Assembly: GCA_965248925.1 (NCBI GenBank)
Contig: CBDFLE010000006.1
Location: 3,488,001 to 3,552,000, forward strand
Reading direction: 5' to 3'
Length of the DNA: 64,000 bases
Source of the DNA: Candidatus Multivoradales bacterium
GTDB taxonomy: Bacteria > Acidobacteriota > Thermoanaerobaculia > Multivoradales > J023
A program made the position numbers and the translations under genes. Below are positions 1 to 64,000 of this stretch, piece by piece. A model generated the notes under the pieces. It did not search any database. It was not told where the DNA came from and saw only the letters and a program-made list of their open reading frames with translations. How positions within the stretch are numbered: the first letter of the stretch is position 1; every line of letters begins with the position of its first letter.

Positions 1-353
1 TGGTCGACTACATCAACACTCTGCGCCGCCGCGGCCTGGCCTTGGAGCGGGCGGTGCTTGAAGCCGGGCGGGTGCGGCTGCGGCCGATCCTAATGACCAC
101 CGCCACCACCGCATTGGGCTTGGCGCCGATGGCTGCGGGCCTGGGCGATGGCGCCGAAATTCGCCGGCCGATGGCGATCGCGGTGATCAGCGGACTGGTG
201 GTCTCGACCCTGCTGACGCTGGTGGTGATTCCGTCGTTCTACACCTCGATCGGCCGTTTACAAGCCCGTTGGCTGGGGCCTGGCGCGCTCGAACCAACCA
301 CTGCACCGGCGGCCGATCCGGCTCGGAGAAAGCTAGATGCAACCAGCAACTGA
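1..353 (+). CDS. RND (AcrB/AcrD/AcrF family) efflux transporter, C-terminal part (gene starts before the window)
   Basis: Typical RND C-terminus RLRPILMTT...GL.PMA...RRPMAIAVISGL..STLLTLVVIP; frame is open from the window start. Confidence 0.9.
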   Translation, partial: VDYINTLRRRGLALERAVLEAGRVRLRPILMTTATTALGLAPMAAGLGDGAEIRRPMAIAVISGLVVSTLLTLVVIPSFYTSIGRLQARWLGPGALEPTTAPAADPARRKLDATSN

Positions 354-3300
354 TCGTCGGCCGGACTCAGGTGAGGCCGTCCTGCCCCGCTTTTCCCTCG
401 ATCGGCGGGTCACCATCTTGGTGCTGTTGGCCACCTTTCTGGTGCTGGGTTCGCTGGCCATGTGGAATATCCCGCTGGAGCTGATCCCGCGGGGCTTTGA
501 GGAAAGTTCGCTGCAAGTGCGAGCGATGTGGAAAAACGCCCCGGCCCAGGAGGTGCTCGACAAGCTCACCTTGCCGCTCGAGCAAGAACTTTCGACCATC
601 CCCGGCATTCTTAATCTCAACACCTTTACCACTACCGGCTTGTCGCGTTGCTTCATCAGTTTCAAACATGGTAGCGACATGGGTGTGGTCTACCGCGAGG
701 TTCGTGACCGCATCGAACGGGCCAAAGCGAGGATGCCCGAAGACCTCGACCGAGTGTTGATCTCCAAGCAAGACTCCACCAGCATTCCGGTCTTCGCCAT
801 GGGGCTGACTATCGACCCCGAGCTGACTGACGCCTACAACTTGATTCAGACCGAGGTGCTGCTGCCCCTACAACGCATCGACGGGGTTGCCGCGGTCGAT
901 ATCCAGGGGCTGGCTGAGAAGGAAGTGTTGATTGAACTTGATCGCGAGCGCACCGCCGCGGCCGGTTTGAACATCTATCAGATCGGTCTTGAGCTGGGCG
1001 ATGACAACTTCACTTTGGCCAGTGGCACGGTGCGTTCGGCAGGCAAGAAGATGCTGCTGCGTTCGGTCGCCCGCTTTGTCGACCTGGAGGCCATCAAGCG
1101 TCGTCGGGTCGGTGGTCAAACTCGCCTTGAGGATATTGCCAGGGTGAGCTATCGCGAGCCCGAGGTCAGGTATCGGGCGCGGGCCAACAGTCAGCCGGCG
1201 GCCTTCTTGGTGATCTTCAAAGAGGGTGAGGCCAACGCCCTGGAGGTCGGCGACAAAGTGGCGGCGGCGGTCGAGCGAATGCGCAACAACCCCCGCCTCG
1301 ACCGCCTTGGCATGACCGATTTCTTCAATCAGGGCTCGACTATTCGCGATTCGCTGGGAGTGATGATCGACAGTGGTCGGATAGGTGCTTTGTTCGCCGC
1401 ATTGGTGCTGTTTTTCTTTCTCCGCCGATTCCGCATGACCCTGATCATCAGCCTGTCGATTCCGCTTAGCCTGTTCATCGGCATCACCGCTCTTTACTTC
1501 GCCGGCGAGACCTTGAATGTGCTGTCGTTGCTCGGTCTGATGATCTCAGTGGGCTTGTTGGTGGATAACTCGGTGGTGGTGGCGGAGAACATCTTCCGCC
1601 TGCATCGCCGGGGGCTCGATCGTCGGCAGGCGACGATTCGTGGTACTGGCGAGATCTCGCTGGCGGTGTTGATGGCTACCCTGACCACCATCGTCGTCTT
1701 TCTACCGGTGTCACTGGTCGACGGCAAAGCCCGCTTTCTGATGATGCGCCTGTCCTTGCCGATCACCGCTTCGCTCTTGGCATCATTGGTCGTAGCGCTG
1801 ATCTTTGTGCCGTTGGCGGTTTACTTGACTTTGCCGAGCAAGGCTGGCAAGGGTTCCTCGGGGCGGCTCGGGAGCCGATCTCAAGAACTCTTGCGGCGGC
1901 TCTATGAGCACACGGTAGGGCGGATCAATCGAGCCTACACCAGCTTGCTGGCGGTTTTTCTCGGCCGCCGGTTCGATCTACTGCTGGTGGTCATGGCGAT
2001 CTCTGTGGCCACCTTTTTGCTGCCAATGCAGCAGGTCGAACTCACCGATGTGCAAGAACAAGAAGGGGGTTTTGTCGAGATTGACATGGTGATGCCGCAG
2101 GGCAACACCCTCGAAGACTCGGACGCGTACTTTGCCATCGTCGAACAACGGCTCGAGGAAAACCTCGAACGCCTCGATCTCGACGGTTATTTTATTTTCC
2201 ATCGCGCCCATCACGGTGAGGTTCAGGGTTGGTTCAACAAGCCGCGCAACAACGAGTTGACGCCGCGGCAAGTGACCGAGGAGATCCTTGCCCTGATGCC
2301 TGAGAAAGCCGGTGCCAAGCTTTACACCGGACTTGAAAGCGACGATGAAGAGAGCACCGAGAAAGTCGAAGTGATGACCTTGGTGGGCACCGATGCGGCG
2401 GAGCTCGACGTTATCGCGACGCGTTTCGAAGAGGTCTTGGTAGCGGTGCCCGGCGTGCTGGGGGCGAAGCGCAGCGGCGAACTCGAAGCCAGCGAGCTGG
2501 GGTTGGTGGTCAACCGCGACCTCGCTCAACGGCTCGATCTCAGCCCGGCGGCGGTGGCTGGGGTGGTGCGCAACGCTATCGGTGGCCGTTCGTTGCCAAA
2601 GATCTATCGCGATGGGCGCGAGATTCCGGTGCGGGTACAATTTCAGCAAGCCGATCGCGAACGGCTCGATCAACTGTTCGATTTTCGGGTACCCGCTAGT
2701 AACGGCGAGTTGGTGGCACTAGGTACAGTGACCGAGGCATCTCGATTGCCCGCCAACCAGCGGATTTTTCGACGCAACAAACAAGTGGCTCGCACCATCA
2801 CCTTGGAACTCGAAGAAGACGCTGGCAAGGAAACCCGTGACCAGCTGTGGGCTCTGGCCGCCAAGCTCGATTTACCGGAGGGTGTGAGGCTCAAGGGTGA
2901 GCGTCGGGGTGGTGGTCAGCAAGATGATCAGGCGGCGCTTATGTTCGCCATCTTGCTGTCGATTGCATTTATCTACTTGTTGATGGGTTTTCTCTTCGAG
3001 AGCTTCATCCTTCCTTTGTCCATTGTGCCGACCATTCCCTTGGCGATCCTTGGAGTTTATTGGATTCATTATGCCGCGGGTTACGATCTCGACATGTTGG
3101 GTATGGTTGGGGTGGTGCTGCTGATCGGTGTGGTGGTCAACAACGGTATAGTTCTGGTCGATACCATCAACCGCTTGCGCGCCGCTGGCGATTCGCGCCG
3201 CCAAGCGGTGCTCGAATCGGCCGATCGGCGCTTCCGACCGATCATGATGACCGCGCTGACCACAGTCTGTGGCATGGTGCCCCTGACCCTCGCCGGTTCC

Positions 3301-3492
3301 TCGTCCATCGGCCTGAGCTACACCAGCTTCGGCCTCACCCTGATCGGCGGCATGACCACCGCCACAGTTCTCACCTTGCTGGTGGTGCCGGTGGCCTACA
3401 CCCTCTTCGACGATTTGGGGGACGTTCTGCTGCGGGTCTTGAGGCGGGTGTTTAGCGGCGGGCGGCAGGCAGCGGACTCGATGACGAGGTAA
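337..3492 (+). CDS. RND (AcrB family) efflux transporter permease, second subunit of a tandem pair
   Basis: 1051 aa; GLLVDNSVVVAENI, GVVVNNGIVLVD and RFRPIMMTALTT motifs; two transmembrane bundles separated by large periplasmic loops. Confidence 0.93.
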   Translation: MQPATDRRPDSGEAVLPRFSLDRRVTILVLLATFLVLGSLAMWNIPLELIPRGFEESSLQVRAMWKNAPAQEVLDKLTLPLEQELSTIPGILNLNTFTTTGLSRCFISFKHGSDMGVVYREVRDRIERAKARMPEDLDRVLISKQDSTSIPVFAMGLTIDPELTDAYNLIQTEVLLPLQRIDGVAAVDIQGLAEKEVLIELDRERTAAAGLNIYQIGLELGDDNFTLASGTVRSAGKKMLLRSVARFVDLEAIKRRRVGGQTRLEDIARVSYREPEVRYRARANSQPAAFLVIFKEGEANALEVGDKVAAAVERMRNNPRLDRLGMTDFFNQGSTIRDSLGVMIDSGRIGALFAALVLFFFLRRFRMTLIISLSIPLSLFIGITALYFAGETLNVLSLLGLMISVGLLVDNSVVVAENIFRLHRRGLDRRQATIRGTGEISLAVLMATLTTIVVFLPVSLVDGKARFLMMRLSLPITASLLASLVVALIFVPLAVYLTLPSKAGKGSSGRLGSRSQELLRRLYEHTVGRINRAYTSLLAVFLGRRFDLLLVVMAISVATFLLPMQQVELTDVQEQEGGFVEIDMVMPQGNTLEDSDAYFAIVEQRLEENLERLDLDGYFIFHRAHHGEVQGWFNKPRNNELTPRQVTEEILALMPEKAGAKLYTGLESDDEESTEKVEVMTLVGTDAAELDVIATRFEEVLVAVPGVLGAKRSGELEASELGLVVNRDLAQRLDLSPAAVAGVVRNAIGGRSLPKIYRDGREIPVRVQFQQADRERLDQLFDFRVPASNGELVALGTVTEASRLPANQRIFRRNKQVARTITLELEEDAGKETRDQLWALAAKLDLPEGVRLKGERRGGGQQDDQAALMFAILLSIAFIYLLMGFLFESFILPLSIVPTIPLAILGVYWIHYAAGYDLDMLGMVGVVLLIGVVVNNGIVLVDTINRLRAAGDSRRQAVLESADRRFRPIMMTALTTVCGMVPLTLAGSSSIGLSYTSFGLTLIGGMTTATVLTLLVVPVAYTLFDDLGDVLLRVLRRVFSGGRQAADSMTR

Positions 3493-3686
3493 AGCAGGTT
3501 CAATCTGTTAGGCTCCAAGCACCAACCGGAATCTGCTCAGCTTTGTCTAGAGCCGAGGGGTAGTGAATTGAGACAAGACCAAGTGGAATCAATAACCGTT
3601 CCTGCTTGCTCAGTGGTTCAGGGAAGCGATTGTCGGGCATGAGAGTCCAAGCAACTATGCGACCAAACCAACGGAAGGGTGAAGAG

Positions 3687-4388
3687 ATGCGCCGAAGATC
3701 CTGCCTCAGTACCGTATATCTCCTACCTCAGAGATGGCAGATTTTGCCTCTCGCCCTCTTCATGCTCGGCCTCTTCACGGTCCTGCCGCTGACCGCGCAA
3801 CTCCCCCCGAGCCACCAGCGCGGAGTGACCGCCGACACCGCCTACCAGATTGGCGACCTGGATCAGATCAATCTCTTCAACGGCAGCCTGACCGTATCTC
3901 TACCGATCGGCATCACCTATCCGGTCGGCCCGTCCCTGAGCTTCAGCCTGACCGCCTCGTACAGCTCCGGTGGCTGGGAGTACGATGAGAATCACCAATG
4001 TCAAGACATCAATCCACCCTTCGCGCTGCGTACCTACAGCCTGCCGATCCAGGATCTCAAGACGCAGGCCGGCTTCGGCTGGAGAGTCAGCCTCGGAGAG
4101 CTGATCGCGCCACGTAACAGTCCGACGACAACGCCTGAGATTTACGTCGATCCAAGTGGCGGCGAGCACAGGTTTTATACCGAGCTGCATCCCGGCGGTT
4201 TTCCAGCGACACCGCAGCCCAGCACCTGGTTCACCAACGACAGTACCTATTTGCGTCTACGCAAGCGCAATCCGGGGGTGTGCGAGCTGCCGTCTGGCAC
4301 CTTTGTCGATCAGAGCTGCTACACGGTAGAATTTTCTGGCGGCGAGCTGCACGAGTTCCATAACTACGCCTCAGTCGGCGATCTCTGA
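3687..4388 (+). CDS. N-terminal part of the Rhs/YD-repeat protein (signal peptide plus N-terminal domain), cut off from the rest by an in-frame TGA
   Basis: Hydrophobic stretch ending LPLTA-Q, then INLFNGSLTVSLP. The TGA at 4386-4388 is followed in frame by CGC CTG ACC CGG ATG (RLTRM), continuous with ORF 4401..8768. Confidence 0.75.
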   Translation: MRRRSCLSTVYLLPQRWQILPLALFMLGLFTVLPLTAQLPPSHQRGVTADTAYQIGDLDQINLFNGSLTVSLPIGITYPVGPSLSFSLTASYSSGGWEYDENHQCQDINPPFALRTYSLPIQDLKTQAGFGWRVSLGELIAPRNSPTTTPEIYVDPSGGEHRFYTELHPGGFPATPQPSTWFTNDSTYLRLRKRNPGVCELPSGTFVDQSCYTVEFSGGELHEFHNYASVGDL

Positions 4389-4400
4389 CGCCTGACCCGG

Positions 4401-7400
4401 ATGGAGGATCGCTTCGGCAATTGGATCAATGTGCGCTATGCCAACGATGGCGACTGGACATTGACCGACAGCCAAGGGCGCACTCACACGGTGGATTTTG
4501 TCGGTGGCAGAGTCGCCACCGTGAGGCTCGAAGCCTTCGGCAGCCAAAGCAACTCGACCTTCCTCTTTCAGTACCGCACCGAAACTCTAGAACGGCAGTT
4601 CGGTTTCCGCCCCGGCTGCGTGCCGATAGCCGAGCACACCCTCACCACCCAGGTGCTCGACCGGGTGGTGTTGCCCGACGGTTCGTTCTACGAGATGGAC
4701 TACCTGACTGTCGACAACCTGCTCTCGGGCGGCTTGTCGAAGCTGCGCTTGCCCACCGGCGGCGCCTACGGCTACGACTACCAGCTCTTCCCCTTCCAAA
4801 CCCAGCTGGCCGACCTCTTCCACGCTCCCGATTGGGGCACGGTGGCGCGGGGAGTCAAGAGCAAGCATCTCTTCCTCGACGACGGCGACACCACCCCCTA
4901 CGCCACCTGGAGCTACACCTACGACACCGCAAACCCGCAAGCCCCCGGCGATCCGCTGGGCCACCCCTGCTTCCACTCGATGAAAGTGACTGATCCGCTG
5001 GGCTTCGAGACGGTGGGCTATTTCTCCACCGTCGGCGCCAACAATCGCTGGTCCTACGGCCTGCCCTACACCTACTGCGATCCCATCAGCGGCAGCTTCT
5101 CAGAAGCCGGTCCCTTCCTCTCTCAAGAGCTTTTCGACGCTGGAGGCGTCAAGCTGCGCTCCATCTTCGTCGAGTTCGACAGCGATGGCCGCGACGCCGG
5201 CAACTACAACGAGAAAGCCCACCGCTTGCGCTACCGCAAGGAGACCTTCCACGACGACGGCGGCAAGGTCCGCGAAGTCACCTTCTCGGACTTCGATGGC
5301 CTGGGCCACTTCCGCACCATGACCACCGGCGGCAGCTTCGGCGCCGCCGACGTGCGCACCAGCAGCACCACCTACAACGCCAACCCCGACGACAGCTCGA
5401 TCGACCCGGCAACCGATCTCGTGCTGCCAAGCCACAACGCGCGCTGGATCTTGGAGACCTGGGACGAGCAGTCGGTGAGCGAAGGCGGGACCACCGAGAA
5501 AGCCGAGTTCTGCTTCAGTAGCACCACCGGCTTCCTCGAACGCCGCCGCCAGCTGGCTGGCAGCAGCCGTCAGAGCCGCGACGTGGTGAGCCTCCTCACC
5601 TCGACCGACGGCTTCGTCACCGGCGAGCGGGTCTATGGCGGCGACACCCAGAACCTCGGCACCGGCTCCTTGTGCAGCCTCGGCTTGTCCGGCCCGACCT
5701 ACCGCACCGACCACGTCTACGCCAGCGGCAGCCTGCGCAAGTCGACGGCGGTGGACTGCACCGGCACCGCGATCCTCACCCTGGCCGACTACGACATCGA
5801 CTCAGACACCGGCCTGGTGGCCACCAGCCGCGACGCGGCCGGCCTGGGCACCAGCTTCACTTACGATCGCTTGGGCCGCTTGACCGGCCAGCGCCCGGCC
5901 GAGCTGGGCTGGACCCAGTGGACCTACACCCTGCCCACCACCGCCAACCCCAGTCTTGCCCCCAAGCTCACCGAGCAACAGTGCCAGCCCTTCCAGACCT
6001 CCTGCAGCGGCACCGATCTGATGAGCTTCCGCGAGCACCGCTACGACGGCCTCGGCCGGCGGCTGCAAGAAACCGTGCGCATCCCCATCGCCAACGCTGG
6101 CCAGACCGAGCTCTGGCATCGCTACACGACCTGGAACCCACGTCACTGGAAGACGGACGAGTCGGTGTGGACCACCGCCTCAGCGGCCGGCGAAAGCCGG
6201 CGCACGACCTACCTCGCCTACGACCGCTTCGGCCGCCCCGGCCGGGTCAAGCCGCCAGAACAGCCGGCGACCTTCTTCACCTACCAGGGCGACCGGGTGC
6301 AGACCCGGCGCTTCAAAGTGCAGCTGACCAGTGGCCAGCAGGACACCTACGTCACCGAGATCATGGACGGCCAGGGCCGTCTGGCCGAGGTCTGCGAGGG
6401 CAGTTCCGCCGCCTGGTCTGGCAGCTGTGGTGGTGGCGGTCTGCTGACCCGCTATTCCTATGACGATGGTGGCAGACTGACCAAAGTGTGCCAGAACCTC
6501 AGCGGCTCGACCTGCGGCCAGACCCGCTTGTTCAGCTATGACGGTCGCGGTTTCCTACTCTCCGAGACCCATCCCGAGATCGGACCCTCGGGCAACGGCC
6601 GCATCGATTACCGCTTCGACGCCGGCGGCAACGCCACCTCCAAAGATCTGATCGGCAGCACCGCCTTCGATCTGAGCTTCGATTTCGACGCCGCCGGCCG
6701 ACTGATCAGAGTCCTCGAATCGAGCAATGGCGCGGGGAGCACCCCGCGTCTGCAGAAGCAGTTCCGCTACGCCCGCACCAACTCTGGCAGCGACCACCGG
6801 GCCGGGAAGCTGGTGCAGACCGTGCGCCACAACTGGGTCGACATTCAGAGCCCCCTGGCCCCCGAGCCCGGCTCCCTCGACGTCAAGCTCTCCGAGAGCT
6901 TCCGCTACACCGGTCGTCAGGGCCTGATGTCGGAGAAGCAGACCCGCTACCAATTCTTCGCCGGCAACTACGCCTTCACCACCGGCTTCGCCTTCGACAC
7001 CCAGGGCAATTTGTCACAACTCGATTACCCCAGCTGTCAGCACGCCGACGGTGGCTGTGCCACCAACGATCCGCAGCGCACAGTGAATTTCAACTACGAG
7101 AAGGGTATGCTCAGGTCCGTGCCTGGATTCGCCAACAACCTCACCTACCAGAGCGGTGGCATGCTGCATCAGCTCGCCCACAGCGATGGTGTAGTCGACA
7201 GCCAAGAAGTCAGCAGCTTGAACGGCCTCGCCCGGCCGCACCAGCTGACCACCTCTGCGGGCTGGAGCAGCGGTAACTTCGCCTACGACGGAGCTGGAAA
7301 TATCTCCGCCATTGGCAACTTGGCGTACCGCTATGACCGCCTCGGCAGGTTGATCTCCGGCCAGACCTCCGTCGGTGCCACCCTCTTCACCCAGACCGCG

Positions 7401-8768
7401 AGCTTCGACAATTTCGGCAACATCCAGCAGCTATCAACACCCGGCTTCGCGGCTCTCAATCTCAACCCCAGCGCCACCACCAACCGCCTCGGCCTCTCGG
7501 GCGCTCAGTACGACGCGGCCGGCAATCTGACCGACATCACCCTCGGCAGCGAGAGCTTCGACTACGCCTTCGACGGCGCCAACATGATGAAGCACCTGCG
7601 CTCGAACACCGATCAAGCGCGGGTCTTCATCTACAACGCCAGCGACGAGCGGATCCTCACCTTCGACTGCTTCGGCCCCGGCGCCACCAGCACTTGCACC
7701 ACCCAGCCCGCCAGCCTCACCTGGACCCTACGCGGTCTCGGCAACGAAGTCCTGCGAGTCTACGATCAGCCAGCTGGCGGCGCCTTCAGCTGGAGTCGAG
7801 ACTACGTCCATCGCGGCGGGCAGCCCCTCGCCACCATCGAGCCCGAGGGTAGCGGTGGCGAGATGACGTCGCATCTCCATCTTGATCACCTGGGCACACC
7901 CCGGCAGATCACCCGAGGGGGTCAGCAGGTGGCGTTGCACAACTACTTTCCCTTTGGTCAAGAGGCGACCAGCGCGGAGGCTGACGAGATCCAGCTGAAA
8001 TTCACCGGTCATGAGCGGGACAAGACCGGGACCGGGGCGAGGAGCGAGCTGGACTACATGCATGCGCGGCATTGCAGTCCGGTGGTGGGGCGGTTCTTGA
8101 GTGTGGACCCGGCGAAGTCCGCCAAGCCCAGCGCGCCGGGAAGCTGGAACCGCTATTCCTATGCGGGGAACAACCCGATCAACGAGATCGACCCCAATGG
8201 GCGAGAAAGCCGTGCGGCGATGGCTCTCGAACAAGATATACAGCGCTTGATGCGGGGCGAGATCACCCAGGAGCAGTACATTGAGAACATCAATGCTCGG
8301 GGAATGGGAGCACTGTTTGCTGCCAGCCTTCTCTCGCCAGTCGACGAGACGACTCTTGTTGTCGCTGTTACTCGAAAAGCACTTCCTAGTGTTGGGTCAA
8401 AGCTGTCTGCTGTCTTTGCTCGACTTGGTAAGGTCTTTCAACGGGGATCGCGCGGAGGAGCAAAGGGGGCAGCGAGCGTTGACGACCTGCTTCGGGCTGG
8501 CCAGCAACTGGATAGAAATGGACTTAGCAGAGCTGGGCGCTCTCTACAGAAGCACGGAGACAGAGCAGACAGCGTTTTTCCACGGTCAACGGGCAATGCA
8601 GCTGCAAGGAACGATCAAGGACAACAGATCCTTGAAGAGATCTTGAACAGCTCGAACCAGACTACTCGGGCAAATCGCCTCGGTGGACGGGATATTTTCG
8701 ATACTGCCAGTGGGCGCGGAGTACGCTTCGACGGAGATGGGCAGTTCATAGGATTCCTAGATCCATGA
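4401..8768 (+). CDS. Rhs/YD-repeat polymorphic toxin, main body, ending in tip A
   Basis: Many YD repeats (YDRLGRL, YDGLGR, YDGAGN); Rhs core DHLGTPR...YFPFG...KFTGHERD...LDYMHAR...GRFLSVDP...WNRYSY..NNPIN.IDPNG, followed by a variable C-terminal domain. Confidence 0.93.
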   Translation: MEDRFGNWINVRYANDGDWTLTDSQGRTHTVDFVGGRVATVRLEAFGSQSNSTFLFQYRTETLERQFGFRPGCVPIAEHTLTTQVLDRVVLPDGSFYEMDYLTVDNLLSGGLSKLRLPTGGAYGYDYQLFPFQTQLADLFHAPDWGTVARGVKSKHLFLDDGDTTPYATWSYTYDTANPQAPGDPLGHPCFHSMKVTDPLGFETVGYFSTVGANNRWSYGLPYTYCDPISGSFSEAGPFLSQELFDAGGVKLRSIFVEFDSDGRDAGNYNEKAHRLRYRKETFHDDGGKVREVTFSDFDGLGHFRTMTTGGSFGAADVRTSSTTYNANPDDSSIDPATDLVLPSHNARWILETWDEQSVSEGGTTEKAEFCFSSTTGFLERRRQLAGSSRQSRDVVSLLTSTDGFVTGERVYGGDTQNLGTGSLCSLGLSGPTYRTDHVYASGSLRKSTAVDCTGTAILTLADYDIDSDTGLVATSRDAAGLGTSFTYDRLGRLTGQRPAELGWTQWTYTLPTTANPSLAPKLTEQQCQPFQTSCSGTDLMSFREHRYDGLGRRLQETVRIPIANAGQTELWHRYTTWNPRHWKTDESVWTTASAAGESRRTTYLAYDRFGRPGRVKPPEQPATFFTYQGDRVQTRRFKVQLTSGQQDTYVTEIMDGQGRLAEVCEGSSAAWSGSCGGGGLLTRYSYDDGGRLTKVCQNLSGSTCGQTRLFSYDGRGFLLSETHPEIGPSGNGRIDYRFDAGGNATSKDLIGSTAFDLSFDFDAAGRLIRVLESSNGAGSTPRLQKQFRYARTNSGSDHRAGKLVQTVRHNWVDIQSPLAPEPGSLDVKLSESFRYTGRQGLMSEKQTRYQFFAGNYAFTTGFAFDTQGNLSQLDYPSCQHADGGCATNDPQRTVNFNYEKGMLRSVPGFANNLTYQSGGMLHQLAHSDGVVDSQEVSSLNGLARPHQLTTSAGWSSGNFAYDGAGNISAIGNLAYRYDRLGRLISGQTSVGATLFTQTASFDNFGNIQQLSTPGFAALNLNPSATTNRLGLSGAQYDAAGNLTDITLGSESFDYAFDGANMMKHLRSNTDQARVFIYNASDERILTFDCFGPGATSTCTTQPASLTWTLRGLGNEVLRVYDQPAGGAFSWSRDYVHRGGQPLATIEPEGSGGEMTSHLHLDHLGTPRQITRGGQQVALHNYFPFGQEATSAEADEIQLKFTGHERDKTGTGARSELDYMHARHCSPVVGRFLSVDPAKSAKPSAPGSWNRYSYAGNNPINEIDPNGRESRAAMALEQDIQRLMRGEITQEQYIENINARGMGALFAASLLSPVDETTLVVAVTRKALPSVGSKLSAVFARLGKVFQRGSRGGAKGAASVDDLLRAGQQLDRNGLSRAGRSLQKHGDRADSVFPRSTGNAAARNDQGQQILEEILNSSNQTTRANRLGGRDIFDTASGRGVRFDGDGQFIGFLDP
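7899..7926 (+). other. Putative attL junction: host arm CCCCGGCAGAT, core CACCCG, element arm AGGGGGTCAGC
   Basis: Identity with the three downstream tip copies starts exactly at TCACCCGAGG (7909); codon style shifts from C-rich to G-rich here. Confidence 0.7.
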
Positions 8769-9019
8769 AGCGGGATGAGTTCTCAGCTGGCCATTTCAGC
8801 GTGATGATTGCCAGCGATCTGGATCACGAGAAGGTTTACGCAGAGATCTACTGTGATGACAAGTTTGTGGCGCTCGTGAGCCAGGAGCATGGCCTTGAGC
8901 ACAAAATGTTAGAGGTGCCAGGGCCTGGGCTTGTGGAAGAACAAATCTCTCGGGAGGTGGATCTCAAGGGTTTTCAGCACGCTCTTGAGCTAGCCGCGAG
9001 AAAGCTGCACGGCGAGTAG
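8765..9019 (+). CDS. Putative immunity protein for tip A
   Basis: 84 aa acidic ORF overlapping the toxin stop codon (ATGA); the position is typical of rhs immunity genes. Confidence 0.75.
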   Translation: MKRDEFSAGHFSVMIASDLDHEKVYAEIYCDDKFVALVSQEHGLEHKMLEVPGPGLVEEQISREVDLKGFQHALELAARKLHGE

Positions 9020-9057
9020 GCCGCGTTGGCCAACCTTTGACAGTAGCTCGCCATCAT

Positions 9058-9084
9058 GAGTGCCCGGTGTCCCACCGGGCACTC
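9058..9084. terminator. Perfect 12-bp hairpin between the convergent immunity and XRE genes
   Basis: GAGTGCCCGGTG-TCC-CACCGGGCACTC; no clear U-tract. Confidence 0.5.
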
Positions 9085-9462
9085 TCACTGGTGGAGCACT
9101 TCTTCGATCTGGTGCTTCTTGATGTAGGCGTCGATAAGGGAGGTGACGACGTGGCGATCATCGTCGCTCATCCGCTCGACCGCTTCGAACTGGCGTAGCA
9201 ACTCCCGATCCCGCAAGGCAGCCCCACGGGCTGCATCCCCATCGAGATCATCCCGCAGTAGAAAATCGATCGAGACGTCGAGAACATCGGCGAGCCTGAC
9301 GGCAGTTTCGGCGTTGGGCATGGCTTGGCCAATCTCATACTTGCCTACATGGCGACCGTGGATGCCGACCCGTTTGCCGAACTCGTCCTGGGACCATCCG
9401 CGCTCTTTGCGCAGCTTGCGGAGCTTCTGGCCGAAGCTGGGGGCGTCTGTAGTCATCTCCAT
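9085..9462 (-). CDS. XRE-family HTH repressor, type 1
   Basis: FGQKLRKLRKERGWSQDEFGKRVGIHGRHVGKYEIG..MPNAET..RLADVLDVSIDFL. Confidence 0.9.
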   Translation of the reverse strand: MEMTTDAPSFGQKLRKLRKERGWSQDEFGKRVGIHGRHVGKYEIGQAMPNAETAVRLADVLDVSIDFLLRDDLDGDAARGAALRDRELLRQFEAVERMSDDDRHVVTSLIDAYIKKHQIEEVLHQ

Positions 9463-9551
9463 CCGTTGCCTCTCGCTATGAATCTCCGCAAATTCTACAG
9501 CGCAAGCACCTCGCCATCAAGGGAAATGGAGTCTCGGGGCAGAGTTCTTAC

Positions 9552-9581
9552 TTGTAAAACCACGTCTATGCGCTATATAAT
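9552..9581 (+). promoter_or_regulatory. Putative sigma70 promoter of the SymE-primase-integrase operon, unit 1
   Basis: TTGTAA-18 bp-TATAAT in the divergent intergenic region. Confidence 0.55.
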
Positions 9582-9667
9582 CGAGTCAATCGATGCGTAT
9601 GGTGCTCGCTATGAAAACGAGCCCATCAGCTACAACAGAAAGACAGAATCTTGCCGGAGGATCTCCA

Positions 9668-9964
9668 ATGACCGAGCACAAGCTAACGATCTCCGCCCTG
9701 TACCGCCCCGGCTGGCACGTCTTGCCCAGATCGGCACAGCTGCCATTGCTGCAAGTGGTCGGCCCATGGCTCCAGGACGCTGGCTTCTACCCCGGTGCGC
9801 GAGTGCGGATCGATGTGGTGGGTGACGGGCGTTTGGTGGTGACGCGGGTGGAAGAGGGCGAGGAGGAGAGGGAAATGCAGCCGGTGGTGTGGGTGCCGGC
9901 GGATCAGATCGGCCGGATTGATGAGGTCTCGGCAAGTCGCCTGGCAGGAGCAGCCTGTGTCTGA
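9668..9964 (+). CDS. SymE-like (AbrB-fold) protein 1, unit 1
   Basis: PLLQVVGPWLQDAGFYPGARVRIDV motif; GGAGG RBS before the ATG at 9668. Confidence 0.7.
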   Translation: MTEHKLTISALYRPGWHVLPRSAQLPLLQVVGPWLQDAGFYPGARVRIDVVGDGRLVVTRVEEGEEEREMQPVVWVPADQIGRIDEVSASRLAGAACV

Positions 9965-10181
9965 GTCGAGAGCTGAGCGGCATCTGACGATCTCTACCCT
10001 GCACGAGCCCCGCGCACCGCACTACATCAACGGTCCGTGCTCGGTGCGGCTTGTGCCGTTTGTGCGGATGCGGGGGGCTTGGCTGGAAGCAGCGGGGTTT
10101 CGCTGTGGGGAGCGGCTGCGGGTGGAGGTCGAGCAGGATCGTTTGGTGCTTACTCCGGTGGGATCGGAGGCGGCACGGTGA
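9957..10181 (+). CDS. SymE-family protein 2, unit 1
   Basis: VPFVRMRGAWLEAAGFRCGERLRVEVEQDRLVLT matches the SymE pattern; GTG start after GGAG, overlapping both neighbours. Confidence 0.75.
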   Translation: MSESRAERHLTISTLHEPRAPHYINGPCSVRLVPFVRMRGAWLEAAGFRCGERLRVEVEQDRLVLTPVGSEAAR

Positions 10182-13100
10182 GCAGGATTCCGGAAGCGGA
10201 AGTGGAGCGACTAAAGCGAGAAGTATCGGTGGAACGCCTGGTCCTGGCCCGCGGTGTAGAGCTGAAACGGCACGGGGCGGACCTGCTGGGGCTGTGTCCG
10301 TTTCACGACGACCACGAGCCGTCGCTGGTGATCTCGCCAAAGAAGAACCTGTGGCACTGCCTGGGCGCCTGCCAGGCGGGTGGCTCGGTGATCGATTGGG
10401 TGATGCGAGATCGCGGGGTGTCGTTTCGCCACGCGGTCGAGCTGCTGCGCTCGGATCTGCCGGCGGCGGCGGTCACTGAGGCGCGGCCTTCGGCGCCGGC
10501 TCTGCCTTCGCCGGTGGTGGCGGACGTCGAGGACGCGGAGTTGCTCGGCCAGGTCGTCGGCTACTACCACGAGGCTTTGAAGGAGGGCCCGGAGGCGCTG
10601 GCTTATCTGGAGAGCAGAGGGCTGAAGCACCCGGAGATGATCGAGCATTTCAGGCTTGGCTTCGCCAACCGGACGCTGGGCTATCGACTGCCATCGAAGC
10701 AGCTGAAGGCGGGTAAGGAGATGCGGGGTCGATTGCAGAAGCTCGGCGTGCTGCGCAAGTCGGGTCATGAGCACTTCAACGGCTCGATCGTCTTTCCGGT
10801 TTTCGATTCAACAGGCCAGGTGGTGGAGATCTACGGGCGCAAGATCACACTAAATCTTCGCAAGGGGACGCCCTTGCATCTCTATCTGCCGGGTCCACAT
10901 CGAGGGATCTTTAATGCGGAAGCTCTGGTGGCCTCGACCGAGATCATCCTCTGCGAGTCGCTGATCGACGCTCTGACTTTCTGGTGTGCGGGTTACCGTA
11001 ACGTCACCAGCGCCTACGGCATCCAGGGTTTCACCGCGGAGATGCTGGCAGCCTTCGGTGGCCACGGAGTCGAGCGGGTGCTGATCGCCTACGACCGTGA
11101 CGATGCCGGCGAGAAGGCCGCCGGGAAGCTGGCCGAGAAGCTGGTGGGTGCCGGGATCGACTGCTACCGAATCCAATTTCCGCGTGGCATGGATGCCAAC
11201 GAGTACGCGCTGAAGGTGACCCCGGCGGCGAAGTCGCTGGGGGTGGTGATCCGCAAAGCACAGTGGCTCGGCAAAGGCAAGCCGCCGGGCGTGAAACCGG
11301 GGTTTGGGCCAACAGCTGGCCTAATCGCGCCAACGGTACGGCCAAACACAGCCGCAGAGGCGGTAATGGCTCCACCAACAGAGCAGCTGACATCATCGAA
11401 TACCGCCGGAGAGGCGGTATTGGCACTGCCCGCCCCGGCCGAAGCCTCCCCACTGCCCGCACCGCCTCCGCCAGATATGCCGGCTGAGGTGCGCGACCAG
11501 GAGGTGGTCTTGTCGCTCGGCGATCGCCGCTACCGCATTCGCGGTCTGCCGAAGAATCTGGCCTACGACGTGCTCAAGGTCAACGTCCTGGCGTCGCGGG
11601 GCGACGCCTTCCACGTCGACACTTTCGATCTCTACGCGGCGCGGCCGCGGGCGGTGTTTCAGCGGGCGGCAGCCGCTGAGCTGGGGGTCGAGGAGCAGGT
11701 GGTCAAGAAGGATCTGGGCAAGGTGCTGCTGAAGCTCGAGGAGCTGCAGGACGAGCAGATCCGCTCAGCACTCGAGCCGCAGTCGACGGCGGTGGAGCTG
11801 TCAGAGGGAGAGAAGGAAGCGGCGCTTGAGCTGCTGCGCTCACCAGATCTCTTGGTGCGCATCCTCGCGGACTTCGAGCGCTGCGGGGTGGTGGGCGAGG
11901 AGGTCAACAAGCTGATGGGCTACCTGGCGTCGACCTCGCGTTTCCTGGAACGGCCGCTGGCGGTGGTGGTGCAGTCCAGCTCAGCGGCCGGTAAGTCGGC
12001 GCTGATGGAGGCGGTGCTGTCGCTGATGCCAGGTGAGCAGCAAGTGAAGTACTCGGCGATGACCGGGCAATCGCTGTTCTACATGGGCGAAACGGATCTG
12101 CAGCACAAGATCCTGGCGATCGTCGAGGAGGAGGGGGCCGAGCGGGCTAGCTACGCCTTGAAGCTGCTTCAGTCGGAGGGCGAGCTGACGATTGCCTCGA
12201 CCGGCAAGGATGCTTCAACGGGCAAGCTGGTGACGCACGAGTACCACGTCGAAGGGCCGGTGATGATCTTCTTGACGACCACGGCAATCGACATCGATGA
12301 AGAGCTTTTGAATCGCTGCTTGGTGCTCTCGGTGGACGAGGCGCGAGAGCAGACGCGGGCGATTCACCGGCTGCAGCGGCAGCGGCGGACGCTGGAGGGG
12401 CTACTCTCGCGCACCCGGCGCGACGGGGTGATGGCGCTGCACCAGAACGCGCAGCGGCTGCTGCGGCCGCTGGCGGTGGTCAATCCCTTTGCTCCGGAAC
12501 TTACCTTTCTCGATACGCAAATCCGCACCCGCCGGGACCACGAGAAGTACCTGACGCTGATCGACGTGATTGCTCTTTTGCATCAATACCAGCGAGAGGT
12601 GAAGCTGGCGGTGGTCGACGGGCGAGAGGTGGAGTACGTCGAAGTGGTGGCCACAGACATCGAGACAGCCAACCGCCTGGCGCACGAAGTCTTGGGGCGC
12701 TCGCTCGATGAGCTGCCGCCGCAGACGCGGCGCCTGCTGGGGCTGATCGACGAGATGGTCAGCGAAGCCTGTGAGGCGCTGGCGATGGATCGGCCGGACT
12801 ACCGTTTCAGCCGGCGGGCGGTGCGCGAGCACACCGGCTGGGGCAATACGCAGCTGAAGCTGCACCTACGCCGTCTTGAGGAGTTTGAGTATCTGCTGGT
12901 GCATCAGGGCGGGCGGGGGCAGAGCTTTGTCTACGAGCTGGTTTACGTGGCCAGCGACGAGCCGGAGCGGCCGCGACTGCCGGGGCTGATCGAGGTCGAA
13001 ACACTCAGGTACGACGAAAAGAAGTCGGGGTCTGAAGCTGAGAAGTCGGGGCCAAGTCGGCCCCAAGTCGGGGGGGTGTCGGGGGGTGGTCGGGGTGCAG

Positions 13101-13243
13101 TTTCCCAAGCAGAATCAACAACTTCGGCCGGAAATCGTGGAGTTTCGGCAAAAAACGCATATAAGGGGGTGCGAGAAAACGGCCCGTCATGTCGTAAATC
13201 TGGGCCTCGTACCGGCGGCTCGGCGGCGGTCGAGGGGGCCTGA
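10178..13243 (+). CDS. CHC2 zinc finger plus Toprim primase fused to a P-loop NTPase/helicase-like domain, unit 1
   Basis: CPFHDD...WHCLGAC zinc finger; CESLIDALT...YDRDDAG Toprim; Pro-rich linker; SSAAGKS Walker A and IVEEEG Walker B-like motif; GTGA overlap with the upstream stop and GGAGG RBS. Confidence 0.88.
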   Translation: MSRIPEAEVERLKREVSVERLVLARGVELKRHGADLLGLCPFHDDHEPSLVISPKKNLWHCLGACQAGGSVIDWVMRDRGVSFRHAVELLRSDLPAAAVTEARPSAPALPSPVVADVEDAELLGQVVGYYHEALKEGPEALAYLESRGLKHPEMIEHFRLGFANRTLGYRLPSKQLKAGKEMRGRLQKLGVLRKSGHEHFNGSIVFPVFDSTGQVVEIYGRKITLNLRKGTPLHLYLPGPHRGIFNAEALVASTEIILCESLIDALTFWCAGYRNVTSAYGIQGFTAEMLAAFGGHGVERVLIAYDRDDAGEKAAGKLAEKLVGAGIDCYRIQFPRGMDANEYALKVTPAAKSLGVVIRKAQWLGKGKPPGVKPGFGPTAGLIAPTVRPNTAAEAVMAPPTEQLTSSNTAGEAVLALPAPAEASPLPAPPPPDMPAEVRDQEVVLSLGDRRYRIRGLPKNLAYDVLKVNVLASRGDAFHVDTFDLYAARPRAVFQRAAAAELGVEEQVVKKDLGKVLLKLEELQDEQIRSALEPQSTAVELSEGEKEAALELLRSPDLLVRILADFERCGVVGEEVNKLMGYLASTSRFLERPLAVVVQSSSAAGKSALMEAVLSLMPGEQQVKYSAMTGQSLFYMGETDLQHKILAIVEEEGAERASYALKLLQSEGELTIASTGKDASTGKLVTHEYHVEGPVMIFLTTTAIDIDEELLNRCLVLSVDEAREQTRAIHRLQRQRRTLEGLLSRTRRDGVMALHQNAQRLLRPLAVVNPFAPELTFLDTQIRTRRDHEKYLTLIDVIALLHQYQREVKLAVVDGREVEYVEVVATDIETANRLAHEVLGRSLDELPPQTRRLLGLIDEMVSEACEALAMDRPDYRFSRRAVREHTGWGNTQLKLHLRRLEEFEYLLVHQGGRGQSFVYELVYVASDEPERPRLPGLIEVETLRYDEKKSGSEAEKSGPSRPQVGGVSGGGRGAVSQAESTTSAGNRGVSAKNAYKGVRENGPSCRKSGPRTGGSAAVEGA
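13022..13095 (+). repeat. Iteron-like GTCGG array inside the 3' end of the primase gene (also near 20890-20963 and 28605-28678)
   Basis: GTCGG at 13024, 13045, 13056, 13067, 13078 and 13089 (11-bp period); first four are AAGTCGG. Confidence 0.6.
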
Positions 13244-14316
13244 TGCCGCGCCGTGGCGAGCGCAAGATCCGCCTCTTGCCGGGCAATCCAACCGACCCTC
13301 GGGGCTTCGCGGTGATGGCGGGTCAGTACCTGGAGTGGATGGCGATCAAGAACTACTCTCCACGAACCGTTGAGAACCGGCATCTATACCTCTCGTTTCT
13401 CATCGCATGGTGTGAAGAGCGTGGGGTGTCGCGGCCGTCGGAAGTGACCAAGCCGATCCTGGAGCGCTACGCCAGGTGGCTCTACCACTACCGCAAGCCT
13501 GGGGACGGGCGGCCGCTGTCTTTCCGGGCTCAGCACTCGCGGCTGGTGCCGGTAAGGGCCTTCTTCAAATGGGCGGCTCGGGCCAACCACCTGCTCTACA
13601 ACCCGGCCTCGGAGCTGGAGCTACCGAAGCTGGAGCACCGGCTGCCGGCGGCGGTGCTGACCGCCTCTGAAGCCGACCAGGTGCTCAACCAGCCCGACAC
13701 CACGGAGCCGCTCGGGATGCGCGACCGAACAATCCTTGAAGTCTTCTACTCCACGGGCATGCGCCGGGCTGAGCTGATCGGCCTCGGCCGTTACGATCTC
13801 GACATCGAGCGCGGGACGGTGATGGTGCGCCAGGGCAAGGGTAGGAAAGATTGGATGATCCCGATCGGCGAGCGGGCGTTGGCCTGGATCGATCGCTACG
13901 TCACTGCGGTACGGCCGTCGCTGGTGGTCGAGCCGGACGGCGGGCCGCTCTTTCTCACCAACCAGGGGACGCCGTTTGCGCCGTCGCGAATGACTCAGCT
14001 GGTGCGCGGCTACGTGCTCGCCGCCGATCTCGGCAAGTCGGGCGCTTGCCATCTCTTCCGCCACACGATGGCGACGCTGATGCTCGAAGGTGGTGCGGAT
14101 ATCCGCTTCATTCAGCAGATGCTCGGCCATGCCAAGCTGGAGACGACGCAGATTTACACTCAGGTATCGATCCGCAAACTGAAGTCGATCCACTCGGCAA
14201 CCCATCCGGGCGCGAAGCTAGGGCGGCGGGTGGCACCGCCGACAGAAGAAGACGGCAGCGATGAAGTGACCGCCGAGGACTTACTCGATGTAGTCGAGAC
14301 CGAGGCGGAGGACTGA
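13243..14316 (+). CDS. Tyrosine recombinase (XerC/XerD-like integrase), unit 1
   Basis: Catalytic set intact: TGMRRAE (R), KGRK (K), HLFRH (H-x-x-R), LGH (H), TQIY (Y); TGATG coupling to the primase gene. Confidence 0.93.
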   Translation: MPRRGERKIRLLPGNPTDPRGFAVMAGQYLEWMAIKNYSPRTVENRHLYLSFLIAWCEERGVSRPSEVTKPILERYARWLYHYRKPGDGRPLSFRAQHSRLVPVRAFFKWAARANHLLYNPASELELPKLEHRLPAAVLTASEADQVLNQPDTTEPLGMRDRTILEVFYSTGMRRAELIGLGRYDLDIERGTVMVRQGKGRKDWMIPIGERALAWIDRYVTAVRPSLVVEPDGGPLFLTNQGTPFAPSRMTQLVRGYVLAADLGKSGACHLFRHTMATLMLEGGADIRFIQQMLGHAKLETTQIYTQVSIRKLKSIHSATHPGAKLGRRVAPPTEEDGSDEVTAEDLLDVVETEAED

Positions 14317-14520
14317 CCCCCGCCCGAAGCGGTCCGGGTCTGCGGGTCCCGCGCTGCGGCCGGCTGCGCCGTCCTCCGTTCGCGGGCCACGCAGCCCTCG
14401 GCAGTATTTTTTCGTCACCCCAGCCCGCCCCGGCCCGAGCATCTGCGATCCACCACCTGAGCCCTCCGATCACCGGCCCGGCGCGGGGCTTCAAGTAGTC
14501 CAAGAGAAGACTCTTCGAAA

Positions 14521-14761
14521 GCTCACCCCAAGCTCCGCCGGGGCGTGTGTCCCTCCGGTCGCTGCGCTCCCTCCGGGCACGGGCCAGCCGCTCCGCAAGC
14601 CGCGCGCCACCTGGGTCCCTCCTCGGACCTCCCAGGTGTCACGCGGCTTGCATGGGTCGCTGTCCGATAGTGCGCGCCCTATCCGACCTGGCCCTCACAC
14701 GCCCCGGCTCCGGGCCTACGGCCTTTCCATAACGCGTGCATTATGGAAACTTGGGGTGAGC
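14521..14761. other. Nested inverted-repeat (branched hairpin) module downstream of the integrase
   Basis: Nested pairs GCTCACCCCAAG/CTTGGGGTGAGC, CCGGGGCGTGTG/CACACGCCCCGG, CAAGCCGCG/CGCGGCTTG, CACCTGGG/CCCAGGTG, TTTCCATAA/TTATGGAAA. Confidence 0.65.
14722..14751 (+). other. cer/dif-like XerCD site, unit 1
   Basis: CCTTTCCATAA-CGCGTGCA-TTATGGAAACT; the right arm matches the ColE1 cer XerD arm TTATGGTAAAT at 9/11; 8-bp spacer as in cer. Confidence 0.55.
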
Positions 14762-15206
14762 ACTCCGCGAGCCTGCGATGGTCAGCGGCTTCGGAACCAC
14801 GCCCCGCTCCGGGCCTCCTTGCCGAGATCCACCAGCCAGCACTGCGACGGCTCGGCCCGGCCCCGTCCGCCCCCTCAAGGGGGCTCCCCATCCTCCTCCC
14901 AAGACCCGCCCTGCGTCGTGGCCTCCGTACCCTGCGCGCGGCGCCCTGCGGTCGCCGTGCTCGGCTCCGGCCCCGCCGCCACCACGCCCCCAACGTGCAG
15001 ATTGGTTTGGCGGCTGCGCCGCCGGCACCAAACTGCCGGAAAGACCCGCGCTCGCTCCGACGACCAGCCCGACGAAAACGACCTAAGAAAACACCCACTG
15101 CCCGAAGAAAGCGGCCTAAGAAAACCGCATCCCGCCTCCGCACCAACCACCCTTCCTCCTTTAGCCGCTGTCTTCGAGCGCCACCCGCGGCGTAGAATGG
15201 CCCGGC

Positions 15207-16283
15207 ATGAGGCAGGCAGCTAAAGGAAGAAGCACTTGGACGATGGCGCTCGGGCTGGTCGTCGCGCTCCTGGCGGTGACGATGCCGGCAACAGCGATCG
15301 CGCCGATCTCCGAGTCGAGCTACGCCGAAACTCGCCTCTGGACCTTCGAGCACCAAGACCCCGCCGGCAGTAGGGCCGAGCGAGGCTTAAGTAGAACAGG
15401 CATAGAGGGTTACCAGCTCTCAAGCTGGAAACCGCGTCGGGCTGTCCCCTTCACCCGAGGGGGTCAGCAGGTGGCGTTGCACAACTACTTTCCCTTTGGT
15501 CAAGAGGCGACCAGCGCGGAGGCTGACGAGATCCAGCTGAAATTCACCGGCCATGAGCGGGACAAGACCGGGACCGGCAGCCGCTCCGAGCTGGACTATA
15601 TGCATGCTCGGCATTGCAGCCCGGTGGTGGGGCGGTTTTTGAGTGTGGATCCATCTCTGGGTAGCCGGTCCTCACCACAGAGTTGGAATCGCTTCTCTTA
15701 CGTCAGCAACAGTCCAATCAACCAGGTAGACCCGGACGGAAGGCTTGGGTTTCTGGTAACTGCATTTCTTGGCGGAGTCGTAGATGTTGGGATTCAAATT
15801 GCGAGCAACGCGCTTTCAGGGGAAGAGCTCACAACAGGCGTAGCCGGGGCTTTCGTCACCGGAGCAGTGGCTGGTGCCACAGGTCTTGGGCTATTGAAGG
15901 TGGCTGGTAGGGGAGCGAAGCTCGTAGGAGCCGTAAGAAATGCAAAGAAACTGAAGAAGTCAGCTGCTGCTGCTGACGCAGCTAGAGCGGGCGCAAAGGG
16001 GGCAGCGGAGGTTTCGCAGAAGGTTGCAAACCAGGCTAACCACATCTTCGGTTCAAAGAACCTCGCAAAACATAGGCTCGGCGGGGTTCTCGACGCCTTC
16101 GGCGGAGACCAGGTCGCGGCGTTACGATCCATAGAGTCAAGTGCACAGAAGCTCGCAGCCAGCGGGGCTATCGAGGGTGTTTTCCGAACAGTGGTGAGGG
16201 TTGGAGAACAATCGGTCATGGTGAGGGGCCGTGTGATTGATGGTGTCGTGAACATCTCCACTGCCTTCATCCCGATCCCATAG
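15207..16283 (+). CDS. Leader::Rhs tip B fusion (signal-peptide-like N-terminus, Rhs core end, pre-toxin linker, putative RNase toxin)
   Basis: About 81 aa leader (MRQAAKGRSTWTMALGLVVALLAVTMPATA...) in frame with TRGGQQVALHNYFPFG...DPDG; C-terminal NHIF...AKH...VRGRVIDG..ISTAF. Confidence 0.8.
   Translation: MRQAAKGRSTWTMALGLVVALLAVTMPATAIAPISESSYAETRLWTFEHQDPAGSRAERGLSRTGIEGYQLSSWKPRRAVPFTRGGQQVALHNYFPFGQEATSAEADEIQLKFTGHERDKTGTGSRSELDYMHARHCSPVVGRFLSVDPSLGSRSSPQSWNRFSYVSNSPINQVDPDGRLGFLVTAFLGGVVDVGIQIASNALSGEELTTGVAGAFVTGAVAGATGLGLLKVAGRGAKLVGAVRNAKKLKKSAAAADAARAGAKGAAEVSQKVANQANHIFGSKNLAKHRLGGVLDAFGGDQVAALRSIESSAQKLAASGAIEGVFRTVVRVGEQSVMVRGRVIDGVVNISTAFIPIP
15441..15468 (+). other. att-like junction between units 1 and 2 (11-6-11)
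   Basis: GCTGTCCCCTT-CACCCG-AGGGGGTCAGC; arms are inverted at 9/11 positions. Confidence 0.75.
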
Positions 16284-16287
16284 GAGT

Positions 16288-16647
16288 ATGCGGATGAGCA
16301 CGGAGAGCCTGGAATCTGCTGTCATCAGCAGAATGTTGGATGACCCTGAACTTTCACCTTGCCTTCGTTCGCTCGACCCCTTGTCACTGGTGATGTCGGA
16401 GCGGAACTTCAGCCAAGTAGGGTTCATCACCAGCTTCGCTCGGACTTCTGGAACAAAGCTGTTCGGTGACGACATCTCCATGCGGTGGGGAAAGGTTATT
16501 GTGCGCATCAATTCCGAGATTGATGTGGACTTCGTCGTCTATGTGGATGACGGATACCTGACCGGAATTGAAGGCTGCACCTTCGGCGGCGAGTTGTGGC
16601 CCTCCGAAATAGAAGCGTTCGAGTTGACTGATCTGCCGGATGGTTGA
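16288..16647 (+). CDS. Putative immunity protein for tip B
   Basis: Acidic 119 aa ORF directly after the toxin stop, AGGAG RBS; start may be the ATG at 16294. Confidence 0.75.
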   Translation: MRMSTESLESAVISRMLDDPELSPCLRSLDPLSLVMSERNFSQVGFITSFARTSGTKLFGDDISMRWGKVIVRINSEIDVDFVVYVDDGYLTGIEGCTFGGELWPSEIEAFELTDLPDG

Positions 16648-16951
16648 TCGTCGTGCCGGCGGAGTGCCAGCGGTCACGCCGCTTCGAATCCAGGAGCACG
16701 ACGGTCACCTTCAAACGTTGGGCCTGTCTTCGATCGGGAAGTTGGAACTCGCGGTAGCGGTGTCGCCGGGAGTCTCGGCCGAGACAGCGCGGCAACTTCT
16801 GCACTCAGCAGCTTCCTACATGGTTTCGGTCAACTACCGGCCCGAGGCGGGGGAAATCCTGTGCTATGAGGGCCAGTGCTACCGGCTGGAGCCGGTGCGG
16901 GGTGGCCTCCTGCTGCTGCGTCCGGTGATTGGCAGTGAGGCCGCCAGCTAA
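16640..16951 (+). CDS. Hypothetical protein, possibly an accessory or orphan immunity-like gene (start uncertain)
   Basis: ORF kept in units 2 and 3 despite local divergence (TPLRIQEH..HLQT.GLSSI...ELAVAVSPGVSA). Confidence 0.4.
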   Translation: MVDRRAGGVPAVTPLRIQEHDGHLQTLGLSSIGKLELAVAVSPGVSAETARQLLHSAASYMVSVNYRPEAGEILCYEGQCYRLEPVRGGLLLLRPVIGSEAAS

Positions 16952-16958
16952 GCCGCGA

Positions 16959-17330
16959 TCAGGGGGCAGCGGTGGCTGATTCCTGGGTGACGAGGTCAAC
17001 GAACTTCTTCTTGGTCAGCAGGCCATCGATGATCTTGATGACGGCAGCCTTTTCCTCGGGGTCGAGGCGTTCGAGCAGCTCCATGCGCTGGGCGAGAGGC
17101 TGATCTTCGAGCCGGACGGGTCGAAACTCTCCCTCTTCTTCATTCAGCAGAAAGTCGGTCGTCACCTCGAACTCTGAGGCGAGCTTGCGCAGCAGGTCAA
17201 TGGACGGCTGGTAGCGGCCGTTCTCAAGCCGGCTGATGTGGCCAGTGCTAACCCCGAGGCGCTTGCCGAGTTCGCCCTGGGCCCACCTGTGCTCAGCGCG
17301 GAGCTTTCGGATCTTCTCTTGAAGGGTCAT
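16959..17330 (-). CDS. XRE-family HTH repressor, type 2
   Basis: MTLQEKIRKLRAEHRWAQGELGKRLGVSTGHISRLENGRYQPS; start placed at the ATG at 17330. Confidence 0.9.
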   Translation of the reverse strand: MTLQEKIRKLRAEHRWAQGELGKRLGVSTGHISRLENGRYQPSIDLLRKLASEFEVTTDFLLNEEEGEFRPVRLEDQPLAQRMELLERLDPEEKAAVIKIIDGLLTKKKFVDLVTQESATAAP

Positions 17331-17428
17331 TGATCGTCGATTTCCTGGCCTCTTGGGCCGAATTTCCACTAATTCTAAGCGCATACGGTGATTTGCGCAA
17401 GTAATTCGGGCGAGAACGTACGCTCTGC

Positions 17429-17457
17429 TTGACGATGATAGGCGCATGCGTTATTAT
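17429..17457 (+). promoter_or_regulatory. sigma70 promoter of the SymE-primase-integrase operon, unit 2 (same sequence at 25186-25214)
   Basis: TTGACG-17 bp-TATTAT; the spacer holds the palindrome CGCATGCG, a candidate XRE operator. Confidence 0.65.
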
Positions 17458-17538
17458 TTGTGCATGAGAGCAGCAAGGTGCCGTGGTCGCAACCGTTAAC
17501 TGCTCCAAGCGTGATGCGAAAACTGGAGGGAAATCTCA

Positions 17539-17835
17539 ATGACCGAGCACAAGCTAACAATCTCCGCCCTGTACCGCCCCGGCTGGCACGTCTTGCCCAG
17601 ATCGGCACGGCTGCCATTGCTGCAGATTGCAGGTCCGTGGCTCCAGGACGCTGGCTTCTACCCTGGTGCGCGAGTGCGGGTCGACGTGGTGGGCGAAGGG
17701 CGCCTGGTGGTGACGCGGGTGGAAGAAGGCGAGGAAGAGAGGGAAATGCAGCCGGTGGTGTGGGTGCCAGCGGATCAGATCGGCCGGATTGATGAGGTCT
17801 CGGCAAGTCGCCTGGCAGGAGCAGCCTGTGTCTGA
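17539..17835 (+). CDS. SymE-like protein 1, unit 2
   Basis: Near-identical to 9668..9964. Confidence 0.7.
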   Translation: MTEHKLTISALYRPGWHVLPRSARLPLLQIAGPWLQDAGFYPGARVRVDVVGEGRLVVTRVEEGEEEREMQPVVWVPADQIGRIDEVSASRLAGAACV

Positions 17836-18052
17836 GTCGAGAGCTGAGCGGCATCTGACGATCTCTACCCTGCACGAGCCCCGCGCACCGCACTACATCA
17901 ACGGTCCGTGCTCGGTGCGGCTTGTGCCGTTTGTGCGGATGCGGGGGGCTTGGCTGGAAGCAGCGGGGTTTCGCTGTGGGGAGCGGCTGCGGGTGGAGGT
18001 CGAGCAGGATCGTTTGGTGCTTACTCCGGTGGGATCGGAGGCGGCACGGTGA
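17828..18052 (+). CDS. SymE-family protein 2, unit 2
   Basis: Identical protein to 9957..10181. Confidence 0.75.
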   Translation: MSESRAERHLTISTLHEPRAPHYINGPCSVRLVPFVRMRGAWLEAAGFRCGERLRVEVEQDRLVLTPVGSEAAR

Positions 18053-21000
18053 GCAGGATTCCGGAAGCGGAAGTGGAGCGACTAAAGCGAGAAGTATCGG
18101 TGGAACGCCTGGTCCTGGCCCGCGGTGTAGAGCTGAAACGGCACGGGGCGGACCTGCTGGGGCTGTGTCCGTTTCACGACGACCACGAGCCGTCGCTGGT
18201 GATCTCGCCAAAGAAGAACCTGTGGCACTGCCTGGGCGCCTGCCAGGCGGGTGGCTCGGTGATCGATTGGGTGATGCGAGATCGCGGGGTGTCGTTTCGC
18301 CACGCGGTCGAGCTGCTGCGCTCGGATCTGCCGGCGGCGGCGGTCACTGAGGCGCGGCCTTCGGCGCCGGCTCTGCCTTCGCCGGTGGTGGCGGACGTCG
18401 AGGACGCGGAGCTACTCGGCCAGGTCGTCGGCTACTACCACGAGGCTTTGAAGGACAGCCCGGAAGCGCTGACGTACCTGGAGAGTCGGGGCTTGAAGCA
18501 CCCGGAGATGATCGAGCATTTCCGGCTTGGCTTCGCCAACCGGACGCTGGGCTATCGTCTGCCATCGAAGCAGCTGAAGGCGGGTAAGGAGATGCGGGGT
18601 CGATTGCAGAAGCTCGGCGTGCTGCGCAAGTCGGGTCATGAGCACTTCAACGGCTCGATCGTCTTTCCGGTCTTCAAGGGTGGCCGGGTGGTGGAGATCT
18701 ACGGGCGCAAGATCACACTGAATCTTCGCAAGGGGACGCCCTTGCATCTCTATCTGCCGGGTCCACATCGAGGGATCTTTAATGCGGAAGCTCTGGTGGC
18801 CTCGACCGAGATCATCCTCTGCGAGTCGCTGATCGACGCTCTGACTTTCTGGTGTGCGGGTTACCGTAACGTCACCAGCGCCTACGGCATCCAGGGTTTC
18901 ACCGCGGAGATGCTGGCAGCCTTCGGTGGCCACGGAGTCGAGCGGGTGCTGATCGCCTACGACCGTGACGATGCCGGCGAGAAGGCCGCCGGGAAGCTGG
19001 CCGAGAAGCTGGTGGGTGCCGGGATCGACTGCTACCGAATCCAATTTCCGCGTGGCATGGATGCCAACGAGTACGCGCTGAAGGTGACCCCGGCGGCGAA
19101 GTCGCTGGGGGTGGTGATCCGCAAAGCACAGTGGCTCGGCAAAGGCAAGCCGCCGGGCGTGAAACCGGGGTTTGGGCCAACAGCTGGCCTAATCGCGCCA
19201 ACGGTACGGCCAAACACAGCCGCAGAGGCGGTAATGGCTCCACCAACAGAGCAGCTGACATCATCGAATACCGCCGGAGAGGCGGTATTGGCACTGCCCG
19301 CCCCGGCCGAAGCCTCCCCACTGCCCGCACCGCCTCCGCCAGATATGCCGGCTGAGGTGCGCGACCAGGAGGTGGTCTTGTCGCTCGGCGATCGCCGCTA
19401 CCGCATTCGCGGTCTGCCGAAGAATCTGGCCTACGACGTGCTCAAGGTCAACGTCCTGGCGTCGCGGGGCGACGCCTTCCACGTCGACACTTTCGATCTC
19501 TACGCGGCGCGGCCGCGGGCGGTGTTTCAGCGGGCGGCAGCCGCTGAGCTGGGGGTCGAGGAGCAGGTGGTCAAGAAGGATCTGGGCAAGGTGCTGCTGA
19601 AGCTCGAGGAGCTGCAGGACGAGCAGATCCGCTCGGCACTCGAGCCGCAGTCGACGGCGGTGGAGCTGTCAGAGGGAGAGAAGGAAGCGGCGCTTGAGCT
19701 GCTGCGCTCACCAGATCTCTTGGTGCGCATCCTCGCGGACTTCGAGCGCTGCGGGGTGGTGGGCGAGGAGGTCAACAAGCTGATGGGCTACCTGGCGTCG
19801 ACCTCGCGTTTCCTGGAACGGCCGCTGGCGGTGGTGGTGCAGTCCAGCTCAGCGGCCGGTAAGTCGGCGCTGATGGAGGCAGTGCTGGCACTGATGCCAG
19901 GTGAGCAGCAAGTGAAGTACTCGGCGATGACCGGGCAATCGCTGTTCTACATGGGCGAAACGGATCTGCAGCACAAGATCCTGGCGATCGTCGAGGAGGA
20001 GGGGGCCGAGCGGGCTAGCTACGCCTTGAAGCTGCTTCAGTCGGAGGGCGAGCTGACGATTGCCTCGACCGGCAAGGATGCTTCAACGGGCAAGCTGGTG
20101 ACGCACGAGTACCACGTCGAAGGGCCGGTGATGATCTTCTTGACGACCACGGCAATCGACATCGATGAAGAGCTTTTGAATCGCTGCTTGGTGCTCTCGG
20201 TGGACGAGGCGCGAGAGCAGACGCGGGCGATTCACCGGCTGCAGCGGCAGCGGCGGACGCTGGAGGGGCTACTCTCGCGCACCCGGCGCGACGGGGTGAT
20301 GGCGCTGCACCAGAACGCGCAGCGGCTGCTGCGGCCGCTGGCGGTGGTCAATCCCTTTGCTCCGGAACTTACCTTTCTCGATACGCAAATCCGCACCCGC
20401 CGGGACCACGAGAAGTACCTGACGCTGATCGACGTGATTGCTCTTTTGCATCAATACCAGCGAGAGGTGAAGCTGGCGGTGGTCGACGGGCGAGAGGTGG
20501 AGTACGTCGAAGTGGTGGCCACAGACATCGAGACAGCCAACCGCCTGGCGCACGAAGTCTTGGGGCGCTCGCTCGATGAGCTGCCGCCGCAGACGCGGCG
20601 CCTGCTGGGGCTGATCGACGAGATGGTCAGCGAAGCCTGTGAGGCGCTGGCGATGGATCGGCCGGACTACCGTTTCAGCCGGCGGGCGGTGCGCGAGCAC
20701 ACCGGCTGGGGCAATACGCAGCTGAAGCTGCACCTACGCCGTCTTGAGGAGTTTGAGTATCTGCTGGTGCATCAGGGCGGGCGGGGGCAGAGCTTTGTCT
20801 ACGAGCTGGTTTACGTGGCCAGCGACGAGCCGGAGCGGCCGCGACTGCCGGGGCTGATCGAGGTCGAAACACTCAGGTACGACGAAAAGAAGTCGGGGTC
20901 TGAAGCTGAGAAGTCGGGGCCAAGTCGGCCCCAAGTCGGGGGGGTGTCGGGGGGTGGTCGGGGTGCAGTTTCCCAAGCAGAATCAACAACTTCGGCCGGA

Positions 21001-21111
21001 AATCGTGGAGTTTCGGCAAAAAACGCATATAAGGGGGAGCGAGAAAACGGCCCGTCATGTCGTAAACCTGGGCGTCGTACCGGCGGCTCGGCGGCGGTCG
21101 AGGGGGCCTGA
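18049..21111 (+). CDS. CHC2/Toprim primase-NTPase, unit 2
   Basis: Same motifs as the unit 1 copy, with a few substitutions. Confidence 0.88.
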   Translation: MSRIPEAEVERLKREVSVERLVLARGVELKRHGADLLGLCPFHDDHEPSLVISPKKNLWHCLGACQAGGSVIDWVMRDRGVSFRHAVELLRSDLPAAAVTEARPSAPALPSPVVADVEDAELLGQVVGYYHEALKDSPEALTYLESRGLKHPEMIEHFRLGFANRTLGYRLPSKQLKAGKEMRGRLQKLGVLRKSGHEHFNGSIVFPVFKGGRVVEIYGRKITLNLRKGTPLHLYLPGPHRGIFNAEALVASTEIILCESLIDALTFWCAGYRNVTSAYGIQGFTAEMLAAFGGHGVERVLIAYDRDDAGEKAAGKLAEKLVGAGIDCYRIQFPRGMDANEYALKVTPAAKSLGVVIRKAQWLGKGKPPGVKPGFGPTAGLIAPTVRPNTAAEAVMAPPTEQLTSSNTAGEAVLALPAPAEASPLPAPPPPDMPAEVRDQEVVLSLGDRRYRIRGLPKNLAYDVLKVNVLASRGDAFHVDTFDLYAARPRAVFQRAAAAELGVEEQVVKKDLGKVLLKLEELQDEQIRSALEPQSTAVELSEGEKEAALELLRSPDLLVRILADFERCGVVGEEVNKLMGYLASTSRFLERPLAVVVQSSSAAGKSALMEAVLALMPGEQQVKYSAMTGQSLFYMGETDLQHKILAIVEEEGAERASYALKLLQSEGELTIASTGKDASTGKLVTHEYHVEGPVMIFLTTTAIDIDEELLNRCLVLSVDEAREQTRAIHRLQRQRRTLEGLLSRTRRDGVMALHQNAQRLLRPLAVVNPFAPELTFLDTQIRTRRDHEKYLTLIDVIALLHQYQREVKLAVVDGREVEYVEVVATDIETANRLAHEVLGRSLDELPPQTRRLLGLIDEMVSEACEALAMDRPDYRFSRRAVREHTGWGNTQLKLHLRRLEEFEYLLVHQGGRGQSFVYELVYVASDEPERPRLPGLIEVETLRYDEKKSGSEAEKSGPSRPQVGGVSGGGRGAVSQAESTTSAGNRGVSAKNAYKGERENGPSCRKPGRRTGGSAAVEGA

Positions 21112-22184
21112 TGCCGCGCCGTGGCGAGCGCAAGATCCGCCTCTTGCCGGGCAATCCAACCGACCCTCGGGGTTTCGCGGTGATGGCCGGCCAGTACCTG
21201 GAGTGGATGGCGATCAAGAACTACTCTCCACGAACCGTTGAGAACCGGCATCTATACCTCTCGTTTCTCATCGCATGGTGTGACGAGCGTGGAGTGTCGC
21301 GGCCGTCGGACGTGACCAAGCCGATTTTGGAACGCTACGCCAGGTGGCTCTACCACTACCGCAAGCCCGAGGATGGGCGGCCGCTGTCTTTCCGGGCTCA
21401 GCACTCGCGGCTGGTGCCGGTAAGGGCCTTCTTCAAATGGGCGGCTCGGGCCAACCACCTGCTCTACAACCCGGCCTCGGAGCTGGAGCTACCGAAGCTG
21501 GAGCACCGGCTGCCGGCGGCGGTGCTGACCGCCTCTGAAGCCGACCAGGTGCTCAACCAGCCCGACACCGCCGACCCGCTCGGGATGCGCGACCGAACAA
21601 TCCTTGAAGTCTTCTACTCCACGGGCATGCGCCGGGCTGAGCTGATCGGCCTCGGCCGTTACGATCTCGACATCGAACGCGGGACGGTGATGGTGCGCCA
21701 GGGCAAGGGTAGGAAAGATTGGATGATCCCGATCGGCGAGCGGGCGCTGGCCTGGATCGATCGCTACGTCACTGAGGTACGGCCGTCGCTGGTGGTCGAG
21801 CCGGACGGCGGGCCGCTCTTTCTCACCAACCAGGGGACGCCGTTTGCGCCGTCGCGAATGACTCAGCTGGTGCGCGGCTACGTGCTCGCCGCCGATCTCG
21901 GCAAGTCGGGCGCTTGCCATCTCTTCCGCCACACGATGGCGACGCTGATGCTCGAAGGTGGTGCGGATATCCGCTTCATCCAGCAGATGCTCGGCCACGC
22001 CAAGCTGGAGACGACGCAGATTTACACTCAGGTATCGATCCGCAAACTGAAGTCGATCCACTCGGCAACCCATCCGGGCGCGAAGCTAGGGCGGCGGGTG
22101 GCACCGCCGACAGAAGAAGACGGCAGCGATGAAGTGACCGCCGAGGACTTACTCGATGTAGTCGAGACCGAGGCGGAGGACTGA
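21111..22184 (+). CDS. Tyrosine recombinase, unit 2
   Basis: R-K-H-R-H-Y residues intact. Confidence 0.93.
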   Translation: MPRRGERKIRLLPGNPTDPRGFAVMAGQYLEWMAIKNYSPRTVENRHLYLSFLIAWCDERGVSRPSDVTKPILERYARWLYHYRKPEDGRPLSFRAQHSRLVPVRAFFKWAARANHLLYNPASELELPKLEHRLPAAVLTASEADQVLNQPDTADPLGMRDRTILEVFYSTGMRRAELIGLGRYDLDIERGTVMVRQGKGRKDWMIPIGERALAWIDRYVTEVRPSLVVEPDGGPLFLTNQGTPFAPSRMTQLVRGYVLAADLGKSGACHLFRHTMATLMLEGGADIRFIQQMLGHAKLETTQIYTQVSIRKLKSIHSATHPGAKLGRRVAPPTEEDGSDEVTAEDLLDVVETEAED

Positions 22185-22478
22185 CCCCCGCCCGAGCATC
22201 TGCGATCCACCACCTGAGCCCTCCGATCACCGGCCCGGAGCGAGGCTTCAGGTAGTCCAAGAAAAGAGTCTCCGAAAGCTCGCCCCACGCTCCGCCGGGG
22301 CGTGTGTCCCTCCGGTCGCTGCGCTCCCTCCGGGCACGGGCCAGCCGCTCCGCAAGCCGCGCGCCACCTGGGCCCCTCCTCGGACCTCCCAGATGTCACG
22401 CGGCTTGCATGGGTCGCTGTCCGATAGTGCGCGCCCTATCCGACCTGGCCCTCACACGCCCCGGCTCCGGGCCTACGG

Positions 22479-22508
22479 CCTTTCCATAACGCGTGCATTA
22501 TGGAAACT
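22479..22508 (+). other. cer/dif-like XerCD site, unit 2
   Basis: Identical to 14722..14751. Confidence 0.55.
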
Positions 22509-22963
22509 TGGGGTGAGCACTCCGCGAGCCTGCGATGGTCAGCGGCTTCGGAACCACGCCCCGCTCCGGGCCTCCTTGCCGAGATCCACCAGCCAGCACT
22601 GCGACGGCTCGGCCCGGCCCCGTCCGCCCCCTCAAGGGGGCTCCCCATCCTCCTCCCAAGACCCGCCCTGCGTCGTGGCCTCCGTACCCTGCGCGCGGCG
22701 CCCTGCGGTCGCCGTGCTCGGCTCCGGCCCCGCCGCCACCACGCCCCCAACGTGCAGATTGGTTTGGCGGCTGCGCCGCCGGCACCAAACTGCCGGAAAG
22801 ACCCGCGCTCGCTCCGACGACCAGCCCAACGAAAACGACCTAAGAAAACACCCACTGCCCGAAGAAAGCGGCCTAAGAAAACCGCATCCCGCCTCCGCAC
22901 CAACCACCCTTCCTCCTTTAGCCGCTGTCTTCGAGCGCCACCCGCGGCGTAGAATGGCCCGGC

Positions 22964-24040
22964 ATGAGGCAGGCAGCTAAAGGAAGAAGCACTTGGACGA
23001 TGGCGCTCGGGCTGGTCGTCGCGCTCCTGGCGGTGACGATGCCGGCAACAGCGATCGCGCCGATCTCCGAGTCGAGCTACGCCGAAACTCGCCTCTGGAC
23101 CTTCGAGCACCAAGACCCCGCCGGCAGTAGGGCCGAGCGAGGCTTAAGTAGAACAGGCATAGAGGGTTACCAGCTCTCAAGCTGGAAACCGCGTCGGGCT
23201 GTCCCCTTCACCCGAGGGGGTCAGCAGGTGGCGTTGCACAACTACTTTCCCTTTGGTCAAGAGGCGACCAGCGCGGAGGCTGACGAGATCCAGCTGAAAT
23301 TCACCGGTCATGAGCGGGACAAGACCGGGACCGGCAGCCGCTCCGAGCTGGACTATATGCATGCTCGGCATTGCAGCCCGGTGGTGGGGCGGTTTTTGAG
23401 TGTGGATCCATCTCTGGGTAGCCGGTCCTCACCACAGAGTTGGAATCGCTTCTCTTACGTCAGCAACAGTCCAATCAACCAGGTAGACCCGGACGGAAGG
23501 CTTGGGTTTCTGGTAACTGCATTTCTTGGCGGAGTCGTAGATGTTGGGATTCAAATTGCGAGCAACGCGCTTTCAGGGGAAGAGCTCACAACAGGCGTAG
23601 CCGGGGCTTTCGTCACCGGAGCAGTGGCTGGTGCCACAGGTCTTGGGCTATTGAAGGTGGCTGGTAGGGGAGCGAAGCTCGTAGGAGCCGTAAGAAATGC
23701 AAAGAAACTGAAGAAGTCAGCTGCTGCTGCTGACGCAGCTAGAGCGGGTGCAAAGGGGGCAGCGGAGGTTTCGCAGAAGGTTGCAAACCAGGCTAACCAC
23801 ATCTTCGGTTCAAAGAACCTCGCAAAACATAGGCTCGGCGGGGTTCTCGACGCCTTCGGCGGAGACCAGGTCGCGGCGTTACGATCCATAGAGTCAAGTG
23901 CACAGAAGCTCGCAGCCAGCGGGGCTATCGAGGGTGTTTTCCGAGCGGTTGTAAGGGTAGGGGAACACTCCGTCACGGTTAAAGGACGTGTGATTGATGG
24001 TGTAGTCAACGTCGGCTCTGCCTTCATCCCGATTCGATAG
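22964..24040 (+). CDS. Leader::Rhs tip B' fusion (allelic variant of tip B)
   Basis: Identical protein to 15207..16283 until the last ~31 aa. Confidence 0.8.
   Translation: MRQAAKGRSTWTMALGLVVALLAVTMPATAIAPISESSYAETRLWTFEHQDPAGSRAERGLSRTGIEGYQLSSWKPRRAVPFTRGGQQVALHNYFPFGQEATSAEADEIQLKFTGHERDKTGTGSRSELDYMHARHCSPVVGRFLSVDPSLGSRSSPQSWNRFSYVSNSPINQVDPDGRLGFLVTAFLGGVVDVGIQIASNALSGEELTTGVAGAFVTGAVAGATGLGLLKVAGRGAKLVGAVRNAKKLKKSAAAADAARAGAKGAAEVSQKVANQANHIFGSKNLAKHRLGGVLDAFGGDQVAALRSIESSAQKLAASGAIEGVFRAVVRVGEHSVTVKGRVIDGVVNVGSAFIPIR
23198..23225 (+). other. att-like junction between units 2 and 3 (11-6-11)
   Basis: GCTGTCCCCTT-CACCCG-AGGGGGTCAGC. Confidence 0.75.
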
Positions 24041-24050
24041 GAGTATACGG

Positions 24051-24404
24051 ATGAGTACGGAGATCCTGGAATCTGCTGTCATCGGCAGCATGTTGGACGA
24101 CTCAGAACTTTCACCTGGCCTTCGTTCGTTCGATCCGTTGGCACTCGTTGAAACAGAGCGGAACTTCAGCCAAGTAGGATTCATCACCAGCTTCGCTCGG
24201 ACTTCTGGAACAAAGCTGTTTGGCGATAACATCTCCATGCGGTGGGGGAAAGTTAGTGGACGCCTCAACTCCGAGATCGATGTGGGCTTCATCGTCTATG
24301 TGGATGACGGATACCTGACCGGAGTCGAGGGCTTCACCTATGGCGGGGAGCTGTGGCCCTCCGAGGTAAGAGCGTTCGAGTTGACGGATCTGCCGGACGG
24401 TTGA
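24051..24404 (+). CDS. Putative immunity protein for tip B'
   Basis: Clear homologue of 16288..16647 with many substitutions; AGGAG RBS. Confidence 0.75.
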   Translation: MSTEILESAVIGSMLDDSELSPGLRSFDPLALVETERNFSQVGFITSFARTSGTKLFGDNISMRWGKVSGRLNSEIDVGFIVYVDDGYLTGVEGFTYGGELWPSEVRAFELTDLPDG

Positions 24405-24426
24405 TTGTCGTGCCGTCGGGGTGTGA

Positions 24427-24708
24427 GTGGTGACACCGCTTCGAATCCAGGAGCACGGCGCTCACCTTCAAACGTCCGGCCTCTCATCAATCCGGAAGTC
24501 AGAACTCGCGGTAGCGGTGTCGCCGGGGGTTTCGGCTGTGGTAGCGTGGCGGCTTCTGCACTCAGCAGCTTCCTACATGGTTTCGGTCAACTACCGGCCC
24601 GAGGCGGGGGAAATCCTGTGCTATGAGGGCCAGTGCTACCGGCTGGAGCCGGTGCGGGGTGGCCTCCTGCTGCTGCGTCCGGTGATTGGCAGTGAGGCCG
24701 CCAGCTAA
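24427..24708 (+). CDS. Hypothetical protein (homologue of 16640..16951)
   Basis: Conserved frame; identical C-terminal half. Confidence 0.4.
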   Translation: MVTPLRIQEHGAHLQTSGLSSIRKSELAVAVSPGVSAVVAWRLLHSAASYMVSVNYRPEAGEILCYEGQCYRLEPVRGGLLLLRPVIGSEAAS

Positions 24709-24715
24709 GCCGCGA

Positions 24716-25087
24716 TCAGGGGGCAGCGGTGGCTGATTCCTGGGTGACGAGGTCAACGAACTTCTTCTTGGTCAGCAGGCCATCGATGATCTTGATGACG
24801 GCAGCCTTTTCCTCGGGGTCGAGGCGTTCGAGCAGCTCCATGCGCTGGGCGAGAGGCTGATCTTCGAGCCGGACGGGTCGAAACTCTCCCTCTTCTTCAT
24901 TCAGCAGGAAGTCGGTCGTCACCTCGAACTCTGAGGCGAGCTTGCGCAGCAGGTCAATGGACGGCTGGTAGCGGCCGTTCTCAAGCCGGCTGATGTGGCC
25001 AGTGCTAACCCCGAGGCGCTTGCCGAGTTCGCCCTGGGCCCACCTGTGCTCAGCGCGGAGCTTTCGGATCTTCTCTTGAAGGGTCAT
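24716..25087 (-). CDS. XRE-family HTH repressor, type 2, unit 3
   Basis: Same protein as 16959..17330. Confidence 0.9.
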   Translation of the reverse strand: MTLQEKIRKLRAEHRWAQGELGKRLGVSTGHISRLENGRYQPSIDLLRKLASEFEVTTDFLLNEEEGEFRPVRLEDQPLAQRMELLERLDPEEKAAVIKIIDGLLTKKKFVDLVTQESATAAP

Positions 25088-25295
25088 TGATCGTCGATTT
25101 CCTGGCCTCTTGGGCCGAATTTCCACTAATTCTAAGCGCATACGGTGATTTGCGCAAGTAATTCGGGCGAGAACGTACGCTCTGCTTGACGATGATAGGC
25201 GCATGCGTTATTATTTGTGCATGAGAGCAGCAAGGTGCCGTGGTCGCAACCGTTAACTGCTCCAAGCGTGATGCGAAAACTGGAGGGAAATCTCA

Positions 25296-25592
25296 ATGAC
25301 CGAGCACAAGCTAACAATCTCCGCCCTGTACCGCCCCGGCTGGCACGTCTTGCCCAGATCGGCACGGCTGCCATTGCTGCAGATTGCAGGTCCGTGGCTC
25401 CAGGACGCTGGCTTCTACCCTGGTGCGCGAGTGCGGGTCGACGTGGTGGGCGAAGGGCGCCTGGTGGTGACGCGGGTGGAAGAAGGCGAGGAAGAGAGGG
25501 AAATGCAGCCGGTGGTGTGGGTGCCAGCGGATCAGATCGGCCGGATTGATGAGGTCTCGGCAAGTCGCCTGGCAGGAGCAGCCTGTGTCTGA
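25296..25592 (+). CDS. SymE-like protein 1, unit 3
   Basis: Identical to the unit 2 copy. Confidence 0.7.
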   Translation: MTEHKLTISALYRPGWHVLPRSARLPLLQIAGPWLQDAGFYPGARVRVDVVGEGRLVVTRVEEGEEEREMQPVVWVPADQIGRIDEVSASRLAGAACV

Positions 25593-25809
25593 GTCGAGAG
25601 CTGAGCGGCATCTGACGATCTCTACCCTGCACGAGCCCCGCGCACCGCACTACATCAACGGTCCGTGCTCGGTGCGGCTTGTGCCGTTTGTGCGGATGCG
25701 GGGGGCTTGGCTGGAAGCAGCGGGGTTTCGCTGTGGGGAGCGGCTGCGGGTGGAGGTCGAGCAGGATCGTTTGGTGCTTACTCCGGTGGGATCGGAGGCG
25801 GCACGGTGA
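25585..25809 (+). CDS. SymE-family protein 2, unit 3
   Basis: Identical to the other copies. Confidence 0.75.
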   Translation: MSESRAERHLTISTLHEPRAPHYINGPCSVRLVPFVRMRGAWLEAAGFRCGERLRVEVEQDRLVLTPVGSEAAR

Positions 25810-28800
25810 GCAGGATTCCGGAAGCGGAAGTGGAGCGACTAAAGCGAGAAGTATCGGTGGAACGCCTGGTCCTGGCCCGCGGTGTAGAGCTGAAACGGCA
25901 CGGGGCGGACCTGCTGGGGCTGTGTCCGTTTCACGACGACCACGAGCCGTCGCTGGTGATCTCGCCAAAGAAGAACCTGTGGCACTGCCTGGGCGCCTGC
26001 CAGGCGGGTGGCTCGGTGATCGATTGGGTGATGCGAGATCGCGGGGTGTCGTTTCGCCACGCGGTCGAGCTGCTGCGCTCGGATCTGCCGGCGGCGGCGG
26101 TCACTGAGGCGCGGCCTTCGGCGCCGGCTCTGCCTTCGCCGGTGGTGGCGGACGTCGAGGACGCGGAGCTACTCGGCCAGGTCGTCGGCTACTACCACGA
26201 GGCTTTGAAGGACAGCCCGGAAGCGCTGACGTACCTGGAGAGTCGGGGCTTGAAGCACCCGGAGATGATCGAGCATTTCCGGCTTGGCTTCGCCAACCGG
26301 ACGCTGGGCTATCGTCTGCCATCGAAGCAGCTGAAGGCGGGCAAGGAGATCCGGGGTCGATTGCAGAAGCTCGGGGTGCTGCGCAAGTCGGGTCATGAGC
26401 ACTTCAATGGCTCGATCGTCTTTCCGGTCTTCGCGGGTGGCCAGGTGGTGGAGATCTACGGGCGCAAGATCACACTGAATCTTCGCAAGGGGACGCCCTT
26501 GCATCTCTATCTGCCGGGTCCGCATCGAGGGATCTTCAATGCGGAAGCTCTGGTGGCCTCGACCGAGATCATCCTCTGCGAGTCGCTGATCGACGCCCTG
26601 ACCTTCTGGTGTGCGGGCTACCGCAACGTCACCAGCGCCTACGGCATCCAGGGTTTCACCGAGGAGATGCTGGCAGCCTTCGGTGGCCATGGAGTCGAGC
26701 GGGTGCTGATTGCCTACGACCGGGACGATGCCGGCGAGAAGGCCGCCGGGAAGCTGGCCGAGAAGCTGGTGGGTGCCGGGATCGACTGCTACAGAATCCA
26801 CTTTCCGCGCGGCATGGACGCCAACGAGTACGCGCTGAAGGTGACCCCGGCGGCGAAGTCGCTGGGGGTGGTGATCCGCACAGCACAGTGGCTCGGGAAA
26901 GGCAAGGTGCCCGAGGTGAAACCGGGGTTCGAACCCATAGTGGGCGCATTGGCACCACAGGTAGAGCAACCGACACCGCCGAATACACCCGGAGAGGGTG
27001 TATTGGCGCCACCCGCGCCGGCCAAAGCCTCGCCGCTGCCGGCTCCACCACCGCCGGATGTGCCGGCTGAGGTGCGTGAGCAGGAGGTAGTGCTGTCGCT
27101 CGGCGATCGCCGCTACCGGGTCCGAGGTCTGCCGAAGAATCTGGCCTACGACGTGCTCAAGGTCAACGTCCTGGCGTCGCGGGGCGACGCCTTCCACGTC
27201 GACACTTTCGATCTCTACGCGGCGCGGCCGCGGGCGGTGTTTCAGCGGGCGGCAGCCGCTGAGCTGGGGGTCGAGGAGCAGGTGGTCAAGAAGGATCTGG
27301 GCAAGGTGCTGCTGAAGCTCGAGGAGCTGCAGGACGAGCAGATCCGCTCGGCACTCGAGCCGCAGTCGACGGCGGTGGAGCTGTCAGAGGGAGAGAAGGA
27401 AGCGGCGCTTGAGCTGCTGCGCTCACCAGATCTCTTGGCGCGAATCCTGGAGGACTTCGAGCGCTGCGGGGTGGTGGGTGAGGAGGTCAACAAACTCATG
27501 GGCTATATGGCGGCCACCTCGCGTTTCCTAGAACGGCCCCTAGCGGTGGTGGTGCAATCCAGCTCGGCGGCCGGCAAGTCGGCGCTGATGGAGGCGGTGC
27601 TGGCACTGATGCCAGGTGAGCAGCAAGTGAAGTACTCGGCGATGACCGGGCAATCGCTGTTCTACATGGGCGAGACGAACCTACAGCACAAGATCTTGGC
27701 GATCGTCGAAGAGGAAGGCGCCGAGCGAGCGAGCTACGCCTTGAAACTGCTTCAGTCAGAAGGAGAGCTGACCATCGCGTCGACCGGCAAGGATGCTTCA
27801 ACGGGCAAGCTGGTGACGCACGAGTACCACGTCGAAGGGCCGGTGATGATCTTCTTGACGACCACGGCGATCGACATCGATGAAGAACTGCTGAATCGGT
27901 GTCTGGTGCTGTCGGTAGACGAGGCGCGGGAGCAGACTCGGGCGATTCACCGGCTGCAGCGAGAGCGGCGAACGCTCCAGGGGCTGTTGTCGCGCACCCG
28001 ACGCGACGGGGTGATGGCATTGCACCAGAACGCGCAGCGGCTGCTGCGGCCGCTGGCGGTGGTCAATCCCTTCGCTCCCGAGCTGACCTTTCTCGATACG
28101 CAGATCAGAACCCGTCGAGACCACGAGAAGTACCTGACCCTGATCGACGTGATTGCTCTTTTGCATCAATACCAGCGAGAGGTGAAGCTGGCGGTGGTCG
28201 ACGGGCGAGAGGTGGAGTACGTCGAAGTGGTGGCCACAGACATCGAGACAGCCAACCGCCTGGCGCACGAAGTCTTGGGGCGCTCGCTCGATGAGCTGCC
28301 GCCGCAGACGCGGCGCCTGCTGGGGCTGATCGACGAGATGGTCAGCGAAGCCTGTGAGGCGCTGGCGATGGATCGGCCGGACTACCGTTTCAGCCGGCGG
28401 GCGGTGCGCGAGCACACCGGCTGGGGCAATACGCAGCTGAAGCTGCACCTACGCCGTCTTGAGGAGTTTGAGTATCTGCTGGTGCATCAGGGCGGGCGGG
28501 GGCAGAGCTTTGTCTACGAGCTGGTTTACGTGGCCAGCGACGAGCCGGAGCGGCCGCGACTGCCGGGGCTGATCGAGGTCGAAACACTCAGGTACGACGA
28601 AAAGAAGTCGGGGTCTGAAGCTGAGAAGTCGGGGCCAAGTCGGCCCCAAGTCGGGGGGGTGTCGGGGGGTGGTCGGGGTGCAGTTTCCCAAGCAGAATCA
28701 ACGACTTCGGCCGGAAATCGTGGGGTTTCGGCAAAAAACGCATATAAGGGGGTGCGAGAAAACGGCCCGTCATGTCGTAAATCTGGGCGTCGTACCGGCG

Positions 28801-28826
28801 GCTCGGCGGCGGTCGAGGGGGCCTGA
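25806..28826 (+). CDS. CHC2/Toprim primase-NTPase, unit 3
   Basis: Same motifs; shorter and different Pro-rich linker. Confidence 0.88.
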   Translation: MSRIPEAEVERLKREVSVERLVLARGVELKRHGADLLGLCPFHDDHEPSLVISPKKNLWHCLGACQAGGSVIDWVMRDRGVSFRHAVELLRSDLPAAAVTEARPSAPALPSPVVADVEDAELLGQVVGYYHEALKDSPEALTYLESRGLKHPEMIEHFRLGFANRTLGYRLPSKQLKAGKEIRGRLQKLGVLRKSGHEHFNGSIVFPVFAGGQVVEIYGRKITLNLRKGTPLHLYLPGPHRGIFNAEALVASTEIILCESLIDALTFWCAGYRNVTSAYGIQGFTEEMLAAFGGHGVERVLIAYDRDDAGEKAAGKLAEKLVGAGIDCYRIHFPRGMDANEYALKVTPAAKSLGVVIRTAQWLGKGKVPEVKPGFEPIVGALAPQVEQPTPPNTPGEGVLAPPAPAKASPLPAPPPPDVPAEVREQEVVLSLGDRRYRVRGLPKNLAYDVLKVNVLASRGDAFHVDTFDLYAARPRAVFQRAAAAELGVEEQVVKKDLGKVLLKLEELQDEQIRSALEPQSTAVELSEGEKEAALELLRSPDLLARILEDFERCGVVGEEVNKLMGYMAATSRFLERPLAVVVQSSSAAGKSALMEAVLALMPGEQQVKYSAMTGQSLFYMGETNLQHKILAIVEEEGAERASYALKLLQSEGELTIASTGKDASTGKLVTHEYHVEGPVMIFLTTTAIDIDEELLNRCLVLSVDEAREQTRAIHRLQRERRTLQGLLSRTRRDGVMALHQNAQRLLRPLAVVNPFAPELTFLDTQIRTRRDHEKYLTLIDVIALLHQYQREVKLAVVDGREVEYVEVVATDIETANRLAHEVLGRSLDELPPQTRRLLGLIDEMVSEACEALAMDRPDYRFSRRAVREHTGWGNTQLKLHLRRLEEFEYLLVHQGGRGQSFVYELVYVASDEPERPRLPGLIEVETLRYDEKKSGSEAEKSGPSRPQVGGVSGGGRGAVSQAESTTSAGNRGVSAKNAYKGVRENGPSCRKSGRRTGGSAAVEGA

Positions 28827-29902
28827 TGCCGCGCCGTGGCGAGCGCAAGATCCGCCTCTTGCCGGGCAATCCAACCGACCCTCGGGGCTTCGCGGTGATG
28901 GCGGGTCAGTACCTGGAGTGGATGGCGATCAAGAACTACTCTCCACGAACCGTTGAGAACCGGCATCTATACCTCTCGTTTCTCATCGCATGGTGTGAAG
29001 AGCGTGGGGTGTCGCGGCCGTCGGAAGTGACCAAGCCGATCCTGGAGCGCTACGCCAGGTGGCTCTACCACTACCGCAAGCCTGGGGACGGGCGGCCGCT
29101 GTCTTTCCGGGCGCAGCACTCGCGGCTGGTGCCGGTGCGGGCTTTCTTCAAGTGGGCGACTCGGGCCAACCACCTGCTCTACAACCCGGCCTCGGAGCTG
29201 GAGCTGCCGAAGCTGGAGCACCGGTTGCCGGCGGCGGTGCTGACCGCCTCGGAAGCCGACCAGGTGCTCAACCAGCCCGACACCGCCGACCCACTCGGGA
29301 TGCGCGACCGGACGATCCTTGAAGTCTTCTACTCGACCGGCATGCGCCGGGCTGAGCTGATCGGCCTCGGCCGTTACGATCTCGACATCGAACGCGGAAC
29401 GGTGATGGTGCGCCAGGGCAAGGGGCGGAAAGACTGGATGATCCCGATCGGCGAGCGGGCGCTGGCCTGGATCGATCGCTACGTCACTGAGGTACGGCCG
29501 TCGCTGATGGTCGAGCCGGACGGCGGGACGCTCTTTCTCACCAACCAGGGGACGCCGTTTGCTCCGTCGCGAATGAGTCAGCTGGTGCGCGGCTACGTGC
29601 TCGCCGCCGATCTCGGCAAGTCGGGCGCTTGCCATCTCTTCCGCCACACGATGGCGACGCTGATGCTCGAAGGTGGTGCGGATATCCGCTTCATTCAGCA
29701 GATGCTCGGCCATGCCAAGCTGGAGACGACGCAGATTTACACTCAGGTATCGATCCGCAAACTGAAGTCGATCCACTCGGCAACCCATCCGGGCGCGAAG
29801 CTAGGGCGGCGGGTGGCACCGCCAGCGGAAGAAGCGAAAGACGGCGGCGAAGTGGCGGCCGAAGATCTGCTCGACACTATGGAGGCCGAAGCGGAGGACT
29901 GA
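28826..29902 (+). CDS. Tyrosine recombinase, unit 3
   Basis: Catalytic residues intact; different acidic tail. Confidence 0.93.
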   Translation: MPRRGERKIRLLPGNPTDPRGFAVMAGQYLEWMAIKNYSPRTVENRHLYLSFLIAWCEERGVSRPSEVTKPILERYARWLYHYRKPGDGRPLSFRAQHSRLVPVRAFFKWATRANHLLYNPASELELPKLEHRLPAAVLTASEADQVLNQPDTADPLGMRDRTILEVFYSTGMRRAELIGLGRYDLDIERGTVMVRQGKGRKDWMIPIGERALAWIDRYVTEVRPSLMVEPDGGTLFLTNQGTPFAPSRMSQLVRGYVLAADLGKSGACHLFRHTMATLMLEGGADIRFIQQMLGHAKLETTQIYTQVSIRKLKSIHSATHPGAKLGRRVAPPAEEAKDGGEVAAEDLLDTMEAEAED

Positions 29903-30576
29903 CCCCCTCCCCCCACCCGAAGCGGTCCGGGTCTGCGCGTCCCGCGTTGCGGCCGGCTGCGCCGTCCTCCGTTCGCGGGCCACGCAGCCCTCGGCAGTAT
30001 TTTTTCGTCACCCCAGCCCGCCCCGGCCCGAGCATCTGCGATCCACCACCTGAGCCCTCCGATCACCGGCCCGGCGCGGGGCTTCAAGTAGTCCAAGAGA
30101 AGACTCTTCGAAAGCTCACCCCAAGCTCCGCGAGCCTGCGAAGGTCAGCGGCTTCGGAAGCACGCCCCGCTCTTGGCCTCCTTGCCGAGATCCACCGACT
30201 TGCACTGCGACGGCTCGGCCCGGCCCCGTCCGCCCCCTCAAGGGGGCTCCCCATCCTCCTCCCAAGACCCGCCCTGCGTCGTGGCCTCCGTACCCTGCGC
30301 GCGGCGCCCTGCGGTCGCCGTGCTCGGCTCCGGCCCCGCCGCCACCACGCCCCCAACGTGCAGATTGGTTTGGCGGCTGCCCTCTGTGCCGCCGGCACCA
30401 AACTGCCGGAAAGACCCGCGCTCGCTCCGACGACCAGCCCAACGAAAACGACCTAAGAAAACACCCACTGCCCGAAGAAAGCGGCCTAAGAAAACCGCAT
30501 CCCGCCTCCGCACCAACCACCCTTCCTCCTTTAGCCGCTGTCTTCGAGCGCCACCCGCGGCGTAGAATGGCCCGGC

Positions 30577-31638
30577 ATGAGGCAGGCAGCTAAAGGAAGA
30601 AGCACTTGGACGATGGCGCTCGGGCTGGTCGTCGCGCTCCTGGCGGTGACGATGCCGGCAACAGCGATCGCGCCGATCTCCGAGTCGAGCTACGCCGAAA
30701 CTCGCCTCTGGACCTTCGAGCACCAAGACCCCGCCGGCAGTAGGGCCGAGCGAGGCTTAAGTAGAACAGGCATAGAGGGTTACCAGCTCTCAAGCTGGAA
30801 ACCGCGTCGGGCTGTCCCCTTCACCCGAGGCGGACAGCAGGTGGCGTTGCACGGCTACTTCCCGTTTGGTCAGGAGGCGACCAGCGCCGCACAAGATGAG
30901 GTTGTGCTGAAGTTCACCGGGCACGAGCGAGACAAGACCGGGACCGGGGTGAGGAGCGAGCTGGACTACATGCATGCGCGGCATTGCAGTCCGGTGGTGG
31001 GGCGGTTCTTGAGTGTGGATCCATCTCTGGGTAGCCGGTCCTCACCACAGAGTTGGAATCGCTTCTCTTACGTCAGCAACAGTCCAATCAACCAGGTAGA
31101 CCCGGACGGAAGGCTTGGGTTTCTGGTAACTGCATTTCTTGGCGGAGTCGTAGATGTTGGGATTCAAATTGCGAGCAACGCGCTTTCAGGGGAAGAGCTC
31201 ACAACAGGCGTAGCCGGGGCTTTCGTCACCGGAGCAGTGGCTGGTGCCACAGGTCTTGGGCTATTGAAGGTGGCTGGTAGGGGAGCGAAGCTCGTAGGAG
31301 CCGTTAGAAATGCAAAGAAACTGAAGAAGTCAACTGCTGCTGCTGGCGCACCAAGAGCGGGCGCAAGGGGAACAAGGGTTGTTGATGACGCCATTTCAGG
31401 CTTGCGTGCTGGGCGAAGTCCCGGTGTCAGAGTGGTTGAGTCGGCTGATGACTTGGAGGGCTTGTTTGGCCGCCTCAGTCGCGGCGGCACATCAGTCGAA
31501 GGCACAAAGTTCCCAGGCCAGCTTGTGAAGCTGCCCGATGGTACGACGGTCGGATTGCGCGCCGGCTCGAAGTCCGGGGGGCCAACCATCGACATCAAGC
31601 TGCCTGATGGAACCTTGCGCAAGGTCCATGTCCAATAA
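30577..31638 (+). CDS. Leader::Rhs tip C fusion (terminal displaced tip)
   Basis: Same leader and pre-toxin linker as tips B/B', but an unrelated toxin domain ending LPDGTTVGLRAGSKSGGPTIDIKLPDGTLRKVHVQ. Confidence 0.8.
   Translation: MRQAAKGRSTWTMALGLVVALLAVTMPATAIAPISESSYAETRLWTFEHQDPAGSRAERGLSRTGIEGYQLSSWKPRRAVPFTRGGQQVALHGYFPFGQEATSAAQDEVVLKFTGHERDKTGTGVRSELDYMHARHCSPVVGRFLSVDPSLGSRSSPQSWNRFSYVSNSPINQVDPDGRLGFLVTAFLGGVVDVGIQIASNALSGEELTTGVAGAFVTGAVAGATGLGLLKVAGRGAKLVGAVRNAKKLKKSTAAAGAPRAGARGTRVVDDAISGLRAGRSPGVRVVESADDLEGLFGRLSRGGTSVEGTKFPGQLVKLPDGTTVGLRAGSKSGGPTIDIKLPDGTLRKVHVQ
30811..30838 (+). other. Putative attR junction (11-6-11)
   Basis: GCTGTCCCCTT-CACCCG-AGGCGGACAGC; variant right arm, still a 9/11 inverted match. 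Confidence 0.72.
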
Positions 31639-32000
31639 TGAGCTTTCGAAACTGCGTCGATGATGTCTTGAAACGTGGCTTGGATGACTGGATCCAAGCC
31701 GCTGAGATCGCTTCGATAGCCCGGACCGCCGGCAAAGCAACGAGCGAAGACGGAGTCCGTGACCTCTCACTCCGGATTTTTCGGGAGCTACTCGGGCGAA
31801 ACTTGATGGATGTCGGGATGGTTACGGAGACAGGATTCACGGCTTGGGAGATTCCTGTCGATCAGGCCCTTCAGCGGATCGAAAGTGATTGGCGAGCCTT
31901 GCCCAAGGGGCCGGATCTCGGCGAGATTTGCTGGCTCAACCTCACCGAGGAAGGGTCCGTGCAGGCGGACGAGCTTTGGTCGAAGAGCAGGTCCTCTTGA
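31638..32000 (+). CDS. Putative immunity protein for tip C
   Basis: 120 aa, TAATG coupling to the toxin stop codon. Confidence 0.75.
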   Translation: MSFRNCVDDVLKRGLDDWIQAAEIASIARTAGKATSEDGVRDLSLRIFRELLGRNLMDVGMVTETGFTAWEIPVDQALQRIESDWRALPKGPDLGEICWLNLTEEGSVQADELWSKSRSS

Positions 32001-32329
32001 CCAGTTGCTGTCGGGAGAGGTGCCACCCTTTTCGTAGTCCACCCGGACGAGGTGCCATCCGAATAGCGTGCAACCCACCTCGGCAACATCCACTACGGCC
32101 GCTGTTTCTTAGTTCTGGAAAGCCCACTCTCTCGTCGAAGAGTGCTCTTATTGAGTGCCCATCGACGAGAATTCGTGGTTTCTAGGCTAGCGAGTGCCCA
32201 TCGAGCGAGATTGCCAACCGCTCGTCATTGCCTTCGGGCGCAATCGGGACACACCTCCCCTGTCGATTGAGAAGATAATTCAATTCTTGCGATCTCTCTT
32301 GGCAGCAGAGACCGTCGTGAAGTCGCAGC

Positions 32330-32674
32330 CTATCCAGGTACCCGGGTCGGTCCTGCTCTACTGCCTGGCTGCTCAAAGTCGCTCGAAACACAGGGCCGCG
32401 GGGGCGGAAAACAGTTCGGCGGAAACTCTACCGAGTAGTCGCCTGTCCGCAAGCGGACGGCCGCCTGGCGATTTGCTTCAACGAAGAGGCGGTAGGCTTC
32501 CTTCAACTGCTTGCGGACCGCTCTCGATGCTGCGTGGACAGCTGGCGCCGGAGATTTCTTGCTGCGAGCAGGCCGCTTGTGTGGGTGCTGCTGGCGGATC
32601 ACCGCCACACCCAGGGGTACGGAACCGCCGAATACCACCCGCCGGGCGCTTTCAGCATCGATCTCCGCGACCAT
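32330..32674 (-). pseudogene. Probable C-terminal remnant of a Y1/RAYT-like transposase
   Basis: PAVHAASRAVRKQLKEAYRLFVEANRQAAVRLRTGDYSVEFPPNCFPP resembles, from recall, the C-terminal extension of such transposases; no HUH-containing N-terminus found. Confidence 0.4.
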
Positions 32675-32882
32675 CTCGGTCAGATGCCGTCAAATCTCTT
32701 CAGCCTGCAGGTGCCGCCAGCAGGGCAGCGGGTCCCTGAAGGGCTGGTGCGCGAACGGCTACGGACACGGCGGCCAGGTAGTGGGTAGGCGGCAAACCAG
32801 CAGCCGCTCGCCGACGCTGCTATCTTCAGCTGGACGGAGCGGCGGAACGGCCCGCCGTCTCGCAAGACGAAGGTAGATCTTA

Positions 32883-33779
32883 ATGCTTCAGCGACAGACT
32901 AGCGGCTCGGTCATCTGTCCTACTTGCGGCAGGCTGGTGGGGGTCAATGAGCAGCGTTGCTTCAACTGTGGGCGCTGGAATCCGGGGATGTGGGGCTATG
33001 CGCCGCTGCTCTCTAAGCTGGGTCGCGACCTCGGTTTTACCCAGATCGTGCTGTGGGGTTGCGGCGGGCTCTACTTGGTGATGCTGCTGGTGAGCGGTTC
33101 GGAGGCGATGTCGGCGCGTGGTGGCTTGTTCGGCATGCTGGCGCCGTCGAACCTGGTTAGCGTGCGCTTCGGTGCCAGTGGCTTGTTACCGGTCTTGGTC
33201 GATGGCCGGTGGTGGACAGTGCTCAGTGCTGGCTGGTTGCACGGTGGCGCGCTGCACATTTTGTTCAACATGATGTGGGTTCGGCAGTTGGCGCCGGCGG
33301 TGGCATCGTTCTACGGCGTTGGCCGGTTGATCATCATCTACACGGTCGCCACGGTGAGTGGATTTGCCATTACCTCGGCGGCGGCCATGCTCGGCGTGTT
33401 CGAGATCTTCAGCGGTCCGCTGTCGTTTCTGCGCGGGGCACCGCTGACAGTGGGGGCCTCGGCACCGCTTTTTGGTCTCTTCGGCGCCTTGATCGTCTAT
33501 GGCCGTCGCGCTGGCCAACGGGCCATCACCCAGCAAGTGACCCAATGGGCGGTGTACCTGGTGATCTTTGGGTTGCTCTTTCCAGGGGTCGACAATTGGG
33601 CCCACATGGGGGGCTTCCTCGGCGGCTATGTGGCCGCTCGCTGGCTCGATCCACTGCGTCAAGAGACTCCCACCCACCTGCTGCTAGCCCTGGCCTGCAT
33701 GGCGGCGACGGTGCTGTCGTTGGCAGCTTCGTTGTGGGTGCCGCTGAGCCCGCAGCTGCGATCCTTGTTGGGCGGCTGA
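32883..33779 (+). CDS. Rhomboid family intramembrane serine protease with N-terminal zinc ribbon
   Basis: CPTC/CFNC; WLHGGALHILFNM; VGASA (catalytic Ser); DNWAHMGG (catalytic His). Confidence 0.9.
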   Translation: MLQRQTSGSVICPTCGRLVGVNEQRCFNCGRWNPGMWGYAPLLSKLGRDLGFTQIVLWGCGGLYLVMLLVSGSEAMSARGGLFGMLAPSNLVSVRFGASGLLPVLVDGRWWTVLSAGWLHGGALHILFNMMWVRQLAPAVASFYGVGRLIIIYTVATVSGFAITSAAAMLGVFEIFSGPLSFLRGAPLTVGASAPLFGLFGALIVYGRRAGQRAITQQVTQWAVYLVIFGLLFPGVDNWAHMGGFLGGYVAARWLDPLRQETPTHLLLALACMAATVLSLAASLWVPLSPQLRSLLGG

Positions 33780-33781
33780 AA

Positions 33782-34276
33782 ATGGCGCGTCTGCGACTTC
33801 ATCAGTTCCACCTCGAGGCCCTCGAACGGCATGCCCGCGTGGCTGCGCCAGAGGAGAGCTGCGGGGTGCTAATCGGCAGTCGCAGTGGTGCGGGGAGTCA
33901 GGTCGTGGAGGTGCTGGCGGCCCGCAACGATACCGAGGGTGATCGCCGCCGCCGCTACTCGATCCACCTTCGAGACTTGTTCACGGTCCATCGGCGGGCT
34001 CGGCGGCTGGGGCTTGAGGTTTTGGGCTACTACCATTCGCATCCGCGGAGTCCGGCCGTTCCTAGCGCCATCGATCTGGCAGATGCCTTGCCGGGGGCTA
34101 GCTACCTCATCGTCGGACGGCGCGGAGGATCGCCAGAAGTGCGTAGTTGGCGCCTCGCTGCCGGTGGCAAATTCGAAGAAGAGTCACTCGTGGTGGGGTC
34201 GCGGTTGGCCCAGTTTTCTCAGTTTCCGCTTCAAGTTTGGGCATCCACAGTAGCCGCGCAAGGGACCGGTCGATGA
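33782..34276 (+). CDS. JAB/Mov34 (M67) metallopeptidase
   Basis: PEESCGVLIG...GYYHSHP...PSAID; ATG at 33782 just after the rhomboid stop. Confidence 0.88.
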   Translation: MARLRLHQFHLEALERHARVAAPEESCGVLIGSRSGAGSQVVEVLAARNDTEGDRRRRYSIHLRDLFTVHRRARRLGLEVLGYYHSHPRSPAVPSAIDLADALPGASYLIVGRRGGSPEVRSWRLAAGGKFEEESLVVGSRLAQFSQFPLQVWASTVAAQGTGR

Positions 34277-35457
34277 AGATGAAAGGGGGCGATTCGACCC
34301 AGAGCCGCGAGCTGAGCCGCGAAGAAATCCAGCGCTACGGCCGTCACCTGACCCTGCCGCAGGTCGGTCTGGAGGGGCAGCACAAGCTCAAAGCGGCGAG
34401 TATGTTGTTGGTCGGTGCCGGCGGCTTGGGCTCGCCCCTGGGGCTCTATCTGGCGGCCGCCGGGGTGGGTCGGCTTGGATTGATCGACTTCGACCGGGTG
34501 GAGATCACCAACTTGCAGCGCCAGGTGCTCTATGGCCAGGCCGATTTGGGTCGGCCGAAGGTGGAAGCAGCGCGCCAGCGGCTGAGCGACATCAACCCCC
34601 ATGTCGATTTGCGGATCTATGATCAGCGGCTGAGCATCGACAATGTCGAAGAGCTGATCGCCGGCTACGACATCGTCATCGACGGCAGTGACAACTTTGC
34701 AACTCGCTATCTGGTCAACGATGCATGTGTTCTGGCCGGCAAGGCCGATGTTTGGGGCGCTGTCTTCCGTTTCGAAGGTCAGGTGTCGGTGTTCTGGGCC
34801 AAGCACGGTCCTTGCTATCGTTGCTTGTTTCCCGAACCGCCGCCCGCGGGTAGCGTGCCTTCCTGCGCCGAGGGGGGAGTGTTGGGGGTGCTACCGGGGA
34901 TCGTCGGTGCGCTGCAAGCCAATGAGGCGATCAAATTGGCGCTGGGCATCGGCGAACCGCTCATCGGTCGTCTGCTGACCTTCGACTCTCTGGCGCTGCG
35001 CTTTCGCGAGTTACAGCTCGCCAAGGCCCCGGATTGCCCTCTCTGTTCCCTGCCTCCTGAGCAGCGCCGGTTGGTGCCCTATGAGCCCGACTGTGAGCCG
35101 CCGGCAGCACCGCCATCAGCGCAGGATCAAGAGTCGACCCCCCTGGACATCACCGTCGAAGACCTCGACCTATGGCGCCAGCAAGATCGTCCGTTGCTGC
35201 TGGTCGACGTCCGCGAGCAGTTGGAATACAACATTTGCCGGCTGCCGGGCTCGCTGTTGATGCCACTCCGGGAGTTGCAGGGCAGGCTCGGAGAACTACA
35301 GCGCGAGGCGCTGATCGTGGTGCACTGCCACCACGGTCCACGGTCTGCCCAGGCGGTGGCTTTTCTGCGCCAAGAGGGTTTCACCAAAGCGACCAACCTG
35401 GCCGGTGGTATCGACTCGTGGAGCTTGCGGATCGATCCCTTGGTGCCCCGCTATTGA
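34273..35457 (+). CDS. moeB: MoeB/MoeZ-type E1-like adenylyltransferase fused to rhodanese
   Basis: RYGRHL, VGAGGLGSP, NLQRQ, DNFATRY, CYRC/CPLC; C-terminal rhodanese (HCHHGPRS, NLAGGIDSW). Confidence 0.92.
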   Translation: MKMKGGDSTQSRELSREEIQRYGRHLTLPQVGLEGQHKLKAASMLLVGAGGLGSPLGLYLAAAGVGRLGLIDFDRVEITNLQRQVLYGQADLGRPKVEAARQRLSDINPHVDLRIYDQRLSIDNVEELIAGYDIVIDGSDNFATRYLVNDACVLAGKADVWGAVFRFEGQVSVFWAKHGPCYRCLFPEPPPAGSVPSCAEGGVLGVLPGIVGALQANEAIKLALGIGEPLIGRLLTFDSLALRFRELQLAKAPDCPLCSLPPEQRRLVPYEPDCEPPAAPPSAQDQESTPLDITVEDLDLWRQQDRPLLLVDVREQLEYNICRLPGSLLMPLRELQGRLGELQREALIVVHCHHGPRSAQAVAFLRQEGFTKATNLAGGIDSWSLRIDPLVPRY

Positions 35458-35553
35458 GCAGGCTGCGCGATCTCGAAGTCGGTTGCAGAATTTACTGTTT
35501 TCGGCGTGCTAAAATCTCTACTCCCTGCCAGCACTTTGCCGTTCTAGTCAGGG

Positions 35554-36186
35554 GTGAACACGACCGCACAGAGACGGGACTCAATGCAAGAAGAGCTTAC
35601 GGGGCGCTCGGCAAAGGTAGATCGGGCGTTGGCAGATGCTGATTTGGTGCACCGTATCGCGGCTGGCGATTCGCTGGCTCTCGGTGAGCTCTACGATCGC
35701 TTCTGCGGTCTGCTGCTGACCCTTTCGCGGCGGGTTTTGCACGACACTTCCGACGCCGAAGAGGTGTTGCAGGAGGTCTTCGTACAAGTCTGGAAGCAGG
35801 CGGGCCGCTACGATACGCGGCGTTCGTCGGTCTCCACCTGGTTGGTGCTGATCACCCGCAGCCGATCGATCGATCGCTTGCGCAGCCGCCAGGTCAAGGA
35901 CCGCACTTTGACCTCTCTGAAACAAGAAAGGCCCCGCGACCATACATCCCCAGAGGGCCAACAAGCCGTATTGATGCAGCAGAGGCGAAAGCGGCTGGGC
36001 GAAGAGCTCGGTGTTTTGCCTGCCGAACAGCGCCAAGTGCTCGAGTTGGCTTTCTTTCAGGGTATGACCCAAAGTGAAATTGCCAACTCGACGGGAATAC
36101 CGCTGGGCACGGTAAAGACCCGCACCCTTTTGGCGATGAGGAAGATGCGCAAAGCCCTCGAATCGGAGATCGAGGACCTGCTATGA
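35554..36186 (+). CDS. ECF sigma factor (SigK-like); start may be 35584
   Basis: DAEEVLQEVFVQVW region 2; GMTQSEIA...GIPLGTVKTR region 4. Confidence 0.9.
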   Translation: MNTTAQRRDSMQEELTGRSAKVDRALADADLVHRIAAGDSLALGELYDRFCGLLLTLSRRVLHDTSDAEEVLQEVFVQVWKQAGRYDTRRSSVSTWLVLITRSRSIDRLRSRQVKDRTLTSLKQERPRDHTSPEGQQAVLMQQRRKRLGEELGVLPAEQRQVLELAFFQGMTQSEIANSTGIPLGTVKTRTLLAMRKMRKALESEIEDLL

Positions 36187-37043
36187 GTAGGGATTTAGAC
36201 TTGCAAGAACTCGACATTCAGGCCGATCTCGAACGTCTTCTCGACGATTGGGATGGCGGTCGGGATGGTAGCGAAACCCTCTATCGGGAGGTGATGGAGG
36301 TGCTGGGGCTATTGCCTTACGCACTCCCTCCCGAGGAGCCGCGTGCTGGGCTCAAGGGCGAGATTCTGGCGCGGATAGGCACCGCCGGAATTGGCCAATC
36401 ACCTGGGTTATCGGCCCAGTCGGCCTCCCCATCTTTGCCCTCCGAGGAGGTTCTGGCGGCGGCAGATTTCGCCAGCCATCGAGCCCGTCGCGAGGCTGCC
36501 GCGAGGCCGCCCGCCAACCACTGGGGGCGGTGGGCGATGGCGGCGATGCTTGGCGCCTGCTTGCTCGGTCTGGGCTATTTTGGTGGCCGGGTGGGCGAGC
36601 TGACCCGCTTGGTTGATCGCTTGAACGGCGATCTCGCTACTGTTCGCACGCAGCCTTTGTTGCCGGACAACATGCACGATCAATTCAGCATCATCCGCAC
36701 CATCGCGCCGCAGGCTTATCCCATGCGGCCAGCCGACAACAAGGCAGCCCAGATCAATGGGATGGTCTATGTCTGTCCCAAGCACGATGCTTGGTCGATC
36801 AACTTGAACGGTCTTGAGGATCCGCCGCCGGGCTTTGAGTACCGGTTCTGGTTTCTCACCGATCAGGGTGCCAAAGCTGGCGAGATTCTGCACCGTGGGG
36901 AGCAGGGCCAGTTCGAGTTAGCGGCGCCCCACATGCCGCTGGGGACCCACAGTTTCGGCGTCAGCCGCGAGCAGGTAAGCGATGTTGAGCCGGGCGAGCC
37001 AGGCCAATGGGTGCTGCGTGCCGAAAGCCCGATTCGGCTTTGA
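36183..37043 (+). CDS. Anti-sigma factor (RskA-like)
   Basis: Coupled to the ECF gene; single transmembrane helix; P..G.EY..W and FGVSRE motifs. Confidence 0.75.
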   Translation: MSRDLDLQELDIQADLERLLDDWDGGRDGSETLYREVMEVLGLLPYALPPEEPRAGLKGEILARIGTAGIGQSPGLSAQSASPSLPSEEVLAAADFASHRARREAAARPPANHWGRWAMAAMLGACLLGLGYFGGRVGELTRLVDRLNGDLATVRTQPLLPDNMHDQFSIIRTIAPQAYPMRPADNKAAQINGMVYVCPKHDAWSINLNGLEDPPPGFEYRFWFLTDQGAKAGEILHRGEQGQFELAAPHMPLGTHSFGVSREQVSDVEPGEPGQWVLRAESPIRL

Positions 37044-37179
37044 GCGACCGCTGACGGTGGCTGCCCAGACAGCTTGTCCTGCTGAGCAAGAACGCTGCGA
37101 AATGGGTCTTCGCGGCGTTTTTTGCGCTTTGAACGAAGTGGCGAGTGATGTCCATGGGCGGATTAGATAAGATCCAACA

Positions 37180-37443
37180 ATGGACGAGAAGATTCCCACT
37201 GTTGGTCGAGGTCTGCTGAGTCGCTTTCTTGGCCGGCTGAAGTTCTCCCAGTTATTCTTGCTGACCGCTGGACTGTTCGTGGTTGATCTCGCGGTGCCTG
37301 ATCTGCTGCCATTTGTTGACGAAATCCTCCTCTTACTGCTCACCATTCTGTTTGGCAGCTGGCGCAAGGAACGTGGCCTGGCAGAAGAAACGGCGGAGCA
37401 GAAGCCGCCGACCAAGAATGTCACGCCGCCAACGGGGGGCTGA
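37180..37443 (+). CDS. Small membrane protein
   Basis: 87 aa with PDLLPFVDEILL hydrophobic hairpin. Confidence 0.65.
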   Translation: MDEKIPTVGRGLLSRFLGRLKFSQLFLLTAGLFVVDLAVPDLLPFVDEILLLLLTILFGSWRKERGLAEETAEQKPPTKNVTPPTGG

Positions 37444-37464
37444 ACCAGGGTACTCAAGGGCGGA

Positions 37465-39813
37465 TCAGCGGTGGTCGGAATCCTCGAATAGGTCAAGCTG
37501 CGAGGCGTCGCCGATAGCCCGGTCGAAGTCTATTCCCAGCACCGCCAGCACTGGCTCGGCAATGGGCCGCAGCTGTTTCTGCACGTAGTGTTCGTGATCG
37601 ATCGTCGCCCGCCGTTCGGTCGCCGGTTCGGGGCCGGCATGGGTCATCACATAGGCCACTCGCCGACCGGGCGGGGTGGTCATCTTGCGGGCGGCGGCGA
37701 CGTGGGGCGGGGTGGTGGCGGTGTAGGCGGCCAAGGGCTTACGCAGCTTCCTGCGATAGATCAGCAGCGGGTCGTGTTCGCCGGCGCGCAGCTCGGCCAC
37801 TGTCCGGCATAAAAACTCCTCCACCGGCCGATCGTGGAAGAGGCGTTGGTAGAGTTCGCGCTGGCTGCGGCGGGCGAGTTCGGTCCAATCGCTGCGCACC
37901 GCTTCCATGCCGACCAACTCGACGATTGGCGGTTTTTCGTCGCCGTGATCGACCAAGCCGGCGTAGCGTTTGCGGGCGCCACCGCCACCATGCCGAGTGG
38001 GCATTAGAAGCAGCCGTCGGTAGAGCTTTTCGTACTCTAATTCGAAGCGGCTCTCTACCCTCCAGCGCTGCTCAAGGTAGGCGGCTAGATCGCTGTTCAA
38101 TCGCGCGGTCAGATCGGTGCCTAACTGTCGCGCAATATCGCGGTCTGTCGTTTGCGCAAGTACGAAGAGGCTGTCGGTATCGCCGTAGAGAACCGCTTGG
38201 CCGTAATCTTCGAAGCGTTTTTTCGACCACTTCAGCAGTTCACGGCCGAAGGCGGTTACCGCCCCGGCCAGCTGCGGGCGGTAGAAGCGGCAGGCGCTGG
38301 TGCCGAGGACGCCATAGAAGGAGTTCATCAACGTCTTGATCGCCTGGCTGGCGATGCTGTCGCCAGCGGATTGGGCTGCCGCTCGACGATCGAAGAGCTC
38401 GTCGAGCAACTCGCTCAAGATACCGCGCTGGCGGCGGAAAGCGGCAGCGTTGGGTGCCAGGATGGGGTCGTCGTCCGCCTGGGGATGTGGCAGATATCCT
38501 GCCGGGTCGATTTGGAAGGTGCGGATCACGCTCGGGTAGAGGCTCTTGAAGTCAAACACCAGTACATTGTGATAGAGCCCTGGCTCGGGCTCTAATACGT
38601 GGCCGCCGAGATTGACCTCATCCTCGCCGCGACCGCGTTGGCGGACACTCGGTGCGGCCACCCCCCGGCGGTGTAGCTGGTGGGTGTAGAGGAAGTCCAG
38701 AGCCGCGATCGAGCCCGCCACTCGGTCGATGGGCAGACCGGTCAAGAGCGACCGCTCGACCGCCAAATTCACCAAGCGCAAGCGCTGCAGAATGTCGATC
38801 ACTAGCCGGGCGTCGACCAAGTTGTATTGCACCAGCTTCGGCCGATCGTGGTGGAAGGCGTCGAGGATGTCTTCAGCCCGGCCTTGGCCGTGCATCGTCT
38901 TGCCCTCGCCGAGCACCTGCTGGGCCACCGCGTTGAGCCCCCAGCTTTCCATGCGCAAAAAGGCGCCGCGCAGCAGCTGGATACCGTCGAGCACCTGACG
39001 GCCGGGGATGGTGGCCTCGAGCCTGCCCCAGGCGCCGCGGGTCTCGCGCAGGACGAGGCTGCCCGGCCCGCGGCCGAGTTCCAGCCGTCGACGGTGGCGC
39101 CGTGCCAGACGGTCGAGCACCGCGAGGTCGAAGTCGACCACATTCCAGCCGGTCAGCACATCGGGATCGAGCTGCCGCACGCGGTCGACGAAAGCGTCGA
39201 GGAGGGTGGCTTCATCAGGGAATCCGGTCGCCTCAGGCGGCGTGCTCCAGCCGGGCGGCGACAGCAGCAAGACTTCCGCGGCACCACAGCCCCAGAGGCC
39301 GATCGACAGCAGCCGTTCCATCTTGGGGTCGGTTTCGATGTCGAAACTCAGCAAGCGCAACTCGGGCGCCCAGCGAGCTGGTTTGAGAGTGGGGTTGTCG
39401 AACACCCGGCCGACCCCCGGCTGCTCGAGCGAGGGACCTTCAATGTCGATCGCGCCGCGCAGTCCGCGGCGGATCAAGTACATCCGGGCGTAGCCGATAT
39501 CGGCCTCGTGGGTAGCGATGCCGCCCTCTTCGAGCCGCTTGCCGAGGCGCCGGGCGTCGGCCGGCTGGGGGACCGCGATCCAGGCCAGGCGCCGTCCGCC
39601 GAGACTGCGATATTCGGTGTCCCGGGGTGCCTTGGGCAGGCCCAGGCGCATTGCTAGCTGGCGGTGTTTGGCATCGATGAAAAAGCCCGCCGGCTCGCGG
39701 TCGTCGCGGACCAGAAAGGTGCCACCCGATTCGAGGCGACCGAAGAGCTGGACCACCGGCCGGCCGCCTTCGGTGCGGTAAGTGGGTTGGAGGATGAAGC
39801 CGCGTTCGCTCAT
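37465..39813 (-). CDS. polB: DNA polymerase II (family B)
   Basis: SFDIET exonuclease motif; DFKSLYPS, K..MNSFYG and YGDTDS polymerase motifs. Confidence 0.95.
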   Translation of the reverse strand: MSERGFILQPTYRTEGGRPVVQLFGRLESGGTFLVRDDREPAGFFIDAKHRQLAMRLGLPKAPRDTEYRSLGGRRLAWIAVPQPADARRLGKRLEEGGIATHEADIGYARMYLIRRGLRGAIDIEGPSLEQPGVGRVFDNPTLKPARWAPELRLLSFDIETDPKMERLLSIGLWGCGAAEVLLLSPPGWSTPPEATGFPDEATLLDAFVDRVRQLDPDVLTGWNVVDFDLAVLDRLARRHRRRLELGRGPGSLVLRETRGAWGRLEATIPGRQVLDGIQLLRGAFLRMESWGLNAVAQQVLGEGKTMHGQGRAEDILDAFHHDRPKLVQYNLVDARLVIDILQRLRLVNLAVERSLLTGLPIDRVAGSIAALDFLYTHQLHRRGVAAPSVRQRGRGEDEVNLGGHVLEPEPGLYHNVLVFDFKSLYPSVIRTFQIDPAGYLPHPQADDDPILAPNAAAFRRQRGILSELLDELFDRRAAAQSAGDSIASQAIKTLMNSFYGVLGTSACRFYRPQLAGAVTAFGRELLKWSKKRFEDYGQAVLYGDTDSLFVLAQTTDRDIARQLGTDLTARLNSDLAAYLEQRWRVESRFELEYEKLYRRLLLMPTRHGGGGARKRYAGLVDHGDEKPPIVELVGMEAVRSDWTELARRSQRELYQRLFHDRPVEEFLCRTVAELRAGEHDPLLIYRRKLRKPLAAYTATTPPHVAAARKMTTPPGRRVAYVMTHAGPEPATERRATIDHEHYVQKQLRPIAEPVLAVLGIDFDRAIGDASQLDLFEDSDHR

Positions 39814-39942
39814 GAGTTGATGGTTCTGCGGCCTGCCAAAGGGAGGTGCGCTGGCCTGGCCGCTGGTCGATTGTAAACGGCCTTCTTGGCTGTGTGCCCG
39901 CTAGTGCTCTGGTGGCGTGGTGTTCGCGGAGGTGGATGTGGG

Positions 39943-39981
39943 GGTCTACATCGCCGGTCTACATCGCCGGTCTACATCGCC
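39943..39981. repeat. Three tandem copies of the 13-mer GGTCTACATCGCC
   Basis: Exact copies at 39943, 39956 and 39969 in the divergent polB/DUF819 intergenic region. Confidence 0.85.
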
Positions 39982-40115
39982 CCGCCCACACCGCAGCGCG
40001 GCTTGCGCTCCTCCGAGCACCGTGATGGACTCGCGGCGAGCCGCAAACCAGCATCCCACCGCGCCGCGCCATGGTGCCGCGCGCCGGTGGGTGTGAAACC
40101 CCAGGGGAGACACTG

Positions 40116-41375
40116 ATGACCGACAGCCCGCTGATTACCAACGATGCCATTGTTCTCGGATTGCTGATGGTCGTGTTGGGTTGTGTGTTCTGGACCTCGT
40201 CGAGCAGCAAGCCGGGGTGGAAGAAATTCTATTCGGTCGTCCCTTCTCTCTTGCTGTGCTACTTCGTGCCGTCGATCTTCAGCGCCATGGGCTTGATCGA
40301 TGGCGAGCAGTCCAATCTCTACCATGTCGCCAGTCGCTATCTGCTGCCGGCAAGCTTGGTGCTGCTCACTCTGTCGATGGACTTCAAGGCCATTTTGGGG
40401 CTGGGGCCGAAAGCGGTGATCATGTTCCTCACCGGCACGTTCGGCATCATTGTTGGCGGGCCGTTGGCGATTCTCTTGTTCTCGATTGTCAGCCCTGAGG
40501 TGGTTGGCGGCCAGGGGCCCGACGCGGTGTGGCGGGGTATGACCACGGTGGCTGGCAGTTGGATCGGTGGAGGTGCCAACCAGGCGGCGATGAAGGAGAT
40601 CTTTGAGGTCGGCGACGATATGTTCTCGGCCATGGTGGCGGTGGATGTGATCGTCGCCAATGTCTGGATGGCGGTGCTGCTCTTCTGCGCCGGGCGTGCC
40701 GAGCAGATCGATGCCCGCACTGGTGCCGATGCGAGCGGCATCGCCAAGTTGCGAGACAAGGTTGAGGCCTATCAGGCGTCGATCGCGCGAATTCCACGGC
40801 TGCCCGACACCATGCTGGTGCTGGCGGTGGCCTTCGGGGCGACCGCATTGGCTCATCTTGGCGCCGACACCATCGCTCCCTTCTTGGGCGAGCAATTTGG
40901 CGATACCTTGGAGCGTCTTCGGCTGACCAGCTTGCAAAGTAAGTTTTTCTGGCTGGTGGTGCTGGCGACCACTCTTGGCGTGGTGATGTCCTTCACCAAG
41001 GCCCGGCGGCTCGAAGGGGTCGGCGCCTCGCGCATCGGTTCGGTGTTCATCTACGTCTTGGTGGCGACCATCGGCATGAAGATGAACATCTTGGCGGTGC
41101 GGGATAGCCCCAAGCTGTTCTTGGTCGGACTGGTGTGGATGGCGATCCACGCGACGCTGATGATCGTCGTCGCCAAGCTGATCAAGGCGCCGGTGTTTTT
41201 TCTGGCGGTGGGCAGTCAAGCGAATGTTGGTGGCGCTGCTTCGGCACCGATCGTCGCGGCAGCCTTTCACCCAGCGCTGGCGCCGGTCGGGGTGCTGCTG
41301 GCGGTGGTGGGCTATGTCCTCGGCACCTACGGAGCGTGGCTGTGTGGCATTCTGATGCAAGGTGTTGCCCCTTGA
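40116..41375 (+). CDS. DUF819-like membrane protein
   Basis: GSWIGGGANQAAM and SQANVGGAASAP motifs; many transmembrane segments; GGAG RBS. Confidence 0.85.
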   Translation: MTDSPLITNDAIVLGLLMVVLGCVFWTSSSSKPGWKKFYSVVPSLLLCYFVPSIFSAMGLIDGEQSNLYHVASRYLLPASLVLLTLSMDFKAILGLGPKAVIMFLTGTFGIIVGGPLAILLFSIVSPEVVGGQGPDAVWRGMTTVAGSWIGGGANQAAMKEIFEVGDDMFSAMVAVDVIVANVWMAVLLFCAGRAEQIDARTGADASGIAKLRDKVEAYQASIARIPRLPDTMLVLAVAFGATALAHLGADTIAPFLGEQFGDTLERLRLTSLQSKFFWLVVLATTLGVVMSFTKARRLEGVGASRIGSVFIYVLVATIGMKMNILAVRDSPKLFLVGLVWMAIHATLMIVVAKLIKAPVFFLAVGSQANVGGAASAPIVAAAFHPALAPVGVLLAVVGYVLGTYGAWLCGILMQGVAP

Positions 41376-41495
41376 GCTGAAGCGGCTGGCGGGGCTTGTT
41401 GACGATCGGTTACTAGCGACGAAATTCCGGCCAGTGGTGGTGTGGGTAGGGTAGACGGTGGAGCCGCCGGTACCGCTTTTCGCTATGCTGAGCCG

Positions 41496-42200
41496 ATGCA
41501 GAACTCCCCACCACGGCACAACTCCTTCAAGCTCTTGCTCGGGCTAGCGATTGCCGGCGTTGGCGTCGCCGCGACGATCGACAAGTTTGACTTGTTCGAT
41601 CGCTGGAGGTTGGCCGAGCCCCTGTTCCAATTCTGGCCGTTGCTCTTCGTGCTAGTCGGCTTGGTAAAGTTGGTGGCGATTCCCGGTGAACGCTTCTCGG
41701 GCTTGGTTTTCACCCTGCTAGGTGGCTTCTTGTTGCTGAATTCGCTGACCGACCGAGTCAGCATTTCCGACCTGTGGCGGTTCTGGCCGGCGCTTTTGAT
41801 CTTGCTCGGCATCCGCTACGTCGTGCGCTCTTTTGGTGATCCTGAGTCGCGCTGGTTGGAGATCGAAGGCCCCCAGGCTCGCCAGCTCGGCCTGCTGACG
41901 GTGAGTCGTCGGCGGGCGACTTCACAGGTGTTTTCCGGCGGTGATTTGGTGGCTTTTATGGGTGGCTGTGAACTCGATTTGCGCGACGCTCGACCGGCCA
42001 CCAACGGCGCGGTGCTCGATGTCGTGGCGGTGTGGGGTGGCATCGAGGTGGTGGTGCCCAAAGGCTGGCAGGTCGATCTGCAAGTTGTGCCGGTGATGGG
42101 CGGGGCGGAAGACGAGACCAAAGTCTCGGCGGAGGATGTGGGTCACCGCTTGAAGATTCGCGGACTTGTCCTGATGGGGGGAGTTGAGGTTCACAACTAG
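41496..42200 (+). CDS. LiaF-like membrane protein (cell-envelope stress response)
   Basis: Two FWP.LL transmembrane repeats; C-terminal AFMGGCELDLR...GGIEVVVP..W.V. Confidence 0.75.
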   Translation: MQNSPPRHNSFKLLLGLAIAGVGVAATIDKFDLFDRWRLAEPLFQFWPLLFVLVGLVKLVAIPGERFSGLVFTLLGGFLLLNSLTDRVSISDLWRFWPALLILLGIRYVVRSFGDPESRWLEIEGPQARQLGLLTVSRRRATSQVFSGGDLVAFMGGCELDLRDARPATNGAVLDVVAVWGGIEVVVPKGWQVDLQVVPVMGGAEDETKVSAEDVGHRLKIRGLVLMGGVEVHN

Positions 42201-43405
42201 TGCATCCGGTTTTTGCCGCCCGTCGTCGCCTGGTGCTCTACCTCGCGAGTTGGTTACCCGCAGCGCTGCTGCTGGCGGTGTTGCTGGTGCAGGCTGGGGT
42301 TGGCTGGTCGGAAGCTCTGGTGCTGGCCTTCCCACTGGCCTTGGTCTATGCCTTCATCTGCTTGGCGGCCTGGTATCCGAGCCGGGCGGTGCCGCTGCGC
42401 CACGCTCTGCTCTGGCGGGTGGTCTCGGCACAGGCGCTGGCGGCCTTGCTCTCGAGTTCGATCTGGCAACTGGCCGGAGCCGGTTGGTCGCTACTTCTCG
42501 ATCGCAACAACATCTTCGCTGGCGCCTACTCCCGCTATACCGAGCGCCTGGCGCTGTTCTTCGTCTTTGGCCTACTGCTCTATCTGCTGGCAGCGGCGGC
42601 GAGCTATCTGGGAATTGCCTTTGAGAACTCTCGCGAGATTGAGAAAAAAGCGCTCGAAGCGCAACAGCGGGAAGCAATGGCGGCCCGTGAGTTGCAGCTT
42701 GGCCGGTCTTTACAGCGGCGCTTGCTGCCCCCTGAGAGCCGGCAGGGTCGCGATTTCGACTTGGCGGCTCGCAACCTGCCGGCACAGGGCGTCGCTGGTG
42801 ATTTCTATGACTACTTCACCCTCCCTGACGGTCGTCTGGCATTGGCGGTAGCCGACGTTTCAGGCAAGGGGATCGCCGCCAGTCTGGTGATGGCCAGCGT
42901 CAAGGCGGTGCTGCCGCTGCTCGCCGCTGAGCGTTCGGTGGTCGAAACCCTGGCCGAACTCAACCGACGCTTGGTGAAGGAACTCGAAGCTCGGGAGTTC
43001 GTTGCTCTGGCGCTGGCGTTCTTGGATCCTCGGGATGGCCGCTTAGAACTCGCCAATGCTGGCCTGCCGGATCCCTACTTGCTGCGCCTCGGCCTGCCGC
43101 CGACCCCTCTCGAGGTGCCGCAGCCGCGCTTGCCGCTCGGACTGCGAAAGGAAATCAACTACCGATCGCTGCAGGCTCGGCTAGGTGCCGGCGAACGGCT
43201 GCTGATGTTCACCGATGGATTGCCCGAAGCGCCGATCGAGGAGGGGGAGCCGTTGGGCTACGAGGCTTTGGCGGAGCTGGTGGCGAAGTCAGGGGGAACG
43301 CCGGATGTCTGGCTAGATGCTCTCTTGCGACGGGTCGAAGAGGCCACCTTGCCGCGTCGCGACGACGATTGGACGGCCTTGGTGGTGGAGCCGCGCTGTT
43401 CTTGA
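42200..43405 (+). CDS. Membrane PP2C/SpoIIE-type (RsbU-like) phosphatase
   Basis: VAGDFYD, ADVSGKG, NAG, FTDGL.EA and DD.T motifs after an N-terminal transmembrane region. Confidence 0.88.
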   Translation: MHPVFAARRRLVLYLASWLPAALLLAVLLVQAGVGWSEALVLAFPLALVYAFICLAAWYPSRAVPLRHALLWRVVSAQALAALLSSSIWQLAGAGWSLLLDRNNIFAGAYSRYTERLALFFVFGLLLYLLAAAASYLGIAFENSREIEKKALEAQQREAMAARELQLGRSLQRRLLPPESRQGRDFDLAARNLPAQGVAGDFYDYFTLPDGRLALAVADVSGKGIAASLVMASVKAVLPLLAAERSVVETLAELNRRLVKELEAREFVALALAFLDPRDGRLELANAGLPDPYLLRLGLPPTPLEVPQPRLPLGLRKEINYRSLQARLGAGERLLMFTDGLPEAPIEEGEPLGYEALAELVAKSGGTPDVWLDALLRRVEEATLPRRDDDWTALVVEPRCS

Positions 43406-43473
43406 GATGCACTGTTTCGCGATGTCTGACTCACGATGTCTGTATCGAGACGACCGACCCCTGGGCGGTCAAG

Positions 43474-43504
43474 AAAAAACGCCGCCTGGCTGGGACAGGC
43501 GGCG
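43474..43504 (-). terminator. Intrinsic terminator of the spondin gene
   Basis: AAAAAA-CGCCGCCTG-loop-CAGGCGGCG, i.e. a stem followed by U6 on the minus strand. Confidence 0.7.
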
Positions 43505-43568
43505 GATTTCGTTGGCACTTGATCAGAAAGTGCTACGAGTCAGATCATCTGAAGGAGTTCTTGCCGCG

Positions 43569-44228
43569 TCAGGGAATCTGGCGCAGGACGGTGATCTCGG
43601 CTACTGAATCGCGCCAGTCGTAGCTCGCAGTCTCCAGATCGCCGATGCCATGAATTCCACGGTGGATGTGGACAAAGCCTTCAGCGCCGTCGGTGTCGCG
43701 GACGAAGGGGTTGCCACACGGCGGCCCAGGGATGGTGGTGCAAGTCTCACTGTTGGCCTCGGTGCCGGAATCGTAGGCCGCCGCCTTGATCGAGGTGACC
43801 CGGTTGGCGCCTGTCACCCGGTAGTTGGACAGGCCGAAGAAGGCGTCGTTTGTGGTCACCAACATGCCGACGGCGCTGAGCCGGCTGTAGCGGCCGCCGG
43901 TGCGAACCTCAAGGGTTACCGACTGGCCTGGTAGGAGCGGGCCAGCGGCAACGGCGACATCGAGCACTTGGTCGTCGGCTTCGAGGGTTGCCACCAAAAG
44001 GCCGAAGTCGGCATCCTCGGCGAGCGCGGCGAGGCCGGGACTCGCCGGCTGGCCGGCACCGAAGAGCCGCACCTGATTGCTGTGACTTACGACCACCGGC
44101 GGGCCGATGATCTGGTTGTAAGTGGTGTTGGTGATGGTTACCTGGGTGGTGGTCTGAGCCCAAGCCAGCGGCGCGGCGAACAGCGTGAGTAGCATTAGGA
44201 TGGCACAAGCAGGGATCTGACGACGCAT
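43569..44228 (-). CDS. Secreted spondin_N domain protein
   Basis: Signal peptide (AWA-Q); ALAEDA, MLVTTNDAFFGL, YDSGTEANSE and HIHRGI motifs. Confidence 0.82.
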   Translation of the reverse strand: MRRQIPACAILMLLTLFAAPLAWAQTTTQVTITNTTYNQIIGPPVVVSHSNQVRLFGAGQPASPGLAALAEDADFGLLVATLEADDQVLDVAVAAGPLLPGQSVTLEVRTGGRYSRLSAVGMLVTTNDAFFGLSNYRVTGANRVTSIKAAAYDSGTEANSETCTTIPGPPCGNPFVRDTDGAEGFVHIHRGIHGIGDLETASYDWRDSVAEITVLRQIP

Positions 44229-44343
44229 GATTCTGACCTCTCTCAGTTGCTTCAAGCCACCTCATGAGTAACGGCGGCGGAGTCTCAATTTCAGCGGTCA
44301 CCGGCGGAGCCGCCGATAACTTGAAGAGCTTTCCAGCGGGCGC

Positions 44344-44401
44344 TCACACCGCCGTCACGCATTCCTCACATTTCGTTCCGCAGTTCTCACGAAAGAGTCA
44401 C
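44344..44401 (-). promoter_or_regulatory. Phased TCAC direct repeats, candidate OmpR-family binding array
   Basis: TCAC at 44344, 44355, 44366, 44387 and 44398 (about 11-bp period). Confidence 0.55.
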
Positions 44402-44478
44402 GGAAAGTGAGCGTTGGCTGGGGGGCGGAGTTGTTCTTGTGAAAAGATGCAGGAGGAGTTCTGCTAGATGGTGAAGCA

Positions 44479-46185
44479 ATGAGTATCGACCCGGAAACCA
44501 ACCCAAGATTGTTGCTCATGCCGGAGAAGGAAGTCGAGGCGCTGCGGGTTTTTGCCCACGTCAACGCTGAAAAAGCGACCCTCTACCGGGCGGTGATGGT
44601 CGCCTTTGCGCTGGCCAAGAAGCGTTTTGCGCTGCACTTACGGCCGGCGGATGTGGTGGCGATTCTCGGCGACGGAGCGCCGCCGGTCGAACTCGCTGAG
44701 GTTGAAACCGCTCTCGATCAACTCCGTAAGTGGGGAAATCTTGAGGCTCATCCGGATACCGCGGATGTCGCCACCGTGGACGACTTCTACCGCCCCCGCT
44801 TTCTTTTTCAGCTGACTCCCGCGGGTGAGGCGGCGGAGCGTGCCCTGGAAGTTTTCAGTGAGGAGCTGGCCAAGCCCGGGGAACTCAAGGCTGCGGCCCT
44901 GGCCGATATCGGAGCCCTGCTCGCAGAGCTTGAGGAGCTGGCCAGCGCCGAGCCTCTCGATGAGGGCAAAGCACACCGCACTCTTGAGGCATTGCGCGCC
45001 CGCTTTGATGAACTCACCGCCAGAGCACAGACCTTCATCGCCGGCTTGCAGCGAACCATCGATCTGCACGGTATTTCAGTGGCCGATTTCCTCGCCTACA
45101 AGGAGCTGTTGATCGACTATTTGGAGCGCTTCATCGGTGACCTGATCCTGGCGACCCACGGCATCGCTCTATCGCTCGGGCGTCTCGAAGAAGCCGGCGT
45201 CGAAGAGTTGCTGGCTAAGGTAGCGCGGCGCGAGTTGGCCGATGCGATGAACGCGACCGAGGACGATCAGCGGCGGTCGAGGATGGTCTGGCAAGAGCGA
45301 TGGGCCGGCCTGCGTGGGTGGTTTATTGGACGGCCAGCCGCCCCGTCGCAGGCAGAGATTCTGCGAGCTCGCGCCCGCGCCGCGATCCCGGCGTTGCTCG
45401 GCGCGGTGGCGGCGATCCACGATCGGCGGGTGTCGCGCAGCGATCGGGTGGCCGACCTGCGCACCCTGGCTGGCTGGTTCGCCGAGGCCGACAATGAGAC
45501 CGACGCCCACCGCTTGTGGCGGGCCGCTTTCGCCCTCTCCCCAGCCCGCCACCTCAAAATTGACGCGGCCACTTTGGACGCCCGCGAGAACGAGCCGGTG
45601 CCGCCCCGCACCAGTTGGTTCGACGCCCCGCCGATCGAGATCCTGCCCAGGCTGCGCAAGACCGGTCGTTATGTTCGCCGGGGGCAATCCGGCAAGGTGA
45701 TCGATCGCACCAAGGAGAAGGCCCTTCTGGCGCTGGCCGCCGAGGCCGAAGCGCGGCAGATCGCCGCCGCCCGCCGCCGACTGGCAACCGGCCGACGGCT
45801 GCGTCTGGGTGAGCTGGGAGACCTCGATCCGGCCGAATTCGGGCTCTTTCTCGATGTCCTAGGAGCCGCCCTGGCGCAACGCAGTCAGCCCGGGGAGACG
45901 GTAACGGCAAGCTCCAGCGATGGCTCGGTCGAGATCCTGCTGGAGCCGACAGGCGATGGTCGGGAGGCGAGGTTGGAGACAAGTTTTGGCCGCTTCTCGG
46001 GGGAAGATCATTTCGTCACCCTGACCGATCTGCTGCAAGACGTGGTCGAGGACAAGGTCGCTGGGCAGGCGGCGAGCGAGCTGCCGGCGGATCGGCAAGC
46101 CACGGCCAGAATGGCGGCGGCGGTCGCTAGCGCCTCTGGCGCCTCAGATCAGCTACCAACTCGGGACGCAGGAGATGCACAGTGA
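44479..46185 (+). CDS. jetA: Wadjet type II JetA (DUF2397/TIGR02677-like)
   Basis: LDQLRKWGNL..HPDT...TVDDF....FQLT..GE and FLAYKE.LIDYL motifs; first gene of a four-gene overlapping operon. Confidence 0.85.
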   Translation: MSIDPETNPRLLLMPEKEVEALRVFAHVNAEKATLYRAVMVAFALAKKRFALHLRPADVVAILGDGAPPVELAEVETALDQLRKWGNLEAHPDTADVATVDDFYRPRFLFQLTPAGEAAERALEVFSEELAKPGELKAAALADIGALLAELEELASAEPLDEGKAHRTLEALRARFDELTARAQTFIAGLQRTIDLHGISVADFLAYKELLIDYLERFIGDLILATHGIALSLGRLEEAGVEELLAKVARRELADAMNATEDDQRRSRMVWQERWAGLRGWFIGRPAAPSQAEILRARARAAIPALLGAVAAIHDRRVSRSDRVADLRTLAGWFAEADNETDAHRLWRAAFALSPARHLKIDAATLDARENEPVPPRTSWFDAPPIEILPRLRKTGRYVRRGQSGKVIDRTKEKALLALAAEAEARQIAAARRRLATGRRLRLGELGDLDPAEFGLFLDVLGAALAQRSQPGETVTASSSDGSVEILLEPTGDGREARLETSFGRFSGEDHFVTLTDLLQDVVEDKVAGQAASELPADRQATARMAAAVASASGASDQLPTRDAGDAQ

Positions 46186-47468
46186 GTCCGTTGCAAGTCA
46201 CTACCGCGACCGAGCAGATTGGCGGCGTTGTCACCGAGCGCGTCGATGCGGCGACTCGTGGCGAGCGTCGGCGGGCGTTGCGGGCTCTCCTGATGGAGCC
46301 GTTGTTGACCGCCGGCGGAACTCGGGCCGCCGAGTTCGGCCTGGTGCGTCGCCATGCCATCTGGCTGCAGGAGTGGCTGTCGCGGCACCCCGGTTGGACC
46401 TTGACCGTCGACAGCGAAGTGGCACGCCTGCGCAAGACGCCAGCCGACCTCAGCGACGGCAGCCGGCCGGCACGCGACTCGAAGAGCAAGGCGCCGTTCT
46501 CGCGTCGTCGATACGTGCTGCTCTGTCTGGCGCTGGCGGCGTTGGAGCGCTCGGACCGGCAGACCACCCTGGAGCATCTGGCCAAAGCGATCCTGTCGTT
46601 CTTTGCCGAGGATCCGGAGTTGGCGCAGGCCGGCGTGACCTTCGACCTCGGGGGCCGAGATCAGCGCCGCGACCTAGTGCAAGCGGTGCGTTTGCTGCTC
46701 GATCTACGGGTGCTGATCAAGGTGCAAGGTGAGGAACAGCAATACCTTGACGCCAGCGGCGATGTGCTCTACAACATCTCTCGGCCGGTTCTCGCCGCGA
46801 TCCTCAACGTTCGTCGGGGTCCTTCGACCATCGCGGAGGAGGATTTTGATCTGCGTCTCGCGGCACTGACCGAAGAGCCGCTGTCGGACTCGGCAGAGGG
46901 TAGCAATCGCCGCCTACGTTCCCGCCTCACTCGCCGCTTACTGGACGACCCGCTGGTGTACTACGAGGATCTGAGCGAGGACGAGCTGACCTATCTCCAC
47001 AGCCAGCGGCCGTTCCTCATCCGCCGCATCCACCGTGCCACCGGTTTGCATGCGGAGGTGCGGGCTGAAGGCTTGGCGCTGGTCGATGAACGAGGTGACC
47101 TGAGTGATCTCGGCTTGCCCGAACAGGGCACCGACGGCCATCTCACCCTGCTCCTCGCCGAGTACCTCGCCGCTTCCAAGGGCACGGCAGCGGCGGTGGA
47201 AGTCAGCCGCACGGCCCTCGATCGCCACACCGCCCGGCTGATCACCAAGTATGGTCGGCACTGGCGTCGCGACGTTGCCGAGCCCGGCGCCGAGGTGGCG
47301 CTCACCGAGCGGGTGCTAGATCGGCTCGAGGCTCTGCGCCTGCTGCGGCGTATCCCCGACGGAGTGGTGCCGTTGGCCGCAATCGCCCGCTTCGCCCTGG
47401 TTGAGCCAGAGTCGCGCTTGCCGACGACCGCTCTCTTGCCTGGTTTTGAACCTCAGGAAGAGTCATGA
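46182..47468 (+). CDS. jetB: Wadjet type II JetB (DUF2398/TIGR02678-like)
   Basis: RRRYVLLCLALA, RRLLDDPLVYY.DL and EVRAEG motifs. Confidence 0.85.
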   Translation: MSPLQVTTATEQIGGVVTERVDAATRGERRRALRALLMEPLLTAGGTRAAEFGLVRRHAIWLQEWLSRHPGWTLTVDSEVARLRKTPADLSDGSRPARDSKSKAPFSRRRYVLLCLALAALERSDRQTTLEHLAKAILSFFAEDPELAQAGVTFDLGGRDQRRDLVQAVRLLLDLRVLIKVQGEEQQYLDASGDVLYNISRPVLAAILNVRRGPSTIAEEDFDLRLAALTEEPLSDSAEGSNRRLRSRLTRRLLDDPLVYYEDLSEDELTYLHSQRPFLIRRIHRATGLHAEVRAEGLALVDERGDLSDLGLPEQGTDGHLTLLLAEYLAASKGTAAAVEVSRTALDRHTARLITKYGRHWRRDVAEPGAEVALTERVLDRLEALRLLRRIPDGVVPLAAIARFALVEPESRLPTTALLPGFEPQEES

Positions 47469-50400
47469 GTGGCGGCCCAGAAAGAGGTCGCTTGCTGGCT
47501 GCCAGCGCGGTGGATGGTGAAGTCTGTGCCGACTCCTTGCCTCGGCCACAGCGGCAGCGTTGGCAGCCCTTGCGCAGCGGCTTGTTGAACCTCTATCGCT
47601 ACGACTACGAAGAGTTCCACTTCGAGGACGGCCACCTGCTGCTGCGCGGCCACAACGGCACCGGAAAATCCCGAGTTCTGGCTTTGCAACTGCCTTTTCT
47701 CTTCGATGGCGACGTTTCCTCATACCGGATGGAGCCCGACCGCGATCCCGCCAAGCGGGTCGAGTGGAACCTGCTGCTCGGCCGCCACGACCAGCGCCTG
47801 GGCTACACCTGGCTGGAGTTCGGTCGCCGTGATGAGGCCGGCGAGGAGCACTACCTGACTCTTGGTTGCGGTCTGCGGGCGGTGGTTGGCCGCGGGCTGG
47901 TCGGCAAGTGGCTGTTTCTTACCCGCCAGCGTATCGGCCGAGATCTCTTCCTGCAGAGCGCTTCCGGCCATGCTCTGTATCGCCGTTCGCTCGAAGAGCA
48001 GATCGGCAACCAGGGAGAGGTCTTCGCCACCGCTCGCCAATATCGCCGGGCGGTCGATAACGCCCTTTTCAAACTGGGTGAGCAGCGTTACGCCGCGCTG
48101 GTGGATCTATTGATTCAGCTGCGTCAGCCGCAGCTGTCGCGGGAACTCGACGAGTCGCGGCTCTCGGCCGCCCTCTCCGAGGCGCTGCCGCCCCTGTCGG
48201 CGGCGGTGCTCGACGATATCGCCGAGGCTTTTCGCGGTCTCGAAGACGAACGCCAGGCGGTGGAGCATCTGCTCGCGGCGGGTACCGGGGCGGGCAAGTT
48301 TCTCGAGCACTACGAGCCCTACGCCAGGGTCGCGGCGCGGCGCCGCGCCGAAGCGGTGCGCAAGACCCACGCCGCCTACGAGAGTGTAATGCGACGGCTG
48401 CGCGACGCCGAGCGGCGGTTCGAGGTCGCTAGCGAGGAGCTCGCGGAGACCCGCGCCGAGCATCAGCGGCTGACCCTCGCCGAGCGCGAGGCGGGGGCCC
48501 GGGTCCAGGCCCTGGCGGCGAGTCCAGAAATGCGTGACGCCGATGCTCTCGACGCCGCTCGCCGGCTGGCGTCAGAGCGTCAGCAGACGGCTCACCGGGC
48601 GGCCGAGGATCATCGCTCTGCGGTTGTCACTCAAGAAGCCCAAGCGGACCAACTCGACAACGATCGGGCGGCCACCAGCGAGGCTCGGGACGAAGTCGAA
48701 GCGCAGCTTCATGCAGCAGCCGCTCAGGCAGAAAAGGTTGGCCTCGGCCGTCACCACGGCGCGGCCATCAATCGCCTCGGCCTGCCGGAAGGCGGCGAAA
48801 TCGAAGGGCTTTCAGTTGCTCGCCAGAGTCTTGAGGAGGCGCATCAGCGGCAGCGCCAAAGCGCCGAACACTTGCACCAGCTGGTGCGGACGGCAGCAGC
48901 GGCGGCCGACTCTCTCCGGGTGGCGAAGCGGGCCCAAACCGCCCAGGCCGCTGAGCTTGATGAAGCCCGGCGCGGCGAGCGTGCCGCCCATGTCGCCCGC
49001 GCTGCCGCTACCGACAGCTTGCTCGGCGACTATCGGCAGTGGGTGGCAAGCTGTGTCGAGCTGCAACCCGGAGAGGAAGAAGATCTTGCCGGGGAGTTGA
49101 GGGAATGGAGCCAGGTCGGTGGCGGCCCCAGTCCGTTACGGCAGGCCGCGCGAAGGGCCGAGATGGCGGCTGAAGCCCGCCTCGCTGGCCTGGAAGCTGG
49201 CCTTGAGCGACAGCGCTCGACGCTGGAGGAGGAGCTTGCGGCCCTCACCGCCGAGCAACAAGACTTTCGCCGTGGTATCCATCGACCACCGCTGGCGCCG
49301 CACACTCGGGAAGAGGCGGTGCGAGAAAGCCGTCGCGGAGCGCCGCTGTGGCAGCTCTGCGACTTTCAAGCTGGGGCAGATCCGGCGACCCGGGCCGGGC
49401 TCGAGGCGGCACTCGAGGCCGCCAGCTTGCTCGATGCCTGGTTGACCCCCGCCGGTCGCTTGCTCGATGCAGGCGATGAGAGCGTGCCCCAGGACACCTT
49501 GTTGGCAGCCGACCGCTCGGCGCAGCCTGAGCACACTCTCGCCGAGGTTTTGCGACCGGTGCCACCGCCGGACGGTGGCGAACCAGAGGTGCCGGTGGCG
49601 ACCGTCGAGGCGGTGTTGCGTTGCATCGGTCTGGGCAGTGGGCAGGGGGATGTTTGGGTCGATCCGGTGGGACAGTGGCGGGTCGGCCCGCTCTTCGGCC
49701 GTTGGCAAAAACCGCGAGCGCAACACCTCGGCGCGGAGGCTCGGGAGCAAGAGCGACGCCAGCGACTGGCAGATCTCGAGGCGGCGCTCGAAGCTGGCAG
49801 AGCAGACCTGGCTGCTCTACGCGAGGAACTCTCCGCGGTCGCTGATCGCCGTGCTGGCACGCAGCGCGAGGCGGCGCTGGCGCCGATCGCGGCGGCGGTG
49901 CGCAGAGCCCTGGCGGAGATCACCGCGAGGGCTGCCGAAGTAGACCGCTGCCGCGGTCGTTTGGCCACCGCTGAGAGTGCCGTGGCGATGGAGCGTCGAG
50001 CGTCCACCGTGGCTGATCAACAACGTCTGCGAACCGCTGAAGATCTGGGCCTGAGTGCCTGGGCGGCGGTTCCTCGAGAGCTCTCCGAGTGCCTGGGCGC
50101 ATATCGAGAGATCCTCGCTGAGCTGTGGCCGACGGCGCGGAGCTGGTGGGCGGTCCGACAGCAGGTAGCGAACTCTGAGGAACGGGCGACCTGGGCGCGA
50201 TCCGAGGTCGAGCGCTGCTCCGAGCAGCGCCTACGAACTGAGCAGCAAGCCCGAATGGCGGCTGCTGAGCGCGACACCCTCGCCGCGGCGGTGGGGGCCA
50301 ATGTTGAAGAAATCCTCGCCCGTCTCGAGCACGCCCGGCGGCAGGTCGAGGAGCTGCGCAAGCAGCGCGAAGAGGTTGTCGGCGCAGAGCAGGAACTCGG

Positions 50401-51652
50401 AGTGGAGCGGGTTCGCCAAGAGGGGTTGATCGACTCCGGCCGCCGGCTGCTCGAGCAGGAGGATCAATCTCGGGCGCTGGCCATCATGGCTTTGCGCAGC
50501 TATGTTGAGACCGGACTTGGGGTGGTGGCGATCGAGGGGCTCGAGGTTGGGGATCCAGCGCAGTGGTCGGCCACTCATGCGGTAGAGGTAGCCCGTGAGA
50601 TGGAGGGCAAGCTCTCCTCGGTGGACAGCGATGAGGAGGCCTGGCGGCGTCATCAGCGGGCAATTCACAGTCATTTTCAGGGTCTTTGCGAGAGCCTTCT
50701 GCGCCTGGGCTACCAACCCTCCGCGACCACCGAGCACGATCTCTTCCTGGTCACGGTGCCGTTCCAGGGCAATCTTTTCACCATGGCCGAGCTGCACCAA
50801 GCGCTCTCCGCCGAGCGTGACGCGCGGCAGGCGGTGCTCGCAGCTCGCGAGCAGGAGGTGCTTGAGAACCACCTCCTCGGCGAGGTGGCCGCCCATCTTC
50901 ACGGCCGCCTACGGGCAGCGGAAGAACTGGTGCGGGATATGAACGAAGAACTCCAGGAGCGGCCGATGAGCACCGGCATGACGCTGCGTTTCGTCTGGCG
51001 GCCCGATGCGGACGACCCCGAGAACCTGGCGGCTCGACGGCTCTTGCTTGGCGCCAGTGGCACCTGGTCGCCAGAAGATCGCCAGCGGCTGGGCAGCTTT
51101 TTGCACCGGCTGTTAGACCAGGAGCGCAGTGAGAACGACATCGGCACTTGGCGAGAGCATCTCGAACAAGCCTTCGACTACCGCCAGTGGCACCGCTTTG
51201 GGGTCGAGCGGCAGCAGGACGGACGCTGGAAACGCCTCACCCGGCGAACTCACGGCACTGGCTCAGGAGGCGAGAAAGCGATCGCCCTGACCATGCCACA
51301 GTTCGCCGCCGCCGCTGCCCACTACCGCACCGCTGACCCGCTGGCGCCGCGGCTCATTTTGCTCGACGAGGCATTCGTTGGTGTCGATGCCGACATGCGT
51401 CGCAAGTGCATGGATTTGCTGACTGCTTTCGATCTCGATTTCATGATGACCAGCGAGCGCGAATGGGGCTGCTACGACACTCTGAAAGGGCTGTCGATTT
51501 ACCATCTTTCGGCCCGTCCCAACATCGCAGCAGTAGGGGTCAGCCGCTGGCTGTGGAACGGCCGGCGAAAAGTTCGTCAGTCAGCGCCGCTGGCGCCCTC
51601 GATGCCGCCAGCGGCGATCGATGCTGATTCGGATCCGGCAGCAGATGGATGA
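47465..51652 (+). CDS. jetC: Wadjet type II JetC, SMC-like ATPase (TIGR02680-like)
   Basis: Walker A GHNGTGKS, long coiled coil, signature SGGEK, Walker B ILLDEAF. Confidence 0.9.
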   Translation: MSGGPERGRLLAASAVDGEVCADSLPRPQRQRWQPLRSGLLNLYRYDYEEFHFEDGHLLLRGHNGTGKSRVLALQLPFLFDGDVSSYRMEPDRDPAKRVEWNLLLGRHDQRLGYTWLEFGRRDEAGEEHYLTLGCGLRAVVGRGLVGKWLFLTRQRIGRDLFLQSASGHALYRRSLEEQIGNQGEVFATARQYRRAVDNALFKLGEQRYAALVDLLIQLRQPQLSRELDESRLSAALSEALPPLSAAVLDDIAEAFRGLEDERQAVEHLLAAGTGAGKFLEHYEPYARVAARRRAEAVRKTHAAYESVMRRLRDAERRFEVASEELAETRAEHQRLTLAEREAGARVQALAASPEMRDADALDAARRLASERQQTAHRAAEDHRSAVVTQEAQADQLDNDRAATSEARDEVEAQLHAAAAQAEKVGLGRHHGAAINRLGLPEGGEIEGLSVARQSLEEAHQRQRQSAEHLHQLVRTAAAAADSLRVAKRAQTAQAAELDEARRGERAAHVARAAATDSLLGDYRQWVASCVELQPGEEEDLAGELREWSQVGGGPSPLRQAARRAEMAAEARLAGLEAGLERQRSTLEEELAALTAEQQDFRRGIHRPPLAPHTREEAVRESRRGAPLWQLCDFQAGADPATRAGLEAALEAASLLDAWLTPAGRLLDAGDESVPQDTLLAADRSAQPEHTLAEVLRPVPPPDGGEPEVPVATVEAVLRCIGLGSGQGDVWVDPVGQWRVGPLFGRWQKPRAQHLGAEAREQERRQRLADLEAALEAGRADLAALREELSAVADRRAGTQREAALAPIAAAVRRALAEITARAAEVDRCRGRLATAESAVAMERRASTVADQQRLRTAEDLGLSAWAAVPRELSECLGAYREILAELWPTARSWWAVRQQVANSEERATWARSEVERCSEQRLRTEQQARMAAAERDTLAAAVGANVEEILARLEHARRQVEELRKQREEVVGAEQELGVERVRQEGLIDSGRRLLEQEDQSRALAIMALRSYVETGLGVVAIEGLEVGDPAQWSATHAVEVAREMEGKLSSVDSDEEAWRRHQRAIHSHFQGLCESLLRLGYQPSATTEHDLFLVTVPFQGNLFTMAELHQALSAERDARQAVLAAREQEVLENHLLGEVAAHLHGRLRAAEELVRDMNEELQERPMSTGMTLRFVWRPDADDPENLAARRLLLGASGTWSPEDRQRLGSFLHRLLDQERSENDIGTWREHLEQAFDYRQWHRFGVERQQDGRWKRLTRRTHGTGSGGEKAIALTMPQFAAAAAHYRTADPLAPRLILLDEAFVGVDADMRRKCMDLLTAFDLDFMMTSEREWGCYDTLKGLSIYHLSARPNIAAVGVSRWLWNGRRKVRQSAPLAPSMPPAAIDADSDPAADG

Positions 51653-52904
51653 TCTGGCACGGCTGCGTGCAACCTTGGGAACACCCGAGCTTGTCTGGTT
51701 GATCGAGCGTTTGCGCGGTTGCCTCGAACGCCAGCGGGCACTGCCGGCAAGCGTCATCCTGGATTGTCCGACGGCGCAGCAGCGGAGGGCAGTCGATTGT
51801 CTTTTGGGCCGCCCGCCGTCGCGGGGAAAAAGTCTCCGGGTTGATCTCGGCCGTCTTGACAGGCTGCTTCGCCGGGCAGGCCTCTGTGCCGATCTGGAGC
51901 AAGCTGCCGAGGCCCTCGGGGGTCCCCTCTCGGGCCGTTTCGCTTTGCGCGCTCGTCGCGCTGCGAGTTGGTCGAGTCTCTTTGCCGAGGTCGGTCGGCG
52001 CCTGGAAGGCCAGTCGGTTCGGAACTGGCCGGCACAGCACTGGCTGGCGGAACTGCAAGCGAGCGGCTTGCTGAAGCGCCTGAGCGGTGGTGATCCACAG
52101 CTGGGTCAGCGGCTTCTCGAGCAGGCGCTCCTGGTCCTCGACCATCTGCCGGGCGCCGGCCAGTTGCTGGCCGAGATTGCCGCTACGGTAACCGGCGATA
52201 GCCACGTCCTCGATGCCGGACGGCCCCTAAGTACCCTGGTGCTGCGGGCCTTGCCGCACCTGTGGGATGTCGATCGGGACGCTGAGCGGCGAGATGCCTG
52301 GGCGGCGGTCGGCGTCCTCTGCGATGAACTCAGTGCGCCGGTTCTGACCCTCAACCTGCGGGCTGCGATAGAGGGTACCAGCGGCCGGGCCTTGGCCCTA
52401 CACGCCGCTGCTGGCGAGCCATATCGATTGTCGATTCGCCAGCTCAGACGTCAACCGCCGCATTTCTCAGTGCGCCGCACCGGTCGCCGGGTTTTTGTTT
52501 GTGAGAACCCTGCCGTGGTCGCGGCGGCGGCCGACCGACTCGGTGCGAGCAGCGCGCCGTTGATTTGCCTTGAGGGTCAGCCGACGACCGCCGCCCGCTT
52601 GCTTCTGGAGCAGCTCAGCGCGGCCCACATCGAACTCGTGTATCACGGAGATTTTGACTGGCCAGGGCTCCACATCGGCAATCTTGTCAGGCGTCGCCAC
52701 GGTGCTGCCCCGTGGCGTTTCTCAGCCGTCGACTACCTCTCTACTCGCGGTGGCTCAGAACTTGCCGGGTTAGCGGTGGTGGCCAGCTGGGATACCGAAC
52801 TGGCGCCAGCCATGGAGGCCGAGCAGCGAGCGGTGCATGAGGAGCAGATGTTGGCCGAGTTGCTGACTGACCTAGCGCGAGGAGAGGTCTCAGGTGCCGG
52901 CTAA
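51645..52904 (+). CDS. jetD: Wadjet type II JetD, Toprim nuclease (DUF2399/TIGR02679-like)
   Basis: VFVCENP...PLIC.EGQP...YHGDFDWPGL.I...HEE. Confidence 0.88.
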   Translation: MDDLARLRATLGTPELVWLIERLRGCLERQRALPASVILDCPTAQQRRAVDCLLGRPPSRGKSLRVDLGRLDRLLRRAGLCADLEQAAEALGGPLSGRFALRARRAASWSSLFAEVGRRLEGQSVRNWPAQHWLAELQASGLLKRLSGGDPQLGQRLLEQALLVLDHLPGAGQLLAEIAATVTGDSHVLDAGRPLSTLVLRALPHLWDVDRDAERRDAWAAVGVLCDELSAPVLTLNLRAAIEGTSGRALALHAAAGEPYRLSIRQLRRQPPHFSVRRTGRRVFVCENPAVVAAAADRLGASSAPLICLEGQPTTAARLLLEQLSAAHIELVYHGDFDWPGLHIGNLVRRRHGAAPWRFSAVDYLSTRGGSELAGLAVVASWDTELAPAMEAEQRAVHEEQMLAELLTDLARGEVSGAG

Positions 52905-54365
52905 AGCCAGTGGGAAAGCGAATACGGTGCCCTGGCCTTCCACACTCTCGACTTCGATTCGACTGTTGTGCAGCTCCAAGATCCGCTGGGTGATAGCCAG
53001 ACCGAGGCCGGCCCCCTGGTGGCCGCGGGTCTGGTCGCGACTCTTGTAGAAGCGTTCGAAAACGTGCGGCAAGTCCTCTTCGGCAATGCCACATCCGGTA
53101 TCGCGAATGCGCACCAGAATATCCTCGGAGCGGCGCAGCAGCTCGATAGTGATCGAGCCTTCAGGCGGGGTGAAGCGGAGGGCGTTCTCGAGCAGATTTT
53201 CGAGCACCCGCTCCAGCAAGCCGATATCAGCTACTACCGGCGGCAGCTCGGGATTGAGCACCGCCTTCAGCTCGACCCCGCGCTCGGCTGCTTGCAAGTG
53301 ATATCGCTGCACGTTGTCCTGTACCAGTTCGTTGATTGAGAAGGCTTCCAGGCTCGGCGCGATTTGCTGATGGTCTAGTTTGGTGAGTTCGAAGAGTTCC
53401 TCCACCAGCCGGCCGAGACGCTCGGATTGACGCCAGGCGATAGTCTGGTATTCGTCGCGCTCGGTGTCGCTCAGCTGGTCGTTCTTGAGCACCAGGGTAT
53501 CCAGGTAACCTTGCAGGCTGGCGATCGGCGTGCGGAGGTCGTGGGAGATGTTGGCCACCAGTTCGCGGCGCTCATCCTCGAGCCGCTGCATATCCTCGAT
53601 CTGGCGCAGAATACGCTCGGTCATGCGGCCGAAAGAGGCATCGAGCAGCAACACCTCATCGCTGTCGTCCGCTGGTGCCAGGTCCAAACCTGCGCCCTCG
53701 CGACCGAAAGCACGGATGCGACTGGCGAGTTGCCGCAGCGGTTGGGTGAGGCGGCGAAAGAGCAGCAAGCCGGCCGCCGCTGCCAGGGCGATCGAGGCCA
53801 GCAGAGTCCAGCTGGCGAGCCGTAGAACATAGCTCGAACGCAGCAATTCGGTGGCTGAATCGTACTGCTCGGAGGCCAGCACAATGTAGAGGTAGCCGGC
53901 CGTGGCGCCGGTCTCGGGTGGTGGGATAGGGGCCACCGAAAAGATCTTTCTGCGGTTCGGATGGCGCGGATCGTCCCCCAGAATTGGCAGCCGGTGACGA
54001 GGGTCGAGAAAGTGCTCGATCGGCGCCATTGCCACCTGCTGTCGGGTCACCTTGCCGGGGGTGTCGTCGTAGGCGCGGATGCGACCGTCCATGTCGAGCA
54101 AGTAGAATTCGACCCCCGGATTGACCACCATCAGCCAGTGAAACAGCTCTTGCAAGCCTGCGGCGCGGATCTCACCCTCGGCGGTCAGAAAGGTGGTGTG
54201 CTTGGCCGCCGTCAGGTGTTCGGCGAGGTCGAGCTGCAGGCTCTGCCCGACCTCTTGCAGGTGCAATTCAGTGGTCCGCAGGGTGAGTATCACTTGCACG
54301 CTGCCCACCGTTAGCAACAAGGCCAGCAGCACCGCGGCGAGACGAGCGTGCAGAGTGCGCAGCAT
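52890..54365 (-). CDS. Sensor histidine kinase (HAMP, HisKA, HATPase)
   Basis: ANISHDLRTP, NLLENALRF, DTGCGI and GAGLGLAI motifs. Confidence 0.93.
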   Translation of the reverse strand: MLRTLHARLAAVLLALLLTVGSVQVILTLRTTELHLQEVGQSLQLDLAEHLTAAKHTTFLTAEGEIRAAGLQELFHWLMVVNPGVEFYLLDMDGRIRAYDDTPGKVTRQQVAMAPIEHFLDPRHRLPILGDDPRHPNRRKIFSVAPIPPPETGATAGYLYIVLASEQYDSATELLRSSYVLRLASWTLLASIALAAAAGLLLFRRLTQPLRQLASRIRAFGREGAGLDLAPADDSDEVLLLDASFGRMTERILRQIEDMQRLEDERRELVANISHDLRTPIASLQGYLDTLVLKNDQLSDTERDEYQTIAWRQSERLGRLVEELFELTKLDHQQIAPSLEAFSINELVQDNVQRYHLQAAERGVELKAVLNPELPPVVADIGLLERVLENLLENALRFTPPEGSITIELLRRSEDILVRIRDTGCGIAEEDLPHVFERFYKSRDQTRGHQGAGLGLAITQRILELHNSRIEVESVEGQGTVFAFPLALAGT

Positions 54366-54374
54366 CGGTGTGGC

Positions 54375-55070
54375 TCAGCCGGGCTCGGCGAATTTGTAGC
54401 CCACGCCCCAAACGGTGAGGATGTGGCGGGGCTGGGTGGGGTCGTTTTCGATCTTGGAACGCAGCCGGTTGATGTGCGAATTCACCGTGTGTTCGTAGCC
54501 GCCGTGGCCATAGGCCCACACCTGATCGAGCAATTCGGCGCGGCTGTAGACCCGGCCCGGATGGCGGGCGAAATGTAGCAGCAGATCGAATTCCTTGGCG
54601 GTCAGGCGCAGCTCTCGGGCGTTCTGGAGCACCCGGCGGCGCGGGACATCGATCTCCAGGTCACCAGCGGTGATCACCGCGCTCTCCTCGGGTTTGTTGC
54701 TCAGGGCTTCGACCCGGCGCAAGATGGCCTTGACTCGGGCGACCAGCTCGCGGACGCTGAACGGCTTGGTCAGGTAGTCGTCGGCGCCCACCTCCAGGCC
54801 GAGTACCCGGTCGAGTTCGCTCGACTTAGCGGTCAGCATCAGCACCGGGGTGTAGCTTGCCCGCTGGCGGATCCGCTGGCAGATTTCCAAGCCGTCAACG
54901 CCCGGCAGCATGAGATCGAGGACGATCAGATCGAAGTCGTCCGAAGTCGCCAAGCGGAGGCCGTTGTTGCCATCGGCGGCGCGGGTGACGGTGTGACCGG
55001 CGTCGTTCAGGTGCAGCTCCACCAGCCGGGCCAGAGGGTCTTCGTCTTCGATTACCAGCACATTCGACAT
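54375..55070 (-). CDS. OmpR-family response regulator
   Basis: VIEDE, LDLMLPGVDG, GADDYLTKPF; winged helix HTVNSHINRLRSKIE...TVWGVGYKF. Confidence 0.95.
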   Translation of the reverse strand: MSNVLVIEDEDPLARLVELHLNDAGHTVTRAADGNNGLRLATSDDFDLIVLDLMLPGVDGLEICQRIRQRASYTPVLMLTAKSSELDRVLGLEVGADDYLTKPFSVRELVARVKAILRRVEALSNKPEESAVITAGDLEIDVPRRRVLQNARELRLTAKEFDLLLHFARHPGRVYSRAELLDQVWAYGHGGYEHTVNSHINRLRSKIENDPTQPRHILTVWGVGYKFAEPG

Positions 55071-55154
55071 CTTTAGAACTCCAGACACCGTGCCCGCTAG
55101 GAACTGCGGCTCTCATCGCTGACGGCAGTCAGGGTGCAGTTTAAAGCCCGATGT

Positions 55155-55171
55155 TCACGAAATCATCACGA
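55155..55171 (-). promoter_or_regulatory. TCACGA direct repeat upstream of the response regulator (candidate autoregulatory box)
   Basis: TCACGA-AATCA-TCACGA, 11-bp period, same orientation as the array at 44344-44401. Confidence 0.5.
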
Positions 55172-55248
55172 TCGAGCCAAGAATTGGCTCTTAGCACCGA
55201 GCCCGCCGCGCCATGAGAGGATGTCGATCCTACTAGGAGGATAGAAGG

Positions 55249-56280
55249 ATGCGCGCAATTCGCTGGCTGGCCTTTTTCTTGATCGCTGCGGTGGCTGGTT
55301 CGCTGGCCGCCGAGTCGCCAGGGCTGACTTCCAGCGGGTTTTCCCGCCCGGTCCACACCTACTCGATCGTCGCCCACGACCCACTGACCGGCGAGTTTGG
55401 GGTGGCGGTACAAAGCCACTGGTTTCAGGTCGGTGCGATTGTCAGTTGGGCTCGGGCGGGAGTCGGAGCGGTGGCCACCCAATCGTTCGTCGAGCCAGCC
55501 TACGGCCCTCGCGGGCTCGAGCTGATGGCTCAGGGCAAGAGCGCCGGCGAGGCTCTCGACATCCTGCTGGCCGCCGATCCGCAGCGCGATGTGCGGCAGA
55601 TTGCCATGGTCGATAACCAGGGACGGGTGGCGGCGTGGACCGGCCCAAAGTGCATCGCTGCAGCGGGCCACCAGACCGGCAAGAGTTATTCGGTGCAGGC
55701 CAACCTGATGGATCAAGACACTGTCTGGCCAGCGATGGCGGCAGCCTTCGAGGCCGCTGAGGGTAGCCTTGCCGAGCGCTTGTTGGCGGCTCTCGAAGCA
55801 GCCCAAGCAGAGGGTGGCGACATTCGTGGCCAGCAGAGCGCGGCGCTAATGGTGGTGCGTGGTGAGGCCGATGTCGAGCCCTGGCGGGAGCGGCTGGTAG
55901 ATCTGCGCATTGCCGATCACCCTGAGCCGCTGGTCGAGCTGCGCCGTCTCTTGCGTCTGCACCGTGCCTACGAGGCGATGAACGGTGGCGACGAAGCGAT
56001 GGCGCGAGGCGATGTTGTTGTCGCTAGCCGTCTCTACAGCGAGGGTGTAGAGACGGCGCCGGAGGTCGTCGAGTTGCCCTTCTGGCAAGCAGTGACCTTG
56101 TTCACTAGTGGCCACGAGGCAGAAGCGGTGCCAATCCTGCGCCGGGTATTCGCCGCTGAAGAGCGCTGGCGCCGCTTGCTGCCACGGCTGGTGCCGGCCG
56201 GCATCGTGCCCGATCAGGCGATGATCGAAAAGATGCTCAAGGCAGTCGATGCACCGCCGCCGCAGTCCGCCGACGGATGA
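55249..56280 (+). CDS. DUF1028-like Ntn-hydrolase with signal peptide and TPR-like tail
   Basis: HTYSIVA.D..TGE.GVAVQS, GAVATQS, GGDIRGQQSAAL and DLRI.DHPEP..EL motifs. Confidence 0.85.
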   Translation: MRAIRWLAFFLIAAVAGSLAAESPGLTSSGFSRPVHTYSIVAHDPLTGEFGVAVQSHWFQVGAIVSWARAGVGAVATQSFVEPAYGPRGLELMAQGKSAGEALDILLAADPQRDVRQIAMVDNQGRVAAWTGPKCIAAAGHQTGKSYSVQANLMDQDTVWPAMAAAFEAAEGSLAERLLAALEAAQAEGGDIRGQQSAALMVVRGEADVEPWRERLVDLRIADHPEPLVELRRLLRLHRAYEAMNGGDEAMARGDVVVASRLYSEGVETAPEVVELPFWQAVTLFTSGHEAEAVPILRRVFAAEERWRRLLPRLVPAGIVPDQAMIEKMLKAVDAPPPQSADG

Positions 56281-56301
56281 GGAAAGAACTCCCTAGTTGC
56301 C

Positions 56302-58713
56302 CTACTCCTGCCGCAGAGCGCGGATCGGGTCGATGCTGGCTGCCTTGGAAGCTGGCAGCAAGCTGGCGACCAGGCTCACCAGAGCGAGCAGCAGGGCGAT
56401 CATGCCAATCAGCCGCGGGTCGGTGGTGATCAGGCCGGAAAGTAGCTGAGTAATCGCTCGGGTAACCAGGAAGACGCCGGGTAGACCGACGACGATGCCG
56501 ATCAATGCCAGTTTGATGCCTTGGCTAGCAATCATCTGCACTACCTGCGCGCGGCGGGCACCAATCGCCATACGCAAACCGATCTCACGCCGTCGCTGGG
56601 CCACGTTGTACGCCAGCACGCCGTAGGTGCCGAGGGCCGCCAAGAGCAGCGCCAGGCTGCCAAAGGCGCTGAGAATATAAGTGAAGAGCCGGCTGCCGAC
56701 CTTGAACTGTTCGACGAAGGTATCGAGGCTCTGGAGGCGAGCAATCGCCAGCCTGGGGTCAAAACCCTGCACCGCACCGCGCACCTCGGGGCCGAGGGAT
56801 TCGGGCTCGACTTGGGTGCGCAGGATCATCACCATCGAGCGGCTGGGTTGTTGGCTAAAGGGCAAGTAGAGCGCCATCAGATCTTCGTCGGCGACCAGCA
56901 GGCCGTGCTGCACGGTCGGCACCACTCCCACCACTTCGCGCGAGATGCCCTGGATGGTCAGGCGCTGGCCGAGGGCGGGCTGCTCTGGCCAGAAACGGCG
57001 GGCCAGAGTTTGGTTGACCACCACCACAGGCGCGCTGTCGGCGCGGTCATTGACGCTGAAAACCCGACCCTGATGCAGGGGGATGCCGAGTACCTCGAAA
57101 TAGCCCGGCGGACTGGTCACTAGCGAAGCGCTCGGTGGTAGCTCGTCCTCGGCGATGGGTTGATCGTCGAGGGTGAAACTCACCGTTGGAGTAAAGGGGC
57201 TGCGCGGCACTCCGTTCGAAGCGGTGGCGTGCAGCACCCCAGGCAGGTGTGCGAGCTGCTCGGTCAGCTGTTGGGTGCTGTCGATCAATCTCTCGTCGCC
57301 CGGATAGTTCGACTCCCCCAATTCGACTTGGAAGATCAGCAGATTTGACGAATCAAACCCCGGATCGGTGTTTTGCAGCACCACGAAGCCTCTGATCAAC
57401 ACCGTCGCTCCCGACAGCAGCACCAGTGCCAGAGCAATCTCGCTGACCACCAGCAGGCTCGACAGACGCTTGCGCCGCCCACCGGCGGTAGCGCCTTGGC
57501 CGCCGTCCTTGAGGGCGCTAGTGAGATCGAGGCGGAAGCTCTGGGTGATCGGTGCCAGACCGAACAGAACGGCCCCCAACAGGGTGACACCGACGGTGAA
57601 GAGGATCGTCCGCAAATCGATCGTCGGCATCATGTAGGTTGGCACTTGCGCCTCCAGCATGGCCCCCAGTTGTCGCGAGCCGAAGCTGCCCAAGATGAGC
57701 CCGATAACCCCCGCCGCGGTCGCCATCAGCAGACTCTCGACGGCCAGCTGGCGCAAGATCTGACCGCGGCTGGCGCCCAGGCTGGAGCGCAGAGCGATCT
57801 CCTTCTGCCGCCGCTGACTGCGCGCCAGGAGCAAGTTGGCGACGTTGGCGCAGGCGATCAAGAGGACGAAAACCAGTGCCCCTTGCAGCATCCAGAACAG
57901 CGTCCGGGTGCGTCGATCGGGAATCTCGTGGCGCATGTTGAATGAGTTGATCTCCCAGCCGCGGTTGGCATCGGGAAACTCTGCTGCCATGGTCTTGCCC
58001 AGGGCGGCCAGCTCGGCCTTGGCGCTGGAGTCGGTGGCGCCCTCGGCGAGCCGTCCCAAGACCAAGGCATTGCGCAACTGACGGTCGACCTTCCCGCGGT
58101 CGATCGGCAAAGGTAGCCACAGGCGAATCGTCGGGTCGAGGAGTTCGAAATCTTCGCCCAGCACTCCCACCACCAGATGATTCTCACCGTTGATCTGGAT
58201 CTCGCGCTCAAGAATGTCGGTGGCGCCGGCAAAGCGGTTCTGCCACATGGCGAGGCTCAGCACCGCCACCCGGTGGCCACCGGGGAGGCCCTCCTCGGGC
58301 AGAAAGACTCGGCCCAGCTTCGCTTTAGTGCCGAGCATGGCGAACAGCTCGGTCGATACCTTGCCAGTGTTGAGTGGTACCGGCTGATCGCCGTCGGTCA
58401 GGCTCACCGGGCCGGGCAGGAAGGCGGCCAGATCCTCGAAGCTGTGCAGCCTCTCTTCCCAATCGAGCATGTTGGCCAGCGACGCTGGGGCAACTGAACT
58501 GATCTTAGTGCCCTCTTGTTGCTCGCCGAGCAGATACAGCCGGTCGGGTTCATCGAAGGGCAGCGGGCCGTAGAGCAGCCCATTGATCAAGCTGAAAACG
58601 CTGGTGTTGCCGCCGATGGCGAGGGCTAGTGAGAAGATTGCCAGCAGCGTTACGCTGAGGCTCTTGCGCAAGGTGCGCCAGGCAAACTTGATATCGTGCC
58701 AAAGACTATCCAT
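56302..58713 (-). CDS. ABC transporter permease (ADOP type, duplicated MacB/FtsX)
   Basis: MDSLWHDIKFAWRTLRK start; LIACANVANLLLAR..R.KEIALR; RRREIGLRMAIGA. Confidence 0.9.
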   Translation of the reverse strand: MDSLWHDIKFAWRTLRKSLSVTLLAIFSLALAIGGNTSVFSLINGLLYGPLPFDEPDRLYLLGEQQEGTKISSVAPASLANMLDWEERLHSFEDLAAFLPGPVSLTDGDQPVPLNTGKVSTELFAMLGTKAKLGRVFLPEEGLPGGHRVAVLSLAMWQNRFAGATDILEREIQINGENHLVVGVLGEDFELLDPTIRLWLPLPIDRGKVDRQLRNALVLGRLAEGATDSSAKAELAALGKTMAAEFPDANRGWEINSFNMRHEIPDRRTRTLFWMLQGALVFVLLIACANVANLLLARSQRRQKEIALRSSLGASRGQILRQLAVESLLMATAAGVIGLILGSFGSRQLGAMLEAQVPTYMMPTIDLRTILFTVGVTLLGAVLFGLAPITQSFRLDLTSALKDGGQGATAGGRRKRLSSLLVVSEIALALVLLSGATVLIRGFVVLQNTDPGFDSSNLLIFQVELGESNYPGDERLIDSTQQLTEQLAHLPGVLHATASNGVPRSPFTPTVSFTLDDQPIAEDELPPSASLVTSPPGYFEVLGIPLHQGRVFSVNDRADSAPVVVVNQTLARRFWPEQPALGQRLTIQGISREVVGVVPTVQHGLLVADEDLMALYLPFSQQPSRSMVMILRTQVEPESLGPEVRGAVQGFDPRLAIARLQSLDTFVEQFKVGSRLFTYILSAFGSLALLLAALGTYGVLAYNVAQRRREIGLRMAIGARRAQVVQMIASQGIKLALIGIVVGLPGVFLVTRAITQLLSGLITTDPRLIGMIALLLALVSLVASLLPASKAASIDPIRALRQE

Positions 58714-58873
58714 CTTGAAACTCCCGCGTTCGGCCTGTGGTCTCCTTGGAGGACCTACGACCAGCTCTGGAGAAAGTTTCGAGCGGCCAAAACCAACTTT
58801 CAACACCTTCGAGGCGATCCCGTAAGATGTCTGGACTGTCGAAAGCAGCTTCTTGAACTTGTTGGAGAACCTA

Positions 58874-59629
58874 ATGCGCCATGCTCGCTCGTCCCGCCTT
58901 GCTTCCCCCTCGGTCCTCGCCTTTCTGGTCTTCTGGCCCGCCCTGGTCGCTGCCCAGCCCACCGCCGAAGAACTGCTAGATCGGTCAATCGCCTACCACG
59001 ACCCCGCAGGGCGGTTGCTAGGTGGCGCCCATCGGCTGCGCTTTCTCGAAACTCGTCCGGAGGGGACCGATCGGCACAGCGAAGTGCTGATCGACATCCC
59101 CACCGAGCGTTTCGAGATGGTGCGCAAGGGTGAGCACAGGATCGCTGGCGTGATGGCTCCGGGGCGCTGCGAGATGACCCTGGACGGCCGCTCCGAGTTG
59201 AGCGACAAAGAACGCGAGAAGCACCGCCTGAGCTGCGATCGCTTGCGGCTGATGCGTAATTACTACCTTTATCTGTGGGCGTTGCCGATGAAGCTTCACG
59301 ATCCCGGCACCCAGCTCGGCGCGGTGACCGCAACAAATTTTGTAGAGCAGCAAGTCTGGGGTTTGCGGGTGACTTACGAAGAGGCGGTTGGCAAGGATAT
59401 TTGGTACTTCTACTTCGATCGCCAGAGTGCCGCCTTGGTCGGCTACCGCTTTTACCACGACGAGTCGAAGAACGATGGTGAGTACATCGTGCTCGAAGGG
59501 GAAGTCGAAGCCGCCGGGCTGCGCTTGCCCAAGAGCCGCAGTTGGTACACCCACCATGATGATCGCCTGTTGGGCACCGATACCTTGCTGGAAATCGTCG
59601 CGGGGGGCGGGGAGGGATCGCCCGACTAA
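58874..59629 (+). CDS. Secreted hypothetical protein
   Basis: Signal peptide; SIAYHDP, NYY.YLW.LPMKL.DPG and VG.D.WYFYF motifs. Confidence 0.7.
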   Translation: MRHARSSRLASPSVLAFLVFWPALVAAQPTAEELLDRSIAYHDPAGRLLGGAHRLRFLETRPEGTDRHSEVLIDIPTERFEMVRKGEHRIAGVMAPGRCEMTLDGRSELSDKEREKHRLSCDRLRLMRNYYLYLWALPMKLHDPGTQLGAVTATNFVEQQVWGLRVTYEEAVGKDIWYFYFDRQSAALVGYRFYHDESKNDGEYIVLEGEVEAAGLRLPKSRSWYTHHDDRLLGTDTLLEIVAGGGEGSPD

Positions 59630-59672
59630 GAAAAGGAAAGTCAGGCGATGGTGGCCGACTCGCCCAAGGTCT

Positions 59673-59750
59673 GTAGGGGCGCACGGCGTGCGCCCTCTTC
59701 CTGCCATCAAGCGAGGTCGATCCAGAAAGGCGAATGCCATGCGCCTCTAC
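59673..59750. repeat. REP-like inverted doublet
   Basis: GTAG-GGGCGCACGGCGTGCGCCC ... GGCGAATGCCATGCGCCT-CTAC: GTAG tetranucleotide plus palindrome, with an inverted degenerate partner. Confidence 0.55.
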
Positions 59751-59861
59751 GCAAACTCGGTGGGGCCAACGAGGAATAACTTGGCCACAGTGGCTGATTT
59801 GCCCCTCTGAAGTGTTGGCGAAACTGGCAACGAAAAGAAATCAAGTGGGGTCGGTCTAGCG

Positions 59862-60220
59862 TCAGGTCTGAACCATCCCGGAGATTCTGGCTCGACCTGG
59901 CTGCAAGACGACGAATCGTCCCTTCAACCGATCTCCGAGCTGGGCCAATGTCGTTGCAGTAGAATCAATCAGCCCAGATCTTGCACCAGCCGGGAAGCGA
60001 ATCAAGACAACACCATGCTGCCGGGTGCCTTCCGAGAAAACCAGCTGACCGAAGTCTTTGTCCTCAGTCAGCAAAATCCGATCTCCGCATGTGCCTGGGC
60101 CGCGACTTCCGCATCGGGTATTCCGGGTCGTAGCTCGGCGATGGCGGTCACGTCATGTCCAGCGGAGCGCATGGCGCGGACGGCGCGGAAATCTACCGAC
60201 TCGTCAGCCAAGAACTTCAA
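59862..60220 (-). pseudogene. DUF5615-like PIN toxin, frameshifted
   Basis: One frame gives (M)KFLADESVD...LRPGIPDAEV... and stops at 60068; another gives RILLTEDKDFGQLVF...; one base appears to be missing near 60084. Confidence 0.75.
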
Positions 60221-60222
60221 AA

Positions 60223-60462
60223 TCAGGATGCTAGCGATTCGGTGAGCAGTATTTCTTGGTGGGCCAAGACATCGGCGGCGTAGATCAGCGCTGCCAGGAG
60301 ATCGTCTCGGGTTAGCCGTGGGTAGGCGTCTAGCAGGTCATTTTCCGAGGCGCCCTCGCCGAGTTTGCGCAGCAGCAGATCGACTGGGATGCGAGTGCCG
60401 CGGATGATCGGCTTGCCGAGCATGATGTCAGGCCGGGTTTCGATGTGGTTGGTGATCGTCAT
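60223..60462 (-). CDS. DUF433-family antitoxin
   Basis: GKPIIRGTRIPV..LL..L..G....LL.AYP.LT..D..AAL.YA. Confidence 0.9.
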   Translation of the reverse strand: MTITNHIETRPDIMLGKPIIRGTRIPVDLLLRKLGEGASENDLLDAYPRLTRDDLLAALIYAADVLAHQEILLTESLAS

Positions 60463-60832
60463 CTTGAATCCTCTGGTGACGGAAATCTGCTGGGGCCGAG
60501 GCCCACCCCCTGTGCCTTTGACTACACCGAAGGGCCTCCAGCCGAGATTCGGCTGACAAGATCCTGATCCTGTGATCCCACGGTTGATGCGGCTGCGCCT
60601 CCTCGATCCGCCAAGATTCATGGTTCTCTGCCATGTGGATCTCGTTGGCCCTCCTGCTCGTTTCCAGGGAGAACTTTCTCTTGGCTCGCTGCCTCGTTTG
60701 GCACTTTCGCTCCACGGCACTAGGATTGTGGGTGCATTGCTAAGGGCTCGCGTCGGCCTGGGGTGCGCGTGGCGGCTCGGTGTCCGGCTGCGAAACCTAA
60801 TACTTCAGTGGTCTACCTAAGGAGAACTCAAC

Positions 60833-61156
60833 ATGAAGACCTGGACCCGGAAACGCACTCTGTTCGCCGTTGCTTTTCTCACCCTAACTCTACTCGCCAC
60901 CGTCGGCCTGGCGCTCAGCGCGCAGGCTGCGAAAGTCGGCTCGCGGGCTAGCAGTTGCCCCAATCCCGGCGTGTTCACTGGTCACGACGATACAGGCGAT
61001 TTCCAGCTCGCCCTCGAAGACGCCATCGCCGAGGCCGCGACCTGCGCTGGTTGTTGCGACTTGCTGATTACCTACGAGGTGACCAAGACGACGGGTCGGG
61101 CCGGTGGCTTTGCCGGCTTTGACGATATCTACGTCACCATCGTCGCCACCCACTAA
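60833..61156 (+). CDS. Small secreted Cys-containing hypothetical protein
   Basis: AAGGAG RBS; signal peptide (AQA-A); C...CAGCC. Confidence 0.65.
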   Translation: MKTWTRKRTLFAVAFLTLTLLATVGLALSAQAAKVGSRASSCPNPGVFTGHDDTGDFQLALEDAIAEAATCAGCCDLLITYEVTKTTGRAGGFAGFDDIYVTIVATH

Positions 61157-61223
61157 CCCGCCCTCCGGCTGCCTGTCGCGATGCCTTCACCGGCAGCTCG
61201 CGATCGGCAGCCGCCTTTGAACT

Positions 61224-61805
61224 CTAGCGGCCGAAAACCGGCGCCCAATCGATTTCGAGATCGGGGAAGATCGCCGGGCCGCGCAGGTCGCTGGCTAGCC
61301 CAGTGACCGGCGGCTGGAACCTGTCACCTCTTTCGTCGAGGCGATAGGCGGTGAGGGTCTTCTCGGTCGGGTGAACAACCCAATACTCGCGCACGCCATT
61401 TAGCTCGTAGAGGTCTCGCTTCTGCACCTGATCGCGCACCGAAGTGGCGGGGGAGAGGATCTCGATCACCCAGTCGGGAGCACCGCGACAACCAGCATCG
61501 TCGAGTTTGTCCAGGTCGCAGACCACCACCACATCGGGTTGGACTACTGTATTGATGGCCGGATCGGCCTCGTCGCTTTTCGGTAGGCGAATGTCGAAGG
61601 GTGCTATATAGGCCCGACAGTGGCCATCGAGGACGAAGGTGGCAATCTGGCGGTAGAGTTCGCCTGCCACTTCTTGGTGCCACCGACTAGGCGCTGGACT
61701 CATCAAGAAGGGCACACCATCGATCAGCTCCCAGCGCTCGTCACCCTGCCATAGAACGTAGTCGCCGTAGGTGTATCGGGGGTCGTCGAGACGATTTTCA
61801 AGCAT
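61224..61805 (-). CDS. Uma2-family (PD-(D/E)XK) endonuclease-like protein
   Basis: WELIDG...SPAP...HQ, VQPD, PDWVIEILSP, K..LY...GVREYW. Confidence 0.9.
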   Translation of the reverse strand: MLENRLDDPRYTYGDYVLWQGDERWELIDGVPFLMSPAPSRWHQEVAGELYRQIATFVLDGHCRAYIAPFDIRLPKSDEADPAINTVVQPDVVVVCDLDKLDDAGCRGAPDWVIEILSPATSVRDQVQKRDLYELNGVREYWVVHPTEKTLTAYRLDERGDRFQPPVTGLASDLRGPAIFPDLEIDWAPVFGR

Positions 61806-61830
61806 AGGTGTAAGCCTCCGCGCACCTATT

Positions 61831-62388
61831 CTAGCGCCTGCCGTCTGCCTCGCCCGGATTCTTCCTCGCCGCCCACTGCTGAGCGCTCATCCGGTAGAGC
61901 ACATGGGGTAGCTCTTTGTAGGTGAGCCTGCCCTCGTAGACCATGCCGAGTTTCTTCATCACCCCCTGCGAGGCGAAGTTGTCTTGCAGCGCATAGGCGA
62001 CGATGTCAGCGAAACCGAGCTGCTCGAATCCCCGCAGCAAAAGCTCCTGGCCGATTTCAGTGGCCAAGCCCTGACCCCAGAATTCCGGTAGCAGGGCGTA
62101 GCCGAGTTCGATCTCGGGTATTTCCTGGATCTTGACGTGGCGCAGGGCCGCGCGGCCGGCGAAGGCGCCGTCGCTGCGGCGGCGCAGAATCCATAAGCCG
62201 TGGCCGTGCTCCTGCCAGTGTGCCAGATTGCGCTCGACGTAGGCGCGGCTGATCTGGCGCGTGCGCACGCCGCCGAGGGTGGCCATGATTCGCCCATCGC
62301 TGTCCATGCGCCAGATCTCTGTGGCGTGGACGGCTTGCAAGCGCTCGGCTTGCAGGCGCTGGGTGGTGAAGTTGTCGAGCTGGAGCAT
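61831..62388 (-). CDS. GNAT (RimJ/RimL-type) acetyltransferase
   Basis: ELGYALLPEFWGQGLATE and N.ASQGVMKKLG motifs. Confidence 0.88.
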   Translation of the reverse strand: MLQLDNFTTQRLQAERLQAVHATEIWRMDSDGRIMATLGGVRTRQISRAYVERNLAHWQEHGHGLWILRRRSDGAFAGRAALRHVKIQEIPEIELGYALLPEFWGQGLATEIGQELLLRGFEQLGFADIVAYALQDNFASQGVMKKLGMVYEGRLTYKELPHVLYRMSAQQWAARKNPGEADGRR

Positions 62389-62446
62389 CAGTAGGGAGAA
62401 GGGGAGCCGGGACCGTGGGTCGGTCCCGGCGTCGGCCAGAGGTGGG

Positions 62447-64000
62447 CTACCAGAGCAGTCGCACGCCGAGTTGCAGTTGGCGCGGGTCGCCGAGGCCACT
62501 TTGCACGGTGCCGTCGAAGTTGAACACCAGGTTGGTGCTCACCGGGTTGCGCAGGTTGGCGCTGTTGGCCAGGTTGAAGGCCTCGACAATGCCTTCGATC
62601 TCGACCCCGCCGGCTTTGAACAGCTTCGAGATCCGCAGGTCGATGGATGAGAATTTGTTGTCCTTGCGGCCCAGGTTGCGCTGGGTGATGCTGCCGTCGG
62701 TGTTGATGCGGTCTTGAGGTGTATTGGCGATGGTGCCGTTCTCGGTTAGTGACAGGGGCTGGGGTGAGCGGTAGGTGAAACGGGTGTTGACGTTGATCCC
62801 CCACGGCGCCCGCCACATGACCCAGGCGTTGAATCGATCGCTCTGGTCGCGGTCGGAGAAGCCGAACTCGGGCCCCAGGGTGTCGGCGCGGGCGTAGCGG
62901 AAGGAGAAGGGATCACGCTCATTGTCGTCGTCCGACTTGTCTTCCGAGTAGGTGTAGAAGCCCTGGATGGTGAGCTTCTCGGCCCGCTTGGTGAAGCCGA
63001 TGGTGTAGCCCCGGTACTCCGAGCGTGCGGTCGACTCGATGGTGGTCAGGGCGCCGATGCCGTTGAAACCACCCTCTCCCAGGCCGCTGGACCAGGGCGA
63101 GCCGAAGGCCGGATCGTTGCGGTTGATGAACCGGGTCAGGTGGTCGGTGTCGGCGTAGTTGTATTTCAACAGCAGCGACATATCGCTGCCGATCTGCCGC
63201 TCGTAGGTCAGACTGGCGGCGGTGGTGCGCGGGTTTTGGAAGTTCTCGTCGAAGACGAAGACATCGGGGCGGAAGGGATCGCCCACCGAAGCCGCCGGGA
63301 TCAGCTGGTCGTAGGCCGGCGTCGGACCGAGGATGTCGCGCAGCTCACTGTTGCGGAACAGGGTTTGGCCAATGCTGCCGTTGGTCGAGCGGCTCGAAGC
63401 CAACGCCAGGCCGGGGATGCGGGCGTAGTACAAGCCCAACGAGCCGCGCACCACCTGCCGGCCATCGCCCTGCGGATTCCAGGCGAAGGCCAGGCGCGGC
63501 TGCCACATGTCGGTGTCCGAGGGAATCTCGCCGTTAGACGGGAAACGTTGGCCGTTGACCGTCTGGCCGATGAAATCGGCGAAGAACACCTCGCTTGGCG
63601 GGGTCTGCGGATCGGGCTGGATCTGGGCTTCCCAGCGCAGGCCGTAGGTCAGGGTGAAGTTGTTAGTGGCCTGCCAGGTGTCCTGGAAGAACACCGCCGG
63701 CTCTTTCTGGGTGATGGTCTGGGTGCCAGCCTCTTCGACCGACAGGCCGCCGACTCCGGCTTGCTGCAAGTAGAGCAGCACAGGGCCGGTGATCGAGGAG
63801 CCGTTCAGGCAGACGCCGACCTGCGACGAGCTGCCATCGGAACACTCGACGTAGTTGGGATTGGCGATGTAGTTCAAGAAACCATCGGTGGAGCTGAAGA
63901 TGAAGCGACCGTTGGCGAAGCCGATAAAGGTCTGATTAGCCTGAGTCTCGTTGTACTCGACGCCGACTTTGAAGGAATGCTGACCCTTCAGCCACGACAG
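62447..64000 (-). CDS. TonB-dependent receptor (Oar-like), C-terminal part; gene starts beyond the window
   Basis: FFQDTW...TLTYGLRWE, QPRLAFAW, VEAFNL.N and C-terminal PRQLQLGVRLLW. Confidence 0.88.
   Translation of the reverse strand: MSWLKGQHSFKVGVEYNETQANQTFIGFANGRFIFSSTDGFLNYIANPNYVECSDGSSSQVGVCLNGSSITGPVLLYLQQAGVGGLSVEEAGTQTITQKEPAVFFQDTWQATNNFTLTYGLRWEAQIQPDPQTPPSEVFFADFIGQTVNGQRFPSNGEIPSDTDMWQPRLAFAWNPQGDGRQVVRGSLGLYYARIPGLALASSRSTNGSIGQTLFRNSELRDILGPTPAYDQLIPAASVGDPFRPDVFVFDENFQNPRTTAASLTYERQIGSDMSLLLKYNYADTDHLTRFINRNDPAFGSPWSSGLGEGGFNGIGALTTIESTARSEYRGYTIGFTKRAEKLTIQGFYTYSEDKSDDDNERDPFSFRYARADTLGPEFGFSDRDQSDRFNAWVMWRAPWGINVNTRFTYRSPQPLSLTENGTIANTPQDRINTDGSITQRNLGRKDNKFSSIDLRISKLFKAGGVEIEGIVEAFNLANSANLRNPVSTNLVFNFDGTVQSGLGDPRQLQLGVRLLW

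Follow-up and report, generated by a model that had tools for sequence, protein, structure and literature searches.

The window, i.e., the whole 64,000-nt stretch of DNA analysed here, carries a host rhs gene (3687..8768, +; the start is uncertain among 3639, 3657 and 3687), which consists of an N-terminus resembling a Sec-type signal peptide, YD repeats (RHS_repeat, 7e-18), the end of the Rhs core and a toxin tip, A. Full-length rhs paralogues measure 1668-1716 aa, with the N-terminus MRIRPL..LPLTAQ. The fusion of tip A to the YD-repeat body, as described in the first-pass annotation, is seen, but at 4386-4388 the frame contains a TGA stop in place of the paralogue's TGG, which interrupts the gene; the genome's three other element-bearing rhs genes are open along their entire length.

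Tip A (7909..8768, +) comprises the closing ~92 codons of the Rhs core (to DPNGR), a pre-toxin region of ~85 aa and a toxin of ~100 aa. The following 84-aa ORF (8765..9019, +), whose start overlaps the rhs stop, is considered an immunity candidate from its position. Four Rhs 3' modules (A, B, B' and C) with a common start base had been proposed, and this arrangement is borne out by exact-match counts, shuffles and alignment. The sequence TCACCCGAGG has exactly four copies in the window, at 7909, 15451, 23208 and 30821, all on the + strand, against a chance expectation of 0.21, and four copies were reached in 0 of 100 shuffles; in the alignment, the homology of module A to B, B' and C starts exactly at 7909. 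On the 5' side, module A is preceded by the rhs body (...CCCCGGCAGA-TCACCCG), and B, B' and C are preceded by the end of a backbone, the three copies agreeing at 100% over 300 nt (...GGGCTGTCCCCT-TCACCCG). At attL (7899..7926, +), the rhs body meets the core spacer TCACCCG (7909-7915) at 7908/7909, followed by the right arm AGGGGGTCAGC; the attR1, attR2 and attR3 junctions (15450/15451, 23207/23208 and 30820/30821, all +) lie inside the ORFs of tips B, B' and C, respectively.

While only tip A sits on an rhs body, as first annotated, none of B, B' and C is a bare tip: each is in frame with a leader that resembles a signal peptide, as its ORF starts 82 codons upstream, within the backbone. The leader-tip B ORF (15207..16283, +; leader MRQAAKGRSTWTMALGLVVALLAVTMPATAIA), in which TIGR03696 Rhs_assc_core spans residues 94-178, is followed by immunity candidates of 119 aa and 103 aa (16288..16951, +). 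The leader-tip B' ORF (22964-24040, +), which shares 96% identity with B beyond the end of the core, forms a feature of 22964..24708 with its immunity candidates (24051-24404 and 24427-24708, +), and the leader-tip C ORF (30577-31638, +) forms one of 30577..32000 with its single candidate (31638-32000, +). One or two small ORFs, immunity-like in position as previously noted, thus follow every tip; in profile searches, neither these nor the window's toxin ORFs matched a family. The native end of the rhs locus is probably tip C, since the gene after it (32194-32739) has copies a few kb from two element-free rhs loci; a tip/immunity pair 77% identical to C is also found on an element-free rhs gene at C6:1648182-1649077.

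The four tips are separated by three backbones, giving units of ~7.5 kb that are distinguished by their tips, by indels and by 4-14% of backbone positions. The gene set read from the letters alone, i.e., XRE regulator, SymE-like pair, primase and tyrosine recombinase, is upheld with the exception of the "NTPase" part of the primase, for which motif and profile searches found neither a Walker A motif nor a significant P-loop domain. In unit 1, an XRE/Cro-type HTH regulator (9085..9462, -; HTH_3 2.2e-16; PHROG transcription regulators) is divergent from the replication genes. It is followed by two SymE-like (AbrB-fold) genes, which are present in every unit and are paralogous to one another: that at 9593..9964 (+; SymE_toxin 1.3e-5 and 7.8e-6) misses the Pfam cut-off at ~26 bits, and that at 9918..10181 (+; SymE_toxin 4.1e-12) passes it with 46.4 bits (cut-off 29). 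The DnaG-type primase (10037..13243, +; conserved start probably near 10172) matches Zn_ribbon_DnaG (3.5e-20), Toprim_2 (8.8e-18) and TIGR01391 (8.5e-47), and its C-terminal part of ~650 aa has no family assigned. The tyrosine integrase (13243..14316, +), whose start overlaps the primase stop, matches PF00589 Phage_integrase (3.7e-36) and belongs to the XerC-subfamily type (NF002331, 427.7 bits; cut-off 371), with residues R174, K199, H270, R273, H296 and Y305 unchanged across six relatives. The backbone closes with ORF195 (14636..15223, +; 195 aa), a conserved ORF that has no family match in profile searches and is 62% and 43% identical to its copies in the genome's two diverged elements.

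Unit 2 (backbone 16959..22980; integrase 98% identical to that of unit 1) repeats this order with XRE at 16959-17447 (-), SymE-like genes at 17539-17835 and 17789-18052, primase at 17908-21111, integrase at 21111-22184 and ORF195 at 22393-22980. In unit 3 (24716..30576; integrase 96% identical), XRE lies at 24716-25204 (-), the SymE-like genes at 25296-25592 and 25546-25809, the primase at 25665-28826 and the integrase at 28826-29902, and ORF195 is shortened at its 5' end. Profile searches, including PHROG, recognised no excisionase, transfer or packaging genes in the element.

Core site and further copies in the genome

The genome, assembled in 6 contigs, contains 14 integrase copies, all at least 81% identical: 12 lie in arrays of 3, 7, 1 and 1 units on four rhs genes, and two in diverged single elements. 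The backbone-tip junctions of the four arrays fall at one and the same base in 12/12 cases, and four body-tip junctions are located on four different rhs genes. The 16 tips represent 11 toxin types behind backbones that are 86-100% identical, and a further 11 related core copies are without an element. The stretch common to tip and target in this lineage measures 202 nt, at 83-100% identity.

The junction, GCTGTCCCCT-TCACCCG-AGGGGGTCAGC, is an imperfect palindrome and looks like the core of a tyrosine-recombinase site. The corresponding core is TCCCCT-TTCGCCG-AGGGGGG in a 92% paralogue (C4b) and TTCCCCT-GTCCCA-AGGGGAA in G016, a member of the same family but of a different genus, whose integrase is 80% identical. 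The CCCCT/AGGGG arms are therefore constant and the spacer variable among these three; in a deltaproteobacterial MAG, the left arm GTTCCCCT is kept with the spacer TGCCTCA. The host-side left arm bears no likeness to the left arm of the element. Outside the window's genome, the CCCCT-N6/7-AGGGG motif is found downstream of 4 of the 89 assessable integrases, all in G016, and the core is thus lineage-specific and pinned down only where both junctions are readable.

Homologous exchange is also evident. A ~5.2-kb tract (window ~7200-12424) that is 100% identical between the window array and the C5 array spans attL, which indicates that homologous recombination moves parts of arrays in this genome. 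To the right of the presumed crossover, the attL of the single-unit array at C6:1342651 has host-type bases (positions 5, 8, 11 and 20). A clean exchange within the 7-nt spacer accounts for these less well than would a crossover by homology or subsequent gene conversion.

Relatives in other lineages

Integrase relatives number at least 538 in species-representative genomes. Among the best 75 of these loci, the primase accompanies the integrase in almost all, and the phyla represented are Acidobacteriota, Myxococcota, Actinomycetota, Planctomycetota, Verrucomicrobiota, Pseudomonadota and Dormibacteraeota; repeated units occur at 15/15 loci checked, several of which have two or more complete units. 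Conserved copies of the leader are present in G016, C4b and C6c. The tips are long open frames, in frame with the body or the conserved leader, in the five lineages translated across the junction (the diverged C6c copy being counted with the window's genome).

The extent of sequence shared by host and incoming tip is short in four other lineages. In G016, the last junction has 19 nt in common with the neighbouring tip, followed by an unrelated native end of 10 codons, and the shared stretch is 10 nt in the deltaproteobacterial MAG, an 11-nt repeat (GCCGCAAAAGA) in Sphingobium scionense DSM 19371 and ~13 nt in Allorhodopirellula solitaria CA85; each of the latter three ends in a separate, unrelated tip. 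Such sharing of only 10-19 nt argues against a need for long homology.

The targets themselves vary. The earlier statement that XRE-SymE-primase-Xer cassettes lie beside rhs genes in other bacteria proved correct, as the backbone is present after the VgrG-DcrB-Rhs gene in 56/5426 E. coli genomes (median 4 places), with the junction at the DPIGL codons, and after an rhs gene in Ralstonia Po82 (megaplasmids of Ralstonia), where 1.09 kb is in common at 94.9% identity. On a P. aeruginosa plasmid, it follows the CdiA-like tpsA2, and in Allorhodopirellula the element lies within a giant protein of 4073 aa, in which Rhs-body and core-end queries gave zero matches. The idea that the DHLGTPRQIT-RGGQQ codons are the specific target was consequently abandoned on comparison of the relatives' junctions: other lineages use different rhs positions as well as non-Rhs toxin genes. 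Circular plasmid records are also found among the relatives. An 11,289-bp record of Lonsdalea populi consists of two units, whose tips begin ..DPIG..WVDPFGL, and an 8,758-bp record of Shigella flexneri, with one attP-type junction, aligns colinearly to a single unit of the E. coli chromosome at 98.2% over 8657 nt; both could be assembler products of tandem repeats. For the window's own organism, whose public runs exist as short contigs, neither a circle nor an empty site was seen.

Putative exchange of toxin tips and alternative explanations

Based on these comparisons, we propose, with a probability of about 0.78, that the ~7.5-kb unit is an integrative and probably self-replicating mobile element that swaps toxin tips. 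Its circle would read attP core, tip, immunity gene(s), divergent XRE gene, two SymE/AbrB-like genes, DnaG-type primase, XerC-type tyrosine integrase, ORF195, leader and core again, and would presumably be replicated by means of the primase. The integrase is predicted to catalyse recombination between the core of the circle and an identical short sequence in the 3' part of a polymorphic-toxin gene, the core in the window's lineage being CCCCT, the 7-nt spacer TCACCCG and AGGGG. Since the tip sits immediately downstream of the crossover, a single event would have two effects: the incoming, putatively toxic tip would be fused in frame to the resident delivery body together with small ORFs that may confer immunity, and the former tip would be displaced behind the element and joined to its leader ORF. 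Successive integrations would produce stacked units, and excision between two cores would bring the preceding tip back onto the body. The earlier proposal of a circle with attP in front of a tip/immunity cargo, which arms the host Rhs and shunts the old tip downstream, is accordingly supported by the comparative evidence, i.e., the 12/12 junctions, the palindromic core, the sharing of 10-19 nt, the circular records and the occurrence in E. coli. Its chronological reading (C oldest, A newest) is backed only in part: C looks native, but adjacent duplicate units and the gene conversion that is also active in the arrays make the order of the remaining tips uncertain. The proposed element may explain the diversification of these bacterial toxin weapons.

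An unlikely but not negligible alternative is that RecA-dependent homologous recombination inserts the circle via its rhs fragment, as in the C-terminal displacement model of 2009 (PMC2935791), with the integrase only resolving multimers or excising. In its favour are the 202 nt shared in the window's genome, which are enough for RecA, the 1.09 kb in Ralstonia, the host-type bases retained up to position 20 at C6:1342651 and the gene-conversion tract running across attL; however, the 10-19 nt in G016, the MAG, Sphingobium and Allorhodopirellula, the same junction base in all 12 copies and the conserved inverted arms with varying spacers are contrary to it. It is improbable that the accumulation of immunity genes is the selected benefit, with tip fusion incidental and the new toxin not deployed. 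Small ORFs in the immunity position do arrive with every unit, the rhs gene of the window is broken by a stop and XerC/D genes adjoin polyimmunity loci (PMC3482391); yet the tips stay long open frames joined to body or leader in five lineages, the three other element-bearing rhs genes are intact, and polyimmunity loci, as defined there, are without intervening toxin cassettes.

Tandem segmental duplication in place, with unequal crossing-over of an old, immobile insertion whose tips diverged later, would account for neighbouring units that are nearly or fully identical (B/B' at 96%, three duplicate pairs in the C5 array and pairs at 100% in G016, Sphingobium and Allorhodopirellula). It is very improbable in view of 11 unrelated toxin types behind near-identical backbones, four different rhs paralogues hit while 11 related core copies are element-free, and the same architecture with different targets in many phyla. 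An assembly artefact is the least credible of these explanations: 7.5-kb units at 86-100% identity are hard to assemble, and the public runs offer only short contigs for this stretch, which break at the repeats, but the three window units are distinct in tips, indels and backbone positions, the genome is in only 6 contigs and the same architecture recurs in independent complete genomes.

Comparison with known systems

The literature searched yielded no description of such a tip-swapping element, which nevertheless shares features with several known systems. Integrons employ one integrase with attI/attC sites, and the resemblance lies in the site-specific capture of promoterless cassettes, which are stacked beside a fixed expression context with the newest closest to the promoter. 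Unlike an integron cassette, each window unit is a complete element, and integron-integrase models score 100.9 bits on its integrase, far below the cut-off of 265. Tycheposons and similar small replicative integrative elements form tandem arrays; their targets are tRNA genes, and their cargo is metabolic or of other kinds. They likewise combine a tyrosine recombinase with a primase-type replication gene, have variable cargo at one end and stack at one site, but we know of no tycheposon-like element that completes a host gene with its cargo.

The Bacteroides rAID (recombinase-associated acquired interbacterial defence) islands carry XerC/D-like recombinases. Zhang et al. 2012 (PMC3482391) describe polyimmunity loci with XerC/D genes beside them and no toxin cassettes. 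Both are similar to the present arrays in that a Xer-type recombinase is tied to gene arrays from toxin-immunity conflicts, but they feature one recombinase beside an immunity array, whereas an integrase, a primase and an in-frame toxin tip are present in every unit of the window.

Elements that integrate into tRNA genes, as well as e14 and phage 21 in icd, use the 3' end of a gene as their target and bring along a substitute for it. In common with these, the crossover of a tyrosine integrase would occur at the upstream edge of a duplicate of the target's 3' end, and the gene stays intact; while 3'-end integrators restore the same product, the window's element would swap the functional toxin end and add a matching immunity gene. 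A close model is the hypothetical displacement of Rhs C-termini by homologous recombination via a circular intermediate (Jackson et al. 2009, PMC2935791). In both cases, a circle with a core fragment, a tip and neighbouring genes would enter by one crossover, placing the new tip on the rhs body and shunting the old one downstream as an orphan. The circle proposed here differs from that model in being a defined element equipped with an integrase, a primase, a regulator and a short core site, of a type that also targets non-Rhs toxin genes.

The tandem array and its host rhs genes

Four Rhs 3' modules (A, B, B' and C), each comprising a tip and candidate immunity genes, start in the window at the 10-mer TCACCCGAGG, which occurs there four times (7909, 15451, 23208 and 30821), always on the plus strand, against a chance expectation of 0.21; none of 100 shuffled sequences reached four copies. 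When the four places are aligned, the likeness of module A to B, B' and C begins exactly at 7909. To the left of this position, module A runs into the YD-repeat body of the host rhs gene (...CACCCCGGCAGA; also written ...CCGGCAGA), and to the left of B, B' and C lies a common backbone end (...CGTCGGGCTGTCCCCT; also written ...GGGCTGTCCCCT) with 300 nt of 100% identity across all three. Every one of the three backbones between the modules carries an opposite-strand XRE regulator (HTH_3, 2e-16), two SymE-like genes, a DnaG-type primase and a tyrosine integrase. The arrangement described in the first-pass annotation, i.e., four in-register Rhs modules separated by three backbones, is therefore confirmed by the 10-mer count, the alignment and the profile matches. 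Modules B, B' and C sit in ORFs that start 82 codons upstream, inside the backbone, and their leader, which is in frame with the tip, resembles a Sec signal peptide (MRQAAKGRSTWTMALGLVVALLAVTMPATAIA). Unit 3 (29910–30380, compared with 14317–15017) is without ~225 nt that are found in units 1 and 2 between the repeats D11 and D9, a loss that removes the start of ORF195.

The host gene contains YD/RHS repeats (PF05593, 7e-18), and the match to the Rhs core model TIGR03696 (58.1 bits against a cut-off of 32.5) begins ~11 residues past the junction. The core-end motif here is DPNGR/DPDGR, as opposed to the DPxGL type, and the variable ends and small downstream ORFs match no toxin or immunity family. 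Tip A is fused to the YD-repeat body, as read at first, but this rhs gene has an in-frame TGA at 4386–4388 (GDL*RLTRMEDRF), where the 98.5% identical paralogue on contig C5 has TGG. The TGA stems either from a nonsense mutation of recent date or from an error in sequencing and, if real, would unlink the newest tip from the export signal. An AcrB/AcrD/AcrF-family efflux transporter (7e-171) is encoded directly upstream of the rhs gene, at 337–3492, and no T6SS genes are located near the rhs gene in the window.

The genome to which the window belongs (7.98 Mb, six contigs) has 14 copies of the integrase (≥81% identity), 12 of which are distributed over four arrays, each on an rhs gene of its own that is full-length or nearly so: the window array with three units, C5:984654 with seven, and C6:1342651 and C4:78756 with one each. 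In these arrays, the 12 backbone–tip junctions and the four body–tip junctions all fall, in register, on one and the same base; eleven more copies of the rhs core region in the genome are free of the element. The backbones are 86–100% identical, and the 16 tips represent 11 toxin types, each tip being composed of the last ~92 Rhs-core codons, one of two ~85-aa pre-toxin regions and a variable end of ~90–100 aa. The full-length rhs proteins (1668–1716 aa) possess a signal-peptide-like N-terminus, suggesting that they are probably Sec-exported Rhs proteins. In an 81% paralogue of the same genome, the junction lies inside the rhs body, and ~430 codons of body together with core and toxin are displaced, in frame with a leader. 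At C6:2444213–2456684, a classical orphan array contains seven rhs core-end copies with longer core fragments and no element backbone; thus, both kinds of array coexist in one genome.

Element genes and circular records

The integrase of the element is a tyrosine recombinase by PF00589 (124.9 bits against a cut-off of 27.1; 3.7e-36) and falls within the NCBIfam XerC subfamily NF002331 (427.7 against 371 bits), and it remains below the cut-offs of the chromosomal equivalog models for XerC (220.9 against 335) and XerD (215.6 against 330). Tyrosine recombinases employ the catalytic set R-K-H-R-H/W-Y, and R174, K199, H270, R273, H296 and Y305 are invariant in an alignment of 6 relatives. An integron was considered and rejected, since TIGR02249 scores only 100.9 against 265 bits and every unit carries its own integrase, not one integrase with an attC array. 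The primase exceeds the cut-offs for the zinc ribbon (PF01807), core (PF08275) and Toprim (PF13155) domains and stays below that of the bacterial dnaG equivalog model (159.9 against 283.6), and thus is not the chromosomal primase. Its earlier designation as a primase-NTPase is not borne out, as it contains neither a G/AxxxxGK[ST] Walker A motif nor a significant P-loop domain, the sole match of P-loop type being AAA_29 at E 0.076. The gene at 9918–10181 matches SymE (PF08845; 46.4 bits against a gathering score of 29), and the SymE-like gene at 9593–9964 scores ~26 bits, below the same cut-off (29); the two may be toxins or DNA-binding factors of the AbrB-like kind.

The toxin tips, the immunity ORFs, ORF195 and the C-terminal part of the primase have no significant match in Pfam, NCBIfam or PHROGs, and neither excisionase nor transfer genes were recognized in the element by NCBIfam and PHROG profiles. 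With regard to a phage satellite of the P4-like or PICI kind, PHROG matches are limited to the primase, the integrase and the regulator; no capsid-related gene was recognized by PHROG, and the small ORFs matched no family. None of the phage records that match the primase covers ≥80% of it, the match being restricted to the N-terminal third, and beyond a third of its length the primase occurs in no phage record; the full-length primase is found in 35 plasmid records (E 1e-60 or better).

Two small circular plasmid records of relatives contain nothing but such units. Plasmid unnamed1 of Lonsdalea populi N-5-1, a circular record of 11,289 bp, carries two tips, which start with ..DPIG..NYGYVHNP..WVDPFGL and whose toxin ends are an HNH and a non-specific endonuclease, together with an NTF2-fold immunity gene, SymE, HTH, primase, XerC and DinJ-RelE. 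Plasmid unnamed3 of Shigella flexneri SWHIN_104, a circular record of 8,758 bp, has one junction of the type expected on a circle (attP) and is colinear with one chromosomal unit of Escherichia coli EC77 (98.2% over 8657 nt). Both records are consistent with excised circles, but both could also have arisen as assembler products of tandem repeats. A Kangiellaceae MAG contig of 8659 nt has identical first and last 91 nt, its name indicating k=91, and may represent one unit assembled as a circle, or else a tandem array that collapsed. In the Lonsdalea and Pseudomonas aeruginosa plasmids, a RelE/ParE-type toxin-antitoxin pair follows the integrase at the place occupied by ORF195 in the window.

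For the window itself, four runs from one study carry the stretch solely as short Logan contigs that end at repeat borders (e.g., 15460). The joint of a circle (15450>7909) and that of an empty site (7908>15451) are both unlisted in these contigs, which break at repeats, and the lone joint that goes back, 17000>9666, corresponds to the repeat of the next unit. The 40 nearest genomes share only 64–79% DNA identity and are too distant for an orthologous comparison of empty rhs sites.

Putative core sites and the proposed route of insertion

The attP-type junction of this genome reads GCTGTCCCCT/TCACCCG/AGGGGGTCAGC, in which inverted arms, read by eye, surround a 7-nt spacer, and the likeness to the host gene starts at this spacer, TCACCCG. 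The junction of the 92% paralogue at C4:257254 is TCCCCT/TTCGCCG/AGGGGGG. In G016, a genome from the same family but a different genus, with four tandem units and an integrase 80% identical, it is TTCCCCT/GTCCCA/AGGGGAA, and in a deltaproteobacterial MAG (integrase 64% identical) the left arm GTTCCCCT is kept and the spacer is TGCCTCA. Inverted arms that flank a spacer of 6–8 bp, with the arms kept and the spacers changing, are typical of the core sites of tyrosine recombinases, and the junction, judged from its sequence, looks like such a site. A family-wide core was tried and rejected, as CCCCT-N6/7-AGGGG occurs 3' of just 4 of the 89 assessable integrases outside this genome, all of them in G016.

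Short shared cores of 10–19 nt recur in four other lineages, namely G016, the deltaproteobacterial MAG, Sphingobium and Allorhodopirellula, and where the junction lies differs between lineages. The G016 host is a 3747-aa Rhs-like protein in which the junction lies ~180 residues past the Rhs core end; its last junction has 19 nt in common with the neighbouring tip, after which an unrelated native end follows (..VPRGIPEASY*). The deltaproteobacterial MAG carries three units with three different small tips, and only TGCCTCA[A/G]AG is common with the host rhs. In Sphingobium scionense DSM 19371, two identical units flanked by the 11-nt repeat GCCGCAAAAGA lie behind a 1479-aa Rhs protein, with an unrelated native tip last. 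In Allorhodopirellula solitaria CA85, two identical units interrupt a 4073-aa protein 146 codons from its end, with a shared core of ~13 nt; queries with the Rhs body and the core end gave no match in this protein, and its native tip appears, from a reading of the sequence, to contain a Hint-like motif. All four lineages have an ORF that begins within the backbone and continues in frame into the tip; in three of them its start is signal-peptide-like.

These in-register junctions, short cores and independent lineages support the proposal of the first-pass annotation that a circular element integrates in the rhs core, arms the host with a new tip and shunts the old tip downstream; we assign site-specific tip swapping by a mobile element, as read from sequence, a probability of about 0.78. 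The reaction would be a single crossover in which the circle's core pairs with its short counterpart of the same sequence towards the 3' end of the toxin gene, and its sole topological outcome would join the tip of the circle to the resident body and land the resident tip behind the backbone. Every array shows the corresponding arrangement, with a tip on the body and the old tip behind the backbone. The primase hints that the circle may replicate and the divergent XRE gene that a repressor switch may operate, and directionality or regulation may be the task of the SymE/AbrB-like pair and ORF195. If two adjacent cores recombined, a single unit would be excised and the body would regain its previous tip. 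By this route, the native last tip could never be captured; hence, new cargo would have to enter the elements via other recombination.

The main rival is homologous insertion of the element, for which this genome itself offers evidence. Window ~7200–12424 and C5:~985360–980139 share a ~5.2-kb tract of 100% identity that crosses the body–tip joint (attL, 7908/7909), and the rhs bodies upstream differ by 1–4%, which implies that gene conversion or homologous exchange, here of recent date, moves parts of arrays in this genome. In addition, the attL of the C6:1342651 array has host-type bases at positions 5, 8, 11 and 20, fitting a homologous crossover or later conversion. In the four other lineages, however, only 10–19 nt are shared, which argues against long homology as a requirement for insertion. 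Homologous insertion probably also contributes in this genome.

The same observations bear on the suggestion that C is the oldest and A the newest tip. A tip 77% identical to C, with its immunity gene, is found on an element-free rhs at C6:1648182–1649077. The ORF that follows C (32194–32739, 181 aa) has no Pfam match and recurs in five further copies in the genome at 82–88% DNA identity, two of which (C6:1750120 and C6:4014908) are located no more than a few kb from element-free rhs loci. On these sequence comparisons, tip C appears to be the native end of the rhs locus, and its place as the oldest probably stands. Duplicate neighbouring units are common, and together with the conversion tract and the attL of C6:1342651 they make the order of units no safe chronology.

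Distribution, target genes and relation to known systems

In a scan of one genome per species, at least 538 relatives of the integrase were found. Among the best 75 of these loci (55–70% identity), the primase is present in almost all and an XRE gene in many, and the taxa include Acidobacteriota, Myxococcota, Actinomycetota, Planctomycetota, Verrucomicrobiota, Alpha-, Beta- and Gammaproteobacteria and Dormibacteraeota. Repeated units occur in all 15 loci inspected for repeats, several of which have two or more complete units. Of the 78 assessable integrases, 14 have an Rhs core end no more than 3 kb downstream, and such an end is present in 16 of 52 upstream cargo windows, counts that come from a home-made core-end profile and are underestimates, as junctions past the core end (G016 and Sphingobium) are missed. 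The longest downstream ORF was dropped as a tip finder owing to spurious ORFs in high-GC DNA.

The target genes extend to other toxin proteins. In Ralstonia solanacearum Po82, the element lies behind a 1735-aa Rhs protein, and 1.09 kb of the rhs 3' body is repeated after it. On the P. aeruginosa plasmid pPA1609-475, it lies behind the CdiA-like tpsA2, with a 927-nt repeat that starts 416 nt before the tpsA2 stop. The element is present in 56 of 5426 complete E. coli genomes, always on the chromosome and at a median of four places. E. coli EC77 has four to five units behind a VgrG-DcrB-Rhs gene adjoining pptA, a locus that we take to be the RhsE region; the junction reads ...GGTAACG/GACCCGATAGGGCTG in rhs and ...GTCCCGAT/GACCCGATAGGGCTG behind each backbone, corresponding to the DPIGL codons. 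An E. coli search with the last tip of EC77 yielded no clean empty site and pointed instead to a ybfD-ybgA-flanked rhs locus. At this locus of E. coli GPEC673, SymE-family genes stand beside orphan tips without primase or XerC and may be relics of decayed elements in an ordinary E. coli rhs orphan array.

A broader proposal, to which we would give even odds, is that these loci form one phylum-spanning class of replicative integrative elements defined by an attachment site inside polymorphic-toxin genes, serving as tip vehicle and reversible switch and as a source of leader-exported tips. If so, its targets would comprise Rhs proteins exported by Sec or T6SS, CdiA/TpsA and giant Hint-type proteins, the elements would be the long-sought vehicle of new tips and their immunity genes and would have left many classical orphan arrays as footprints. 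Through integration and excision, the cell would then have a reversible, last-in-first-out switch of the deployed toxin, and in several lineages the signal-peptide leader of the element would let a tip be made and exported without the delivery body. A tip-swapping element would also explain why orphan tips pile up downstream. Tip swapping can be tested in harmless array carriers that grow in culture, i.e., S. scionense DSM 19371, A. solitaria CA85 and natural E. coli isolates. Annotation is affected as well, since the standard model labels the integrase XerC and tip starts are annotated as broken RHS pseudogenes, and a short in-frame attachment site with exchangeable protein ends may be of interest to builders of genetic tools.

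The acquisition of tips and immunity genes by Rhs, CDI and other polymorphic toxins has so far been explained only by a hypothetical circle and homologous recombination. C-terminal displacement via an episomal circle and homologous recombination was proposed by Jackson et al. 2009 (PMC2935791), whose authors remarked at the time that Rhs had no known companion integrase. Zhang et al. 2012 (PMC3482391) described the replacement of tips by toxin-immunity cassettes through recombination, and XerC/D is mentioned in the accessible sections of their text only beside polyimmunity loci. SymE genes adjoining Rhs or T6SS toxin genes are read as toxin-antitoxin modules in two further papers (PMC7764402, PMC3942780). 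In the main texts covered, drawn mostly from outside subscription journals, no integrase-bearing element that swaps Rhs or polymorphic-toxin tips is described. Whereas the 2009 model relies on a hypothetical circle and homologous recombination, the element here has its own integrase, primase and regulator and a short core before the tip; it joins two known kinds of system, the integrative element and Rhs tip displacement, and its reach is wide.

Follow-up and report, generated by a model that had tools for sequence, protein, structure and literature searches.

The right end of an integrative element in an Rhs gene may supply displaced toxins with a promoter-like site, a start codon and a Sec-type leader

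Within the 64,000 nucleotides of DNA analysed here (the window), three copies of an integrative element lie in tandem inside an Rhs gene (Table 1). On balance, we favour the view that the right end of this element provides a promoter-like site, a start codon and a Sec-type head which re-head the toxin displaced at each insertion, in a reciprocal exchange of C-termini. The 259 bases at issue would form the right end of a 7.5-7.8 kb integrative element that encodes an XRE regulator, a Xer-like tyrosine recombinase and a primase-helicase. Its target would be the 3' region of Rhs genes, where a core site made up of CCCCT and AGGGG around a 7-nt spacer coincides with the T-R-G codons where the Rhs-associated core domain begins. 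The left end would bring in a new tip with its toxin and immunity gene and fuse them to the chromosomal Rhs. The right end would contribute the 5' part of a small gene, i.e. a -10 element, a Sec-type signal peptide and, over roughly 50 residues, a linker that appears to overlap cis-acting DNA motifs and to run in frame through the core site. With the -10 element so near the ATG, the mRNA would have little or no 5' untranslated region. In the excised circle the head would sit on the element's own toxin and, after insertion, on the toxin pushed aside. Because the head changes toxin upon insertion, each insertion would amount to a reciprocal C-terminus swap between the Rhs gene and a small signal-peptide toxin gene, and the displaced toxin-immunity pair would still have a promoter and yield a product that can be translated and is probably exported. 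The toxin that was pushed aside thus probably stays in use, as does its antidote gene. Transcription, translation, export and cleavage of the leader fusion, as well as any benefit from it, we infer from the sequence. An earlier sequence-only reading had proposed such a rescue of displaced tips; its interpretation is partly supported by the analysis below, and the anatomy that it described holds.

Table 1 Features of the element array and its surroundings in the window
Feature	Position	Strand	Remarks
Separate ORF upstream of main Rhs gene	3606-4388	+	N-terminus signal-peptide-like
Main Rhs gene	4401-8768	+	1455 aa; tip from 7909 on is part of element copy 1
Element copy 1	7909-15450	+	7542 bp; 100% identical to C5:974206-966665, both flanks different
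Tip and toxin T1, fused to main Rhs	from 7909		element copy 1
Immunity candidate	8765-9019		element copy 1
XRE regulator	9085-9462	-	element copy 1
SymE/AbrB-like ORF	9593-9964		element copy 1
Primase-helicase	10037-13243		element copy 1
Integrase	13243-14316		element copy 1
Non-coding DNA between integrase and leader			890 nt; element copy 1
-10-like hexamer TAGAAT	15193-15198	+	8 nt (15199-15206), then ATG 15207
Leader, 81 element-specific codons	15207-15449	+	residues 1-30/32 Sec-signal-peptide-like; 33-81 linker
Conserved DNA motif GAAACTCGC plus 3 nt	15327-15338	+	reads E-T-R-L
Probable recombinase core	15446-15462	+	inverted repeat CCCCT/AGGGG; 7-nt spacer 15451-15457
Displaced Rhs tip and toxin type T2	15451-16283	+	Rhs-associated core domain, two DPxG; in leader frame
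Probable immunity gene of displaced toxin T2	16288-16647	+	likely start ATG 16294
Element copy 2	15451-23207	+	7757 bp; leader at its end, 22964-23206
Element copy 3	23208-30820	+	7613 bp; leader at its end, 30577-30819
TAGAAT, further copies	22950-22955 and 30563-30568	+	same hexamer
Leader, further copies	22964-23206 and 30577-30819	+	
Last displaced tip and toxin T3	30821-31638	+	presumably original Rhs gene end
Immunity candidate for T3	31638-32000	+	

The unit that runs from tip to leader is genuinely mobile, and the site at which it attaches lies within the Rhs tip. The same 7542-bp unit occurs at two loci with differing flanks on both sides: in the copy on contig C5, a leader lies upstream in place of any Rhs core and another toxin lies downstream. 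The genome holds 14 copies, several of them 100% identical, which points to very recent activity of the element. Its integrase is a tyrosine recombinase (PF00589, E 3.7e-36 in a Pfam search) of XerC-like type (subfamily NF002331, 427.7 bits against a cut-off of 371). We also considered a unit running from the XRE gene to the immunity gene, with a site past the immunity gene; it was rejected because T1, its immunity gene and the XRE variant travel together with the downstream backbone in two contexts.

The attachment site itself can be placed closely. Identity to the main Rhs gene begins exactly at 15451 (equivalent to 7909), inside an inverted repeat around a short spacer, an arrangement typical of tyrosine-recombinase cores, and the unitig common to all four DNA runs stops at 15460, where the copies begin to differ. 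The relative G016, with four tandem elements, follows the same logic at another position: 114 codons separate its attL from the end of the Rhs frame, and its own junctions read CCCCT-6 nt-AGGGG. As for excision, neither a circle nor an empty-site joint was seen in contigs from four DNA runs of one sample. The single joint that goes back, from 16700 to 9666 (one contig, depth 7), is expected from the tandem array itself, a 111-nt skip at 14321-14433 in the run contigs corresponds to a difference among copies, and the depth of the backbone in these contigs is several times that of the cargo.

The sequence-only reading had described a common ORF of about 81 codons that closes each unit and continues in frame through the att site into the next tip. 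Its three starts (15207, 22964 and 30577) and the uninterrupted frame across 15451 were confirmed, giving leader-headed ORFs at 15207-16283 (358 aa), 22964-24040 (358 aa) and 30577-31638 (353 aa). The proposed signal-peptide layout was likewise recovered: a positively charged n-region with K6 and R8 is followed by an uncharged hydrophobic run at residues 13-27 and by the A-x-A motifs ATA (28-30) and AIA (30-32). A Pro directly follows AIA, which we presume disfavours signal peptidase I there and leaves ATA as the likely site. A crude rule, devised after the sequences were seen and asking for a stretch of 10 residues that averages 2.0 or more in Kyte-Doolittle hydropathy, was passed by 10/10 leaders, compared with 186 of 6812 short ORFs (2.7%) and 192 of 1149 long ORFs of the genome; the positively charged n-region was also present in all 10 relatives' leaders scored. 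GC by codon position is 0.58/0.60/0.72 in the leader and flat, at 0.72/0.71/0.68, in the 890 nt upstream, i.e. GC is highest at the third position of the proposed frame and the spacer shows no periodicity. The gene callers of the protein database have called all leader-headed ORFs, with Met13 as the start; the first ATG is kept in locus L049 and in a diverged copy on contig C4, and Met13 is not. A protein homologue search with leader residues 1-84 found nine proteins, all of this genome, within a length band that left out the L049 ORF (195 aa) by one residue, and Pfam gave no match to the leader at useful E-values.

Could such a frame arise by chance in GC-rich DNA, the hydrophobic stretch and TAGAAT being coincidental? 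The genome has 62.5% GC and the flank 70.6%, and several overlapping ORFs of 100-225 aa occur on both strands in 14636-15356. Moreover, the leaders of 12 of the 14 copies in this genome, which open into ORFs of 351-367 aa with nine toxin types, are 100% identical and therefore count as one observation. It is the comparison with other elements, together with the background of 2.7% signal-peptide-like starts and 1.8% hexamers, that makes coincidence highly improbable: the leader is not a chance ORF, the leader classes of relatives appearing to constitute independent support.

A scan of species genomes for the integrase family gave at least 545 confirmed matches. Among the 79 loci kept, from MAGs labelled Myxococcota, Acidobacteriota, Actinomycetota, Proteobacteria and others, a primase adjoins the integrase in 70. 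In relatives, 20 integrase copies from 9 genomes had sufficient sequence behind them to be scored; a leader ORF of signal-peptide-like character comes after 14 of these, in 7 of the genomes (those of L056 and L057 were scored by eye within this count). The leaders fall into at least five classes whose signal-peptide parts cannot be aligned with one another: that of the window with L049, L045-47, L054/55/60, L048/52/56/57, L051 and those of actinobacterial loci. From a screen of the 79 public loci for signal-peptide ORFs only motif-coupled matches were used, since spurious matches are expected in GC-rich DNA and the screen is uninformative alone. Together, these comparisons indicate that homologous elements outside the genus, and in other phyla, also have a start, a Sec-type signal-peptide-like N-terminus and a -10-like hexamer. 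The leader is not universal within the integrase family, however: among other loci with an Rhs tip up to 3 kb downstream of the integrase, an in-frame signal-peptide-like start was found in only 3/16, and the leader of L124, a circular or tandem contig, has no signal peptide.

The hexamer TAGAAT, as had been noted, precedes the ATG by 8 nt, and it does so at all three starts. Hexamers lie 6-9 nt before the start in L049, L045-47, L048, L101 and five actinobacterial loci as well as in the window (TAGAAT, TACAAT, TAACAT or TAAAAT; NANACT in the actinobacterial loci), against a baseline of 1.8% of random positions for TANNNT at matching distance. In L054, L055 and L060 the hexamer is farther away, 32-36 nt ahead of the start codon, and an AGGAAA ribosome site is present. 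A sigma-70 consensus scan of 14300-16700 returned no promoter-like sites, because there is no -35 match; no -35 hexamer was found there at 16-18 nt. A single terminator-like site came up in the same scan, on the minus strand, and the only Rfam match in 14250-15700 was to a miRNA at chance level (E 0.38). The layout in the window fits the leaderless type, a -10 hexamer 6-9 nt ahead of the start and no ribosome-binding site, and it recurs in relatives. Its hexamer-to-start distance, shared by several classes including the actinobacterial one, suggests a leaderless mRNA.

We then asked how far the leader is constrained as a protein. Conservation of its frame in homologues had been put forward as a check, and the outcome is divided. 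On the one hand, the frame is open through three differing junction motifs (TRGG, VPRG and GVAAK). On the other, dN/dS ranges from 0.29 to 0.85, with about 0.8 within the window's own clade, and the leader is broken in 2 of the 14 copies of the genome, by a stop at codon 69 in one and a 1-nt deletion after codon 11 in the other; both copies are diverged and have intact primase and integrase genes. The leader thus appears weakly constrained, which counts against a strongly selected protein. Part of its conservation probably lies at the DNA level, since wobble positions and rare codons (GAA ACT, TTA AGT and ATA) are conserved too; the motif at 15327-15338 is kept across relatives and phyla with its wobble positions and rare codons included. 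The rare codons point to overlapping DNA-level sites in the leader. No second copy of the conserved 12-mer, as expected of an arm-type site, was found in the element at up to two mismatches, apart from a weak match at 8670.

These observations invite a reading in which attachment-site functions of the DNA (the core, accessory sites, perhaps an outward promoter) are what is conserved, and the ORF is the decaying relic of the small toxin gene within which the site arose, untranslated to any effect. A dN/dS near 1 in the window's clade, the two broken leaders in otherwise intact elements and the conserved rare codons and wobble positions would all fit it. So would the 9-mer of the motif, which lies outside any signal-peptide ORF in 6 of the 14 loci that hold it, the 13 of 16 tip-linked loci that have no signal peptide, and the inverted repeats flanking the leader start (9 bp at 15157/15219 and 15 bp at 15058/15250). 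A relic, however, would not be expected to keep its signal-peptide character beyond the point where the DNA of different classes ceases to align, nor a start codon 6-9 nt after a -10-like hexamer across phyla, a frame open over three kinds of junction and an enriched third-position GC. We therefore regard this explanation as unlikely.

The putative displaced products in the window agree with what had been predicted as mini-Rhs proteins of about 355 aa. TIGR03696 matches the first 358-aa ORF at residues 94-178 with 58.1 bits (cut-off 32.5) and the 353-aa ORF with 57.3 bits, and the displaced tips keep the paired DPxG motifs; such a pair at the end of the Rhs core has a role in self-cleavage. 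The prediction does not extend to G016, whose junction lies past the Rhs core, so that the leader is joined directly to the toxin domain; a mini-Rhs is not, then, the general product of leader fusion. The ribosome site of the T2 immunity gene, TAGGAG at 16281-16286, overlaps the toxin stop codon, and a paralogue of this gene at 24051 starts at the equivalent Met. Pfam gave no match to the probable immunity gene, and nothing at useful E-values for the toxins and immunity candidates with one exception, a displaced toxin on contig C4 with Ntox10 and EndoU matches just under the cut-offs. The same genome also holds classic orphan arrays (C6:2444213-2456885), which consist of Rhs-core remnants without a leader.

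A further possibility is that the leader is selected on the excised or newly arrived circle, where it would head the element's own toxin-immunity operon to the benefit of early immunity or of a stand-alone secreted toxin, and that its fusion to displaced tips is an unselected by-product. The geometry does put the same head on the element's own tip in a circle, as the sequence-only reading had pointed out, and in L124 one ORF runs across the joint from the element end through the Rhs core to the toxin. L124 and the related contig L065 have terminal overlaps of 127 and 129 nt, but such overlaps fit a circle and a tandem array alike, and the run contigs of the present genome gave no joint of either kind sought. 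Actinobacterial relatives carry arrays of small toxin genes with signal-peptide leaders, plus immunity genes, without any Rhs, which indicates that the small toxin also exists as an independent kind of gene; in addition, the last junction of G016 retains the leader ORF although the core is followed by no more than 6 codons there. Both are in keeping with selection on the circle. A promoter alone would nevertheless be enough to express immunity, which leaves the kept frame and the signal peptide unexplained, and we consider this alternative rather unlikely.

Re-heading of the displaced toxin, the reading we prefer, would give the locus a particular significance. New tips and the persistence of old-tip arrays are explained mainly by homologous recombination with silent cassettes. 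The locus described here would represent a site-specific, element-driven route to new toxin-immunity tips with exact junctions, and the element appears to have a built-in way of keeping the displaced pair expressed. With at least 545 integrase matches, a primase at 70 of the 79 loci and several phyla represented, displacement with re-heading may be widespread. A broader proposal, that a family of small self-replicating elements present in different phyla uses a Xer-like recombinase for reciprocal C-terminal swaps inside polymorphic-toxin genes, after which the new toxin is delivered via Rhs, the old one is secreted as a small protein and immunity to both is kept, we put forward tentatively as one possibility; the leaderless design would let the head work from Acidobacteriota to Actinomycetota. 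A full-text literature search found no paper describing leader re-heading of displaced toxins, although a mention in a supplementary file remains possible.

Among known systems, the closest in outcome are the orphan Rhs/CdiA-CT modules, in which the 3' end gives way to an incoming tip with its toxin and immunity gene, and the old ones collect in an array downstream (PMC3482391). To that extent, 3'-end replacement and a downstream array of old tips are common to both. Here, however, every displacement involves a whole element with primase-helicase and recombinase acting at an exact site, and the displaced tip would gain a signal peptide and a start codon along with a promoter-like site, whereas the classic orphan has no head and comes into use only through homologous recombination. 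Recombinases have been placed beside immunity arrays before: Zhang et al. 2012 note XerC/D genes adjoining polyimmunity loci (PMC3482391), and the rAID of Bacteroidales combines a predicted tyrosine recombinase with orphan immunity arrays and conserved intergenic motifs (PMC12247911). rAID has one recombinase, many short immunity genes and no toxin head, while in the present array the toxins are whole, genes for replication and recombination are present in each unit, and the gene that surrounds the array is an active Rhs gene.

Integrons offer a different likeness: their tyrosine recombinase likewise belongs to the Xer/integron branch, and their cassettes, which lack promoters, stand in arrays that are read from a resident promoter. 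The integrase here falls well below the integron-type cut-offs (TIGR02249, 100.9 bits against 265; NF011946, 70.7 against 435). There is no attC-like cassette structure, the recombination site lies within a coding frame and every cassette carries its own recombinase and primase. Phages and islands that integrate into the 3' ends of genes (tRNA genes; e14 and phage 21 in icd) bring a replacement 3' end, and they share with the present element an attachment site within a gene and a substitute 3' end that keeps the target whole. Unlike theirs, the substitute here is deliberately different, a new toxin, and the other end of the element would turn the displaced 3' end into a new gene. Lastly, shufflons and invertible tail-fibre segments (Rci, Gin, Cin) place alternative C-termini on a constant N-terminal body by in-frame site-specific recombination. 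They resemble the element in swapping C-termini within a coding frame, but they work by inverting resident segments. A mobile replicon and a toxin-immunity pair are absent from them, as is a second head for the unused segment, which is what the right end of the present element would supply.

Downstream of the Rhs gene, the window has three units in tandem (7542, 7757 and 7613 bp; see the table). Each is a mobile element whose attachment site lies inside the Rhs tip, i.e. the 3' part of the gene, which encodes the Rhs-associated core domain and the toxin. The long C-terminal part of the primase protein, for which there is no family match, is read as a helicase, and in each unit about 890 nt between the recombinase gene and the leader ORF show no coding periodicity. 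An ORF between the XRE and primase genes has a weak, below-cut-off match to a SymE/AbrB-like fold (PF08845, E 1.3e-5) and a similar ORF is found in G016, a related genome with its own elements; it may encode a regulator or directionality factor. Directly past the integrase stop, a 111-nt stretch is skipped in one contig per run in all four runs, which fits a length difference among element copies. The Rhs gene is itself split: the upstream ORF, with a signal-peptide-like N-terminus, stops at a TGA and the main ORF begins 12 nt on, the surrounding 200 nt being 91-99% identical to seven other Rhs loci of the same genome.

Features of the array and of the leader region of the first element (window coordinates)
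Feature	Coordinates	Description
ORF upstream of Rhs split	3606-4388	signal-peptide-like N-terminus
Rhs split	4386-4400
Rhs gene	4401-8768	1455 aa
XRE regulator		minus strand, one per unit
ORF between XRE gene and primase	9593-9964
Primase protein		each unit, 1053-1068 aa; N-terminal DnaG-type zinc finger and Toprim primase domains
Tyrosine recombinase		each unit, 357-358 aa
Skipped stretch	14321-14433	111 nt
Inverted repeat, 15 bp	15058-15072/15250-15264	around hexamer and start codon
AT-rich 11-mer	15082-15092, 15115-15125	two copies
Inverted repeat, 9 bp	15157-15165/15219-15227	around hexamer and start codon
-10-like hexamer	15193-15198	TAGAAT, ATG 8 nt downstream
Leader ORF 1	15207-16283	358 aa
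Leader ORF 2	22964-24040	358 aa
Leader ORF 3	30577-31638	353 aa
Conserved 12-mer	15327-15338	its 9-mer, 15327-15335
Junction inverted repeat	15446-15462	CCCCT, 7 nt, AGGGG

The sequence-only reading had reported leader ORFs that run into the tips without a stop, with TAGAAT before the ATG, and ORF coordinates, hexamer and frame all agree, so that this observation is correct in every detail. The first 81 codons, the leader, are element-specific, while the DNA from 15451 is that of the main Rhs gene from 7909 onward, and the frame continues past 15451 into the Rhs-associated core domain (TIGR03696, 58.1 bits, residues 94-178). The displaced tip carries a pair of DPxG motifs and, still in the leader's frame, a variable toxin, and the ribosome site of a small gene 3' of the toxin overlaps the toxin stop. 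Leader and Rhs core diverge at the edge of the junction inverted repeat. Identity among the 12 leader copies extends to 15460, which is also the end of a unitig common to all four DNA runs, and the tips diverge beyond; at a single insertion (C6:1.34 Mb) the two junctions differ within the spacer.

We consider, with moderate confidence, that the most likely mechanism is an exchange of C-termini, via the element, between the Rhs gene and a small signal-peptide toxin gene. The attachment site would be situated within the small toxin gene; upon integration, the element's toxin would pass to the Rhs gene and the displaced toxin to the element head, which would provide for its transcription, give it a start codon and probably route it to Sec export. 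The displaced immunity gene would be co-transcribed with its toxin. A promoter consensus scan found nothing at the leader because no -35 matches. In the window, at L049, L045-47, L048 and L101, and at five actinobacterial loci, a -10-like hexamer precedes the start codon by 6-9 nt, a spacing that would imply a leaderless or nearly leaderless mRNA; in this genome, 1.8% of random positions and 6.5% of the starts of long ORFs have a TANNNT 5-10 nt before them. The hexamer is 32-36 nt upstream of the start at L054, L055 and L060, which also have the ribosome site AGGAAA. The 9-bp inverted repeat and the 11-mers, slightly upstream, are retained in the diverged copies and L049; all of these, the 15-bp repeat included, may act as operators or accessory sites.

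The genome (7.98 Mb, 6 contigs) contains 14 right-end copies and 14 close integrase copies. Twelve leaders are identical and all open, with ORFs of 351-367 aa, a weak test within one genome. The first element (7909-15450) recurs, 100% identical, at C5:974206-966665, with another leader upstream in place of the Rhs core and a different toxin downstream; in a third, otherwise identical copy on C5 the primase is interrupted by a 2.9-kb insertion sequence (C5:977242-980138; 524-aa transposase-like ORF, at least 22 genomic copies). Toxin types run T1|T2|T2'|T3 in the window and T1|T1|T6|T7|T7|T8|T8|T9 on C5. At C6:2444213-2456885, seven Rhs tips form an array of the classic kind: a Rhs-core remnant precedes each tip, and leader and element are absent; thus, one genome uses two routes to orphan arrays. 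In two diverged copies (81-83% identity; C4:259861, C6:3629356), at other positions in Rhs genes, primase and integrase are intact and the leaders broken: codon 69 of one is a stop, and the other has lost 1 nt after codon 11, with a 784-aa frame thereafter that crosses the junction. Both lie mid-gene rather than at the tip, displacing 1117 and ~750 Rhs residues, and one has the same C-terminus as the gene entered.

We then asked how far the leader extends among relatives. The integrase was found at E <= 1e-60 in 11 of 61 related genomes, this one counted. Among 22 integrase copies in 20 regions, two with <750 nt downstream were set aside; a signal-peptide-like ORF start follows 14 of the 20 scored (7/9 genomes), L056 and L057 being scored by eye because their frames open further upstream, and none follows L050, L058, L059, L061, L062 and L063 (6/20). 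Signal-peptide parts are non-alignable between leader classes, each of which nevertheless combines basic residues with an uncharged hydrophobic run and, after it, small residues. A crude signal-peptide rule, composed after the sequences had been seen, passes 10/10 leaders versus 186/6812 short and 192/1149 long ORFs of this genome. An origin of the leader ORF by chance is scarcely credible. In G016, four tandem elements lie inside a 2020-aa Rhs gene, the junction is past the Rhs core, at V-P-R-G, and the leader runs in frame straight into the toxin domain.

Leader dN/dS is 0.29-0.85 (~0.8 in the window's clade; 1.28 against a pseudogene copy). Conserved nucleotides take in wobble positions and rare codons, in the 12-mer and in two AT-rich islands that G016 shares, so that cis-acting sites belonging to the attachment site are probably present in the region as well. 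That the stretch is a DNA-level site and the ORF a relic is improbable in our judgement. The motif GAAACTCGC plus 3 nt (9-12 nt; L045-L060, L067-L140) is conserved down to its wobble positions and rare codons in elements of Acidobacteriota, Myxococcota and Actinomycetota; as a repeated arm-type site it was ruled out because the element contains it once.

A scan of one genome per species gave at least 545 confirmed integrase relatives. Among the matches listed, 79 loci were kept; the primase adjoins the integrase in 70 (titled Myxococcota, Acidobacteriota, Actinomycetota, Proteobacteria, Verrucomicrobiota, Chloroflexia and others), and the 9-mer lies downstream of the integrase in 14 loci, directly past a signal-peptide-like stretch in eight and outside any such ORF in six (seven loci past such a stretch in a stricter automatic screen). 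Actinobacterial leaders end G-V-A-A-K, with several leader-toxin-immunity genes in a row and no Rhs. Past the integrase of L089, an Actinomycetota MAG (7672-11083), small signal-peptide-leader toxin genes, each followed by a small gene, stand in a row with no backbone between; the opposite side has a signal-peptide protein that includes a Hint-like region and has a junction motif similar to the leader's. Of the 16 other loci where an Rhs tip lies <=3 kb from the integrase, only 3 have a signal-peptide-like start in the tip frame, and some have a short head without a signal peptide. L124, whose ends overlap by 127 nt (circle or tandem), has a 266-aa ORF that joins a head lacking a signal peptide to an Rhs core and a toxin. 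A leader role selected in the circle only is possible but unlikely. Together, dN/dS, DNA-level conservation, the 3/16 count and the L124 head argue against a strongly selected protein. The public contigs L065 and L124 (7.7-7.9 kb) overlap at their ends by 129 and 127 nt, so that their unit lengths are 7594 and 7738 bp. Each represents a complete element, assembled as a circle or as a collapsed tandem, and a VapBC-like gene pair also lies on L124.

No published description of such an element was found in the full-text literature, supplementary files lying outside the search. Integrons are among the closest known systems, yet the element's integrase fails integron-integrase models; the others are shufflons, rAID clusters (PMC12247911), elements that restore the 3' end of the gene they enter, and orphan-cassette displacement at Rhs and CDI loci (PMC3482391).

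Follow-up and report, generated by a model that had tools for sequence, protein, structure and literature searches.

Background

Rhs proteins and other polymorphic toxins diversify through swaps of their C-terminal tips. One of the closest described systems to the locus analyzed here is Rhs C-terminal displacement (Jackson et al. 2009, PMC2935791), in which, according to the passages cited here, the resident tip gives way to an incoming one that brings part of the core, the former tip remains downstream together with its neighbour, orphan-tip arrays are found and a circular intermediate is postulated. The model in these passages uses homologous recombination with hypothetical circles, leaves the origin of the circles open and has no known integrase accompanying Rhs. 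In contrast, each displaced tip at the locus described here begins at one base, after a non-rhs leader and a recombinase gene. Full-text literature searches (supplements aside) found no papers on integrase-bearing elements that insert into rhs.

Several other systems share individual features with this locus. Phage 21 and e14, which integrate into icd, bring a replacement for the 3' end, so that the target gene is left open. In their case the protein is restored unchanged, whereas here the replacement would provide another toxin domain. Shufflons and hsdS-type switches (acted on by Rci and Xer-like recombinases) have their sites inside a reading frame and exchange alternative C-terminal segments by inverting resident segments between inverted sites; here, in contrast, the sites are directly repeated and mobile elements bring in the segments. 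P4-like satellites, PICI and tycheposons are 7-10 kb in length, encode a cI-like regulator, a primase-helicase and a tyrosine recombinase, and form tandem arrays, and the elements described here are like them in size, in each of these genes and in their tandem arrangement. They differ in that no packaging or capsid genes were identified in them and in that they target a toxin gene, not a tRNA gene.

Elements with dif-type sites include CTX phage and the gonococcal genetic island. Like XerC/XerD-dif and such dif-using elements, the system described here combines arms of approximately 11 bp, a 6-bp centre and an XerC/D-type recombinase without an arm-binding domain. In contrast to them, its recombinase is encoded by the element, and its site is present in multiple copies, lies within a coding frame and finds only one good arm in the target. 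Compared by eye, the site is also unlike the dif sequences quoted in PMC10210955 (the host's own dif was not located), a paper that, in the parts cited here, describes dif-type sites near vgrG clusters. The locus further resembles integrons, recombinase-associated immunity arrays (rAID; PMC12247911) and polyimmunity loci adjoined by XerC/D genes (PMC3482391) in that, as far as the cited portions of these papers go, a tyrosine recombinase adjoins arrays of toxin/immunity cassettes; a 2026 preprint, in the part cited, similarly has Xer-dependent systems adjoining poly-immunities. The units described here differ from integron and rAID cassettes in being whole elements with replication and regulatory genes, whose cargo is fused in frame to a delivery protein.

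Organization of the elements

The window (64,000 nt of a Candidatus Multivoradales bacterium contig, CBDFLE010000006.1, from a host assembly of 7.98 Mb) contains three tandem elements of approximately 7.6 kb each within one rhs gene, delimited by four sites. The rhs gene (4401..8768, + strand) encodes 1455 aa and matches Pfam RHS_repeat and, at residues 1182-1267, the Rhs core domain TIGR03696. It consists of core until 7909, while the core end and toxin tip A, from 7910 onwards, belong to element 1. Based on repeat spacing and gene content, element 1 (7910..15451, + strand) measures 7542 bp from hexamer to hexamer, element 2 (15452..23208, + strand) 7757 bp and element 3 (23209..30821, + strand) 7613 bp. 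The sites that delimit them, all on the + strand, are attL (7899..7926), junction 1 (15441..15468; an attP-type core and the site under study), junction 2 (23198..23225; the same sequence as junction 1) and attR (30811..30838). Each unit, read from the hexamer, starts with the last ~65 Rhs core codons (TIGR03696) and a variable tip, and continues with one or two small ORFs, a divergent HTH regulator, a primase-helicase, a tyrosine recombinase, a 195-aa ORF and a 78-aa leader.

In element 1, tip A is followed by an 84-aa ORF (8765..9019, + strand), a candidate immunity gene by position only, and by an HTH_3 (cI-like) regulator (9085..9462, - strand; copies at 16959-17447 and 24716-25204). The primase-helicase-like protein (10037..13243, + strand; copies at 17908-21111 and 25665-28826) is 1068 aa in length and carries a DnaG-type zinc ribbon, a DnaG primase core, a Toprim domain and a C-terminal GKS P-loop. 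Orf195 (14636..15223, + strand) is conserved in the elements, with a copy at 22393-22980 and a third copy recovered as a two-piece match at about 30098-30590. It is followed by a 358-aa ORF (15207..16283, + strand), in which a 78-aa signal-peptide-like leader is joined via the site to the Rhs core end (TIGR03696 at residues 94-178) and tip B; its equivalents are at 22964-24040 and 30577-31638. The last tip is followed by a 120-aa ORF (31638..32000, + strand), also a candidate immunity gene by position only. Searches of Pfam, NCBIfam and PHROGs gave no families for the tips, the small downstream ORFs, orf195 or the leader; because the tips and small ORFs matched no family, the labels "toxin" and "immunity" as used here denote position alone.

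The recombinase (357 aa; 13243..14316, + strand; copies at 21111-22184 and 28826-29902) is encoded approximately 1.1 kb upstream of the site in each unit. It matches the XerC subfamily model NF002331 of NCBIfam with 427.7 bits (cutoff 371), and its closest solved structure is E. coli XerD (1a0p, E-value: 2.8e-39). The score against the integron-integrase model TIGR02249 is 100.9 bits, below the cutoff of 265, and the protein is not of the IntI type. The motif stretches with the XerD catalytic residues are conserved. Because the XerD alignment begins at residue 32, the recombinase has no extra arm-binding domain. Among the 14 element copies in the window's genome, all 14 recombinase genes are free of internal stops. 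The integrase gene lies in a unit flanked by direct repeats of a short core, and within each array all sites are on the rhs coding strand, not in the inverted arrangement of a shufflon or switch.

The 28-bp site

The exact 28-mer GCTGTCCCCTTCACCCGAGGGGGTCAGC (that is, GCTGTCCCCTT-CACCCG-AGGGGGTCAGC) is found at 15441-15468 and 23198-23225, and a third copy with two mismatches is found at 30811-30838, where the element left arm and hexamer are followed by the right arm AGGCGGACAGC and then the last tip. These are three matches in the window, against 0.00 expected from 100 shuffles. At attL, the half-site of CACCCG and right arm AGGGGGTCAGC (7910-7926) is preceded by the host left arm CCCCGGCAGAT. 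The original prediction had listed these copies, the variant at 30811 and the half-site in the site at 7899, along with pairing of both right-arm variants to the left arm at 9 of 11 positions, and all of this was confirmed. The host left arm at 7899 is paired at 3 of 11 positions.

It had also been predicted that the site preserves the reading frame on both sides, and indeed all four sites in the window lie inside open frames. The rhs ORF (4401-8768) runs across the site at 7899 as ...DHLGTPRQI|TRGGQQ, and ORFs 15207-16283, 22964-24040 and 30577-31638 (353-358 aa) run across the other three as ...KPRRAVPF|TRGGQQ. Both hybrid products are in frame.

Palindromy of the 11-6-11 type is not in itself rare in the window. 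Palindromes with at least 9 of 11 pairs number 34, whereas 20 shuffles averaged 14 (range 8-21); nine of the 34 are parts of repeated element copies. What goes beyond chance is the exact repetition of the 28-mer and its position on the boundary between element and rhs. Palindromes of this quality (≥9/11) are weakly enriched within 1.6 kb after the recombinase gene (0.72 per kb, versus 0.47 per kb elsewhere). A second 11-6-11 palindrome in the window, GGGTTACCAGC-TCTCAA-GCTGGAAACCG, lies at 15407..15434 (+ strand), 34 nt 5' of the core, with copies at 23164 and 30777.

The arrangement of inverted arms of ~11 bp around a centre of 6-8 bp is that of an Xer-type core, with 9/11 pairs at the window sites and 11/11 in the related genome described below. 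The term "dif-like" used in the original prediction is apt for this geometry and for the recombinase family. It does not hold beyond these: this is a mobile-element site with 12 copies, its sequence differs by eye from the quoted dif sites, and it does not have the character of a chromosomal dimer-resolution site.

Mapping of the exchange interval

A genome-wide search for sites with the element left arm (up to two changes allowed) returned 12 copies, all inside mobile units. The subfamily has 12 elements: besides the window's three, there is a tandem array of seven on contig C5, and single elements lie on C4 and at C6:1.34 Mb. The assembly also contains eight rhs paralogues, the cores of which are 96-98% identical. 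All 12 element-left junctions read GCTGTCCCCTT CACCCG AGG, then GGN GGW CAGC, such that variation in the right arm of element junctions is confined to the glycine wobble positions; in the rhs paralogues, occupied and unoccupied, each wobble position of ACN CGN GGN GGW is variable.

At attL, host and element sequences differ through nt 10 of the site and are common from nt 11. Across the 12 element-left junctions, about 420 nt on the left side and site nt 1-20 are invariant; polymorphism starts at nt 21 and then amounts to 6-22% per 20-nt bin. Because of the boundary at nt 11 and the switch at nt 21, the DNA to the left of the joint differs in history from that to its right, with the joint itself within TCACCCGAGG. 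Comparison of the copies supports an exchange confined to this stretch of about 10 bp (nt 11-20), which includes the hexamer. To the right of the site there is rhs homology of about 200 bp (202 nt at 88-94% identity), and crossovers scattered through it are unlikely because all copies share one sharp boundary.

The original prediction had set its site against crossovers elsewhere in this ~200-bp homology. The 12 junctions, in switching at one base, speak for the site, but one of the four attL sequences in this genome fits a crossover to the right of it. At C6:1342641, attL reads CACGCG CGGTGGTCAGCaag and only afterwards turns into cargo-type sequence, while attR of the same locus is a complete attP-type site. 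This locus fits a crossover right of the site, or later conversion among paralogues, better than a crossover in the hexamer. As it departs from a hexamer crossover, homologous recombination probably also acts on these loci. Elsewhere in the genome, tips without any element form an orphan array at C6:2444203-2456674; their left flanks are of the host type, and rhs core fragments of variable length precede them. Displaced tips behind such variable-length fragments were not found in the window or at the 12 subfamily junctions, where the rhs part begins at one common base, after the non-rhs leader.

The symmetric right arm at attR had been taken as a sign that the last tip (tip C) is also element-derived. 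This suggestion was not borne out. The unoccupied rhs paralogue at C6:1743519 (a paralogue, not a strain-level empty site) has a host left arm, CACCCG and then AGGCGGACAGC, and the same arm stands behind a host-type left flank in the orphan tip at C6:2449105. Because AGGCGGACAGC is ordinary rhs coding sequence for RGGQ, a symmetric right arm is not diagnostic of element origin, and the last tip is most simply explained as the displaced resident tip.

Assembled contigs from four sequencing runs of one sample, with no RNA run listed as containing the stretch, matched positions 7000-26999 only in short pieces, with no joints. Where these pieces cover the invariant end of the element, they terminate at its last invariant base (15460); this stop mirrors the copy polymorphism seen in the junction comparison and is not independent of it.

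Sites of related elements

In G016, a genome from the same family, four elements lie in tandem close to the end of a 3750-codon reading frame, and their recombinases are about 81% identical to those of the window. The G016 junction GCTGTTCCCCT-GTCCCA-AGGGGAACAGC is a perfect palindrome (11/11). Its attL, its junctions (of two element types) and its attR have only GTCCCAAGGGG (11 bp) in common and lead into three unrelated right flanks, which places the exchange interval at site nt 12-22. Because only 11 bp are common to these sites, homologous recombination is excluded in G016.

Two further subfamilies in the window's genome have other YD-repeat genes as their targets. In the subfamily with left arm GCTATCCCCTT, target identity starts exactly at the hexamer; in that with left arm GGTGTCCACTT, it starts 2 nt before the hexamer, and the right arm pairs at 3 of 11 positions. 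A metagenome contig that includes attL and a junction (L043) has the arms GTCCCGTTGTA / AACAACGGGAA, which pair at 9 of 11 positions, and identity again starts at the hexamer. On several metagenome contigs the site lies on a different Rhs motif, T-G-K-E-R-D, with the hexamer CCGGCA and left arms that mirror it at 5-9 of 11 positions.

Covariation of the arms across homologous elements had been put forward as a check on the site. Over 13 subfamily junctions, arms pair with their own partners at a mean of 7.15/11, as compared with 4.55 across sites, and compensatory double changes (e.g. C-G to T-A) are seen at several arm pairs. The observed sum was reached in 1 of 20000 permutations, a figure that overstates the support because several of the 13 sites were chosen via palindromy and related sites are not independent. 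The check is favourable for most of the set, with the exception of two of the 13 junction types (C6b in the window's genome and L092), which are non-palindromic and pair at the chance level of 3/11. Of the five attL scored, four have host left arms with 2-3 pairs in 11, and that of L043 has 7 of 11. Because most host left arms pair poorly, the target would usually offer only one good half-site.

An 11-6-11 geometry for all subfamilies was considered and rejected as a generalisation: an anchor-based scan (the 28-mer after CGTC[AG]G, downstream of 80 recombinase genes) left many sites near chance, at 1-6/11, which is explained in part by the fact that the anchor also matches an unrelated leader motif. 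More distant subfamilies have other palindromes with CTTTAGC-type arms, and in one of them (L039) a site of ~45 nt lies 5' of the leader start codon. A Ralstonia copy has a homology boundary without the 11-6-11 layout, and no interpretable site was found in G011, G013 and G033, the recombinases of which are 50-56% identical.

Proposed mechanism and alternatives

We consider it likely that a family of ~7.6-kb integrative elements uses the 28-mer as its core recombination site, through the XerC/D-like recombinase that these elements encode. The main claim of the original prediction, that this is the crossover site of the element integrase, is supported by comparison, in that the exchange maps to ~10 bp including the hexamer and the element encodes a recombinase of the appropriate family; the one departing attL among the four in this genome qualifies it. 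Integration would be of the Campbell type, with the excised element as a circle. The circular attP would consist of the invariant element end, left arm GCTGTCCCCTT, overlap CACCCG, right arm AGGGGGTCAGC and the cargo, i.e. the last ~65 Rhs core codons with the DPxG self-cleavage motif, a toxin tip and the small ORFs. The XerC/D-like recombinase is proposed to pair attP with rhs at the hexamer and right arm that both have in common (coding for T-R-G-G-Q in rhs), and strand exchange would take place inside TCACCCGAGG. In the attL product, the Rhs shell would be in frame with the incoming tip, which would become the expressed tip. In the attR product, the old tip would be in frame with a short element-borne leader and would be retained downstream with its neighbouring ORF. 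Repeated insertion would give rise to tandem arrays. Binding and cutting of the site by the recombinase, the cleavage points, the overlap length, the circular intermediate and present-day activity are predicted here from sequence comparison, and RecA-dependent events may also occur via the rhs homology right of the site.

Three other explanations were weighed against this one. Under the C-terminal displacement model, units would have been inserted and multiplied by RecA-type homologous recombination in the conserved rhs core end, and the palindrome would be incidental. In its favour, 202 nt of homology are present right of the site, the attL at C6:1342641 fits a crossover there, the element-free orphan-tip arrays with host-type left flanks occur in this same genome (C6:2444203-2456674), and circles integrate in this manner in the published model, as far as the cited passages of PMC2935791 describe it. 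Scattered crossovers would, however, have blurred a boundary at which 12 of 12 junctions turn polymorphic at one base, and the G016 sites share too little sequence for such a process, at 11 bp. It would also leave unexplained that the left arm is conserved and mirrors the target, that the arms covary and that every unit has an intact recombinase, and as the origin of the arrays we regard it as unlikely.

A role for the host's chromosomal XerC/XerD, acting on the site as they do for dif-exploiting elements while the element recombinase serves another purpose, appears very improbable. The geometry of the site is Xer-like, more distant Xer-like genes are present in the genome (e.g. a 36%-identical match at C6:2252471) and dif-type sites near T6SS effector clusters are described for Neisseria subflava in the cited parts of PMC10210955. 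Against this, each unit has its own intact Xer-like recombinase at about 1.1 kb from the site, the arms change together with recombinase divergence across subfamilies, and by eye the sequence is unlike the quoted dif sites, the host's own dif not having been located. The palindrome might instead work in single-stranded form, folded into a hairpin in RNA or DNA (for instance in attenuation, as a signal for replication or as a folded substrate for recombination), and not as a duplex site with two arms. As single-stranded DNA the 28-mer is predicted to fold with -7.8 kcal/mol (z -3.1) and, with the upstream palindrome, into two neighbouring hairpins with -18.1 kcal/mol (z -3.2). Yet the hairpin is absent from attL (-3.3 kcal/mol, z 0.06), which is also an element boundary, and a hairpin gives no account of why exchange between host and element maps inside the palindrome. 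Among the genes of the element there is one for a primase-helicase, and none for rolling-circle replication was identified. We consider this last reading to be as improbable as the preceding one.

With the element's own recombinase as the preferred agent, the tip would be the cargo of an element equipped with a recombinase, a replication protein and a regulator of its own, and the att site would keep both products open. This would account for tandem arrays of silent tips and suggests that mobile elements deploy their own toxin via the delivery shell of the host. The mechanism can be tested directly with one protein and a 28-bp substrate.

Distribution of the element backbone

The backbone of the element is common: a profile search with the primase-helicase identified relatives on at least 574 metagenome contigs, 80 of which were kept for analysis. 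The recombinase gene is located 3' of the primase-helicase in nearly all metagenome contigs that are long enough, and 29 of the 80 also encode an Rhs core-end on that strand. Repeats with a period of 6-11 kb, tandem or terminal, are seen in many of the metagenome contigs. Terminal overlaps in two of the 80 (127 and 77 nt) are compatible with both a circle and a tandem array. The exact left-end DNA pattern was found in five stretches on two contigs of public genomes and in none of the metagenome contigs, and no phage records covered at least 80% of the primase-helicase. Relatives with 55-62% identity are carried on plasmids of Ralstonia, Janthinobacterium, Caballeronia and Paraburkholderia.

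From these comparisons we lean, by a narrow margin of belief, towards a broader interpretation: that small self-replicating elements with an Xer-like recombinase, in more than one phylum, use core sites in conserved motifs of polymorphic toxins (T-R-G-G-Q, T-G-K-E-R-D) and load toxin-immunity cargo in frame onto a resident shell. Such elements would represent the long-sought enzymatic route of Rhs C-terminal displacement and, in some lineages, may have been reduced to an integron-like array of in-frame cassettes. A Janthinobacterium lividum plasmid (L114) has a likeness to integrons and rAID of this kind. It encodes a 2290-aa repeat protein, followed by an HTH regulator, a Toprim protein and a gene annotated xerC, and the ORFs after the latter include an Imm26 immunity protein. 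Its cassettes, of ~1 kb, each open with the same in-frame 10-mer, which is present in five copies on one strand (expected: 0.04) and is always read in the frame S-A-N. One copy is in the large gene and the other four follow at steps of ~1 kb.

The conserved element end

In all 12 elements of the host genome, the 420 nt to the left of the 28-bp core site are essentially identical (approximately bp 15020-15460 for the first copy in the window), while the remaining element backbone diverges by up to approximately 14%. This stretch consists of the end of orf195 and the leader. Its near-identity could be due to conversion, or the stretch could act as a long attP arm. The core is preceded, at a distance of 34 nt, by a second 11-6-11 palindrome, GGGTTACCAGC-TCTCAA-GCTGGAAACCG (9/11 pairs; bp 15407-15434, 23164-23191 and 30777-30804), which may serve as an accessory binding site. 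The core and second palindrome fold jointly as adjacent hairpins. GGGTT...AAACC inverted repeats similar to this palindrome were also spotted by eye in G016 (a genome of the same family), the C4 subfamily and metagenome contig L043.

The leader (78 aa, bp 15207-15440) has a signal peptide-like start and contains an A-E-T-R-L-W-x-F-E motif that is found again in the leaders of distant elements in G016 and metagenome contigs L037 and L039. Based on this start and the recurrence of the motif, displaced tips may be expressed separately as small proteins of their own.

Variation in orf195 and the tips

The third copy of orf195 (bp 30098-30590) is recovered as a two-piece match and may be frameshifted. 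A middle segment is 99-100% identical among tip B, tip C and the last tip (bp 15587-15886, 23344-23643 and 30957-31256, respectively); near the site the identity is 88%, and the last ~100 codons also differ. This mosaic points to additional exchange inside the tips.

Other arrays in the same genome

On contig C5, seven tandem elements follow a single rhs gene (bp 921900-988200). One primase gene in this array is interrupted by approximately 2.9 kb of other DNA (bp 977235-980139). Two of the units measure 9.3 and 12.2 kb. On contig C6 (bp 2440681-2457000), six orphan core-end/tip fragments lie behind an rhs gene; their left flanks are of the host type, and the array contains no element. The genome that houses the elements thus also has a case of classic displacement with no recombinase involved.

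Distant and plasmid relatives

In L039, which represents a distant subfamily, sites of approximately 45 nt with CTTTAGC-type inverted arms occur at bp 3693, 4360 and 12194. The leader start codon is downstream of the site, and two sites enclose a 667-nt mini-cassette. The Ralstonia solanacearum Po82 megaplasmid (L113) carries a related primase-recombinase unit of approximately 10 kb between direct repeats of a YD-repeat gene fragment (bp 4676-5884 and 14709-15842; 1.08 kb, 95% identical); the 11-6-11 layout is not seen at the unit boundary. In a Janthinobacterium lividum plasmid (L114), the 10-mer TCGGCAAACA is present in five copies, all read in the frame S-A-N (bp 6409, 13599, 14559, 15616 and 16547). 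Four of these copies are spaced approximately 1 kb apart behind a xerC-like gene, with a new reading frame opening at each, and the arrangement looks like an integron-like array. One interval contains an annotated Imm26 gene.
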